Shown: positions 1 through 49,753, counted from the first letter of the stretch. The stretch: DNA of 49,753 bases from Macrostomum lignano (GCA_002269645.1 NIVC01000133.1:117421-167173); one strand, 5' to 3'. Translations and numbers: made by a program. Notes: generated from the sequence alone by a model not told the origin.

Positions 1-320
<320 letters not shown>

Positions 321-617
321 CCTCTATAGGGAGTCGATAGCGCCCGAGAGACACTCAGTGACACGGCAGAACAGGAGTATCATGGCTTCCCCCGACGCGC
401 CGCTTATTCAGTGGCCACTTGAGCGCATCGGACAGAAGGCCAGCCGCTGTCGCGCAGCGAGCGACAATGAGACGCGGGCTCTGAAGCGCTGATCTTGAAG
501 TTGGTCAAAGTGGGGCCAGATATTTTAGCGGCCTTCCACTCTACTTGACTGGACAATCGTTTCTCTTCGTGCAAAGAATTTTTGTTATTATGATAAGCTG
601 TCCCAGGAAGTTAGTAG

Positions 618-900
618 TTAACTGCACGAAAGAAGCAAAGAACTACTGCGAATAATGCGAGCTTTCTTAATTTGGAATTGAAATGCTTCGCGAACCCTTG
701 AGATTGGAAACGATTTCTTGGGGGTAAAATAGGCTTGGTGAATTTCTGGCAAAGTTTCAACTATGGTACGCAAGCGGCAGAGTTGGTAAAATTGTGCCAT
801 TTTGTTCTGTTTGTCCATGGTTAGAATTTGCTGGATGAGTTGGTTTCTTGGAATGGAATGTTTTCTGAACAAGAGCACCATTATCTTTAAATATATATTC
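618..900 (-). pseudogene. Decayed piggyBac-like transposase fragment
   Basis: IPRNQLIQQI and LCRLRTIVETLPEIHQAYFTPKKSFPI resemble piggyBac motifs (MSRxRFxxI; kiRpxxdxLxxxFxxxYxP). A shifted frame gives LKGSRSISIPN*, similar to FKGR..YIPNK. Recognised by eye only. Confidence 0.42.
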
Positions 901-994
901 ACTGATTCGTCTTGAGCCAACCGTTAAATTCTAATATATAGTTTTTTGGTTAGGTTATTAAGTAATGTATAGTTTAAATTTTTAGTATATTGGA

Positions 995-1545
995 CTAGCT
1001 ATCTGTTGCCCCCCTTCGGGGCGCCCAATAAGCAAGAAGCAAAAATTATTTATGCAAATCCATTAAAAAGCGCATTTTCTTAACAACCAATTCCTTCTTC
1101 AGTCTTATAAATCACCTTATTCGAGTAAAATTGTCACAGACAATTAAAGATGTTTGTTATGAATCTCTTTTTTTAAATGTAACAAAGGAACACAACAAAA
1201 TTTAGCCTTCACAAAGATAGCAGGCATTCCCCTTAAAAATAAAGCATCCCCGAGAAAGCAAGCATCACCCCGATAGCAAGCATCCCCCGATAGCAAGCAT
1301 TCCCCCGATAGCAAGCATCCCCGATAGCAAGCATTCCCCCGATAGCAAGCATCCCCCCAGATAGCAAGAAACCCAGACAGCAAGCATCTCCCCAAATACA
1401 ATAGCAAGCATCCCCCAGATAGCAAGCATCCCCCCAGATAGCAAGCATCCCCGATAGCAAGCATCCCCGATAGCAAGCATCTCCGGATAGCAAGCATCCC
1501 CTGATAGCAAGCATCCCCCCCGATAGCAAGCATCCCTTGAACCAA
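995..1545 (-). mobile_element. Non-autonomous Helitron-like element with internal GATAGCAAGCATCCCC minisatellite (copy 1)
   Basis: On the minus strand a CCCC-GAA-GGGG hairpin lies about 12 nt before a terminal CTAG followed by T. About 250 bp of unique sequence plus the satellite are shared with 43907-44880. The 5' end is not defined. Confidence 0.62.
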
Positions 1546-2319
1546 AAAATAACCGTTTTGGTTAGGTTATTTAATAATTTATAGTTTGAAATGGTTACAT
1601 TAAACTATTAAAACGACCGTTGCCGTTCCCATTAATAATCAACCACCTTTATTAGGGAGAAAAGTCTAGTAAGTAACTTTTTCTATGAGCAGCGGTCGCT
1701 TTCGTGCGAGTCCTACCGATGAAGCGTGATGCTGGAGCGAATCGGAGCGTAACTAAGAAGTTTTTTAAAAATAATGTTTCTTTTTTATATATAGCTATTT
1801 GGCTTGAACGATGATCTTCCGTGCTAAAGGGATCAAAGCCCAGCGTAGTCCAGCACATGCCAGAATGAATGCCAAAAGCATTTATGACGTAACGGTCGCT
1901 CCAAGGCCACAGACGCAGCAGCCGGTCGTCAATCAAAGCTTTGCCAGAAAGTCAGGTAAGCGGCATGAAAGTCTGCTTAGGCTTGAGAAGCGGAAGAATG
2001 GATGATGGAGCCTGGGAGAGAATCTGAGAATCTGGAGATTTCCGAGTGTCGCGTGGTTCAGTTAAAAGTTGGAGGATAACTATTTTAAAAAGGCCGCCGG
2101 CTTCTCTATTGACTTTTGGGATATATTCTCGCTTGAAGGCATTAATTCCAGTAGTTCGACATTAACCACAGACTAAGCTAAGTTTGGTTTCGCATTCGAT
2201 TGGGAAGTTCAGATGGTGAAAATGTTTAGTTGAGGAGCTCAGGTGACTCGCGCTTCATAGATACCGCTTGGAGTTTGAAGCTCATGTGACTTGAGCTTGA
2301 GTAGATCACTCTTGGAGCG

Positions 2320-3077
2320 ACTAGAGCTTGATAGATCCCTATTTAGCGGGAGCTCAAGCGACTGGAGCTTGATAGATCCCTATTTAGCGGGAGCTCAAGC
2401 AACTAGAGCTTGATAGATCCCTATTTAGCGGGAGCTCAAGCAACTAGAGCTTGATAGATCCCTATTTAGCGGGAGCTCAAGAGACTAGAGCTTGATAGAT
2501 CCCTATTTAGCGGGAGCTCAAGAGACTAGAGCTTGATAGATCCCTATTTAGCGGGAGCTCAAGAGACTAGAGCTTGATAGATCCCTATTTAGCGGGAGCT
2601 CAAGCAACTAGAGCTTGATAGATCCCTATTTAGCGGGAGCTCAAGAGACTAGAGCTTGATAGATCCCTATTTAGCGGGAGCTCAAGAGACTAGAGCTTGA
2701 TAGATCCCTATTTAGCGGGAGCTCAAGCAACTAGAGCTTGATAGATCCCTATTTAGCGGGAGCTCAAGAGACTAGAGCTTGATAGATCCCTATTTAGCGG
2801 GAGCTCAAGAGACTAGAGCTTGATAGATCCCTATTTAGCGGGAGCTCAAGCAACTAGAGCTTGATAGATCCCTATTTAGCGGGAGCTCAAGCAACTAGAG
2901 CTTGATAGATCCCTATTTAGCGGGAGCTCAAGAGACTAGAGCTTGATAGATCCCTATTTAGCGGGAGCTCAAGAGACTAGAGCTTGATAGATCCCTATTT
3001 AGCGGGAGCTCAAGAGACTAGAGCTTGATAGATCCCTATTTAGTGAGAACTCAAGAGGCTAGAGCTTGATAGATCCT
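2320..3077. repeat. 41-bp minisatellite ACTAGAGCTTGATAGATCCCTATTTAGCGGGAGCTCAAG(CA/AG), about 18 copies
   Basis: Period 41 (2402 to 2443). TCAAGC..GCTTGA inverted pair across each unit junction. Confidence 0.97.
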
Positions 3078-3233
3078 CATTGAGCTTGGAGCTCAAGTGA
3101 TTAGAGCTTGTTGCAGCTTAAGCGGCTAAATATTGACAGATCCCAGAAACCACACGCAAATACTCGTAGCTTTTGAATGAAGAACGGTATCACTCGCAGG
3201 TTAAGGCGACAGTTATAGGAATTATTCTCTCAC

Positions 3234-3305
3234 CTGATGTCGGTACCGGAATGAAGTCTTCGTCTCTCAGCCGATTGTCAACCTGCTTCAGAGGCCGAGC
3301 GGCGT
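3234..3305 (-). CDS. Probable downstream gene C exon (AARPLKQVDNRLRDEDFIPVPTS); spacer/stalk
   Basis: gctattttcag| acceptor, |gtgaga donor, 72 nt, phase 1-1, open frame. Assignment to gene C rests on strand and phase. Confidence 0.62.
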
Positions 3306-4204
3306 CTGAAAATAGCAAATAGGGTACTTTTTGTACTTTTCATGTCCGTTGCCTACCCAATTTTCATCCCAATCGCACTCTGTACTCCCAAATAAATTAC
3401 ATTTATCTCTCTCCTAACCTGCCCTAACTGTTAACTGCCAGCCCCGCTACCATCCGCCACAGCTAAATCTGTCGGTCTTGGAAACTGTCGGCAGCGCGAC
3501 ACAGACAGGGAGAAGTGCTGGCCGAAGTGAAGGAGGCAATGATGAGGCTAAAGAGGGGTGGGGCAGCCCTGGGGCCATCGGATGACGCTAGCGGCTAGCA
3601 GCAGTTCAAATCACCGCTACTGGAGCTGGGGAAGGGAGGGATGAGAGAGAGATTGACCCCTTGGTATGGCCCTGCTCAACTGTAACAGTCAGTCTGGATG
3701 CCCAGGCTGTGTTTGGAGGCTATTGTGCGTGTGACGGTGGTCCCTCATCTCTGCTGCATATCCGCGTGTCTTTGCCAGTGGCTATAGTTAAAGCTATCAG
3801 TCCGCGTCTTCGTCTCATCTCTCTCTCCCGCCACTTCCTTCTCATTTTCTCGACCCTGGTCTGACCAAACCTTTACCGCATCGCATGGAACGTGCATCAC
3901 AGAGAGAGAGAGGCCCCTCTTTTTTAGTAAAAAAAACTGGATATTCTTCCATAAGCTTTAAGCCTTAAAGCTTTCTATGCTTCTTATTCTATCCGTGATA
4001 TATATGCTCACTATATCGTTCATTAGTGAACCGCGTGTCAGCCAGTGCTGAAAAAGGAGTTCTGGTCACGCCAATCTGCATCTCCGCTATTGTAGTTTGT
4101 TGTCCTTAGTGTATTTAGAGGTGGGAGTAGCTTTGTGTACAAGGTCATCTGCTTATTGTGTGGCTTAGGAATGGATCAGGAAAATGCATCTAGATTAGGG
4201 TAAT

Positions 4205-4578
4205 TTCTGGTAGCAGCAGATTGTAGAAGGTAGATGTGTCTGGTGGCAGATTGTAAGAGGTAGATGTGTCTGGTGGCAGATTGTAAGAGGTAGATGTGTC
4301 TGGTGGCAGATTGTAAGAGGTAGATGTGTCTGGTGGCAGATTGTAAGAGGTAGATGTGTCTGGTGGCAGATTGTAAGAGGTAGATGTGTCTGGTGGCAGA
4401 TTGTAAGAGGTAGATGTGTCTGGTGGCAGATTGTAAGAGGTAGATGTGTCTGGTGGCAGATTGTAGAAGGTAGATGTGTCTGGTGGCAGATTGTAAGAGG
4501 TAGATGTGTCTGGTGGCAGATTGTAAGAGGTAGATGTGTCTGGTGGCAGATTGTAAGAGGTAGATGTGTCTGATGGTA
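4205..4578. repeat. 30-bp minisatellite GGCAGATTGTAAGAGGTAGATGTGTCTGGT, about 12 copies
   Basis: Direct inspection; 10-aa period in the ORF track. Confidence 0.97.
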
Positions 4579-5607
4579 AGAGGTATTTTAATAGATGTCT
4601 GGTAAAAGCAGATTGTAGATTGTAGGTGTTGCTGGTCACTGAAGGCAGATTGCAATAAAAGGCACAGTATATTACTAAGACAGTTTAAACTACGTAATTA
4701 ACGTGTGCTACGGACAACCAGGTCAGTTAATAACTAATTATATTAATCATAATGATTAGAGGTGTCTTAGAAGTGCCTCGTCGCCTTTTAAAAAGCTTTT
4801 AACAATCAATTCAAGCCTGTCCCAATCCCCATGTAATTGAGACTCTGATGCCAAACCGGAAGCAAAGAAGTTTAGTGCTATTATTCCTCTAAGCCCTTCG
4901 CATTGCCTTATAATTGCTAATTAATGTAAAATCACCTTGAAAAGCCTCAGAAAAAAGCATTGGCCCTGTAGCAGGTCCTGGTTGGCTAGCAACAGAAGCC
5001 GGCGCGGCATGGAAAATGATGAATTAATGCGGCCTATTATAATCTAAAATGCCTTGCCTTTATTTCTTCCCTTTTGAAGACGCTGCTTCTGCTGCTGCTA
5101 GAAGAAAATTACTTTGCTGGATGGGGATGGCCGCGGCTATAGGACGAAAGACGGTCAGGCAGGGGATGGCGCTATTATACAAGAGAGAGAAACAGGCTCC
5201 CAATTCATTCTCCATCATTGATGCCGAAGGTTGGAAGCCAAAGAATAAACACGGCGGCGGTGGCCAAGAGACGGCCTGTGGGCGCCGGCGAGCCCCAGCG
5301 CTACGGCAGCTAGACTTACTCTGTGGCGCTATTAATCACGAAAGATAATTGGCTTAGCGACTTATTTTGTGCCGGCGCAGCGCCACCCCTGCCCAGCGAT
5401 CCCGCAGGCGGGCCTTTTGGATGGGGGGGTGAAGGGGGAAAATAATTACAACTATCCCGTGCCGCTATTTGTTGCATTATGAATGCCGGATTGCCTTTTT
5501 CTTGTTGGGGAGATGCCTAATCATCCATTGTTAATTATTGATAGTCATATCCCATTCGCAGCAGCCGAGAGCCAACCTTCCACCCCTGGGGATAAAATTC
5601 CCCCCAC

Positions 5608-5709
5608 TCCCTTGGGTTTGGCGGCAAAGGATTTGATCCAGCGACCCGAATCGGCAGGGAGGCGATGTATGGGGCTGGCAGGGCGGCTGCGTGACTGACG
5701 GTCGGCATG
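5608..5709 (-). CDS. Possible gene C exon (PCRPSVTQPPCQPHTSPPCRFGSLDQILCRQTQG)
   Basis: ctaccag| acceptor would complete the L-P-C junction. 102 nt, phase 1-1, but the donor (gtgggg) is weak and the peptide is not a recognisable domain. Confidence 0.28.
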
Positions 5710-5789
5710 CTGGTAGATGGCGGGTGGGTTGGGAGCGCAAGAGGAGACCATGAGTGAGGGGACAGCGGATGTGAAATCGGTGGATAAGG

Positions 5790-6412
5790 AGAGAGCGGAT
5801 AGGGAGAGAGCGGATAGGGAGAGAGCGGATAGGGAGAGAGCGGATAGGGAGAGAGCGGATAGGGAGAGAGCGGATAGGGAGAGAGCGGATAGGGAGAGAG
5901 CGGATAGGGAGAGAGCGGATAGGGAGAGAGCGGATAGGGAGAGAGCGGATAGGGAGAGAGCGGATAGGGAGAGAGCGGATAGGGAGAGAGCGGATAGGGA
6001 GAGAGCGGATAGGGAGAGAGCGGATAGGGAGAGAGCGGATAGGGAGAGAGCGGATAGGGAGAGAGCGGATAGGGAGAGAGCGGATAGGAGAGAGCGGATA
6101 GGGAGAGAGCGGATAGGGAGAGAGCGGATAGGGAGAGAGCGGATAGGGAGAGAGCGGATAGGGAGAGAGCGGATAGGGAGAGAGCGGATAGGGAGAGAGC
6201 GGATAGGGAGAGAGCGGATAGGGAGAGAGCGGATAGGGAGAGAGCGGATAGGAGAGAGCGGATAGGAGAGAGCGGATAGGGAGAGAGCGGATAGGGAGAG
6301 AGCGGATAGGGAGAGAGCGGATAGGGAGAGAGCGGATAGGGAGAGAGCGGATAGGGAGAGAGCGGATAGGGAGAGAGCGGATAGGGAGAGAGCGGATAGG
6401 GAGAGAGCGGAT
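5790..6412. repeat. 15-bp minisatellite GAGAGCGGATAGGGA, about 41 copies
   Basis: Direct inspection. Confidence 0.97.
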
Positions 6413-6892
6413 CGGGTTAGCCGGATTCGACGTGGAGAAGACGGTGCATATGAATAGGTGGTACACCTGACCTGTTCCCTTGGGCTTGATGCGGTATTAA
6501 ACTCAGACCAAAGAAAAATGAATTCAAACTGCATAGTTAAAAGCCAAAACGCTGCTTGGTCCACAGCGTCCTTACTCTCCTCCAGCCTCACCAAGAGTCG
6601 CACAGAAAAGCCGAAGCCGCCCGATAAAAAAATCCTCATTCACAAACAGCGATCCTCTCCACATTGGCTCAGCCTGACACTTTTATGGCTGCTTGCAGTG
6701 CCCCCTGCTGCGTATTTCTTTTCTGCTTCATGGGAGGAGCTTCCACTACTGCCCGCACCCGTAATAAACTGATCAGAGATGAATGCTCATTTATCCGTGC
6801 AACTAAATATTTGTACATGGCCTGGACTGTACATTGTTCAATAATAATGCTAGGTAGAGCATGTTTGTCTATTGCAAAGAAGCTAAAGTATG

Positions 6893-7425
6893 TCATGCTG
6901 TCTATGGCAAAGAAAAGTGAAGCAAGACATGCTGTCTATGGCAAAGAACGGAAAACCAGACATACTGTCTATGGCAAAGAACGGAAAACCAGACATGCTG
7001 TCTATGGCAAAGAACGGAAAACCAGACATACTGTCTATGGCAAAGAACGGAAAACCAGACATACTGTCTATGGCAAAGAACGGAAAACCAGACATACTGT
7101 CTATGGCAAAGAACGGAAAACCAGACATGCTGTCTATGGCAAAGAACGGAAAACCAGACATACTGTCTATGGCAAAAAGAGCGGAAAACCAGACATGCTG
7201 TCTATGGCAAAACGAGCGGAAAACCAGACATACTGTCTATGGCAAAAAGAGCGGAAAACCAGACATGCTGTCTATGGCAAAAAGAGCGGAAAACCAGACA
7301 TACTGTCTATGGCAAAAAGAGCGGAAAACCAGACATGCTGCCTATGGCAAAAAGAGCGGAAAACCAGACATGCTGTCTATGGCAAAAAGAGCGGAAAACC
7401 AGACATACTGTCTATGGCAAAGAAC
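6893..7425. repeat. 33-bp minisatellite CTGTCTATGGCAAAGAACGGAAAACCAGACAT(A/G), about 16 copies
   Basis: 11-aa period. The right-half units are AAAAAGAGCGG variants. Confidence 0.96.
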
Positions 7426-8126
7426 AGCAAAAGTCTGAAACATATCTTCTTTATTCAGAATATGGTTTGAACAGGCTAAGCACCCTATAATCCGTCCACT
7501 TTTCCCAAGCTTAACCCGCTGTTGCCCCGTCTCCCTCAACTATCTTCCCTTTTCTGTCAAGCACGCATCTGATCCATTTCGTGCTGCTGCTAAAGCCCTT
7601 CATCTGCTAGTCACCGAGCTGCTGATACTGCAGACTTATTGCGTAATCAAGTAGCTGAATATTTAACCTGTTTTTTACTATACACACTGAGCAGAATCCC
7701 CAAGAAAGCTTGCGAATCCCCTCGGCGCTTAGAGAGTTGGGATATAGTTTTTTTTACCTCGGCGTCTCATCTTTCCTCCACCGAGAACCCAACAACCCCT
7801 CACTCTTCCTCTTCCCGATCGTGATCTGGACTTGCGGACACCAAATTTCCAACTCTGTGAGCAGAAGTTTTTGGAAAATTTGTGAATGGCAGAATAGGAT
7901 ACTCACAATCTGTCACAATGCTCAGTCAAGATCTGCTCAGTCAGCTATAAGGTTTCTGGCACTGTATTTGCCTAGCTATGAGAATCCTAGTCGCCCAGGA
8001 AGAAAAAGCAACTTTCATAAATGCCGGGGAAGAGCTGGCACAGCAAAGACTGTAAAATTTTCTTTCAAAATATGACGAGTGAGAAAACTATACTGGACGA
8101 TCATAAATCACTGTGCACTTTCAAAT

Positions 8127-8731
8127 CGAGACACACATATCGGTATGCCATAGACTGCACAATGAGACACACATATCGGTATGCCATAGACTGCACAATG
8201 AGACACACATATCGGTATGCCATAGACTGCACAATGGGACACACATATCGGTATGCCATAGACTGCACAATGAGACACACATATCGGTATGCCATAGACT
8301 GCACAATGAGACACACATATCGGTATGCCATAGACTGCACAATGAGACACACATATCGGTATGCCATAGACTGCACAATGAGATATACATATCGGTATGC
8401 CGTAGACTGCAAAATGAGACACACATATCGGTATGCAGTAGACTGCACAATGAGACACACATATCGGTATGCCATAGACTGCACAATGAGACACACATAT
8501 CGGTATGCCATAGACTGCACAATGAGACACACATATCGGTATGCCATAGACTGCACAATGAGACACACATATCGGTATGCAGTTGCCTGCACAATGAGAC
8601 ACACATATCGGTATGCAGTAGACTGCACAATGAGACACACATATCGGTATGCCATAGACTGCACAATGAGACACACATATCGGTATGCCATAGACTGCAC
8701 AATGAGACACACATATCGGTATGCCGTAGAC
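8127..8731. repeat. 36-bp minisatellite GAGACACACATATCGGTATGCCATAGACTGCACAAT, about 17 copies
   Basis: 12-aa period, contiguous units with no spacers. Confidence 0.97.
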
Positions 8732-8765
8732 AACACTAAAAGCAGCAATATCAGGGTAAACTTAC

Positions 8766-8837
8766 GCAGGCATTTCCTGTTGACCCGGCGCAGGCACTGA
8801 CGAGCCTCAAAATAGCCGGGCGGGCAGTGGTTGCAGG
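8766..8837 (-). CDS. Gene C exon 6: second TNFR-type repeat (ACNHCPPGYFEARQCLRRVNRKCL)
   Basis: gtccgcag| acceptor, |gtaagt donor, 72 nt, phase 1-1. Same Cys spacing as exon 5. Confidence 0.88.
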
Positions 8838-9689
8838 CTGCGGACGAGAACAGGTGGGGATTCGATGTAGCTACGGCACCTGCTGACCAGTTGCTAACTG
8901 TTATGGTTAGCGACAGCAGCAGCAGCAGCAGCAACTCCTTTGACACTGGCATGGTGCTGGCAGCTGCTGTTGCTGATGAAGGAGCTGTTTGGTTGTGCTG
9001 TTACCGAGCGCCAGCGCTAGTGAATTAGAAAGCATGGGCCATGCCATGCGGCGGCTCGCGGCTAGCTGTACAGTTTTAGACGGCTACCCAGCGAGCTAAA
9101 CTCCCCTATCCTACACACTGGAGGGTTGCCTCTGGAGGGGGCCGGGGGTTGGACTGAGCTAGACACCAGATGGACTCAGTACAGAATGGAGCTGGGCTTC
9201 CATTCTGTCAGCTTTGGCTCAATCTATGGAGCTATTGTTCAGGCGAACTCCTGCTGCGGATTGCCGAGGCCAGCTGGAGGAGAGGAGAGAGCGGGGGCTG
9301 TCCGGGGTGGGGGATCAATGACGAATCAATTGAAACAGATCTGGGGTTGGCTGGGTGGGAGCCAGAGAATGTGTTGCTTCCCCTTTTCTCTCTCTCTTTC
9401 TCTCTCTGTTTCTTTCAATTTTCTTTTTTGCTTTCTGACACGCCTGGCTGACAACAATTGAAACTGTATCGTGTCCAGATAACTTTTTGGGAGTCTGGGC
9501 GAGGGGGATGAAGGAGACAAGACGGGAGATTGGGATTGTATAAAAATAGTCTGGAGGCGTCTCTGATTGGCTGAGTAGTCCGCCAATGGAATATGGTGGA
9601 ACTGGGCTGGTTTTCAGGCCCGGCCCAGGGTCCCAGGGCTTGAGTTATTTCTATTGACTGAATGACACACAGTTGCAAATGACAGACGC

Positions 9690-10150
9690 AGACAATCACT
9701 CTGCAGATAATCACTCTGCAGACAATCACTCCGCAGGCAATCACTCCGCAGACAATCACTCCGCAGACAATCACTCCGCAGATAATCACTCCGCAGACAA
9801 TCACTCCGCAGACAATCACTCCGCAGGCAATCACTCCATAGTAAATGGACAATCACTCCACAGATAATCACTCAAAAGTCAATCACACAAAAGACAATCA
9901 CTCCACAGACAATCACTCAAACGTCAATCACACAAAAGACAATCACTCCACAGACAATCACTCAAAAGTCAAATCACACAAAAGACAATCACTCCACAGA
10001 AAATCACTCAAAAGTCAAATCACACAAAAGACAATCACTCCACAGACAATCACTCAAAAGTCAAATTACACAAAAGACAATCACTCCACAGAAAATCACT
10101 CAAAAGTCAAATCACACAAAAGACAATCAATGCGCAGGCAAAATCACTCC
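9690..10150. repeat. 15-bp GACAATCACTCCGCA array grading into a roughly 45-bp three-monomer higher-order unit
   Basis: Direct inspection. Confidence 0.92.
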
Positions 10151-10967
10151 GCAGATATACGAGATCAAGAAGTGGTTAGCATATGCTTATTGAGAGAGTC
10201 AGATTTCGATATAATATTCAGTGACTTACGTCATATGCAAGCGTCAAAGAGCTTAACACTTGAGTAGGGATTATAGCCAGCTCAATGGGTGAAGTAAGCG
10301 CTAACCTGCTCATTTAGAGTCAATCCCGATACGATCTGACATATATGCCCTTAAGCATGAGATCTGATTTATTACAATATAGTTGTCAGCTCATATCTGA
10401 ACTATTATACCAATAGTAGCATTGGTTCAGCTACTCAAGCTACTCAGGAGGAACACGAGCTATGACTCATTCTCAAAGTTAAAATACGCAAACGCCAATA
10501 AAAAGAGATTGTTTAAAATATGTTCGATAGTACAATAAAATAATGCCATGCAACATAAACACATTTGGTACTATACTGCTTGTAGAACTAGCGATGTAAA
10601 TGCTGCACAAATGGCCAGGTGGAACACGCAGCTGCGGGTACGCGTGCCAACGGGAAATCTTTTCCCAAAGTGTGGATAAGAAAACGGCTATAAGGGGGAA
10701 GCGAAGCCGGGGGGGGGATATTTCAAGCATCGCTGCACTTAACTAGCTGAGTGGGGGCTGCTTGCTAGAATGAGTGGCCTTGGCTATAGGGACTCGAGCG
10801 CATAAAAGTTCATAGCGAACTATTTAAATAGATTATTTTAGCGCATTTTAACCAAGGTTCAATTTCTTAGAACTTATCAGACTGGTTGAGCACTGGTGAA
10901 TCTCATGAGTAAGCAGGTCTAGTAACTCGATATCCGCAATGTATATCCATCGGTAGTTCTTGTAAGC

Positions 10968-11211
10968 CAGAGGTTGGCAAACTGTTTTTTAGCTCAAGGG
11001 CCAGATGGAGAATTCAGCTCATGGCTGCGGGCCATAATAGGATAAGATTAGAGAGAGGAGATAAGAGTGAAAAAGAGGGGAGAGGCGAGAGAAGAGACAA
11101 GAGAGCTGAGAAGACACAAACCATGAGCAGGCCGGATTGCTATTGCGAAGTTTCAAAGGACCCGATGGCCGGACCCGAGAAGCTTCGCGGGCCGGAGTTC
11201 GCCGACCGCTG
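10968..11211. mobile_element. hAT (Charlie-like) MITE
   Basis: Imperfect TIRs CAGAGGTTGGCAAAC / GTTCGCCGACCGCTG, flanked by a perfect 8-bp TSD TTGTAAGC (10960-10967 and 11212-11219). Confidence 0.85.
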
Positions 11212-11271
11212 TTGTAAGCAGTTGCCTGGTAGCTATCTTTGATTGAAAATATGCGCTAGAGATTGAGCCAC

Positions 11272-11630
11272 AGGCACTCATTTTGGCGCTTCAGGCACCT
11301 TTTTGGCGCTTCATGCACTTTTCTGGCGCTTCAGGCACCTTTTTGGCGCTTCATGCACTTTTCTGGCGCTTCAGGCACTTTTTTGGCGCTTCAGGCACTT
11401 TTTTGACGCTTGAAGCACTCATTTTGGCGCCGCATTCAGGCACTCATTTTGGCGCCGCATTCAGGCACTCATTTTGGCGCCGCATTCAGGCACTCATTTT
11501 GGCGCCGCATTCAGGCACTCATTTTTGCGCGGCATTCAAGCACTCATTTTGGCGCCGCATTCAGGCACTCATTTTGGCGCCGCATTCAGGCATTTTGGCG
11601 CCGCATTCAGGCACTCATTTTGGCGCCGAA
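11272..11630. repeat. 20- then 25-bp TTTTGGCGCC-core array (TTTTGGCGCCGCATTCAGGCACTCA)
   Basis: Direct inspection. Confidence 0.92.
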
Positions 11631-11691
11631 GGCGCAATATTTTGGCGCCCTGGAGCAAAATTTACATGCCTGACAATGAGAAAGTCTGGGC

Positions 11692-12407
11692 CGCTGTACA
11701 CACCCTGAACAGCTGTACACACCCTGAATAGCTGTACACACCCTGAACAGCTGTACACACCCTGAACAGCTGTACACACCCTGAACAGCTGTACACACCC
11801 TGAACAGCTGTACACACCCTGAACAGCTGTACACACCCTGAACAGCTGTACACACCCTGAACAGCTGTACACACCCTGAACAGCTGTACACACCCTGAAC
11901 AGCTGTACACACCCTGAACAGCTGTACACACCCTGAACAGCTGTACACACCCTGAACAGCTGTACACACCCTGAACAGCTGTACACACCCTGAACAGCTG
12001 TACACACCCTGAACAGCTGTACACACCCTGAACAGCTGTACACACCCTGAACAGCTGTACACACCCTGAACAGCTGTACACACCCTGAACAGCTGTACAC
12101 ACCCTGAACAGCTGTACACACCCTGAACAGCTGTACACACCCTGAACAGCTGTACACACCCTGAACAGCTGTACACACCCTGAACAGCTGTACACACCCT
12201 GAACAGCTGTACACACCCTGAACAGCTGTACACACCCTGAACAGCTGTACACACCCTGAACAGCTGTACACACCCTGAACAGCTGTACACACCCTGAACA
12301 GCTGTACACACCCTGAACAGCTGTACACACCCTGAACAGCTGTACACACCCTGAACAGCTGTACACACCCTGAACAGCTGTACACACCCTGAACAGCTGT
12401 ACACACC
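11692..12407. repeat. 19-bp near-perfect minisatellite GCTGTACACACCCTGAACA, about 37 copies
   Basis: Period 19, with only one variant unit seen. Confidence 0.98.
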
Positions 12408-13855
12408 CAGTGTTTGCCTTCGTACGTATTTTGAATGTGTTGCTTAATATGTAATGTCTCTCGTTGGCGCGAATTCGAATTCTATTTGATCGTAGTTAGA
12501 TAGAACTTTCTGATAGTTCTACTGTTAAAAATGTATCGATTTATTTTAGTAAACGCCCGCAATGTCACCACTGATCGCTGATCCTGAACATGGTAATTGG
12601 CGATTATGAACTTGAGAAAAAAATCTGTCTAAGAATGTGAAAGCGTGTGAAACATTAAACAGCCAGAGAGGGTTAAAGAATTTAGCTGGATTATTACAGT
12701 TTGCAGCCTTCCAGCGCCAGCAGCAGCTTCAGCAACAGATGCGGAACCAATTTTGCCTAAATACGAGACGACACGAAGGTAACGGAGATGAAGACAGCTG
12801 GAGAGGGAGAAAGCTGGTCGAGTCTCTGGGGAAATGAATTCTGCTCGCCCAATATGCGGATCGGGACTTGCTGAATGATGAATGCGATGCGATGCAGTGC
12901 AGTGGCAAAGGCGGCAAAGCTGCGCATTATGATGCGGCGTGGGTCAACAATACGCAGGTGAGTGACAGCCTCCATGGCGGATGCGGCCCGGCATTGGAGA
13001 GCGGAGAATGGGAAATACGGGAGGGAATGGCGGGAATCTATACACTGTTTTGCTAAACAACACCCAAGTAGACGGAGACGGCTCTGCTTGGTGAGTGGCA
13101 GTGCGGGGGACAGATTATTTAAGAGAATTTTTTCATGCTTTTCCAGCGCTGCCACAAAATATTAATAATTGTCTTTAATGCTTGGGTATACGAAAGCAAC
13201 ATAAAAAGTCTAAGGTAAAAATATAGGAAAGAAGCTGTCTATAAACGACAATAATTCATAGAAAATAATTCACTTACTGCTTGAATTTTTGTCTGAAAAA
13301 AACAAAAATTTGAAAGTTGCAACAAAGTCAAGACGAGAGCAATGCGAATAAAAGCTTTGCTTGTCTGCTGCACCTTTTGGGGCAACAGCTTGGCAGATTG
13401 AGCACCCTGCCCTGCTCTTGCCAGTGGCTGAAGCAGCCGAACTAGAAGCAGAGGTGCGTGACAAGGAAGGAGTGGTAATCAGACAAGGGCTCGCATCTTG
13501 GCTAGTTGGACTTTTAGTTCTATTCATCTTTCTTTTCATTTTTCCAGCATTCCTTCTCCTAAATCTGTCCCTTGTCTTTGATTGCCTTCACAAAGGTGTG
13601 TCAATGCTGCGGCTGCATGGTAATGATGAATTTGGTCAAGAATATTCAGGGCGGTTTCTTAATCAGAAACAAGTCAGCTGATTGATCAGATAAAAAGGGT
13701 TGATTCGCCGAGCGATTTCTTTGACGACTTTTCGTGTGCAGGAATTTCGTTCAACTGATAGAATTCTTCACTAAAGTCAGCTCAAGTGTAGGCGTACTTC
13801 TAACTTCTAAGAAAGACAGAGGAGACGGCAGGTACAACAGTGAAATTGTGCTCAC

Positions 13856-13930
13856 CTTGGCAGACGGCGTCTCTTGTTCGGGTGCATTGCGAGGCCATGT
13901 ACTGCCCAGGTGGGCACGACTGACGGCATT
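13856..13930 (-). CDS. Gene C exon 5: TNFR-type Cys-rich repeat (KCRQSCPPGQYMASQCTRTRDAVCQ)
   Basis: ttcgcag| acceptor, |gtgagc donor, 75 nt, phase 1-1. Matches the C-x2/3-C-x-x-G-x-Y-x4-C-T-x3-D-x-x-C TNFR pattern. Confidence 0.9.
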
Positions 13931-13967
13931 CTGCGAATGAGGGTGCGGGGATACTGTCAATTTCTAG

Positions 13968-14470
13968 TGGTTGAGTACATATTTCTGTCACAGGTTGAGC
14001 ACATATTTCTGTCACAGGTTGAGCACATATTTCTGTCACAGGTTGAGTACATATTTCTGTCACAGGTTGAGCACATATTTCTGTCACAGGTTGAGCACAT
14101 ATTTCTGTCACAGGTTGAGTACATATTTCTGTCACAGGTTGAGCACATATTTCTGTCACAGGTTGAGCACATATTTCTGTCACAGGTTGAGCACATATTT
14201 CTGTCACAGGTTGAGCACATATTTCTGTCACAGGTTGAGCACATATTTCTGTCACAGGTTGAGCACATATTTCTGTCACAGGTTGAGCACATATTTCCGT
14301 CACAGGTTGAGCACATATTTCCGTCACAGGTTGAGCACATATTTCTGTCACAGTTTAAGCACACACATTTTGAACTAAAGGTTGAGCACAGATCTCTCAC
14401 AAGTTGAGCATACATATCTGTCACAGGTTGAGCACACAGGAGCACCCATTTCTGTCACTGTGTGCTCAAC
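13968..14470. repeat. 24-bp minisatellite GGTTGAGCACATATTTCTGTCACA, 16 intact plus degenerate copies, filling gene C intron 4
   Basis: Period 24. Confidence 0.97.
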
Positions 14471-14498
14471 CTGTGATCTGGAGCTCTTTGCAGCTTAC

Positions 14499-14621
14499 TT
14501 GTACACCGAATCCCGTTGCCATAGTAACCTTCGCGACAGGCGCAACTGTAGAAGCCGACCAAGTTGGTGCAAACAGCGTCACGGGAACAGATGTCTGACC
14601 CCAGTGAGCACTCGTCAATAT
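14499..14621 (-). CDS. Gene C exon 4: calcium-binding EGF domain (DIDECSLGSDICSRDAVCTNLVGFYSCACREGYYGNGIRCT)
   Basis: Textbook cbEGF consensus (DIDEC...C-x-N-x2-G-x-Y-x-C-x-C-x2-G-Y). cacag| acceptor, |gtaagc donor, 123 nt, phase 1-1. Confidence 0.95.
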
Positions 14622-15546
14622 CTGTGCGTGCGGCAAAGTGAAGGTTGATCGACGGCTTGCTTAGCAACTATAGATAGATAGAAAACATCGAATATACAAA
14701 TACTTTGCATGCCTTTTTCGAGTCAAAAAAACTGTCACAAACTGAATTTTTTAAAATCAATAACAGTGCCAATTCTCGTTAGCGTTCCCGAGCGTCACCA
14801 CCGGAGGAGCCAACAACTGAGGGAACACTAAGGGAGTTCGACCCCGCTAGAGATAAGGCACGCTTAGCTTTGCCTCACAAACTGCCAATCAAAGCAATTT
14901 GACTAAAGAAGTAAACTTTTCTGATGGTAGTAAGATTGGTTCCCGCAAAGTTCCACCAGGAAGTGTTTGGAGATCTTCTGGATTACACTGATTGACTCTC
15001 TGACTGGTTGATTCTGTATGGCCGTTTTGCCGCATTTGGATTATAATCTAGCGTAGCTTAGTGCAAAACTGTATCAATTTCGAAAAACAACACGCAGCCT
15101 ACACTACTGAAACGGGGGCCGTAAGTAGTGCGCTACGGTTATGTTGAGGAATTTTAGAATAGTAAAAATCTGCTGCTTTAAAATCGGAGAAACGCATCGC
15201 TGGATGGCGCTAATGATTCTGGCCTAATTTGTGATTGGGGCATTGGCGCTGACAGTCTAGTGTTGTTTAACAAGACCCGAGAAGGGTCTCTCTGAAGCGT
15301 CACTTGACCAGTTAGTTGGGGGTCACTTTAACGGAACTGAAGAGCTAAGCTGACAGCAGGCTGTCCGTGATCCATCAAGATGATTGGTTGATTTTGATGC
15401 CAGTAACATGCAGCGATGGTTAAAGATGCATAGAAACTCTTAACTCGCACAGTAAAGCGTGAATATCTACTCTGGTCTTGCTGGAGTTACGATAGCTTCA
15501 TTCTGAAGTATATTATCCGCCATGAAAGTTCGAAGAAGCACACGTG

Positions 15547-15855
15547 TTGATTGATTACGCCTGCTCCAACTGGGCGAGACGTGCAACCGACAGCTCAGCC
15601 GCAGCTATTGCGCGACGCACCTGAAGGCTGCGTACGGCTGTTCAGTCCAAGGACTGGAGGGTCGCCACATACACCCTCAATTACCCCAGCTAATGCTGGC
15701 ACCCATTTTACAGCTGGGTGAACTGAAGCTATGCAGAGTTACGAGTCAAGTGTCTCAAGTGACTCAAAGACACAAATTGTTCCAGTGGGATCGGGAGTCG
15801 AACCCCCGACCTTCAAGTCGTAAGTCCGACGCTCTAACCACTAGGCTACAATGCA
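15547..15855 (-). mobile_element. tRNA-derived SINE with CORE/Meta-like central domain
   Basis: A box TAGCCTAGTGG and B box GGTTCGACTCC, then TGTGTCTTTGAG...ACACTTGACTC...TTCAGTTCACCCAGCTGTAAATGGG, and a short (AATC)n tail. Confidence 0.75.
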
Positions 15856-16889
15856 ATCATACACTCGCTTAACCAGAGTGTACAATGACCCTTGACTAAT
15901 CGTCAAACATGTACACCTCTCTGGGATTTGTGGATTGGCTCTTATGAGTGCTGAACCGCCACAACAAGCCCCAATCGATTTCTGTTCACAGGCCTCAAAT
16001 TGGGGGGTCGTGGCGCGTGGTGCTTCAAGCCTTTCTTCAGCCAAGAAGCATATTTCCTGCTTTTCCAAGAAAGTAGCAGATGGTAGGAATGTGGAGACGT
16101 TAATTTTTATGTCTATGACCTAAACCAAGGCCCTATAAAATCCCGCAGGTCTTTCATTTTGGCTTTGGTGTTTATGGTACAGTTTATGACTCACGGACTC
16201 TACTGCAGTCCAGAGGCCCGGTTACTTGACTTGTACATCAACTTTCATTCCTTCGTACATCGGTTGAGTGATTTGATGGCAGTGTGAGTCAGCCTTAAGA
16301 AACTTTTTGATGATTCGGTGACAGATGCTGCCAGGCTAGTTAAAAATTCATTATTCATATCTTGCACAGGCTCTTAACCGAATTGCCTATCCATTTTCGA
16401 CTGGTGCAAAAATTTTTATGTTTTATTTCGAAACACGACAAGTTTCTTATTGCATGCGTTTTGACAAATTCGATGCGAATATGTTCACTTGTTCTACACT
16501 GAAAGCGACCCATAGCTGCTCTGTGAATTTCCAAATCTTGAGAAATATTAGGTAGTTGCTAACAAGGCTTCTTCTAGGAGAGCCTTTCTGGGGGGGGCTG
16601 CTTTTAATTACCACAATTCTCCCAGCTGCTCGGCCTGAGAGCGGAGTGGGATTAACTAAAGATTTTCAGCTTAGAGATTTCCTAGAGGCAAAAAGGGGTT
16701 TTTGAAAATTGCCACGAACGTGAGCCATTTTTGCTTACACCAATCTCTTTGATCTTCTCAAAGGGTTTAGAAGAATGCTGTAATTAAAATTTTAGCCCTT
16801 CGGGAAGCAGGTTTAATGTTTTTTTGAGCCAGTCGAACAGTTAGGGAGAAGAAATAAAATATTACAGGTACGGAGGGAGAAGCAAGAGA

Positions 16890-18252
16890 TAAAAGAGAGA
16901 AGGCATGAGAGAGAAGGTATGAGAGATAGAAGGTAGAAGAGGAGAGAGGGAGAAGGCAGGAGAGAGGGAGAAGGCAGGAGAGAGAAGGCAGGAGAAGAGA
17001 GAGAAGGCAGGAGAGAGAAGGCATGAGAGAGAGAAGGCAGGAGAGGAGAGAGAAGGCAGGAGAGGAGAGAGAAGGCAGGAGAGAGAGAAGGCAGGAGAGG
17101 AGAGAGAAGGCAAGAGAGGAAAGAGAAGGCAAGAGAGGAGAGAGAAGGCAGGAGAGAGAGAAGGCAAGAGAGGAGAGAGAAGGCAAGAGAGGAGAGAGAA
17201 GGCATGAGAGGAGAGAGAAGGCAGGAGAGAGAAGGCATGAGAGGAGAGAGAAGGCAGGAGAGAGAAGGCATGAGAGGAGAGAGAAGGCAGGAGAGAGAAG
17301 GCAGGAGAGAGAAGGCAGGAGAGAGAAGGCAGGAGATAGAAGGCAGGAGAGAGAAGGCAGGAGAGAGAAGGCAGGAGAGGAGAGAGAAGGCAGGAGAGAG
17401 AGAAGGCATGAGAGGAGAGAGAAGGCAGGAGAGAGAAGGCATGAGAGGAGAGAGAAGGCAGGAGAGAGAAGGCATGAGAGGAGAGAGAAGGCAGGAGAGA
17501 GAAGGCATGAGAGGAGAGAGAAGGCAGGAGAGAGAAGGCATGAGAGGAGAGAGAAGGCAGGAAAGAGAAGGCATGAGAGGAGAGAGAAGGCAGGAGAGGA
17601 GAGAGAAGGCAGGAGAGAGAAAGCAAGAGAGGAGAGAGAAGGCAGGAGAGGAGAGAGAAGGCAGGAAAGAGAAGGCATGAGAGGAGAGAGAAGGCAGGAG
17701 AGAGAAAGCAAGAGAGAAGAGAGAAGGCAAGAGAGGAGAGAGAAGGCAGGAGAGAGGGAAGGCATGAGAGGAGAGAGAAGGCAGGAGAGAGAAGGCATGA
17801 GAGGAGAGAGAAGGCAGGAGAGAGAAGGCAAGAGAGGAGAGAGAAGGCAGGAGAGGAGAGAGAAGGCAGGAGAGAGAAGACAAGAGAGGAGAGAGAAGGC
17901 AGGAGAGGAGAGAGAAGGCAGGAGAGAGAAAGCAAGAGAGGAGAGAGAAGGCAGGAGAGGAGAGAGAAGGCAGGAAAGAGAAGGCATGAGAGGAGAGAGA
18001 AGGCAGGAGAGAGAAAGCAAGAGAGGAGAGAGAAGGCAGGAGAGGAGAGAGAAGGCAGGAAAGAGAAGGCATGAGAGGAGAGAGAAGGCAGGAGAGAGAA
18101 AGCAAGAGAGGAGAGAGAAGGCAGGAGAGAGAAGGCAGGAGAGAGAAGGCAGGAGAGGAGAGAGAAGGCAGGAGAGAGAAGGCATGAGAGGAGAGAGAGA
18201 AGGCAGGAGAGAGAAGGCAGGAGAGAGAGAAGGCAGGAGAGAAGAGAGGAGA
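16890..18252. repeat. Polypurine degenerate repeat (GAGAGAAGGCA(G/T)GA core)
   Basis: Direct inspection. Confidence 0.95.
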
Positions 18253-18874
18253 TTAGAAAATATGGGGAAAGGCGCGGTCAAATGTATAAGGTCGGGCCAT
18301 CACAAAGGTGAACTCCAGTTGAGCACTTATTTAGCTTTACGCGGCAAAGGTCATAAAAAACATTCACATAGAACGGAAAAAAACGGATGGAGAAAAAAGC
18401 TCAGAAGGGATCTCAAATTCCTAGACGGAAATTTCCCCGACAGAAAAAGCAATTTTTTTGTTTGTCATCCGATTCTGTCTCGCCGATGCAGCATACGATA
18501 GTAACGATGTTTTGTCTGCGTTGGATTTGATTCTCAATTGTTGGAAACTGTTCGAGAAGGCTCAGCAGTCGCTTCAATAGTCTACAGCTTCAAAATAGCC
18601 TCTTTAGTAACCCTGTGATGCAGGTCTGACTCACTGGAAGATGCATGCAAGCTGGTGTTTTAGATTGTAAAAAGTGACTTGAGTAGTGGTAAAAAAATCG
18701 CCGTAGGCTAGGACGCCCACTACTCCTTCTCTTTGTGTGAGCTGGCAGCGGATGAATGGTTAAACATTGAACTGCAACTAATGCGTATCGACTACATGTA
18801 TTATCGACTGCAGTAGCATAGTGTCAGGCATTGAATCTGGAGTGGAAACTTCACTTTTGATATGCAACACATTT

Positions 18875-20068
18875 TTGAGGTCTAAAACCTCAGTGTTTTA
18901 GAGTCTCATCTCTGATTTTAGGTCCAAAAACTCAGTGTTTTAGAGTCTCATCTCTGATTTTAGGTCTAAAACCTCAGTGTTTTAGAGTCTCATCTCAGAT
19001 TTTAGGTCCAAAACCTCAGTGTATTAGAGTCTCATATCTGATTTTAGGTCCAAAACTTCAGTGTGTTAGAGTCTCATTTCTGATTTTAGGTCTAAAACTT
19101 CAGTGTTTTAGAGTCTCATCTCTGATTTTAGGTCCAAAACCTCAGTGTATTAGAGTCTCATCTCTGATTTTAGGTCTAAAACCTCAGTGTTTTAGAGTCT
19201 CATCTCTGATTTTAGGTCTAAAACCTCAGTGTATTAGAGTCTCATCTCTGATTTTAGGTCTAAAACCTCAGTGTATTAGAGTCTCATCTCTGATTTTAGG
19301 TCTAAAACCTCAGTGTTTTAGAGTCTCATTTCTGATTTTAGGTCTAAAACCTCAGTGTTTTAGAGTCTCATCTCTGATTTTAGGTCCAAAACCTCAGTGT
19401 ATTAGAGTCTCATCTCTGATTTTAGGTCTAAAACCTTAGTGTATTAGAGTCTCATCTCTGATTTTAGGTCCAAAACCTCAGTGTTTTAGAGTCTCATCTC
19501 TTATTTTAGGTCCAAAACCTCAGTGTGTTAGAGTCTCATCTCAGATTTTAGGTCCAAAACCTCAGTGTATTAGAGTCTCATCTCTGATTTTAGGTCCAAA
19601 ACCTCAGTGTGTTAGAGTCTCATCTCAGATTTTAGGTCCAAAACCCCAGTGTTTTAGAGTCTCATTTCTGATTTTAGGTCTAAAACCTCAGTGTTTTAGA
19701 GTCTCATCTCTGATTTTAGGTCTAAAACCTCAGTGTGTTAGAGTCTCATCTCTGATTTTAGGTCCAAAACCTCAGTGCATTAGAGTCTCATCTCAGATTT
19801 TAGGTCCAAAACCTCAGTGTTTTAGAGTCTCATCTCTGATTTTAGGTCTAAAACCTCAGTGTTTTAGAGTCTCATCTTTGATTTTAGGTCCAAAAACTCA
19901 GTGTTTTAGAGTCTCATTTCTGATTTTAGGTCTAAAACCTCAGTGTGTTAGAGTCTCATCTCTGATTTTAGGTCCAAAACCTCAGTGTATTAGAGTCTCA
20001 TCTCAGATTTTAGGTCCAAAACCTCAGTGTATTAGAGTCTCATCTCTGATTTTAGGTCTAAAACCTGT
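18875..20068. repeat. 42-bp minisatellite TTTTAGGTCYAAAACCTCAGTGTDTTAGAGTCTCATCTCTGA, about 28 copies
   Basis: 14-aa period. Confidence 0.97.
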
Positions 20069-20446
20069 GAGCATCGATATAAAAACTTTTTCCTGTCCAG
20101 ATTCTCTGTCTAGAATTCCATGCATCTTACAGGGGGAATTTTTATGCGGCGCCTAAACCTTAGAAGGCTATTTAGGGACAAGCAAAGACAGGAATAAAGT
20201 ATGAAAATGGAACTGGCGAGAGGGAGAAAGGGTGAAGGAGCAAAAATAACCAATGCTAAAACTGAACTTATCAACCCCACATCACGCAATCTGGACTTTG
20301 GACTTCTCTACTAAAACCCTGCGCGAGTGAACTGCTGGGTAGCCATGCAGCTCATAGGCTTGTCAACTATGCCCCCAATAAACTGCCTTTCACAACATAT
20401 CGGTGCCCGATCTCAAGAGCTACAATCTCGTAGATATCCTCTCAAC

Positions 20447-22182
20447 TTCAATCCGCTGTCTCCTCTATTCAATCAGCTGTCTCCTCTATTCAATCCGCTG
20501 TCTCCTCTATTCAATCCGCTGTCTCCTCTATTCAATCAGCTGTCTCCTCTATTCAATCCGCTGTCTCCTCTATTCAATCAGCTGTCTCCTCTATTCAATC
20601 CGCTGTCTCCTCTATTCAATCAGCTGTCTCCTCTATTCAATCAGCTGTCTCCTCTATTCAATCCGCTGTCTCCTCTATTCAATCAGCTGTCTCCTCTATT
20701 CAATCCGCTGTCTCCTCTATTCAATCCGCTGTCTCCTCTATTCAATCAGCTGTCTCCTCTATTCAATCCGCTGTCTCCTCTATTCAATCCGCTGTCTCCT
20801 CTATTCAATCCACTGTCTCCTCTATTCAATCAGCTGTCTCCTTTATTCAATCAGCTGTCTCCTCTATTCAATCCGCTGTCTCCTCTATTCAATCCGCTGT
20901 CTCCTCTATTCAATCCGCTGTCTCCTCTATTCAATCCGCTGTCTCCTCTATTCAATCCGCTGTCTCCTCTATTCAATCAGCTGTCTCCTTTATTCAATCC
21001 GCTGTCTCCTCTATTCAATCCGCTGTCTCCTCTATTCAATCCGCTGTCTCCTCTATTCAATCAGCTGTCTCCTCTATTCAATCCGCTGTCTCCTCTATTC
21101 AATCCGCTGTCTCCTCTATTCAATCAGCTGTCTCCTTTATTCAATCAGCTGTCTCCTCTATTCAATCTGCTGTCTCCTCTTCTCAATCCGCTGTCTCCTC
21201 TATTCAATCAGCTGTCTCCTCAATTCAATCCGCTGTCTCCTCTATTCAATCCGCTGTCTCCTCTATTCAATCCGCTGTCTCCTCTATTCAATCAGCTGTC
21301 TCCTCTATTCAATCCGCTGTCTCCTCTATTCAATCCGCTGTCTCCTCTATTCAATCAGCTGTCTCCTCAATTCAATCCGCTGTCTCCTCTATTCAATCCG
21401 CTGTCTCCTCTATTCAATCAGCTGTCTCCTTTATTCAATCAGCTGTCTCCTCTATTCAATCCGCTGTCTCCTCTATTCAATCCGCTGTCTCCTCTATTCA
21501 ATCAGCTGTCTCCTCAATTCAATCCACTGTCTCCTCTATTCAATCCGCTGTCTCCTCTATTCAATCAGCTGTCGCCTTTATTCAATCAGCTGTCTCCTCT
21601 ATTCAATCTGCTGTCTCCTCTTCTCAATCCGCTGTCTCCTCTATTCAATCAGCTGTCTCCTCAATTCAATCCGCTGTCTCCTCTATTCAATCCGCTGTCT
21701 CCTCTATTCAATTAGCTGTCTCCTTTATTCAATCAGCTGTCTCCTCTATTCAATCTGCTGTCTCCTCTTCTCAATCCGCTGTCTCCTCTATTCAATCAGC
21801 TGTCTCCTCTATTCAATCCGCTGTCTCCTCTATTCAATCCGCTGTCTCCTCTATTCAATCCGCTGTCTCCTCTATTCAATCAGCTGTCTCCTCTATTCAA
21901 TCCACTGTCTCCTCTATTCAATCCGCTGTCTCCTCTATTCAATCAGCTGTCTCCTCAATTCAATCCGCTGTCTCCTCTATTCAATCCGCTGTCTCCTCTA
22001 TTCAATCAGCTGTCTCCTCTATTCAATCAGCTGTCTCCTCTATTCAATCCGCTGTCTCCTCTTCTCAATCCGCTGTCTCCTCTATTCAATCCGCTGTCTC
22101 CTCTATTCAATCAGCTGTCTCCTCTATTCAATCCGCTGTCTCCTCTTCTCAATCCGCTGTCTCCTCTATTCAATCCGCCGTC
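20447..22182. repeat. 21-bp minisatellite TCAATC(C/A)GCTGTCTCCTCTAT, about 82 copies
   Basis: 7-aa period, no indels apparent. Confidence 0.98.
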
Positions 22183-23254
22183 TCCTTTTTTCTCCCCTCT
22201 TCTTCGAAGATTCTTTTCGATCCGCACTTCTTAACATTTTTCTCACACTTAGTCTCCATTCTATTCTCATCTCAATGCCCTCTCTGCTTCCTATCCGTTC
22301 CACCGATCTAATCTCTCATCTTTGGTCTGACCCTCCTCTGCTGTCTCTTTCTCTCACTCTCCTTCGCCAACTCAATTTACACGTACGTACGTGTATCTGC
22401 CAGTCCCAGGGGACATAGCCAGTGGTTGCGGCTCAAACTGGCCTTATAAATGCTCTTATTGCAGTCATGGGCCACTTGTCTGTCAGTGTAAAAAAACAAA
22501 ACGATTACAGTAAATGTTGTGCTAGATCACAAGCGCTTGGACAGAAACTCGCGCGTTGCAGCAGTGTGGAACGGTCAGGCAAAGCCTGGGTTTTCCAAAT
22601 CGCGGGCTTGCAGCAAGTCAATTGCAATGGAGAAAGAGATGCACGAGATGGATGGGTGCAGTTACTGCAAATATTGACTTGCAGCCTTCCCAGAAAACTG
22701 GGGGGGGGGATTGCCCTGGTTTTTTACACAAAAAGCGCACGGGGAAGAGACTGGATTGCGTTGTTTGGGAGAACTGATCTCAGGAAGATTGACGACAAGA
22801 GTCGGAGGGCCGGCCACTCCGGACGACAGCCAATGCGTTTACTTATTGTTAACTAAATACGTGTTTGAGAGATGGAGAGAGGAGACTCTCTCTCTCAGCA
22901 TTTCTCCTGCAATTTTGGACTCAATATGGTGTCCCCCATTGTCCGTCAGGTTGCTGGGGTTCCTTAACGGAAAGAACTATGAAAATCAGCATTGACTATC
23001 TGTAAGCAAGCCTACCTGCTTAGCTAAAAGAAAATCTCCTTTGCTGGTCATTTCCTGGACTGCATGGCTTGGACCAATGCCAACAAAAGACTGGCTAAGG
23101 TTTCTGAGCTCTCAGTCCGCAATTTTGTTTGCTCAAACTTGGAGGCACGAGTATGGCGTTGGGTAACCCCTGACCTGCTTTGGGGTTAATGCGAATTGTC
23201 AGACACAGACAAAGCACTGTCTGGTTAATCCTTCACTATGCTGTCACTCCTTCT

Positions 23255-24122
23255 CATTCACTCTGTCACCCACCTGTCACTCCCTCCCATTCACCCAATT
23301 CACCCACCTGTCACTCCCTCCCATTCACTCTGTCACCCACCTGTCACTCCCTCCCATTCACTCTGTCACCCACCTGTCACTCCCTCCCATTCACCCAAGT
23401 CACCCATCTGTCACTCTCTGTCATTCACTCTGTCACCCACCTGTCACTCCCTCCCATTCACCCAATTCACCCACCTGTCACTCTCTGTCATTCACTCTGT
23501 CACCCACCTGTCACTCCCTCCCATTCACTCTGTCACCCACCTGTCACTCCCTCCCATTTACCCAAGTCACCCATCTGTCACTCTCTGTCATTCACTCTGT
23601 CACCCACCTGTCACTCCCTCCCATTTACCCAAGTCACCCACCTGTCACTCTCTGTCATTCACTCTGTCACCCACCTGTCACTCCCTCCCATTCACCCAAG
23701 TCACCCACCTGTCACTCTCTCCCATTCACTCAAGTCACCAACCTGTCACTCTCTCCCATTCACTCAAGTCACCCACCTGTCACTCTCTCCCATTCACTCA
23801 AGTCACCCACCTGTCACTCTCTCCCATTCACTCAAGTCACCCACCTGTCACTCTCTCCCATTCACTCAAGTCACCCACCTGTCACTCTCTCCCATTCACT
23901 CTGTCACATACCTGTCACCCTCTCCCATTCACTCAGTCACCCACCTGTCACTCTCTCCCATTCACTCAAGTCACCCACCTGTCACTCTCTCCCATTCACT
24001 CAGTCACCTTACCTGTCACTCTCTCCCATTCACTCAAGTCACCCAGCTGTCACTCTCTCCCATTCACTCAAGTCACCCACCTGTCACTCTCTCCCATTCA
24101 CTCAAGTCACCCACCTGTCACC
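23255..24122. repeat. About 34-bp minisatellite CACCCACCTGTCACTCTCTCCCATTCACTCAAGT, about 25 copies
   Basis: Starts about 35 nt after the exon 3 donor (minus-strand sense). Confidence 0.95.
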
Positions 24123-24157
24123 CTCTCCCTCCACCGCTCCCGTTCCCCCTCTCTCAC

Positions 24158-24331
24158 CAACGCAGGCTCCAGTTGGCGCGTAGAATCGGAAGCCGCGCAC
24201 GCAGGCGCACTCGGCGGAGCTGGGGTGGCAGCCCAGCCGGTTCTGGCCGAGCGCGATGCGGCACCGATCCCGCTTCTTGCAGGCGTCGCCGCCCGCATCC
24301 GCTGTCACCGACTCGGTGATGTCTGGCGTGT
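24158..24331 (-). CDS. Gene C exon 3: EGF-like module (CKKRDRCRIALGQNRLGCHPSSAECACVRGFRFYAPTGACV)
   Basis: ttccccag| acceptor, |gtgaga donor, 174 nt, phase 1-1. Six Cys including CxC. Splicing to the next exon gives the canonical CV-DIDEC junction. Confidence 0.88.
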
Positions 24332-24504
24332 CTGGGGAATTGATGAAGGAAGAAATATGGCACCGATGTAATGCGCTCTGTGGTTATGGCCGACCTTTGA
24401 CTGCCCCAATTCGACTGCCACTATTTGACCGCTGAGCATTTGACTGACAGGCGGTCATATAGTGGCAGTCCAATGTCGTGGATTCGCCTCTTCGTCTGCC
24501 TTAG

Positions 24505-24978
24505 TGCCTGTCTTTGTGTCTGTCTTAGTGTTCTAATACCTATCATTGTGTCTGTCTTTGTGTTTCAATGCCTGTCTTTGTGTCTGTCTTAGTGTTCCAA
24601 TGCCTGTCTTTGTGTCTGTCTTAGTGTTCCAATGCCTGTATTTGTGTCTGTCTTAGTGTTCTAATACCTGTCTTTGTGTCTGTCTTAGTGTTCCAATGCC
24701 TGTCTTTGTGTCTGTCTTAGTGTTCTAATACCTGTCTTTGTGTCTGTCTTAGTGTCCCAATGCCTGTCTTTGTGTCTGTCTTAGTGTTCCAATGCCTGTA
24801 TTTGTGTCTGTCTTAGTGTTTCAATGCCTGCCTTCGTGTCTGTCTTAGTGTCCCAATGCCTGCCTTCGTGTCTGTCTTAGTGTCCCAATGCCTGTCTTCG
24901 TGTCTGTCTTAGTGTTTCAATGCCTGTCTTTGTGTCTGTCTTAGTGCCCCAATGCCTGCCTTTGTGTTTGTCTTAGTG
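24505..24978. repeat. 32-bp minisatellite TGTGTCTGTCTTAGTGTTCCAATGCCTGTCTT, about 14 copies; orphan monomer near 25175-25235
   Basis: Direct inspection. Confidence 0.95.
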
Positions 24979-25741
24979 CTGTAAGAGGCGTGCATGTTTT
25001 CGCTGTTGTGTGGTTGTTATAAGCGTGAAGGTAATTCATCTGCAAATAATCGCGATGTACATCGACTGATGTACATTGCAAATATATAAATCGTTGCGCG
25101 TGGCTTTAGCCACTTTGTGTGTTTTGGTCTCGCTAAGCTCTCGCCTTCTCTCAGCTTACAGTGCTTCAACACCTGCCTTAGTGTCCCAATGCCTGTCTTT
25201 GTGTCTGCCTGAGTCTTTCAATGCCATTTGTCTTAGTTTCTGTGTTCTGAACTGCCATCGCCAAGGACAAAGGTTGTTTATAAGGCAGGGTACATACTCG
25301 TCACAACTGACATTGAAGCTAGCCTCTCAGTAGGTGAAATTAGCTAAGTGCCTAATTATATACAATTAAATGAGAGTCTATATTTGGCAGGTGCTTCACA
25401 CAGCCAATTAAAGTGGCTCAGAGAGACGGAGGACTTGAAAAAAAGAAAGTTCTTAAAAGACATTCTGCTGTCGATTTTCTCTCGAAGGTTAATTTCTCAT
25501 CTAAGGATACGCAGTGCTCTTGTAATTTAAACGCATGGTGGTGCCCCAGGGGCTGCAGTTCAAAGCCAAGGTGTGAATAAATGCGAACAGCTGCCTTTTT
25601 CCCGAGCAGATAAAAATAGCATTTTTTCATTTGGCTTATTGAGACTAATTTTACAGCAGAAAATGGCAATTTAATACTTCAGATCTCCTAACTCGGAAAC
25701 TGCGAACTGGGACACAATGCGTCTTTCTCGAGTCTCAGATC

Positions 25742-26838
25742 CCGTCCCCAGTCCTTAGTTCGTAGTCCCTAATCCCCAGTCCCTAATCCCCCAGTCCCCA
25801 GTCCCCAGTCCCCAGTCCCCAGTCCCCAGTCCCCAGTCCCCAGTCCCCAGTCCTCAGTCCCCAGTCCCCAGTCCCCAGTCCCAGTCCCCAGTCCCCAGTC
25901 CCCAGTCCCCAGTCCCCAGTCCCCAGTCCCTAATCCCCCAGTCCCCAGTCCCCAGTCCCCAGTCCCCAGTCCCCAGTCCCCAGTCCCCAGTCCCCAGTCC
26001 CTAATCCCCAGTCCCCAGTCCCCAGTCCCCAGTCCCCAGTCCCCAGTCCCCATTCCCCAGTCCCCAGTCCCCAGTCCCCAGTCCCCAGTCCCCAGTCCCC
26101 AGTCCCCAGTCCCCAGTCCCCAGTCCCCAGTCCCCAGTCCCTAATCCCCAGTCCCCAGTCCCCAGTCCCCAGTCCCCAGTCCCCAGTCCCCAGTCCCCAG
26201 TCTCCAGTCCCCAGTCCCCAGTCCCCAGTCCCCAGTCCCCAGTCCCCAGTCCCCAGTCCCCAGTCCCTAATCCCCCAGTCCCCAGTCCCCAGTCCCCAGT
26301 CCCCAGTCCCAGTCCCCAGTCCCTAATCCCCAGTCCCCAGTCCCCAGTCCCCAGTCCCCAGTCCCTAATCCCCCAGTCCCCAGTCCCCAGTCCCACAGTC
26401 CCCAGTCCCCAGTCCCCAGTCCCCAGTCCCCAGTCCCCAGTCCCCAGTCCCCAATCCCTAATCCCCAATCCCCAGTCCTCAGTCCCCAATCCCCAGTCCC
26501 CAATCCCCAGTCCCCAATCCCCAGTCCCCAGTCCCCAGTCCCCAATCCCCAGTCCCCAGTCCCCATTCCCCAGTCCCCAGTCCCCAGTCCCTAATCCCCA
26601 GTCCCCAGTCCCCAATCCCCAATCCCCAATCCCCAGTCCCCAGTCCTCAGTCCCCAGTCCCCAGTCCCCAGTCCCCAATCCCCAGTCCCCAGTCCCCAGT
26701 CTCCAGTCCCCAGTCCCTAATCCCCCAGTCCCCAGTCCCCAATCCCCAATCCCCAGTCCCCAATCCCCAATCCCCAGTCCCCAGTCCCCAATCTCCAATC
26801 CCCAGTCCAATCCCCAGTCCCCAGTCCCCAGTCCCCAG
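25742..26838. repeat. (CCCCAGT)n / (ACTGGGG)n heptamer array, about 155 copies
   Basis: Direct inspection, with CCCCAAT and CCCTAAT variants. Confidence 0.98.
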
Positions 26839-27596
26839 TGCCCAGCCGCAGTTGCAGACATTTAAGCCAGCCAATTTTCTGCTTCAGCTAAAAGCAGGCA
26901 GAAGCGGCTGAGAGGCGGCAGAGTTGAAATTGAGAAGATGGCTCAGCATCGAGAGGCTGAGCCGGTCAGAGAGCTTTGAATGATGCAGCGGCTTAGGCAG
27001 TAAGAAAACCCCACACGCCGACCTGAAGGTGCGGGGAATTGCGGAGCGTGTATTTGAGACAAGTGAGACCCCCCCCCAACCCAGCCTCCGCAATCCTCTC
27101 CATCGTGATCCTATACCCTTGGCTGAGACCTTGGCTTTGAAATTCTACTATATATAACAGTAAATATTGTTAACTTTATATACATTTACAGAGGGAGCGC
27201 TGAGAGGGCCTGGGGGAGTCTGGTGTGTGTGCATGTGTTTTCCCGACAGTGCTTTTAGCCGGCAGCGAGGCACCCACACCAACCCCCCCCCCATCCTAAA
27301 GCCAGCGGTGTCACTGGCGCACTTGAAAGTGCAATTCATTAATGCAAATTGGACGCTTCAATCCTGCAGCCGGCAAACTCTTCTCCGGCCACTGCTAATA
27401 TAGAGGGGGGAGTCTAATTTTGGTAGAAGGCTTCATCTCTGTAGAAGTCGCTCCCGAGGATTTTTCTCCCACAACGCCCCTTCTCTTTCCTCTACCGTCT
27501 CCTGTTCAGCGCTGCAAAGTCTTGACTCATTTGGCCGCCAGCTCCCGGAGAGTCCCGAAAAAAATCCCACCACGCCTATCCCCATCCCCACTTTAC

Positions 27597-27695
27597 CGAA
27601 CACTTTTAGCGCTGGCACCGGTCGTACGTGAAGCCGCGGCCACCGGCTGGCGTCCACCTGCGACATCGGGCTGGCCAGGAAAATCTCCACGGATT
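27597..27695 (-). CDS. Gene C exon 2 (E-SVEIFLASPMSQVDASRWPRLHVRPVPALKVF)
   Basis: tattgcag| acceptor, |gtaaag donor, 99 nt, phase 1-1, open and in frame with both neighbours. Confidence 0.7.
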
Positions 27696-28019
27696 CTGCA
27701 ATATTGGAACAAAATAGCGGGAAGAATATTTAATAAATGATGCAAAACTCCTGTGCGCGCGTGTGTTTAGACGCAATGATTGGCATTGGCTGTTTTACTG
27801 AAATTGTTCAAATTGGCTCTCGGTTACTCCGCTGCTCTTGAGAGTCCGTAATTAAGGGCTTTAGTGTAGCATGGTCCGACTAAAGTATTAAAAGCAGCTA
27901 TATTTAGGCTCCAGGTAAAAGTCTTTTAATAGTGCAAGGACTTTTATGGCCTCCGGTTTGATTTGAAATTTGAGGTTTCTCTGCTCGGAATAAAATCCAA
28001 AAGAGCAAGATTGTGACAG

Positions 28020-28365
28020 TCTACTAATCAGAGGTGTGACAGCTAATGATCAGATATGTGACAGATGTGACAGTCCACTAATCAGAGGTGTGACAGTCCA
28101 CTAATCAGAGGTGTAACAGCTAATGATCAGAGATGTGACAGGTGTGACAGTCCTCTAATCAGAGGTGTAACAGCTAATGATCAGAGATGTGACAGGTGTG
28201 ACAGTCCTCTAATCAGAGGTGTGACAGCTAATGCTCAGAGATGTGACAGGTGTGACAGACCACTAATCAGAGATGTGACAGCTAATGCTCAGATATGTAA
28301 CAGGTGTGACAGACCACTAATCAGAGGTGTGACAGCTAATGCTCAGAAATGCAACAGGTGTGTCA
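28020..28365. repeat. About 54-bp composite GTGTGACAG-based repeat, about 6 copies
   Basis: Period 54 (28211 to 28265). Confidence 0.88.
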
Positions 28366-28984
28366 GCTCTATAACCAGGGAAGTGATAGGTGAGTCAGCC
28401 AATAAACAGGTATTTGAAGATTCAAAATTACTGTTAAGGGCGTCCAGATCTCCTAAAATTTATAATAACTAAAAAGTCAATCAACAACAGGTGAAAGATT
28501 TCCATCAGATGCTTATTTCAAGAGCCGCGGCACGTGGCTCGCAGTCGAGAGTTTTCTTAGAAACCTGACAAGCCGGAACTCTCGATTTGAAAGCGCGCTA
28601 AAAATGGCGGTTGTTACAATGGACTGAATTGGCAGCCTCATCTGCAGCGCACTGAGTGGCGGCCAAGGGCCAGTGCATATCAATTATTTATCAAGGACCT
28701 CTGCTCCCTTATTCCCCTTTCTTTCTCTCCCACTCTCTACCTTGTTACATTCGTTCCAGCTCGTTAAATTTTCGTTTGACCGAAACGAGCCGCCATAAAG
28801 TTGCCCGACCGACTGTGCGTTTGTTTATCGAGTCTCTCTGTGCTGATGTCTGATCAGTGACCATGCGACAGTTGCGACCCTGTTGTCAACTGCTGATTCG
28901 CATTGAACTCCAGCACTTATTGATCTGGCTCTGGTCCTCTGGCGCTATGCACTGTTTTATATGCTCTCATCTCTCATCTGCTCT

Positions 28985-29141
28985 CTCTCCTCTCCCCCTT
29001 CCTTTCTCTCCCTTCCCTCACTCTCCCTTCACTCAGTCTCCCTTCCCTCTCTCCCTTCTCCTCTCTCCCTTCCTTTCTCTCCCTTCCCCCACTCTCCCTT
29101 CACTCAGTCTCCATTCCACCACTCTCCCTTCACTCTCTCCC

Positions 29142-29205
<64 letters not shown>

Positions 29206-29740
29206 TCCCCCATTCTCCCTTCCCCCACTCTCCCTTCCCTCTCTCCCTTCCTCCACTCTCCCTTCCCTCTCTCCCTTCCCTCTCTCCCTTCCCACTCTCC
29301 CTTCCCTCAGTCTCCCTTCCACCACTCTCCCTTCCCTCCCTCTACCTTCCTTTCTCTCCCTTCCCTCTCTCCCTTCTCCTCTCTCCCTTCTCCTTTCTCT
29401 CCCTTCCCTCTCTCCCTTCCCTCTCTCTCCCTTCCCTCCCTCTACCTTCCTTTCTCTCCCTTCCCTCTCTCCCTTCTCCTCTCTCCCTTCTCCTTTCTCT
29501 CCCTTCCCTCTCTCCCTTCCTCCACTCTCCCTTCCCTCTCTCCCTTCCCTCTCTCCCTTCCCACTCTCCCTTCCCTCAGTCTCCCTTCCACCACTCTCCC
29601 TTCCCTCCCTCTACCTTCCTTTCTCTCCCTTCCTTCTCTCCCTTCTCCTCTCTCCCTTCTCCTTTCTCTCCCTTCCCTCTCTCCCTTCCCTCCCTCTCCC
29701 TTCTTTCTCTCCCTTCCCTCTCTCCCTTCCTTCTCTCCCT
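28985..29740. repeat. Polypyrimidine (CTCTCCCTTCC)n with an embedded (CT)n tract
   Basis: Direct inspection. Confidence 0.95.
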
Positions 29741-30549
29741 CTTTTCTAATCTTCTTTTTCATATCTCCTCTATACTTCAGACCCTTCTCTTCCCTTCCTC
29801 TGCTGCTTCTCAGCTCCGACCGCAATGAAAGTCCCTATCCACACAATTTTTCTAAAAAGCCAAAAACTCCCATCTATTTACATATAGGATTTTATCCAAA
29901 AATTTCTATGCGGTCATCATACTCTTGCGGACCGGAAATTCCGTTGATCGACTGATGCCAGACGAGCCTCCCTACGCCCCCCCCCCCAGCTCAATGGTTC
30001 TCCACTCCCTCTTTCTCTGGCAGTGGGCAGTAGCAGCATGGCCACAGATGCAGATAAAGTGCATGCAAATTCCAGGCTGAAATACATTGTCAGTTGATTA
30101 GCTCTGATCGCATGCCAGAATGCCTGCACATTCAGATTTTGAGTGCAAATTTTCAAATTAACTACGTTAATATTGAATGTGAGCATCAAAACAAAATAAA
30201 GATAATTTGCCAATTTGTTTAATTATCCAAGTTAAAAGCTCCTCAATATGTATTTTTTGCGGCCATAAACTACAGCCAGCCAGAGCTGTTCACAGAGTGC
30301 AAGGCAATTTTAAGAATGAGCTCCGGGCAAACTCCGTCCCTGGATGAAGCTGCAGCTCTCTCAGCATCCTCTCTCTGCCATGCCCCCCGCAGTGCAGAGT
30401 TGGCATGCGAGTGGGTGAAGGTTGGTGAGCAGCCACTGCCACCCAATTTCATAACTTTAACAAGGATTGTCAGAGCTGGCATCAACTTTACTAATGACAT
30501 TTTTTGCGGCTGGACTCGGGGAGAGGCTCAGGGTCAGGGAAAGGCTCAA

Positions 30550-31005
30550 TGAGAGACTCAGACAGACTCAGAGAGATGCTCAGAGAGTGACTCAGGGAGA
30601 GACTTAGAGAGTGACTCAGGGAGAGGCTCAGGGAGAGACTCAGATAGGACTCAGGGAGAGACTCAGGGAGAGACTCAGGGAGAGACTCAGGGAGAGACTC
30701 AGATAGAGACTCAGAGAGTGACTCAGAGAGTGACTCAGAGAGTGGCTCTGAGAGGACTCATTGAGAGACTCGGAGAGTGACTCAGGGAGAGGACTCAGGG
30801 AGAGACTCAGGGAGAGACTCAGATAGGACTCAGGGAGAGACGCAGATAGGACTCAGGGAGAGACTCAGAGAGTGACTCGGGGGAGAGACTCAGGACTCAG
30901 AGAGGGACTCAGGACTCAGAGAGAGACTCAGAGAGTGACTCCGAGAGTGACTCAGGGAGAGACTCAGGACTCAGAGAGAGACTCAGATAGGACTCAGGGA
31001 GAGAT
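30550..31005. repeat. Degenerate 12-bp GACTCAGGGAGA array
   Basis: Direct inspection. Confidence 0.9.
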
Positions 31006-31544
31006 CAAGAAGGATATTCAGGGACTCGGAGCATTTCAGTAAGAGAAAAGGGGTCATAAATACATTGATAGGTTATTGGGAAGAGGCAGATAGGAAGGTA
31101 CCCGGCATAGACAGACAGTCAACACAAGTCTTTAGGCCCTACAGAATTTATGTAATTTACGATTAAATGGATTTGCAATTTTAGCGATAAATTTGATAAA
31201 GTGAAACAGGAACGAAGTCGAAGCTTTACCTCCGGAGGTAAACAGAGTCAGCAAGTTGAACATAATGCAGACTAGGCAACGGGTAAAAATTTAGCTGACA
31301 ATCCAACGACTAGCTATACTGTTTAGAATGTGTGCGTAAATGCAAATTAAATGGAGTAGAAAATGCCATTAGCTTATCCTGTGTTTTTGCTGCATGCGAA
31401 TGCGTGGGTTTGGGCTTGGGAGAAATCTACTTTCTAGCCTAAGCCGCATGCCCGCTAGTTTTACAGAAGTTGGCTTTTAATGCCTCTTTGCAATGTTTGT
31501 GTTTACAAAAATCTTCAACTGGCTTCACTTCGGTGCTTAAAAAT

Positions 31545-31895
31545 TCTGCAGTGTCTATGGCTCAGACTGGAGTGGGTTAGGGTTAGGGTTAGGGTTAGGG
31601 TTAGGGTTTGTGCTAGGCTAGTGCTGCAGTGTCTATGGCTCAGACTGGAGTGTGCTAGGCTAGCGTTGCAGTGTCTATGGCTTAGACTGGAGTGTGCTAG
31701 GCTAGCGTTGCAGTGTCTATGGCTTAGACTGGAGTGTGATAGGCTAGTGTTGCAGTGTCTATGGCTTAGACTGGAGTGTGATAGGCTAGTGTTGCAGTGT
31801 CTATGGCTTAGACTGGAGTGTGCTAGGCTAGCGTTGCAGTGTCTATGGCTTAGACTGGAGTGTGCTAGGCTAGTGCTGCAGTGTTTATGGCTTAG
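31545..31895. repeat. 42-bp minisatellite (about 8 copies) containing an interstitial (GGGTTA)5-GGGTT telomeric tract at 31574-31608
   Basis: 14-aa period; the telomeric hexamers interrupt the first unit. Confidence 0.95.
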
Positions 31896-31955
31896 AGCTA
31901 TAGCTACTAAGGAGCGCTAATCCATCAGGCTGGCCAGTGAGCAGTCAGAACTCAC

Positions 31956-32082
31956 CGAGTCCCGTCATCTGACCGGGCACAATCAGCGTGAGCTCCTCTC
32001 TGATGCCGAGCAGACGGCAGGCCGTCATTGATGCGCACAGAGTAACCAGCGAGCATAGTGTTAAAGTTGTCAACGTTGTCAT
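31956..32082 (-). CDS. Gene C (EGF/TNFR-repeat secreted or surface protein), coding exon 1: signal peptide MTTLTTLTLCSLVTLCASMTACRLLGIREELTLIVPGQMTGL
   Basis: Acceptor ctttttcag gives an exon start at 32139 (5'UTR part). ATG at 32082, hydrophobic N-terminus, donor G|gtgagt, 127 nt, phase 1. Confidence 0.8.
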
Positions 32083-32774
32083 GGCAACCCGATTGTTGAT
32101 ACACGAAGCGCCGCCAGTCGACCTTCTGATGCCTTCAACCTGAAAAAGAATCGGATGCCACATGAGGCTCATTGACTGACAACTGAAGTAGAAAGGGCAC
32201 AGCACTCAAAAATGTGTGATTGCATTGGATTGGCATCTGTTTTCGAGTGCGCAAATTTCTTGACCACTGTAAGTGCGCAATGTCATTTCTTGAGCTTTAA
32301 TTGTCGCCAAATTGATGTCGCGTTGCCTAGACTATTGGCCCATAGAGTGGTATTCACTGCACACTATTTTCATTTATCATACAGTATACACAATTGTTTG
32401 CACTACGTCTGTGCTCCAAACCCCATCTGTTTGCTCTAATTTACAAACAAGTTTAAAGTATTCAAAACTGCACTTCACTTCCACTTGCTAAAATAGGAAT
32501 AGTCCACGGTAGAAGTGCCCTCCCATTTCCCAACAGCTGCATCGATCTGTCGGATTGAGAGATTCGTTGGAGCGTGAAGAGTTGGACAGCCTAAAGTGCG
32601 CACCTCTGCCACCTATGGGCGGAGATGAGGCCGAGTTACCGGAGAGATCCCGGCTGAATCAATAGAAGTCTGGGATTTCCCCTAGATACGCTTGAATTCG
32701 ATTCTGCTCTGTACTGCGCTACCAGTTTGCCTTATACCACCAGACCTAGCTGACAAACTGAACTTTAATCTGCG

Positions 32775-33757
32775 ATTATCTATGGCTGATCTAAGGCTTA
32801 TCTATGGCTGATCTAGGGCTGATCTATGGCTGATCTATGGCTGATCTATGGCGGATCTATAGCTGATCTATGGCTGATCTATGGCTGATCTATGGCTGAA
32901 CTACGGCTGATCTATGGCTGATCTGATTATTTTCTGGCTACCCTATGAATACAATCTGGCTACTGTATATCGTTACCCTATGGCTATCCTATGACCACTT
33001 TAAGATAATTCCATGGCTAATCTAAGAGATATGTATACTTTACGGCTACTCTATGGCTACTCAACAGCTACTCTATGGCTACTCAACAGCTACTCTATGG
33101 CTACTCAACAGCTACTCTAAGACTACTCAACGCCTACTCTATGGCTACACAACGGCTACTCTATGGCTACTCAATGGCTACTCTATGGCTACTCAATGGC
33201 TACTCTATGACTACTCAACACCTACTCTATGACTACTCAACAGCTACTCTATGACTACTCAACGGCTACTCTATGGCTACTCAACGGCTACTCTATGGCT
33301 ACTCAACGGCTACTCTATGACTACTCAACACCTACTCTATGGCTACTCAACGGCTACTCTATGGCTACTCAACGGCTACTCTATGGCTACTCAACGGCTA
33401 CTCTATGGCTACTCAACGGCTACTCTATGGCTACTCAATGGCTACTCTATGACTACTCAACACCTACTCTATGGCTACTCAACGGCTACTCTATGGCTAC
33501 TCAATGGCTACTCTATGGCTACTCAACGGCTACTCTATGGCTACTCAACGGCTACTCTATGGCTACTCAACGGCTACTCTATGGCTACTCAACGGCTACT
33601 CTATGGCTACTCAATGGCTACTCTATGACTACTCAACACCTACTCTATGGCTACTCAACGGCTACTCTATGGCTACTCAATGGCTACTCTATGGCTACTC
33701 AACGGCTACTCTATGGCTACTCAACGGCTACTCTATGGCTACTCAACGGCTACTCTT
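32775..33757. repeat. 11-bp GCTGATCTATG array (32775-32925) and related 22-bp CTACTCTATGGCTACTCAACGG array (33045-33757, about 32 copies)
   Basis: Direct inspection. Confidence 0.96.
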
Positions 33758-34724
33758 TAGAAACTCTACGTTTGTAGTAGCAAGAGGTTCAACACCGATG
33801 CCATACGCAGAGTTTGTTTGTTTTGGAATGCCGTGAATTGCGGTGCCTAAACTTCCCAGCTCTTCTCCCTCTCTCTCTCTCGCCTTCGACACTCCGACAT
33901 TCTCTCTTCCCCTCTTGCTGCTCTAACAAACGTCAAAACTAATCAGCAGGGTGTCGCATAGAGGGAGACACGAACACAGACGGAATGAAAGACGTAGCAG
34001 AACAAAAAGGCGCACAGTGTGGCAGCGGGTGAGGCCAAACTCAGTGAATAGAGCAGGCGATGAGGCCCAGGAGACTGTATAACAGCACAACATGCCACGC
34101 TTTCACTTTCAGCAGCCAATTACTCAACTAGAATGCAACGCATGTCAACTAATGATCAGAAATCTATAAACATAATCTAGCTTACAGTTCGGCAGCAGGA
34201 ACTCTTGGGGCATTTCTTATCTAATCTAATCTAATTATTAATTAGCGTCTCCGCTTGGTTACCACTGGTCTGGAGTCTTAAAAGAACACGACGCGGTCCT
34301 GGGAGAGGGCTAATGGCTCCCTCGGGTTGCCACTAATAAATCCCCGACATCCTGTCCAGCCGTTTCTTCCCAATGCGGATGTTCAAGAGGGGGATCTCGG
34401 CAGTCTGGTACCGCCCCGGTTACAAAGGCGGACAGCGGAGCAAAAGGTGGGCCAGTCAGGGCGAAAGTTGATGATGAAGAGCCTGATAGATGCGCCGCTT
34501 GCCATTAATTTTGCTCGCTTTGATGGCTCGGTCTGGCTTGTCAGCATCATTAATTGCGAAGGCCAGGAAGAGATAATAGAAACATTGACAGCGCGCATAA
34601 ATACAGGGAATGCTGGGAAAGCAAGAAGTTCTGGCAGACAGCAGAGTGAGAGGCAGACTAACAGACAGATAGACTAGCCGATAAATCAGTAAACTAATAA
34701 ATTCTAGATAAAAAGATAGAAAGA

Positions 34725-35665
<941 letters not shown>

Positions 35666-36191
35666 GGTAGTCCGTAATTGCTGCTGCAGCCGCCCACTCA
35701 GCAGCAGCAATTACAGTAATTTCGCAGCGCCATCAGTCGAAGCAAGATGCGGCCGCGAATCCTCAGAAGCTAAAAAGCGAATGTCGCGCAGCTTTGCTGT
35801 GTGTTCCCATAAAATTAACCCCCCCCCCACTCCCTGTGTTTCAAAGCTTTGCGCAGCTGAGGCGCGGAGACGCCGCCCGAGAGCAGGCCGGGGGCGGCAG
35901 GCAGAACTCCGCTTTGTGTTTTTCTCTCTCTACGAAATTCGCACTCATTTTCGCGTGAAGTTGCCCCGGCCAACAATTCAACTCTTATTGAATGCACTAA
36001 TAAACAGCGTAGACTGGGAAAACAAGGATTAATACCTGCAAAGCCCCCCCACCCACTTCTTATTTGTGGGACTCAAACATTTCAAGTGTCTCCCTCTCTA
36101 AGTATCTGCAGTATTGCGTCAGGCAGAGCCACCCTCACCCCCTCCTGCCCACTTTGCAAACACTTCCAAGCACGCGCGTAATGATGTGAAA

Positions 36192-36195
<4 letters not shown>

Positions 36196-36252
<57 letters not shown>
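36196..36252. repeat. (GA)n microsatellite
   Basis: Direct inspection. Confidence 0.95.
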
Positions 36253-36256
<4 letters not shown>

Positions 36257-39200
36257 TGGGTGGGAGAGATGCGAGTGGGCGGCTGCTGCTTCTGAATGAA
36301 AGGATTTATACCTGGCGAAAGAATCTACTCACTTCCCCGCCCCTACTGGGCCTGAGTTGATGCAGCCAGCCGTGTGAAGAGGCTGGAGAATCTGCTCCGC
36401 ATACCATAGCATCTTCTGCATGCTCAGCTTTCTCTCTGTCTGTCTGTCTGTCTGTCTGCTCCTCTTTGTTCTAATCCCAGGCTTAGCAATCGTGAGGGAG
36501 AAGTGCTGCTGGAGTTGGCACTGCAAACTTGACTCAATGAAGCTCCGTTCTGCGGGCGGCAGAAGCTCGCGCTGCTTATCGGGTTGCCCGCTTGCAGCCT
36601 CTCTTGGAATGTGCTTGGCCGCTATATATTATCCCACCCAGAACCTGTTGCTCAGCTCTGCTGCCAGAAATTTAGTCTGCACCATATTGAATTGACAAGG
36701 ACATTTCTGGGTGCAGAAAGGTTCCCCCTCTGTGTGTGTGTGACGGGCAATGTCAGAAGCTATGCTGCTACTGCTGGGGAACGGGAATCCGGGGGTTAAC
36801 ATTCTTCTACAAGCAGACACGGGCAGACAGGGGGGGGGGGGGTAGAGAGGGAGAAGCCAGCAGCACCCAGCGGCTTGTCACGCTCTAAGCCGCCAAAGCT
36901 GTCGGAATATGATTTTGATTTTTGGAGGAAAAAAATATGCGTTTTTGCTTTCTTCCTGCCGACAGTTGTGTGTTTGCACTGCCGTTACAATATCCCTTGC
37001 CGGCAGGTTTAAGCTCCCAAAATGGGGCCAGATCCTCAGTCGCGCATCGCTCAATCTCCGCTATCCGGCGCCTCCTCTTGACGCTCTTAATCCACCAAAC
37101 CTCTCCAGCTACTAGCGGAGGGCTTCCTGTTTCTGAGAAAGGAGAGAGACGGTTGGTAGAAAAATAACCGATGGGAAAAAGAGGAGGTCAAACACAAACA
37201 CACACACACGCGCGCACACACACACTTCCTGCTCCGACACGCTGCAGAGTTTCTGGCTATATAATAGGGAGAAAATACACAAGGAAAAAGGAAACCAGGA
37301 CTCGGCGAGAATTTCAAGGGATGAGAGATCGGGGTGTGGGGAGGCCTGCAGGACTTGATTAATAATAAGGGAAGAATTTCCCAAGAAGAGAGGGAAGTGA
37401 GCGTCTGCTGAGACCAGAGGCCAGGCGTAGACCCATCAATACGGGTCCGAAAGTCCACTTCATCTTGTTGTGGCGTTTGGAGACTTATTTTACTTCAATT
37501 GTCCCACTCAAGCCATCTTAGCTGGGCTATCGTCGACTAGAATTGAATTACTAATAGAGGCCGACTATTTGACTTCACTTTCTAGCTGTCTTTAGCTCTG
37601 GAAACTTTCACAATTAATTTGTATTTTTGGCCACTCGGCTCGGCTGGGGTTGTACAGGAGATTTCTTGACAAACCTGCTTCGCTTTTAATCAAAGAAAAG
37701 TAGAATAAAAATAGACCAGCGTTAGATTCTGATCACAACATCTCATTACCGGATTCTTCTGCCTATAGTTTTTCTTTCTCTTCAATTTCCTGTTGCCAAG
37801 GGACTGGCCATTTTTTTTTCTTGCCGCCCAGCGCCGCTACTCGGGAGAAAGATAAAAAAGCGATGGAAGAAAAAGATAGGGCCGGAAATTGCGATCGGCG
37901 CGGTTGGGCGGCGAAATATCCTGAAATTTTCCGATTTTGTTCTGCTTGTGCACAAACTTTTTTCTCATTTATTGGGCGACTTCTAAGTATAAATCGGGCA
38001 AGGTTATCGATATCGATTTCTAAGAAATTGCGCTTCTTTCAAGCTCAAATAGTCTCGTTTATTAGATTTCTAAGAAATAGCCGTTTGTTAAAATACTATT
38101 GTATTTAGATTTGATTGTTTCTTAGCAAAGACGACACTTGGAATATACGGGCAAGATTTTGGCGTGGCTTTGTTATTACGAGAAAGTCAAATTCTAAGAA
38201 ATCTGCATTTTTTTCTACGAAATTTATATCTTAGTTTAGGTGGTTTCCTAGAAAGGGTAGCGCAAAATGATAAAATATTCGACTCAGCTCTAAAATAAAT
38301 ATATATGACAAACTAGGCAATTATTGAATACCCTTTATAAGATAAAATACACTATACTGTTGAATGGTACTCGATATTCGAATGTCTTTAGCGATAATCA
38401 GTTATCTATCTATATTTACAGCCATTTTTCTAGCTAATGCTGCTTTTTATTGGAGTCCTCTGAGAGTCTGCCGCCTGTCTGCCTGCCGGGCAGATAGATG
38501 AGAGGTGGAGATACAGGTTGGAAGTCTTTGTCTTCACCCTCCCTAGGGTGTCCTTAGTAGCCAATCAAGAGTAGTGCTACCAGATAGGGTCTTGGATTTG
38601 GGATCCTGGAACCCGATGCCATAGATACTGTGGTTGATGAAGCTATAACTGGGGGAGGGGAGCAATGCAGGTTCCCCAATTCATTCCAGCCTGCCAGGGC
38701 ATTTCCACGCGCTCCGCTGTGTGACGTAATCACACTCCAACAGGCGCATTGGGGCGCGCCTCTGGGCAAAGAGAAGAAGTAGCCATGCAGTGTGGAGAAT
38801 CCTCCACTAGAAGAAGACCTTATAGGAAGCTGGGAGATGTGGTGAGAACTGAAATCTGTTAGCTCAACATCGCCCCCCCCGACCCTATTGTTGGCGTCGC
38901 TGGCTTTGCCGGAGCCATATGAATTGGATGCTAATGAAGAATTTCACATTCAAGGACTGAACATTGAGTGACGCGCCCGAGAGACCGAGAGTTGGACTGC
39001 CGTGGATCACTATTATAGTAGAATCTGGATTGGAGTGCAGGTAGAAAAAATACAGTTTTAGAAACATCGATTATAATAGCGATAGCCAATATAAATAAGC
39101 CTTTAAGACGTGCAGTGAAATATAACAATAGTATGATTCTCCTATTCAGATTCAAGTAGCAGCTTAAGCATGCTGAGGAGTTTTATTACTCTAACTATGC

Positions 39201-39605
39201 TGGTAAGCAAAAAGCCTGAATGAGCGAGGAGTAGCACCACTGTTTTAAATTGTATCAAATTGGCATTGAGAGACTTCGATCGCGCCTTGCTTTACTCTAT
39301 TCTGCATTCAACTATATTGATTGTTGAGTTTCAAAGAGCATATTTTTTGTCGGCGCGAATTTCTATAGTCAAACGCGTCTGACTCGCGCCACAACCCATG
39401 GTTCGATTCCAAATTCATTTGGGGTTGTGAGCACGAGAATTAGCCTAGGAGAGGGGGGGGGGTTGTCGTGCGATCCCCAGCCATGAGGGCCAACCCCAGG
39501 GCACAGAGAGTGTACATGTCTGACGATTAGAAAGTCAGGGCTGCTGTACACCCTGCGTGTCTGCGTGTACAGTATTGGCGCGCATGCATTGTGCTCAGGG
39601 GGGGG

Positions 39606-39852
39606 GGCGGGGCATCACAAACCCGAAAAATCACAAACCCGAAATATCATATCTCCGAAAACAAAAATAGCATTGCCCATTTCAGAGTTATGATATTTCG
39701 GGTTTATGATGGGCAGTGCTATTTTGCCATTTTTGGTTTTCGGAGTTGTGATTTTTCGGGTTTATGATATTTCGGGTTTATGATGGGCGTTACTATTAAT
39801 TTCGGAGTTGGAATTTTTCGGGTTTCTGATATTTCGGGTTTATGATGTCGCC
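39606..39852. mobile_element. Foldback-type MITE with internally repeated TIRs
   Basis: The left end GGCG..CATCACAAACCCGAAAAATCACAAACCCGAAATATC is the inverse of the right end. Several internal TTTCGGGTTTATGAT repeats. No clear TSD. Confidence 0.65.
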
Positions 39853-40370
39853 GAACGTTGGAAATTGGCGTCTCTTGAAAATGTATATTCGCATATATAA
39901 CCTACTCTTAGAAAAAGCTTAAAGCATTTTTTTACTTCCGTTGGGCGAATTCGAGCAAAATGATAGTGGGAAAACGAAAATCCCCCTGCTTGACGAACAA
40001 AGGACTTACGAAAAAAGCACTTTCGTAAGCATGCAAGAACTTACGAGAATAGTTTTGCCAAATAATTGATGAACTTATCCCCCAATGTCCTGCCGGGCTG
40101 AATCGTGCTGTGCCTCTTTGATCCCGGGCTCCCTCCTAGCGAAATAAAGTGTCCCTCTGTGTTCCCCTCCCTTCTTTCCCAAATCCTCTTTATTCCCCCG
40201 CAAGCATCCCTTCCTCCGAACCAGTGGCCGAAAAGACTGCAAATGCCCGCGCAAAGATCAAAGGCGCGCAGAAAAGCGAATGCAAAAGTTCGAAGAGGGA
40301 CCCTTCCGCAGTGCTCAGGAGTCTTTATTCCCCCCTATCGCTACTCTTGATCGAATGCTCCGAGGCTCAC

Positions 40371-40466
40371 CTTTGGCAACTGCCGCTGCTCGCTGCTGTC
40401 GTTGACTCGGAATTCATCTGGCAGCGCGGCGGCTGTCGCTGCCGCTGCCGCCGCCGCCGTCGAGGC
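40371..40466 (-). CDS. Poly-Ala exon (ASTAAAAAAATAAALPDEFRVNDSSEQRQLPK); alternative continuation of gene A or part of another gene
   Basis: Strong AAG|gtgagc donor, 96 nt, phase 0-0, compatible with gene A exon 4. The acceptor (ctatcgag) is non-optimal. Confidence 0.42.
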
Positions 40467-41114
40467 CTCGATAGAGAACAGAGCTGAGCAGCCAGTTAGA
40501 AATGCTTTCTGAAATTTGATTTGCCCCAAGTATCGGCTAATTGAATGCACTTTATAAAATCATTTCATGAATTTAAATATCTGCCTCAGTTAAATCTGAG
40601 TGCTGTGTACAGCTTGCAAGCACTCCTAAAGTACAACAGGACGTAAAACTCAGTCGTGTCATTTTTGGAGGCCTATTTCCTGGAAAAAATACACTGCCGA
40701 GATAGGAAAAATCGTTTTTTTCCATCACATAATCAATGATTGCATGATCTGGGGCAGTGAAGATTATAATGGTTTAATAGTAACTGCATGCAACATTTTT
40801 ATTAAAAATATACTTGATTCAAGAAGGAACAAAACAAAGAGTTTAGCTAATGCCACTTGTTAGTATTTACAACTTTGGGCTTATGAATTATGAAAAATAG
40901 TATATTAAAAGATGCCGTGCATGCTAAATTAAGATGGTAGTCTTCATAGCCCTAAATCACATGCAAACATGGTTATATGGTGAAGAGATTATTTCCTATC
41001 TCCGCAGTGTATTTCTTCCAGCAAATTGGCCTCCAAAAATTACATGGTTTTTTAGGTTCGCGACCTGTTTTGCTAAGAGTTAAGTGGTCCTTGACAGCTT
41101 GTCGCAACAGCTTG

Positions 41115-41147
41115 TCACTGTGTGAGTCGCAACTCAGTGTACAACTC
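41115..41147 (-). CDS. Gene A probable terminal exon (ELYTELRLTQ*)
   Basis: aaatacag| acceptor after a 108-nt intron, phase 0, TGA at 41117-41115. Confidence 0.55.
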   Translation of the reverse strand, partial: ELYTELRLTQ

Positions 41148-41255
41148 CTGTATTTGTACAGCAGCTAAGAGCTGCTACCCCATCGCAGTAGGGTACCTTG
41201 ACTTACAAAAACTCGTAGTTATTGCTTTTGAACAAAACTTCATACAATCCTTTAC

Positions 41256-41428
41256 CTCATCTGCACCCTCCTCATCAGAGTCGGGGCCCTCGTCCAGCCG
41301 AGACCCCGGCGGTAAGACGTCGCCGGAACAGACTTCGCTAACGTTTCCATTTCCGTTGCCAGGCAACGAGTTGTCAAGTCGAAATTTACGATGAGCGTGT
41401 TGGGCGCCGCCAACGATAGGACGTTTGT
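41256..41428 (-). CDS. Gene A exon 4: cytoplasmic tail (NKRPIVGG...DEGPDSDEEGADE)
   Basis: ttcatttag| acceptor, GAG|gtaaag donor, 173 nt, phase 1-0. Frame continues from the TM exon and ends in an acidic stretch. Confidence 0.78.
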
Positions 41429-41662
41429 CTAAATGAACAAGTTATATTACAGTTAGTCTTCTATGGTCTAAACTGCTACTTGAGTCTATGGGTCTAGGAG
41501 TCTAATGAGCACATTGGAGCATTTAAAAATCAGGTGGTGGTCAGGGCATTCAAGTGGAACTAAGCTAAAATGAGAATTAATTAGCGCTTTATGCACTAAA
41601 AATTAAGCTTATCTAACAAGCGTACGTGTGAAGTATAATTATACAATGAGGGTATCACTAAC

Positions 41663-41783
41663 TTTTTATGTAACAAGCGGCAAGCGTTAGAATGACGAAT
41701 ACCAAACCAAGAATAATTCCAACAAGCACCGGTGTAAGATAAAATGATGAATCTTGGGGGGCCTGTTCCTTAACCGATTGCCT
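41663..41783 (-). CDS. Gene A exon 3: transmembrane helix (RQSVKEQAPQDSSFYLT-PVLVGIILGLVFVILTLAAC-YIK)
   Basis: ttaatttcag| acceptor, |gttagt donor, 121 nt, phase 0-1. About 20 hydrophobic residues followed by basic residues. Confidence 0.82.
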
Positions 41784-41888
41784 CTGAAATTAAGAAACAG
41801 GCTGTTTCTCTCTGATCACAGACTCATTCATGCATGTATTCTCGTTTTTAAGAAGAGTAGAAGTTTCAACACAGAAATATCGACTTAC

Positions 41889-41990
41889 AGCAAAAATAAA
41901 TAAAGTGTCGCTCAACTTCTTGTAAGAGATGAAGGAGTCTTTCGATGATGTGACTCCGAATTGAAATTTGAAATCAACCTCCAATTGGGT
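41889..41990 (-). CDS. Gene A exon 2 (TQLEVDFKFQFGVTSSKDSFISYKKLSDTLFIFA)
   Basis: aaacaag| acceptor, GCT|gtaagt donor, 102 nt, phase 0-0. Confidence 0.72.
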
Positions 41991-42276
41991 CTTGTTTGAT
42001 GCATAGATTACATTGACTTGTTTCTGAAAATGGTGGTTTTCTATAGTTTGGTATAATTATGTTTTACGTATAGTTTGATAATTCAGTATTAAGTTATAAG
42101 TAAAAAAACTTTACAATTTTAGAGATAAGAGCAGAAAATGTCCAAATTAAGTTTAACAGAAACTTTACTTTGATTTAAAGCGAGGATTGTAATAAGATAA
42201 ACTTTACTGTGAATCGAAACGATTCAAGTCATCTAAATGAGTGAAGGAACTATTCAAGTTGAATATAGCGACTTAC

Positions 42277-42522
42277 CGTGCCGAAAATTAAGACCTTGAT
42301 AAATCTAGGCCTAAAAGACGATGAAAACGAACCATTGCCGTGTTGATATAGTCGTGGGTGCACAAAGCACAAACTTCGGTAGCCCTTTTCAGTAAAAATA
42401 CTTGCCACATCGTTAAGTTGATCGAGGATTGGGTTGTCAAGTGTATTTAAAGTATTGAATGCACTATTACTTTGTGTATCACTAAACAAGGAGAGGCTGA
42501 TGATAAAGAATATGAGGTTCAT
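42277..42522 (-). CDS. Gene A (small type I membrane protein) exon 1: signal peptide and ectodomain start
   Basis: ATG followed by MNLIFFIISLSLFSDTQS. 82 codons ending in a strong ACG|gtaagt donor, phase 0. Confidence 0.78.
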
Positions 42523-43399
42523 AATACATGTTGACTGTTTTACGATTACAAATTCCTGCCGAAATGGAACTCCATATCCGAGTAGGTGAAACTTGAAAGC
42601 ACGATGTTTTAAATTTGTATAAGTGAGTTTTCACATTACCGTTTATAAAAGATATTTCTGTTTTTCAACATTAAAAATTAAATTACTGAATTTTACTGAA
42701 TTTTTACGTTCGGCATTCGTGTTTAGCTTCAGATTTAAAAAAAGGAGCTTTGCTTTGATAAAATTCAATAATATTTCGTATAATATTTTTGACATTGCTT
42801 TCTCGGAAAAACGAAAATATGGCATTCTATGAAACATAACAAGCAAACTGGGTTAGGCTAAAGGTCCTGTTTAATATAATGTCTCTAGGCATTATTTTTT
42901 GCATAAACCAGACAACCATCATTTTACTCATAAAATATTTTTAATCTTAAGAAATACAAGTTGCGCAGTTGAAACTCTAGCTTTTATCCACCAATGAAAT
43001 ATGAAATTAATTAACATTTAAATTAAATGTAAAGATAACCCAGGAAGGTTTACTATTTAATTAATTTCAGTAGAAACAAATATTTCCGAGAATTAGTAAG
43101 TTATAATATTGTTTTGCTAGAATATTATATTAGATTAGAACTAGTTTTAATTCTTTTTTTGTAATGATAGGCTCCTATAAATTCTTAATAGTAAATGTGC
43201 TGTATGTGCATAGTGCATATAATATTTCCTTACAATTAAACTACCTTCCACATATTTATGCATATACATAAATCTGGCATAACTATGGTTTTGTTTGTTA
43301 TATTATTTCTTGTTTCAAATTTGTTCCAGCGCACGTAGAAATGGCTCGTTATATTATTTTAAGTTCAAAAAAGATTACCCACCACCAAAAAAGTTCAAA

Positions 43400-43580
43400 T
43401 TAAAGTTTGAAGTCACAAGAAAGATAATCGGCATTGCAAACACATTTGAGCACCGGCTGGCATCCACACTGCTGTTCATTGGCAAGCAGCCTGTAGGTGG
43501 CCAACCAACGAATACAAGCCAGCATATCTGTTGTCACGGCTGCCAGGTCCCTCATTGTGAGGTCCAGTTGGCACAGCTCT
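43400..43580 (-). pseudogene. Merlin/ISXO2-like transposase N-terminal fragment
   Basis: MRDLAAVTTDMLACIRWLATYRLLANEQQCGCQPV resembles the N-terminal Zn-ribbon region of eukaryotic ISXO2-like transposases (..D...cI.wL....LL.....C.C). Truncated. Confidence 0.45.
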
Positions 43581-43906
43581 GCAGGCGGACGCAAATCGCC
43601 TACCAGAATGATTGTCATAGGAGCTGATAGTCATCCAGCCATTTCTACATGCTTTGCTTTGGTTCATTTTTAGCACAACCAGTGCATTTTATAAAATAGT
43701 TATACATGGTAGACAATCTTAGCTAGTGTTATTTGCTGTTAAAGTATATATGTCTAAACAATAGTGTCAATAGTATTTTTTAAGAATTTGTAGTCTTATA
43801 TAACATAAAGCTAAAGTTTTGCATTTATAAATATATATATTTGTTTAGCTATCTTAAAAGATGTTTCTTTATATAGCAATCAATACTATCAATATTAGTA
43901 AAAAGA

Positions 43907-44880
43907 CTAGCAATCTAGTGCCCCTTTGGGTGCCAAATAAGTAAAGAGCAAAAATTATCATGCAAATCCATTAGAAAAGCACATTTTCTTAAAAACCAGT
44001 TTTTTCTTTGGTTTATAGATCACCTTATATTTGAGTAAAATTTTCATGGACAAAGATGTCTGCTATGAATCTATTGTCTAAAAGTAATAAAAGTACACAA
44101 TAAAATAAAGCCTTTACAAAGATAATAGGCATTCCCCCTAAGTCAAAAGCATTCCCTAGATGGCAAACATTGCAAACCCCCCCCCAAGAGCCTCCCCAAT
44201 TGCAAGCAACCCTAGATAGCAAACATCCCCTAGATAGCAAGCATCCCCCAGATAGCAAGCATCCCCCAGACAACAAGCATTCCCCCAATAGCAAGCAACC
44301 TCAGATAGGAAGTATCTCCCAGATAGCAAGTATCCCCTAGACAGCAAGCATCCCCTAGATAGCAAGCATCCCCCAGATAGCAAGCATCCCCCAGATAGCA
44401 AGCATCCCCTGAATGCAAGCAACCCTAGATAGCAAACATCCCCTAGACAGTAAGCATCCGCCAGATAGCAAGCATCCCCTGATTGCAAGCAACCCCAAAT
44501 AGCAAACATCCCCCAGACAGCAAGCATCGCCCAGATAGCAAGTATCTCCCAATAGTAAGCAAACCCAGATAGCAAGTATCCCTCAGATAGCAAGCATCCC
44601 TAGATAGAAAAAATCCTTGGAGATATTTCTTGGATGGAAAGAAATAGCTAGCAACCGCTTTTCAGATAGAAAGTACCTTCCACACCCAAAGAGCAAGCAT
44701 CTCCTAATAGCAAGTACCTTAGATAGCAAGCATCTTTTTGATAGCAAGCATCCCAGCAATAGCAGGCATCCCTCAAATAGCAAGCATCCCCCAGATAGCA
44801 AGTATCCCCCAGATAGCAAGTATCCCTCAGATAGCAAGCATCCCTCAGATAGCAAGCATCCCCTGATAGCAAGTAGCTAG
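43907..44880 (-). mobile_element. Helitron-like element copy 2 with an expanded GATAGCAAGCATCCCC array (about 44150-44870)
   Basis: Same 3' end (GCACCC-AAA-GGGGC hairpin, then CTAG|T), and homologous to 995-1545. Confidence 0.62.
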
Positions 44881-44884
44881 TTCA

Positions 44885-45300
44885 ACAATATCCTCAGCTT
44901 TATAGTGGCTCCTTTATGTTTGGCATGATGCTTATTTTATATTTGATATGGTGTCTCTTCTATGTTTGAAATGATGGCTTTTTTGTTTGACATGGTGGCC
45001 CATTTATGTTTGGCATGACACTTCTTTTGTTTGAAATAGTGTTTGACATAGTGGCTCTTTTATGTTTGAAATGGTGGCTCTTTTATGTTTGAAATGGTGG
45101 CTCTTTTATGTTTGAAATGGTGGCTCTTTTATGTTTGAAATGGTGGCTCTTTTATGTTTGAAATGGTGGCTCTTTTATGTTGTACATGGTGCCTGTTTTA
45201 TGTTTGAAATGGTGCCACCTACTTTTATGTTTGACATGGTAACTCTTTATGTTTGACATGGGATCTCTTTTATGTTTTACATGGTGCCACTTTGCGTTTG
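44885..45300. repeat. 24-bp TTTATGTTTGAAATGGTGGCTCTT array with a homogeneous core and degenerate edges
   Basis: Direct inspection. Confidence 0.9.
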
Positions 45301-45361
45301 ACAATGCACTTCTTTTTTGTTTATCAAAAAAACTTTTTTTTACCTAAAAAATTTTTGCATT

Positions 45362-45427
45362 ACTGAGATTTGAACCCAGGTTGCTACTTTAGCAGTCCAG
45401 TCTGTTCGCCTCTAGGCTATCTCTTGT
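45362..45427 (-). mobile_element. Degenerate tRNA-like head (SINE remnant or tRNA pseudogene)
   Basis: TAGCCTAGAGG and GGTTCAAATC at tRNA spacing, followed by A/T runs. No intact cloverleaf. Confidence 0.45.
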
Positions 45428-46519
45428 CAATTTGATAACATGACTTATGGCCCTTTTAATTCTATACCTACAGCAAGTCTGTTAGAGTAAAATTTATGAC
45501 ATAATCAATTTCTCAGTCAGCCAGTATCAGTCTCAATTTAAGTTAGCAATATGGTTACGCAATTTCAATCAAGTCAGGCGCTATGTTTCAACACTGTATT
45601 TTTAATACAGCAAGGCAATAAAAGTCAGTAAAACTCAGCCTGTATACAGACAATAAATAAATACAATATGGTTACACAATCTCTATCAAGTCTTGCGTGC
45701 TTTTCTTTGAAACTGTTTTCAACTTGTTGTGATATAATCTTAATCAGAATAGGAATTCAGTCAGTCAGTTTTTTCTCTAGCATTCTTATAATGCATTTCA
45801 AGTTGAAAGAGCTTCTTGACCTTTGCAAAAAAGCATGTTTTTCAAATATTTAATCTCTTTAGGAGTGAGAAATTTCTTAGCCAGGATGCATGTACCGTCA
45901 CAGGGAAATTTCTGATTGAATGGTGCAGGTTTGAAGAAAATTGGTTGAGCCAATTTTTTCTGAAATCAATTGCATACCCATATACAAACAATTCATTTTT
46001 ATAAGGAGAAGGAGAGGAGAAGAAGGAGAAGAAGAAAAAAGAAAATAAGGATGAAATTGCTATGGATCATAAAAAATTTCTCTAAGCAACATTTGTAATA
46101 AAATCCTTTTGACTTAGAAATATTGCCATAGCAGATGAAAATTGGCTTTGGACACTAAAAAGTGCTTTTTCAATCTTCTCCTTTTGGTATATAGTAGCTC
46201 GTAGAAAGAAGGCATTAGAGCAACCTTTTAACATTTTAACTATAAGTTTCAACATGGCTATCATGTGTTTAAGTAAGGCATTATCTGATATAATGTGTTG
46301 CAATTTTGAACTTATTTTTATCAAATCATATATTATTTATTCAATTATAAAAATCGTTCAATTTTTTTTGAGTTATTAGCATTTGTTATTTTAAATTTTT
46401 CGGATATAAATTGAAACAAGAGCATTTCAATAGAAGATATATATGATATGGTATGATATAGACATTTAACTTAAAACATTTTTTCTTATAAGTGACTTCA
46501 AATTTGCATTTCAGAAAAC

Positions 46520-46690
46520 ATGGAACAGCATACAATTAAAATAGTTTATGCAATATTATCTTCACTATTATTAAATATTTCCAATGCATCAAGCTTCTCT
46601 TCTCTTGAGGCATTTGATGAGCGAAGCTTTGATGCTCCATTGGTCAAAACATCTTGGCCATTCATTTTGAATATCCAAAGTCCATACAAG
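46520..46690 (+). CDS. Gene B (small type I membrane protein) coding exon 1: signal peptide MEQHTIKIVYAILSSLLLNISNA...
   Basis: ATG shortly after a gcatttcag acceptor, hydrophobic N-terminus, 57 codons, strong AAG|gtaagt donor, phase 0. It could instead be an internal exon of a longer gene. Confidence 0.68.
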
Positions 46691-47069
46691 GTAAGTATCA
46701 TGGTTTATTTGTTTCTTTAAATAATATTAAACCAGTTATAATAATTGTAACTAATGCTAGAAGTGGTTATAATCCTAGGATTTGATGGTCAGTAAATGGG
46801 TCTCATTCCTATGTACATGTGCTATGTATAAAACTAGCCAATCAGTTTTTACAGACATTGAACCAATGTTGAAATGTACATAGCGGGAGTGGGGTGGCTG
46901 TCGGTTTAACGTCGGTAAAAGCTTATCAGCAAAAATTATATACATTAAGTATTAGGTCATATAATGTCAGCCAAGCAGTCCATTTTTATTTTCCATTCTC
47001 ATAAATATTCTTTAGCTCTTCTTACTTTAATTTCATGCTCCTAATTACTTGTAAACAAAATTTATACAG

Positions 47070-47201
47070 ACCGAGGTAGATTTTGCCGAATCGCCCGACA
47101 ATTCAACTTATGTTGTGCTGGCTAATTTTACCAATTTCGGCGCTAACCGAGGCGCTGTACAATTGCGATTAGTTGGGCCCAGCGAACTGGTCGTTTCTGT
47201 G
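47070..47201 (+). CDS. Gene B exon 2 (TEVDFAESPDNSTYVVLANFTNFGANRGAVQLRLVGPSELVVSV)
   Basis: ttatacag| acceptor, GTG|gtaagt donor, 132 nt, phase 0-0. Two N-glycosylation sequons (NST, NFT). Confidence 0.82.
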
Positions 47202-47288
47202 GTAAGTTTACCGGGCCTCTGTTAAATCTGATTGCTTTTAATTCATAATCATACATGAATTATGATGTTACTGTTAATGTTTTCTTAG

Positions 47289-47484
47289 GCCGAAGTGCAA
47301 GACGAGCCGTCAGACAGTGAGAGCTTCAATCTGACGGCCAACACCCTGCTAGTGTATACAGTAGCCGCTGTTGGCTGCGTATCGCTACTATCCTGCGTTA
47401 TTGCCATTGTGTACCTGTGCGTGGCTAGCGCTCAGGATCCCGAGCCTGTGCCGGCTGATAGCAGCAGCGTGCTCACTGATCCAG
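47289..47484 (+). CDS. Gene B exon 3: transmembrane exon (AEVQDEPSDSESFNLTANT-LLVYTVAAVGCVSLLSCVIAIVYLCV-ASAQDPEP...)
   Basis: ttttcttag| acceptor, G|gtacgg donor, 196 nt, phase 0-1. Long hydrophobic helix and an NLT sequon. Confidence 0.85.
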
Positions 47485-47562
47485 GTACGGACTAACCTAT
47501 GCTTTGTAGGCTTGCGGCTTATTAGATTCTGAGTTACCGTTAATTCTAGTCTCTGGTTGCTT

Positions 47563-48033
47563 GAGAGATATGCGATTCTCTGATTGGTTGCGAGATATGC
47601 GATTCTCTGATTGGTTGCGAGATATGCGATTCTCTGATTGGTTCAGAGATATGCGATTCTCTGATTGGTTCAGAGATATGCAATTCTCTGATTGGTTCAG
47701 AGAAATGCGATTCTCTGATTGGTTGAGAGATATGCGATTCTCTGATTGGTTGCGAGATATGCGATTCTCTGATTGATTGCAAGATATGCGATTCTCTGAT
47801 TGGTTCAGAGACATGCGATTCTCTGATTGGTTCAGAGATATGCGATTCTCTAATTGGTTCAGAGATATGCGATTCTCTGATTTGTTCAGAGATATGCGAT
47901 TCTCTAATTGGTTCAGAGATATGCGATTCTCTAATTGGTTCAGAGATATGCGATTCTCTGATTGGTTCAGAGATATGCGATTCTCTAATTGGTTCAGAGA
48001 TATGCGATTCTCTGATTGGTTCAGAGATATGCG
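47563..48033. repeat. 27-bp minisatellite GAGATATGCGATTCTCTGATTGGTTCA, about 17 copies, in gene B intron 3
   Basis: 9-aa period. Confidence 0.97.
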
Positions 48034-48730
48034 ATCAGGGATGAAAGAAGCATATGGTTCTCTTATTGGATCAGAGGCCTGAAACTGAGAGGATTGATCA
48101 GTGGATAGAGGTGTATTGATGTAGACAGATTTTTTTGACAAACGGCCATAAAGTACGATACTTTATTTATAAATGCTGTCTTGAAGTTAATTTTTTTAAT
48201 AACTCTGTGTAAAATGAGAATATCTAAAATAGGAATACTGCATTGACCGTGTGTATTAAGATTATGATTAATTTCTATTATCATTCGAGGACGAGTCGAT
48301 TAGTATGAGATTTAGCCACAAAATTCATACAGTAAACGCATTGCACACCCCATCTGCAGCAAATGTTGACTTTTTACTCTCTCTCTCCCGTCTGTCTGTG
48401 ATCGCCAGCTGTTCTCCCGATCGTCGCTCCCGTAAGAAGTTTTCTCCCTTCTCTCCCACTCGATTCCTACCTTATTAGGCTAGGGTTGAAAGTAGCAATC
48501 CACAAGGCTTGGCTCCGCGAGATAGCGGGACAGCGTTGAGGGGCGTTCGGGTTGACTAAAAATTGCTTCTGCACTTACGAGAGATCTGGATGAATAATCT
48601 CATATTATCATAGTTCTTTATTACTTGGTTTATTTAAAAATATGTGCCTTTATATGTGAACTTATTTTATAGACTGTTTTATTTTACAGTTTCTACTTTC
48701 CAGATACTGTTTACGCTCGTATTTATTTAG

Positions 48731-48792
48731 CTGTTCTTGGCTTTGAAGTCCATGGTTTGCCATCCGTGTACGCGAATGCCAATGCTGATTAG
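48731..48792 (+). CDS. Gene B probable terminal exon (A-VLGFEVHGLPSVYANANAD*)
   Basis: atttatttag| acceptor, phase 1, open to TAG at 48790-48792. An alternative acceptor near 48413 cannot be excluded. Confidence 0.5.
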
Positions 48793-48836
48793 TAGGTGGG
48801 GCGAGATATGGTCTGGGCTTTCTAGTTACTTTACTG

Positions 48837-49753
48837 CAGGGGTTGGCAAACTACTTTTTATCTGAAGGGCCAGGTGAAACAGGAATAGAGAGGAAAGTAG
48901 AGAGAATAAAGAGGAGAGAAGAGATGGGATTTAGAAAAAAAGAGAAAAGAGGGATGAGAAGATAAATTATGATAAATCAAAGGAGCGAAGAGATGACAGG
49001 GAAGATACGAGGAGAAAGGAAGGGAGAGGAGAGAAGAGAGGAGGGAAGAGAGAAGAGAGGAGGGAGGAGAGAAGAGAGAGAGAGGGAAGAGAGAAGAGAG
49101 GAGGGAGGAGGAAAGAGAGAATGAAAGAGAGAAGAGAGGAGAAAGAGAGAATGAAAGAGAGAAGAGAGGAGGGAAAAGAGAAGAGAGAATGAAAGAGAGA
49201 AGAGAGGAGGAAAGAGAGAAGAGAGGAGGGAAAAGAGAAGAGAGGAGGAAAGAGAGAATGAAAGAGAGAAGAGAGGAGGGAAGAGAGAAGAGAGGAGGAA
49301 AGAGAGAATGAAAGAAGAGAGAGGAGGGAAGAGAGAAGAGAGAGAAGAGAGAAGAGAGAAGAGAGAGAAGAGAGGAAGAGAGAAGAGAGGAAAAGAGAGA
49401 ATGAAAGAGAGGAGGGAAGAGAGAAGAGAGGAGGAAAGAGAGAATGAAAGAGAGAAGAGACGAGGGAAGAGAGAAGAGAGAATGAAAGAGAGAAGAGAGG
49501 AGGGAAGAGAGAAGAGAGAATGAAAGAGAGAAGAAAGGAGGGAAGAGAGAAGAGAGAATGAAAGAGAGAAGAAAGGAGGGAAGAGAGAAGAGAGGAGAAA
49601 GAGAGAATGAAAGAGAGAAGAGAGGAGGGAAAAGAGAAGAGAGAATGAAAGAGAGAAGAAAGGAGGGAAGAGAGAAGAGAGGAATAAAGAGAGAATGAAA
49701 GAGAGAAGAGAGGAGGGAAGAGAGAAGAGAAGAGAGAAGAGAAGAGGGGGAGA
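48837..49753. mobile_element. Second hAT MITE copy, left end, followed by an expanded AG-rich repeat running off the window
   Basis: CAGGGGTTGGCAAAC...AAGGGCCAG matches the left end of 10968-11211, whose interior also contains a short AG-rich tract. Confidence 0.6.

Follow-up and report, generated by a model that had tools for sequence, protein, structure and literature searches.

The locus raises the question of whether a set of very small exons, scattered through a repeat-rich region of the genome of the flatworm Macrostomum lignano, might encode a single extracellular protein combining EGF and TNFR modules. The window, that is, the whole stretch of DNA analysed, comprises 49,753 nucleotides (GCA_002269645.1, NIVC01000133.1:117421-167173). 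Judging from its sequence, we consider it rather probable that the locus is a real M. lignano gene, nearly devoid of annotation and represented by an existing model that covers the first two exons only, and that small class 1-1 exons on the minus strand encode a secreted or type-I surface EGF-TNFR mosaic.

Exon structure of the locus

The gene spans at least 37 kb, from 40526 to 3234 or beyond (Table 1). The initial annotation had proposed seven exons with canonical splice sites, all in phase 1, distributed over about 29 kb (3234-32139). Six of these were located within that interval, among them a spacer exon that is plausible, and on base-level inspection each of them has AG at its acceptor, GT[AG]AG at its donor and the expected phase. 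The seventh, a 'linker', could not be located: there is no strict candidate between 31955 and 24332, weak ones only (e.g. 27695-27597), and the signal-peptide exon splices in frame to the EGF-like exon without it. The extent is also larger than proposed, owing to a further 5' exon at 40526-40371.

Table 1. Exons and candidate exons of the EGF-TNFR locus (window coordinates).
Feature	Position	Strand	Characteristics
5' non-coding exon	40371..40526	-	5' end approximate; donor AAG/gtgagc at 40371; beyond the coordinates of the initial annotation
Exon 2: 5' UTR, ATG at 32082, signal-peptide-like leader (MTTLTTLTLCSLVTLCASMTAC...), short pro-region	31956..32139	-	Ends in phase 1; donor G/gtgagt
EGF-like exon	24158..24331	-	Six Cys, C-x5-C-x10-C-x6-C-x-C-x12-C; phase 1-1; ccccag/ and /gtgaga
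Calcium-binding EGF (cbEGF) exon, DIDEC...CTNLVGFYSCAC...C	14499..14621	-	Phase 1-1; preceding exon supplies G of first Asp codon (G/AT)
TNFR-type 4-Cys module 1 (B2 type), KCRQSCPPGQYMASQCTRTRDAVCQ	13856..13930	-	Phase 1-1
Candidate alternative 5' extension of the module 2 exon	8838..8966	-	Acceptor 8966; ATG at 8952, 14 nt on; MPVSKELLLLLLLSLTITVSNWSAGAVA..., in frame with module 2
TNFR-type 4-Cys module 2 (B2 type), ACNHCPPGYFEARQCLRRVNRKCL	8766..8837	-	Phase 1-1
Plausible 'spacer' exon, HAARPLKQVDNRLRDEDFIPVPTS	3234..3305	-	Phase 1-1; strong acceptor (tttgctattttcag/); donor CAG/gtgaga
Speculative terminal exon, ASRFIGRTRTKATAAHRKSYLLDFSP-stop	1652..1731	-	Stop codon inside AATAAA at 1653-1648

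Each internal exon is 3n nucleotides long and in phase 1, and the spliced exons form a single open frame of 214 aa. The junction peptides put forward previously (GACV/DIDEC, IRCT/KCRQSC and AVCQ/ACNHC) occur in this frame exactly, and the natural inter-module spacing is restored at three of the three junctions. The EGF-like, cbEGF, TNFR1, TNFR2 and spacer exons conform to class 1-1 in the sense of Patthy, with an exon for each module and phase-1 introns, which supports the proposal of an exon-shuffled modular protein with a signal peptide, an EGF-like, a cbEGF and two TNFR-type modules. When a strict splice signature was applied to 32 kb, seven phase-1 symmetric candidate exons were found on the minus strand, as opposed to none on the plus strand.

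The domain searches suggested by the initial annotation gave scores above the curated Pfam cut-offs (TNFR_c6, 29.4; EGF_CA, 27; EGF_3, 28.5 bits) for the whole spliced product, which scored 48.5, 34.0 and 37.4 bits, respectively. Single exons reached E-values of 5e-11 (cbEGF) and 1e-7 (TNFR1), i.e. matches far above the chance expectation for a six-frame translation of 50 kb. When run on the product as regular expressions, the PROSITE-type patterns EGF_CA, Asx hydroxylation, EGF_2 (twice) and TNFR_NGFR_1 all matched; the EGF_CA and TNFR_NGFR_1 matches arise only upon splicing. The mature product contains an even number of cysteines (20).

At the 5' end, residues 1-53 of UniRef entry A0A1I8JBP3, an annotated M. 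lignano model, match 40526-40371 at 100% identity and the sequence then continues in the exon from 32139, using the same acceptor (ttttcag/ at 32140/32139). The 5' exon and this acceptor are thus independently supported. In frame with 40371-40526, a TAG lies just upstream, and the frame contains no Met; therefore, the exon is read as 5' UTR. The putative leader in exon 2 (MTTLTTLTLC...) is moderately hydrophobic (maximal 12-residue Kyte-Doolittle value of 1.94) and has no basic n-region. A0A1I8JBP3, the sole transcript-derived model available for the locus, shows no onward splice and reads through the 31956 donor to a TGA (GLGEF-stop). AATAAA is absent from the minus strand for ~10 kb past the signal-peptide exon and satellite sequence begins 60 nt beyond its donor, which accounts for the truncated read-through model.

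EGF and TNFR-type modules

The EGF-like exon alone matches no Pfam family; cEGF gives E = 0.0025 within the whole product, and the EGF_2 pattern fits the exon. The exon aligns to EGF modules of NELL2, with the alignment crossing the EGF/cbEGF junction, where C-V-D-I-D-E-C is the same as in the tandem cbEGF pairs of that protein. The second module classes as a calcium-binding EGF domain (PF07645 / PROSITE EGF_CA): its exon alone scores 43.1 bits with EGF_CA (cut-off 27) and 42.9 bits with EGF_3, and the EGF_CA and Asx-hydroxylation patterns of PROSITE type match product residues 101-127 and 118-129, respectively. In the PDB, the EGF part matched NELL2, CD97, uromodulin and Notch, whereas the TNFR part matched OPG (E = 3.7e-5), RANK, CD40 and DR6.

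The description of the following two modules as 'TNFR repeats' holds in so far as the two exons together exceed the TNFR_c6 cut-off of 29.4 bits (41.9 bits), but each is a 4-Cys half module (profile positions 17-39) rather than a full CRD. Module 1 alone scores 32.5 bits over 25 aa and module 2 alone 20.7 bits. If, however, module 1 is combined with the final two cysteines of the cbEGF domain, the match extends over the full profile (positions 1-39; 40.8 bits; residues 129-165). The only complete CRD signature is therefore a composite that spans the cbEGF/TNFR junction and reuses C5-C6 of the cbEGF domain as an A1 hairpin. Spliced TNFR1-TNFR2 is colinear with natural tandem arrays and has an identical C-x2-C-x2-C junction.

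Exons downstream of the first TNFR-type module

It has to be considered whether the second TNFR-type module instead starts a separate mRNA, from an alternative promoter or as an SL trans-spliced gene, so that the locus gives rise to two products, a short protein consisting of a signal peptide and a TNFR module, and an EGF transcript that is another isoform or gene. Upstream of the TNFR2 exon, the frame that contains ATG 8952 stays open back to a stop codon, there is a strict acceptor (8966), and the textbook-like MPVSKELLLLLLLSLTITVSNWSAGAVA leader of the candidate 5' extension surpasses the upstream leader in hydropathy (2.76 versus 1.94). Trans-splicing affects 39% of M. lignano genes, and polycistronic precursors account for ~7% of the transcripts (PMC5730564). 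Against this, the phase-1 donor of TNFR1 requires a phase-1 acceptor downstream, and the acceptor at 8837 restores exactly the spacing of natural tandem modules. The poly-Leu stretch of the leader stems from a (CTG)n run that encodes poly-Cys in another frame, and the putative signal peptide may be an accident of this microsatellite; a lone 4-Cys module behind a signal peptide would also be an odd product. We regard two products as unlikely, and the extension itself could be fortuitous, or could mark an alternative first exon or the start of a trans-spliced mRNA.

If the single mRNA is followed further, the spacer exon contains no detectable domain. Its strong splice sites make it plausible that the exon is real, although the background of pseudo-exons with such sites (0-4 per 32 kb per phase) is not negligible. 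Left of 3234, only one acceptor-to-stop candidate (1731-1652) suits the phase, comprises 15 codons or more and ends within the window; it contains neither a domain nor a TM segment. The single further candidate (323..1) is satellite sequence and runs off the window end. No TM-like or additional Cys-rich exon was found in 8765-1, and the gene may extend left of the window.

Proposed product and the question of TNF binding

The locus is best read as encoding a mosaic protein, secreted or at the cell surface, that is restricted to the lineage and combines EGF and TNFR-type modules. Its mRNA would be built from very small class 1-1 exons and its product would consist of a signal peptide, a short acidic linker, EGF-like and cbEGF domains, two adjoining TNFR-type 4-Cys (B2) modules and a low-complexity spacer. 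The protein is predicted to be secreted or anchored as a type-I surface protein. Ca2+ bound by the cbEGF domain at the EGF/cbEGF interface would stiffen the pair, and the last cbEGF disulfide hairpin (C-REGYYGNGIR-C) may at the same time provide a TNFR-like CRD with its A1 sub-module. Because of this shared hairpin, the EGF and TNFR modules would form one continuous disulfide-bonded rod with 20 paired cysteines, which may serve outside the cell in binding or as a spacer. The C-terminus may be a short basic tail encoded by 1731-1652, yielding a soluble protein of ~240 aa, or may lie left of the window.

The initial annotation envisaged TNF-ligand-type binding, which is an assumption, since the related modules have the appearance of general-purpose Cys-rich units. 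In a true receptor or soluble decoy for a TNF-family ligand, the hybrid CRD and the extra B2 module would bind an M. lignano TNF ligand, with the EGF pair contributing a second Ca-dependent interaction. The modules are unambiguously TNFR_c6 and match the ligand-binding ectodomains of OPG, RANK and CD40, and a product ending with the candidate terminal exon would be soluble and decoy-like. Some TNFRSF members (BCMA, BAFF-R, Fn14, Grindelwald) bind ligand via a single or partial CRD. Ligands do exist, since several TNF ligand sequences of M. lignano have been reconstructed, with six additional ones from RNA-seq (Bertevello et al., PMC7519573). However, neither a death domain nor a TRAF motif or TM segment was seen in the window, and the canonical flatworm TNFR is similar at the pattern level only (38% over 40 aa). 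Classical ligand binding in the TNFRSF employs two full CRDs, whereas the product offers one composite CRD and a half CRD. In addition, the closest module relatives are long tandem arrays, all without an EGF domain, in a choanoflagellate and metagenomic eukaryotes, and choanoflagellates are not known to have TNF ligands. Such a receptor function appears improbable, to about the same degree as two products from the locus. A more specific proposal, in which a flatworm-specific hybrid hairpin (the C-terminal sub-domain of cbEGF doubling as A1 of the CRD) forms part of a small Ca2+-tuned soluble protein (~240 aa) that serves the lineage-expanded TNF ligands of M. lignano as a decoy or co-receptor, must be considered less likely still.

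Satellite-filled introns

The claim that the introns are filled with satellites was corroborated: within 3234-32139, 44% of the sequence consists of tandem arrays and only 2% is coding. The introns measure 0.57-9.5 kb and are ~5-7 times as long as the M. lignano average, the reference being a mean of 1.1-1.4 kb (PMC5730564). Approximately 22 separate minisatellite arrays have probably swelled them, and it is this inflation that would have caused gene prediction to miss the gene. The least probable alternative is a transcriptionally silent or decaying relic swamped by satellites, in which the module exons are no longer joined into a functional mRNA and the 5' exons alone are transcribed into a truncated model: although the only model ends after exon 2, the introns are long and rich in satellite and no protein in the searched collection covers the EGF or TNFR exons, 20 of 20 cysteines, the full Ca-binding consensus, all splice sites and the frame are intact over six exons, which makes neutral decay in a repeat-prone genome unlikely.

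Relatives and significance

The proteins retrieved included neither an orthologue nor any other protein combining EGF and TNFR modules; the searches gave EGF-only matches, no match, or 12 EGF-less module relatives. This agrees with the earlier suggestion of a lineage-specific protein and is compatible with a lineage-restricted gene. The searched collection includes the UniRef M. lignano proteome, in which the canonical TNFR was found at 98%, and none of its proteins covers the EGF or TNFR exons.

The mosaic gene would represent a clean spiralian case of module-per-exon phase 1-1 shuffling, which brings together two of the commonest Cys-rich modules of extracellular proteins in an order that none of the retrieved relatives shows, and its locus illustrates annotation blindness caused by minisatellite-inflated introns. 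A platyhelminth survey lists one TNFR only for M. lignano, beside several ligands (PMC7519573), and the gene would be a second, non-canonical TNFR-domain gene for this regeneration model. If the product did bind a TNF ligand, it would constitute a new minimal ligand-binding architecture, and a hybrid-hairpin decoy would reveal a new route to TNF-binding ectodomains through exon shuffling; otherwise, it would be an ordinary mosaic matrix or surface protein.

Comparison with known systems

CRELD/SCUBE-type proteins resemble the product in having a signal peptide and EGF and cbEGF domains followed by small Cys-rich repeats. Membership in this group was rejected, as Furin-like, GCC2_GCC3, Ephrin_rec_like, DUF3456 (WE) and CUB remained unmatched at E<=1 in the whole product and at E<=10 in the Cys-module region. 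Identity with the canonical platyhelminth TNFR (SmTNFR/NGFR-like orthogroup) was likewise rejected. The canonical receptor of M. lignano, BOX15_Mlig018038g1, is a separate gene with its own UniRef entry (A0A1I8HNW7), in which four A1/B2 CRDs are combined with a TM segment and a death domain, and BLASTP gives pattern-level similarity only (38% over 40 aa).

The EGF part is most reminiscent of NELL1/2 (PDB 6pog, 6pol), CD97/EMR2, uromodulin, Notch and fibrillin, with which it shares an EGF-like domain followed by cbEGF, a one-residue linker in C-x-D-I-D-E-C, a complete Ca-binding and Asx-hydroxylation consensus, and a GNG motif ahead of the last Cys. In contrast to these proteins, the single EGF pair is joined straight (C-T-K-C) to TNFR-type modules, and TSPN, VWC, GAIN, ZP and similar domains were not detected in the gene. 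With the CRDs of the TNFRSF (PF00020; OPG TNFRSF11B, PDB 3urf; RANK; CD40; p75NTR), the product shares the C-x2,3-C-PxG-x-[YF]-x4-C-x7-C module with its DAVC-type ending; however, it has two B2 half modules on separate 1-1 exons instead of three or four complete A1-B2 CRDs, as well as N-terminal EGF domains, and a TM segment and death domain are not in the window. The tandem arrays of protist proteins, such as A9UU81 of the choanoflagellate Monosiga brevicollis (3677 aa, 17 TNFR_c6) and the metagenomic proteins P0022-P0029, have the same 24-residue TNFR_c6 unit and C-x2-C-x2-C junction, with single-module identity of up to 60-70% (CRKQCPAGQYMASPCNATHDAVC versus CRQSCPPGQYMASQCTRTRDAVC), but consist of 5-19 copies without EGF, whereas the M. 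lignano gene carries two copies after an EGF pair.

Exon structure of the gene

The minus strand of the window probably carries a real single gene encoding an EGF–TNFR mosaic protein. Six coding exons were located at base level, and their concatenation gives a single open frame of 214 residues, in which the junction peptides of the initial annotation (GACV/DIDEC, IRCT/KCRQSC and AVCQ/ACNHC) are all reproduced exactly; that the locus is a silent gene relic is very improbable. Every internal exon is in phase 1 and has a length divisible by three nucleotides. The earlier interpretation in terms of exon shuffling is sound. A seventh, 'linker' exon had also been proposed, but strict splice criteria yielded no candidates for it between 31955 and 24332, and the join of the signal-peptide exon to the EGF-like exon stays in frame without it. 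Three relaxed candidates (27695-27597, 31560-31465 and 31271-31143) were weak and unconvincing, and none was accepted.

In a scan of 32 kb, a strict exon signature (YAG acceptor with a pyrimidine tract, GT[AG]AG donor and an open symmetric phase-1 frame) was found seven times on the minus strand and not at all on the plus strand, the background across phases, strands and regions being 0–4 per 32 kb. Therefore, the domain-bearing exons are secure, whereas the spacer exon, which is devoid of a domain, is only plausible. Two more strict phase 1-1 candidates are present on the minus strand in introns 5 and 6, at 13278-13427 (150 nt, three cysteines, no domain) and 4012-4047 (36 nt); these may be cassette exons or chance occurrences. 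An excess of plus-strand phase-1 candidates at 41.0–41.3 kb comes from one donor common to several acceptors and contains no domain.

Exons and candidate exons of the gene (slashes mark exon boundaries; sites of the six coding exons are from base-level reading)
Feature	Position	Strand	Boundaries and content
5' non-coding exon	~40526-40371	minus	donor AAG/gtgagc, spliced precisely to 32139 (A0A1I8JBP3)
Signal-peptide exon	32139-31956	minus	acceptor ttttcag/G, ATG 32082, end CTC G/gtgagt
EGF-like exon	24331-24158	minus	ccccag/ ... GTT G/gtgaga
cbEGF exon	14621-14499	minus	gcacag/ ... ACA A/gtaagc
TNFR module 1 exon	13930-13856	minus	ttcgcag/ ... CAA G/gtgagc
TNFR module 2 exon	8837-8766	minus	tccgcag/ ... 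CTG C/gtaagt
Spacer exon (plausible)	3305-3234	minus	ttttcag/ ... TCA G/gtgaga
Possible alternative first exon	8838-8966	minus	acceptor 8966, in-frame ATG 8952 14 nt later, then MPVSKELLLLLLLSLTITVSNWSAGAVA
Candidate terminal exon	1731-1652	minus	TAA stop inside AATAAA at 1653-1648

The 5' end and the annotated fragment

An annotated M. lignano model of 117 aa (UniRef A0A1I8JBP3) matches the minus strand in two segments, residues 1–53 at 40526-40368 (100% identity) and residues 50–117 at 32148-31948 (91% identity). The window thus derives from M. lignano itself or represents a near-identical allele or homeologue. Its 5' exon, which is located 8.2 kb upstream of the first exon of the initial annotation and was missed there, independently validates the acceptor at 32139 and brings the length of the gene to 37.3 kb or more. 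A TATTTAAA motif is present at ~40572-40579, roughly 45–50 nt upstream of the 5' end of the model. The donor at 31956 is unused in A0A1I8JBP3, which reads on as GLGEF to a TGA present in the window, and the sole transcript-derived model thus leaves the leader unlinked to the EGF and TNFR exons. Since no minus-strand AATAAA occurs for ~10 kb downstream of this donor and a 42-bp satellite starts 60 nt after it, we infer that A0A1I8JBP3 is an unspliced or truncated assembly fragment rather than a real short mRNA. Exon 2 of the model, with its 91% identity to the window, includes a one-codon indel (GQSLTGL vs GQMTGL), whereas the 5' exon is identical; such uneven divergence suggests that the model stems from another allele or a homeologue, or that an assembly error is involved. 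An exact look-up retrieved no contigs on record encoding A0A1I8JBP3.

Introns and satellites

The window is eukaryotic, with a GC content of ~45%, and 37% of it consists of minisatellite arrays; its assignment to M. lignano is in line with the genome of this species, over half of which is repetitive, with 15% made up of simple and tandem repeats (PMC5730564). The introns of the gene (8.2, 7.6, 9.5, 0.57, 5.0 and 5.5 kb; mean for M. lignano 1.1–1.4 kb, PMC5730564) hold 22 separate arrays, and the coding sequence of 643 nt accounts for 2% of the gene span. The cbEGF and TNFR module 1 exons are separated by an intron of 568 nt, 82% of which is taken up by one 24-bp satellite. Arrays at 13969-14436, 8128-8731, 23241-24129 and 31547-31896 begin within ~30–65 nt of exon boundaries, and the splice sites beside them are intact. 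An 18-bp satellite family, AAGCATCCCCCAGATAGC, flanks the gene on both sides in the same orientation (1242-1536 and 44194-44873, 43 kb apart), and GA-rich arrays with a similar unit are also found at 16872-18248 and 49024-49746. The window contains no Rfam families, tRNAs or transposon coding capacity, its long ORFs all being translated satellites.

Possible alternative start and candidate 3' end

The reading frame of TNFR module 2 is open in the upstream direction as far as a stop codon, and the poly-Leu, signal-peptide-like leader MPVSKELLLLLLLSLTITVSNWSAGAVA encoded there is more hydrophobic than that of the 32139-31956 exon. Together with acceptor 8966 and ATG 8952, and with the trans-splicing of 39% of M. 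lignano genes (PMC5730564), this leader would fit a locus with two products, in which TNFR module 2 starts a separate mRNA. Such an arrangement is unlikely. The leader may represent an alternative or trans-spliced first exon, or it may have arisen by chance from a (CTG)n microsatellite.

Among phase-compatible segments that run from an acceptor to a stop over at least 15 codons, the candidate terminal exon is the only one left of the last exon that ends in the window. If it is used, the product is a soluble protein of ~240 aa, complete within the window and without a TM segment. The only other segment of this kind, from 323 to 1, consists of satellite sequence and continues beyond the window end. 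AATAAA was observed 60 times on the two strands of the window, whereas shuffles gave an expectation of 33 ± 5.6; copies in a 21-bp satellite at 20.4–22.2 kb and in the AT-rich region at 42–49 kb account for some of this surplus.

Domain composition of the spliced product

The spliced product matched the Pfam families TNFR_c6, EGF_CA and EGF_3 with 48.5, 34.0 and 37.4 bits, all above the curated thresholds (29.4, 27 and 28.5 bits, respectively). Taken alone, the cbEGF exon scored 43.1 bits (E = 5e-11) and the TNFR module 1 exon 32.5 bits (E = 1e-7). Twenty cysteines follow the leader, six in the EGF-like domain, six in cbEGF and four in each TNFR module. The calcium-binding signature of the cbEGF domain is complete (D-I-D-E-C ... 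C-T-N-L-V-G-F-Y-S-C-A-C); the codon for the first Asp of the domain is made by the splice (G/AT).

Neither of the two 'TNFR repeats' described initially is a full CRD; each exon covers just positions 17–39 of the 39-position profile, that is, the four-cysteine B2 half. In the one complete match (profile 1–39, residues 129–165, 40.8 bits) the other, A1 half is contributed by cbEGF cysteines C129...C140 (C-REGYYGNGIR-C), and the PROSITE pattern TNFR_NGFR_1 likewise matches only across the cbEGF/TNFR junction. Because the lone full match borrows cysteines of cbEGF and the exons have this restricted profile coverage, the predicted architecture is EGF-like, cbEGF with a shared hairpin, B2 and B2, not two full CRDs.

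Relatives and putative function

When 1.84 billion representative proteins were searched with a two-row profile of both TNFR module exons, 12 relatives were retrieved, 11 of them TNFR_c6 proteins and none with an EGF domain. The best and sole named relative is A9UU81, a giant protein (3677 aa) of the choanoflagellate Monosiga brevicollis; the others are encoded on metagenomic eukaryote contigs. A9UU81 has an odd architecture, with 17 TNFR_c6 modules and Cohesin and PDZ matches. Word-indexed searches produced no candidates with the TNFR side; with the whole model, nothing was retrieved beyond EGF-repeat proteins and the fragment of 117 aa from M. lignano. The collection searched includes the M. 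lignano UniRef proteome (the canonical TNFR entry was found there), and none of its proteins covers the EGF or TNFR exons, which are therefore unannotated in that proteome. Our literature search found neither a precedent for the EGF+TNFR architecture nor any statement of its absence.

Judging from domain composition and order, the product would be a secreted or surface-anchored disulfide-rich rod, in which Ca2+ bound between the EGF-like and cbEGF domains would make the N-terminal pair stiffer, and the TNFR-type modules would lengthen the rod and present a binding surface. The earlier reading as a receptor or decoy with TNF-ligand-type binding is an extrapolation from domain types. M. lignano has several TNF ligands (PMC7519573), and OPG, RANK and CD40 are among the matches of the module; however, the protein possesses just about one and a half CRDs, and in Monosiga and the metagenomic relatives the modules look like generic building blocks. 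TNF binding is possible but is not indicated, and a true TNF receptor or decoy is unlikely.

Comparison with known proteins

The canonical M. lignano TNFR, BOX15_Mlig018038g1 (513 aa, four A1/B2 CRDs, a TM segment and a death domain; PMC7519573), shows only pattern-level BLASTP similarity and is a separate UniRef entry, A0A1I8HNW7. CRELD, SCUBE and ELAPOR-type identities were ruled out by Pfam; the spliced product has no furin-like, ephrin-receptor-like, WE or CUB matches and is therefore neither CRELD-like nor SCUBE-like.

The C-V-D-I-D-E-C linker is the canonical one where EGF and cbEGF domains occur in tandem, and the alignment with NELL2 modules runs directly through the EGF/cbEGF junction. 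Many relatives of the TNFR modules form long tandem arrays with a 24-residue unit and a C-x2-C-x2-C junction, as in this gene, and the two spliced TNFR modules are colinear over the exon junction with the arrays of two metagenomic eukaryote proteins, P0023 (residues 92–142) and P0024 (residues 293–350, 44% identity). Since the NELL2, composite TNFR_c6 and tandem-array alignments between them span all three module junctions, these junctions rebuild natural spacing, which would not be expected from chance juxtaposition. The gene is worth annotating in a poorly annotated genome and would surprise few specialists; it brings two very common types of module together in a new, apparently lineage-restricted arrangement.

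What the first reader, a model, noticed from the sequence alone, without database searches (positions are those of the whole stretch)
41115..48792. Head-to-head pair of small, apparently paralogous orphan type I membrane receptors
Seen: gene A (minus) and gene B (plus) start about 4 kb apart, facing away from each other. Both have a signal-peptide exon, a short second exon and a TM exon, with intron phases 0,0,1. The second exons begin TQLEVDF and TEVDF. The TM exons begin ..VKEQAPQDSSFYLT and ..VQDEPSDSESFNLT. Both ectodomains are only about 100-115 aa and otherwise very divergent. Inference: an inverted duplication followed by rapid divergence, a pattern typical of paired immune, allorecognition or gamete-recognition receptors. 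I recognise no family for either protein.
Basis: partly seen in the sequence, partly recalled or inferred. Interest (0 to 1): 0.72.

Follow-up and report, generated by a model that had tools for sequence, protein, structure and literature searches.

The report
Two small flatworm membrane-protein genes
Two small single-pass membrane-protein genes face away from each other in the flatworm Macrostomum lignano; one is already catalogued, the other is an unannotated candidate, and no test shows that they share an origin, so the locus looks ordinary.

Summary
The window comes from the flatworm Macrostomum lignano. Gene A (minus strand) is real and already catalogued: UniProt A0A1I8H0A8 can be rebuilt residue for residue (272/272) from the window, and a 96%-identical second copy exists (A0A1I8JDD4). 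Gene B (plus strand) has no match in a 5.8-billion-protein collection. It still looks like a gene: GT-AG introns, two perfect GTAAGT donors, G+C-rich exons in A+T-rich DNA and codon periodicity. Its last exon is uncertain.

Both encode small type I membrane proteins and share an exon plan: intron phases 0,0,1, a second exon of 135 versus 132 nt, and a membrane helix starting 17-18 residues into exon 3.

Their sequences are not significantly alike (BLASTP E=16, hhalign E=0.11, ectodomain shuffle p=0.47). Only the 17-residue stalk stands out (p about 0.005 before correction). No inverted DNA repeat links the loci, so common ancestry is possible but unproven.

No tested feature marks them as immune or recognition receptors. 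UniProt's names for A point to collectrin, but current Pfam, a collectrin profile and intron positions did not reproduce that. The AlphaFold model failed (pLDDT 37). Interest is low.

The parts
42277..42522 (-). Gene A exon 1 (coding part): ATG at 42522, signal peptide and first 64 residues of the ectodomain; donor ACG|GTAAGT; phase 0
   Evidence: The exon 1/2 junction is identical in UniProt A0A1I8H0A8, which was rebuilt 272/272 from the window. The 5' leader extends to at least 42594.
41889..42023 (-). Gene A exon 2, 135 nt, phase 0 to 0 (KQVNVIYASNKTQLEVDF...LFIFA). The A0A1I8H0A8 model uses a later donor at 41820, adding 23 residues and leaving a 36-nt intron.
   Evidence: The donor at 41889 is a perfect GTAAGT and is the one implied by the second copy, A0A1I8JDD4.
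41663..41783 (-). Gene A exon 3, 121 nt: polar/acidic stalk, membrane helix (about residues 145-166) and the start of the KNKR stop-transfer; ends in phase 1
41256..41428 (-). Gene A exon 4: cytoplasmic tail ending in the acidic cluster DSDEEGADE
   Evidence: Both UniProt models end exactly at ...GADE.
41115..41147 (-). Gene A terminal piece. The TGA lies at 41115-41117. An acceptor placing the exon start at 41117 puts the stop directly after ...GADE, which fits the UniProt models.
   Evidence: Which acceptor is used cannot be decided without RNA reads.
42642..42647 (-). TATAAA about 48 nt upstream of the first base of the A0A1I8H0A8 reading frame; candidate core promoter of gene A
   Evidence: This is a motif match only.
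46520..46690 (+). Gene B exon 1, 171 nt: ATG, signal-like segment IVYAILSSLLL; donor AAG|GTAAGT; phase 0. An AG acceptor lies 5 nt upstream of the ATG (possible trans-splice site or internal-exon boundary).
   Evidence: The reading frame is closed by a stop 24 nt upstream of the ATG.
47070..47201 (+). Gene B exon 2, 132 nt, phase 0 to 0 (TEVDFAESPDNSTYVV...ELVVSV); G+C 0.49 against 0.30-0.31 in the flanking introns; donor GTG|GTAAGT
47289..47484 (+). Gene B exon 3, 196 nt: acidic stalk, NLT sequon, membrane helix (about residues 119-146), acidic start of the tail; donor CAG|GTACGG; ends in phase 1; G+C 0.57
48704..48792 (+). Gene B exon 4 (uncertain): DTVYARIYLAVLGFEVHGLPSVYANANAD, then stop
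   Evidence: Alternatives are read-through to a stop at 47493-47495 (...LTDPGTD) or an acceptor at 48690 (...VSTFQILFTLVFI).
47550..48035 (.). Minisatellite of 27 nt x 18 copies inside B's putative intron 3. It produces long spurious open reading frames on both strands.
43905..44873 (.). Copy of a dispersed repeat with an internal 18-nt minisatellite, in the A-B spacer. Positions 43905-44482 align at 76% over 591 nt with window 993-1540.

Best explanation
The locus holds two neighbouring, divergently transcribed genes for small single-pass type I membrane glycoproteins of Macrostomum lignano.

Shown:
- Gene A is a catalogued gene (UniProt A0A1I8H0A8) with a 96%-identical second copy (A0A1I8JDD4).
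- It encodes about 225 residues: a signal peptide, a cysteine-poor ectodomain of about 125 aa with two N-glycosylation sequons, a polar stalk, one membrane helix, a basic KNKR stop-transfer, and a tyrosine-free tail ending in the acidic cluster DSDEEGADE.
- Gene B is an unannotated three- or four-exon candidate with the same layout and exon plan, but an acidic tail and no detectable relative.

Inferred:
- Both are lineage-restricted surface or endomembrane glycoproteins.
- Neither has a disulfide-bonded binding domain or a signalling motif, and A carries an acidic-cluster sorting-type tail. A therefore more likely acts as a small escort or accessory subunit of a larger membrane protein, broadly in the manner of collectrin, than as a ligand-binding signalling receptor.
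- Whether A and B descend from one gene is open.
For: Gene A:
- A0A1I8H0A8 is rebuilt 272/272 from the window.
- Apart from its own second copy, the only hit among 1.84 billion representative proteins is a translated tandem repeat.
- Layout: membrane-spanning stretch within 138-169, sequons NGS63 and NKT92, a single ectodomain cysteine, and KNKRPIVGGAQHAHR after the helix.

Gene B looks coding:
- All introns are GT-AG.
- Two of only three GTAAGT on the plus strand of 40.5-49 kb are its donors.
- Exons 2 and 3 have G+C 0.49 and 0.57, against 0.30-0.39 in the introns.
- Codon periodicity is present (G1 0.37, G2 0.12).
- Scored with A's codon table, B gets +0.3 bits in frame, -115 and -74 out of frame, and -69 to -152 in intron and spacer controls.

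Shared exon plan: phases 0,0,1 and a second exon of 135 versus 132 nt.

No receptor-type domain was found in Pfam.
Against: - The function is inferred from layout only. No expression, localisation or partner data were available.
- B is absent from the protein collection searched, so it has no catalogued protein model. Its tail lacks the basic residues usual after a type I helix, and its last exon is arbitrary.
- The collectrin analogy rests on source names that my tests did not reproduce.
- The structure prediction for A failed (pLDDT 37.3).
Confidence: 0.5

Rival explanations
1. One reading: A and B are true paralogs made by an old inverted duplication and have since diverged beyond ordinary sequence recognition.
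For: - Both have intron phases 0,0,1.
- The second exon is 135 versus 132 nt, and the membrane helix starts 17-18 residues into exon 3 in both.
- The genes are adjacent and divergent.
- Global alignment of the stalks gives p about 0.005 by shuffling.
- Both ectodomains are cysteine-poor.
Against: - BLASTP E=16 and hhalign E=0.11, aligning only the membrane helix.
- Shuffle p=0.47 for the ectodomain, 0.17 for full length and 0.26-0.51 for exon 2.
- The stalk p-value does not survive about 10 tests well.
- The EVDF motif is not at matching exon positions.
- No inverted DNA repeat links the loci.
- A signal exon, ectodomain exon, membrane-helix exon and tail exon is a common plan for small type I proteins (own knowledge). 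B's third intron was picked among alternatives.
Confidence: 0.35
2. One reading: the pair are fast-evolving paired immune, allorecognition or gamete-recognition receptors.
For: - Only indirect evidence: both are orphan-like and divergent.
- M. lignano is a hermaphrodite in which reproduction-related genes are reported to evolve fast (own knowledge, not checked here).
- B's uncertain exon 4 holds the tyrosine motifs TVYARI and YLAV.
Against: - No Ig, lectin, EGF or other binding domain was found.
- The ectodomain has one cysteine in A and none in B, and neither membrane helix has a charged residue.
- A's tail as in the UniProt models has no tyrosine.
- The two catalogued copies of A differ at only 3 aligned positions plus one indel, which does not suggest runaway divergence.
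- No polymorphism or expression data were available.
Confidence: 0.1
3. Gene A is a genuine, very divergent member of the collectrin family (TMEM27/CLTRN, and the C-terminal domain of ACE2). It would then escort SLC6-type amino-acid transporters to the cell surface.
For: - UniProt/UniRef names: 'Collectrin domain-containing protein' (A0A1I8JDD4) and 'Si:dkey-194e6.1' (A0A1I8H0A8). The latter is the name of a fish gene described as collectrin-like and used as a kidney-cell marker (PMC12997680).
- Size and layout are almost the same as collectrin: about 225 versus 222-226 aa, and the membrane helix starts at residue 144 versus 142.
- Three co-linear short motifs: LSD.TL.F before the stalk, TPV at the start of the helix, and KNK.P after it.
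- In both genes an intron lies within a few codons of the KNK motif.
Against: - No PF16959 hit appears at E<=10 for A, P0001 or P0002 in the 2025 Pfam copy, and no Pfam domain is precomputed for them.
- hhalign against a 16-sequence amniote collectrin profile aligns only 12 helix residues (probability 1.3%).
- hmmsearch without filters gives 3.0 bits. Among shuffles that keep the segments, 57 of 1000 score as well.
- Intron phases differ: 1,0,2,2,2 in canary CLTRN against 0,0,1 in A. The intron after the helix differs in position and phase.
- No match to ACE2 chains in the PDB.
- Both names may trace to one old automatic signature match (inference).
- My profile held amniotes only, so the test is weak.
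Confidence: 0.2
4. Gene B is not a functional gene. It is either a chance chain of open segments or a decaying relic.
For: - No protein with any shared stretch turned up in the 5.8-billion-protein collection, which does hold both M. lignano copies of A.
- The tail has no basic residue after the helix.
- The 3' end is ambiguous, with a 1.2-kb repeat-filled intron.
- Exon 1 has the same G+C as its surroundings.
Against: - Perfect GTAAGT donors sit exactly at the ends of the open frames of exons 1 and 2.
- The open frames end within 10-30 nt of the proposed splice sites.
- G+C islands coincide with exons 2 and 3.
- There is a strong frame-specific codon signal.
- The signal-peptide and single-helix layout is coherent.
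- The collection evidently lacks M. lignano read assemblies: A's clusters hold only UniRef/MetaClust entries. Absence therefore means 'not in the catalogued proteome', not 'not expressed'.
Confidence: 0.25

Closest known systems
Collectrin (TMEM27/CLTRN) and the collectrin-like C-terminal domain of ACE2 (Pfam PF16959)
   Same: - Small type I membrane glycoprotein of nearly the same length and layout: signal peptide, ectodomain of about 125 aa, one helix, a basic KNK stop-transfer and a tail of about 60 aa.
- Three short co-linear motifs.
- An intron close to the KNK motif.
- UniProt's names for gene A point here.
   Different: - No significant sequence or profile match.
- Different number and phases of introns.
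- In the low-confidence model, A's ectodomain looks strand-rich in its second half and lacks the second helix of the collectrin-like domain (weak evidence).
- Collectrin is otherwise known from vertebrates (own knowledge).
- Gene B shows nothing in common beyond the layout.
Taxonomically restricted (orphan) small single-pass membrane proteins, as found in every animal genome
   Same: - No relatives outside the species in very large searches.
- Short, cysteine-poor, glycosylated ectodomain.
- Simple exon plan.
- Local gene pair.
   Different: This is a descriptive class, not a family. It predicts no mechanism.
Paired immune-type or allorecognition receptors (for example vertebrate paired Ig-like receptors, or invertebrate allorecognition loci)
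   Same: Adjacent, divergent, dissimilar genes for type I membrane proteins.
   Different: - No Ig or other binding domain and no cysteine pair.
- No charged residue in the helix.
- No ITIM or ITAM in A's catalogued tail.
- No demonstrable paralogy.

Membership tests
Collectrin family (PF16959) | Match to the Pfam Collectrin model above its cut-off | tested here: not met
   hmmscan at E<=10 lists no PF16959 hit for A, B, P0001 or P0002. No Pfam domain is precomputed for P0001 or P0002. All 120 listed true collectrins carry PF16959.
Collectrin family (PF16959) | Profile-level similarity across the ectodomain to bona fide collectrins | tested here: not met
   hhalign against a 16-sequence amniote profile gave probability 1.3% for A (helix only) and 0.1% for B. 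hmmsearch --max gave 3.0 bits for A and -0.8 for B; segment-preserving shuffles reached these scores 57/1000 and 396/1000 times. The profile held amniotes only, so sensitivity was limited.
Collectrin family (PF16959) | Layout: signal peptide, ectodomain of about 125 aa, one helix, basic stop-transfer, tail of about 60 aa, about 222 aa in total | tested here: met
   Gene A has about 225 aa, a helix from about residue 144, KNKR after it and a 59-aa tail. Canary collectrin has 224 aa, a helix from about 142 and KKKNKEP after it. B (195 aa) fits only loosely and has no basic stop-transfer.
Collectrin family (PF16959) | Fold of the collectrin-like domain, as in ACE2 residues about 616-726 | tested here: inconclusive
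   The AlphaFold2 model of P0001 has mean pLDDT 37.3 and pTM 0.22, too poor for a fold search. No homologs exist to deepen the alignment.
Collectrin family (PF16959) | Shared intron positions and phases with vertebrate CLTRN | tested here: not met
   Canary CLTRN has 6 exons with phases 1,0,2,2,2. A has phases 0,0,1, plus a phase-0 last junction. The intron after the helix lies in the K codon before KNKEP (phase 2), against the N codon of KNKRP in A (phase 1). Intron loss and gain over this distance make this a weak test.
Collectrin family (PF16959) | Association with SLC6 amino-acid transporters and support of their surface expression | not testable with these tools
   This needs co-expression and transport assays.
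A-B paralog pair (inverted duplication) | Sequence similarity above chance | tested here: not met
   BLASTP E=16. hhalign E=0.11. Shuffle p=0.47 for the ectodomain and 0.17 for full length. Only the stalk reaches p about 0.005, uncorrected.
A-B paralog pair (inverted duplication) | Same exon-intron plan | tested here: met
   Both have phases 0,0,1, a second exon of 135 versus 132 nt, and a helix at the same offset in exon 3. The third intron of B is not secure, and the plan is not specific.
A-B paralog pair (inverted duplication) | Same ectodomain fold | not testable with these tools
A's model is unusable.
Paired immune or recognition receptors | Recognisable binding domain (Ig-like, lectin, EGF and the like) with conserved cysteines | tested here: not met
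   No Pfam domain was found. The ectodomain has one cysteine in A and none in B.
Paired immune or recognition receptors | Signalling features: ITIM or ITAM in the tail, or a charged residue in the helix for adaptor pairing | tested here: not met
   A's catalogued tail has no tyrosine. Neither helix has a charged residue. B has tyrosine motifs only in its uncertain exon 4.

The most novel reading that the evidence does not exclude
A and B are an old inverted-duplicate pair of Macrostomum-specific surface glycoproteins that diverged under diversifying selection. They would act as a paired recognition system, for example sperm-egg or partner recognition in this outcrossing hermaphrodite. Gene B would be a functional gene missed by the current annotation.
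Probability: 0.1. Interest if true: 0.55.

Novelty: new member of a known kind. Interest (0 to 1): 0.2.

Why it matters
It matters little as it stands.
- Gene A is already in the M. lignano proteome.
- Gene B, if transcribed, would be one more gene missed by annotation in a repeat-rich genome.

Two points could give it modest value:
- If A proved to be a true collectrin relative, the collectrin domain would predate vertebrates. That would bear on the origin of the ACE2 C-terminal half and on transporter escort proteins in invertebrate excretory or gut cells.
- If A and B proved to be paralogs, they would be a compact example of divergence beyond sequence recognition with a preserved exon plan.

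Neither point is supported yet.

Tried and rejected
- **First model of B.** It ended exon 3 at 47485, a non-GT donor, and gave phases 0,0,2. I rejected and corrected it. Earlier searches used that sequence, which differs only by five extra residues (GFYFP) at the exon 3/4 junction.
- **Spliced A as a query.** I used the catalogued P0001 instead. I did not try to pass spliced B to the structure tool, which states the same rule.
- **P0003.** This was the only non-self hit of the exhaustive search (E=3.5e-5). It is a translated tandem repeat and was rejected as spurious.
- **Genomic or transcript contigs.** Look-ups for P0001 and P0002 found nothing on record. The second locus, and hence dN/dS, could not be examined.
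- **Fold search.** Not run, because the only model was of too low confidence.
- **Weak Pfam hits.** DUF3078, DUF4064, CD34_antigen, PetG, Cadherin_C_2 and HRG were all below their cut-offs and lay on helix or stalk segments, so I rejected them.
- **Other copies in the window.** A tblastn search found none.
- **RNA genes.** Rfam and tRNA scans found none.
- **Literature.** A search for collectrin in flatworms found nothing.
- **A collectrin-guided AlphaFold run of A.** I considered it and rejected it as circular.
- **Human collectrin query.** It was validated by its match to the ACE2 C-terminal domain (E=2e-41) and by retrieving named collectrins at 90-96% identity. The profile was built from the retrieved sequences, not from the typed one.

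Full report
**Source and setting**

The window is eukaryotic, A+T-rich between genes and crowded with minisatellites (54 Tandem Repeats Finder rows). It has no tRNA genes and no Rfam families. The protein of gene A matches two UniProt entries of the flatworm Macrostomum lignano. One of them, A0A1I8H0A8, can be rebuilt 272/272 from window exons 42277-42594, 41820-42023, 41663-41783 and 41256-41428. The window is therefore that gene's locus.

**Gene A (minus strand)**

The coding exons are 42277-42522, 41889-42023, 41663-41783 and 41256-41428, with intron phases 0,0,1. A last junction leads to the TGA at 41115-41117.
- Both UniProt models end at ...GADE. This fits a last exon that starts at 41117, so that the stop follows directly.
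- A0A1I8H0A8 uses a later donor for exon 2 (41820), adding 23 residues. The second copy, A0A1I8JDD4 (96% identical), implies the GTAAGT donor at 41889.

The protein has about 225 residues:
- a signal-like N-terminus;
- an ectodomain of about 125 residues with two sequons and a single cysteine;
- a polar stalk;
- one membrane helix;
- KNKR after the helix;
- a tyrosine-free tail ending in DSDEEGADE.

**Gene B (plus strand)**

My first model used a non-GT donor. The corrected canonical model is 46520-46690, 47070-47201, 47289-47484 and 48704-48792. Its phases are 0,0,1 and it encodes 195 residues.

Evidence that B is coding:
- Two of only three GTAAGT on the plus strand between 40.5 and 49 kb are its first two donors.
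- The open frames close within 10-30 nt of the proposed splice sites.
- Exons 2 and 3 are G+C islands (0.49 and 0.57, against 0.30-0.39 in the introns).
- G is enriched at codon position 1 (0.37) and depleted at position 2 (0.12).
- Scored with A's codon table, B gets +0.3 bits in frame, -115 and -74 out of frame, and -69 to -152 for intron and spacer controls.

Evidence against:
- No protein in a 5.8-billion-sequence collection shares anything with B, although both copies of A are there.
- The tail after the helix is acidic, with no basic anchor.
- The last exon is one of several options across a 1.2-kb intron filled by a 27-nt minisatellite.
- One caveat weakens the first point. A's clusters hold only UniRef and MetaClust entries. 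The collection therefore lacks M. lignano read assemblies, and absence means only 'not in the catalogued proteome'.

I rate B a real gene at about 0.7.

**Are A and B related?**

They share an exon plan: phases 0,0,1, a second exon of 135 versus 132 nt, and a helix starting 17-18 residues into exon 3. They are adjacent and divergent, with ATGs 3,998 bp apart.

Sequence tests do not support homology:
- BLASTP gives E=16.
- hhalign gives E=0.11, over helix residues only.
- Shuffle p-values are 0.47 for the ectodomains, 0.17 for full length and 0.26-0.51 for exon 2.
- tblastn cross-hits have E=16-68.
- Only the 17-residue stalk reaches p about 0.005 in global alignment, before correction for about ten tests.
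- No inverted DNA repeat links the loci.

Common ancestry is possible (I put it near 0.35) but not shown. A fold comparison was not possible. A's AlphaFold model failed (pLDDT 37.3) for lack of homologs. The spliced B protein may not be submitted, under the rule shown.

**Is there a family?**

Apart from its own second copy, an exhaustive phmmer search of 1.84 billion representatives with A's catalogued copy found only a translated tandem repeat. Pfam and the PDB give nothing for either protein.

UniProt calls the two copies 'Collectrin domain-containing protein' and 'Si:dkey-194e6.1'. The latter is the name of a fish gene described as collectrin-like and used as a kidney-cell marker (PMC12997680). 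I tested this lead as follows.
It retrieved 301 collectrins, and all 120 listed carry PF16959.
- A 16-sequence amniote profile aligns only 12 helix residues of A (hhalign probability 1.3%) and nothing of B.
- Unfiltered hmmsearch gives A 3.0 bits. Shuffles that preserve the signal, ectodomain, helix and tail segments reach that score in 57 of 1000 cases. For B the figure is 396 of 1000.
- The canary collectrin gene has six exons with phases 1,0,2,2,2. Its intron after the helix is near A's but not at the same position or phase.

What remains is an almost identical size and layout, plus three short co-linear motifs (LSD.TL.F, TPV, KNK.P). Membership is therefore not established. I put it near 0.2, and the amniote-only profile limits the test.

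**Receptor interpretation**

Nothing tested marks these as immune or recognition receptors.
- They have no binding-type domain.
- Neither ectodomain has a cysteine pair.
- Neither helix has a charged residue.
- A's catalogued tail has no tyrosine.
- The two catalogued copies of A differ at three aligned residues and one indel.

A shared bidirectional promoter is unlikely.
- The spacer holds two minisatellites and a copy of a dispersed repeat also present at 993-1540.
- It also holds a G+C island with a domain-less open reading frame on the minus strand.
- Each gene has a TATAAA near its own start, at 42647-42642 and at 46405-46410. These are motif matches only.

**Most likely mechanism (inferred)**

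A is a small glycosylated single-pass protein. It has a short, disulfide-free ectodomain, a basic stop-transfer and an acidic-cluster tail. This suits a trafficking or escort subunit of a larger membrane protein better than a signalling receptor. B, if expressed, is a similar but independently diverged or unrelated neighbour.

**Verdict**

One gene is already catalogued. Paralogy and the receptor reading are unsupported. The locus is ordinary, and interest is low (0.2).

Noticed in passing
window 8780-8952 (-) and 13800-13970 (-): Two open-frame pieces carry TNFR/NGFR cysteine-rich motifs (PF00020). The second scores 29.9 bits against a cut-off of 29.4 (E=7.5e-7). The first scores 19 bits and starts with a signal-peptide-like MPVSKELLLLLLLSLTITVS. 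Each abuts a minisatellite. They may be one or two TNF-receptor-like genes.
   Followed up: partly
whole window; arrays include 2319-3110, 5782-6416, 8128-8731, 11693-12408, 16872-18248, 18874-20066, 20447-22186, 23241-24129, 25744-26845, 33042-33756, 34714-35666, 49024-49746: Minisatellite density is extreme (54 Tandem Repeats Finder rows). The arrays generate most of the long open reading frames in the six-frame list, which are therefore artefacts.
   Followed up: partly
window 993-1540 and 43905-44482: A dispersed repeat has about 250-290 nt of unique sequence followed by the same 18-nt minisatellite (AAGCATCCCCCAGATAGC). The two copies are 76% identical over 591 nt. One copy lies in the spacer between genes A and B.
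   Followed up: partly
window 40657-40709 and 40992-41044: A 53-nt inverted repeat, 91% complementary with 282 nt between the arms, lies just 3' of gene A. It looks like a miniature inverted-repeat element.
   Followed up: no
window 43400-43630 (-): A G+C island in the spacer holds an open frame, MTIILVGDLRPPAELCQLDLTMRDLAAVTTDMLACIRWLATYRLLANEQQCGCQPVLKCV. It has no Pfam hit and may be a relic of a mobile element.
   Followed up: partly
window 45360-45425: A stretch resembles part of a tRNA on the minus strand (GGTTCAAATCTC...). Neither ARAGORN nor Rfam calls it. It may be a tRNA-derived repeat fragment.
   Followed up: partly
window 42523-42594 (-): Gene A's 5' leader holds two short upstream ATG frames. 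One starts at 42574 (9 codons). The other starts at 42529 (15 codons) and overlaps the main ATG. Several AG acceptors lie in the leader, so spliced-leader trans-splicing could remove these frames (read).
   Followed up: no
window 40100-40500: A G+C-rich island (0.53-0.65) downstream of gene A has open frames on both strands, including an alanine-rich minus-strand frame. It has no Pfam hit and may be an exon of the next gene.
   Followed up: partly
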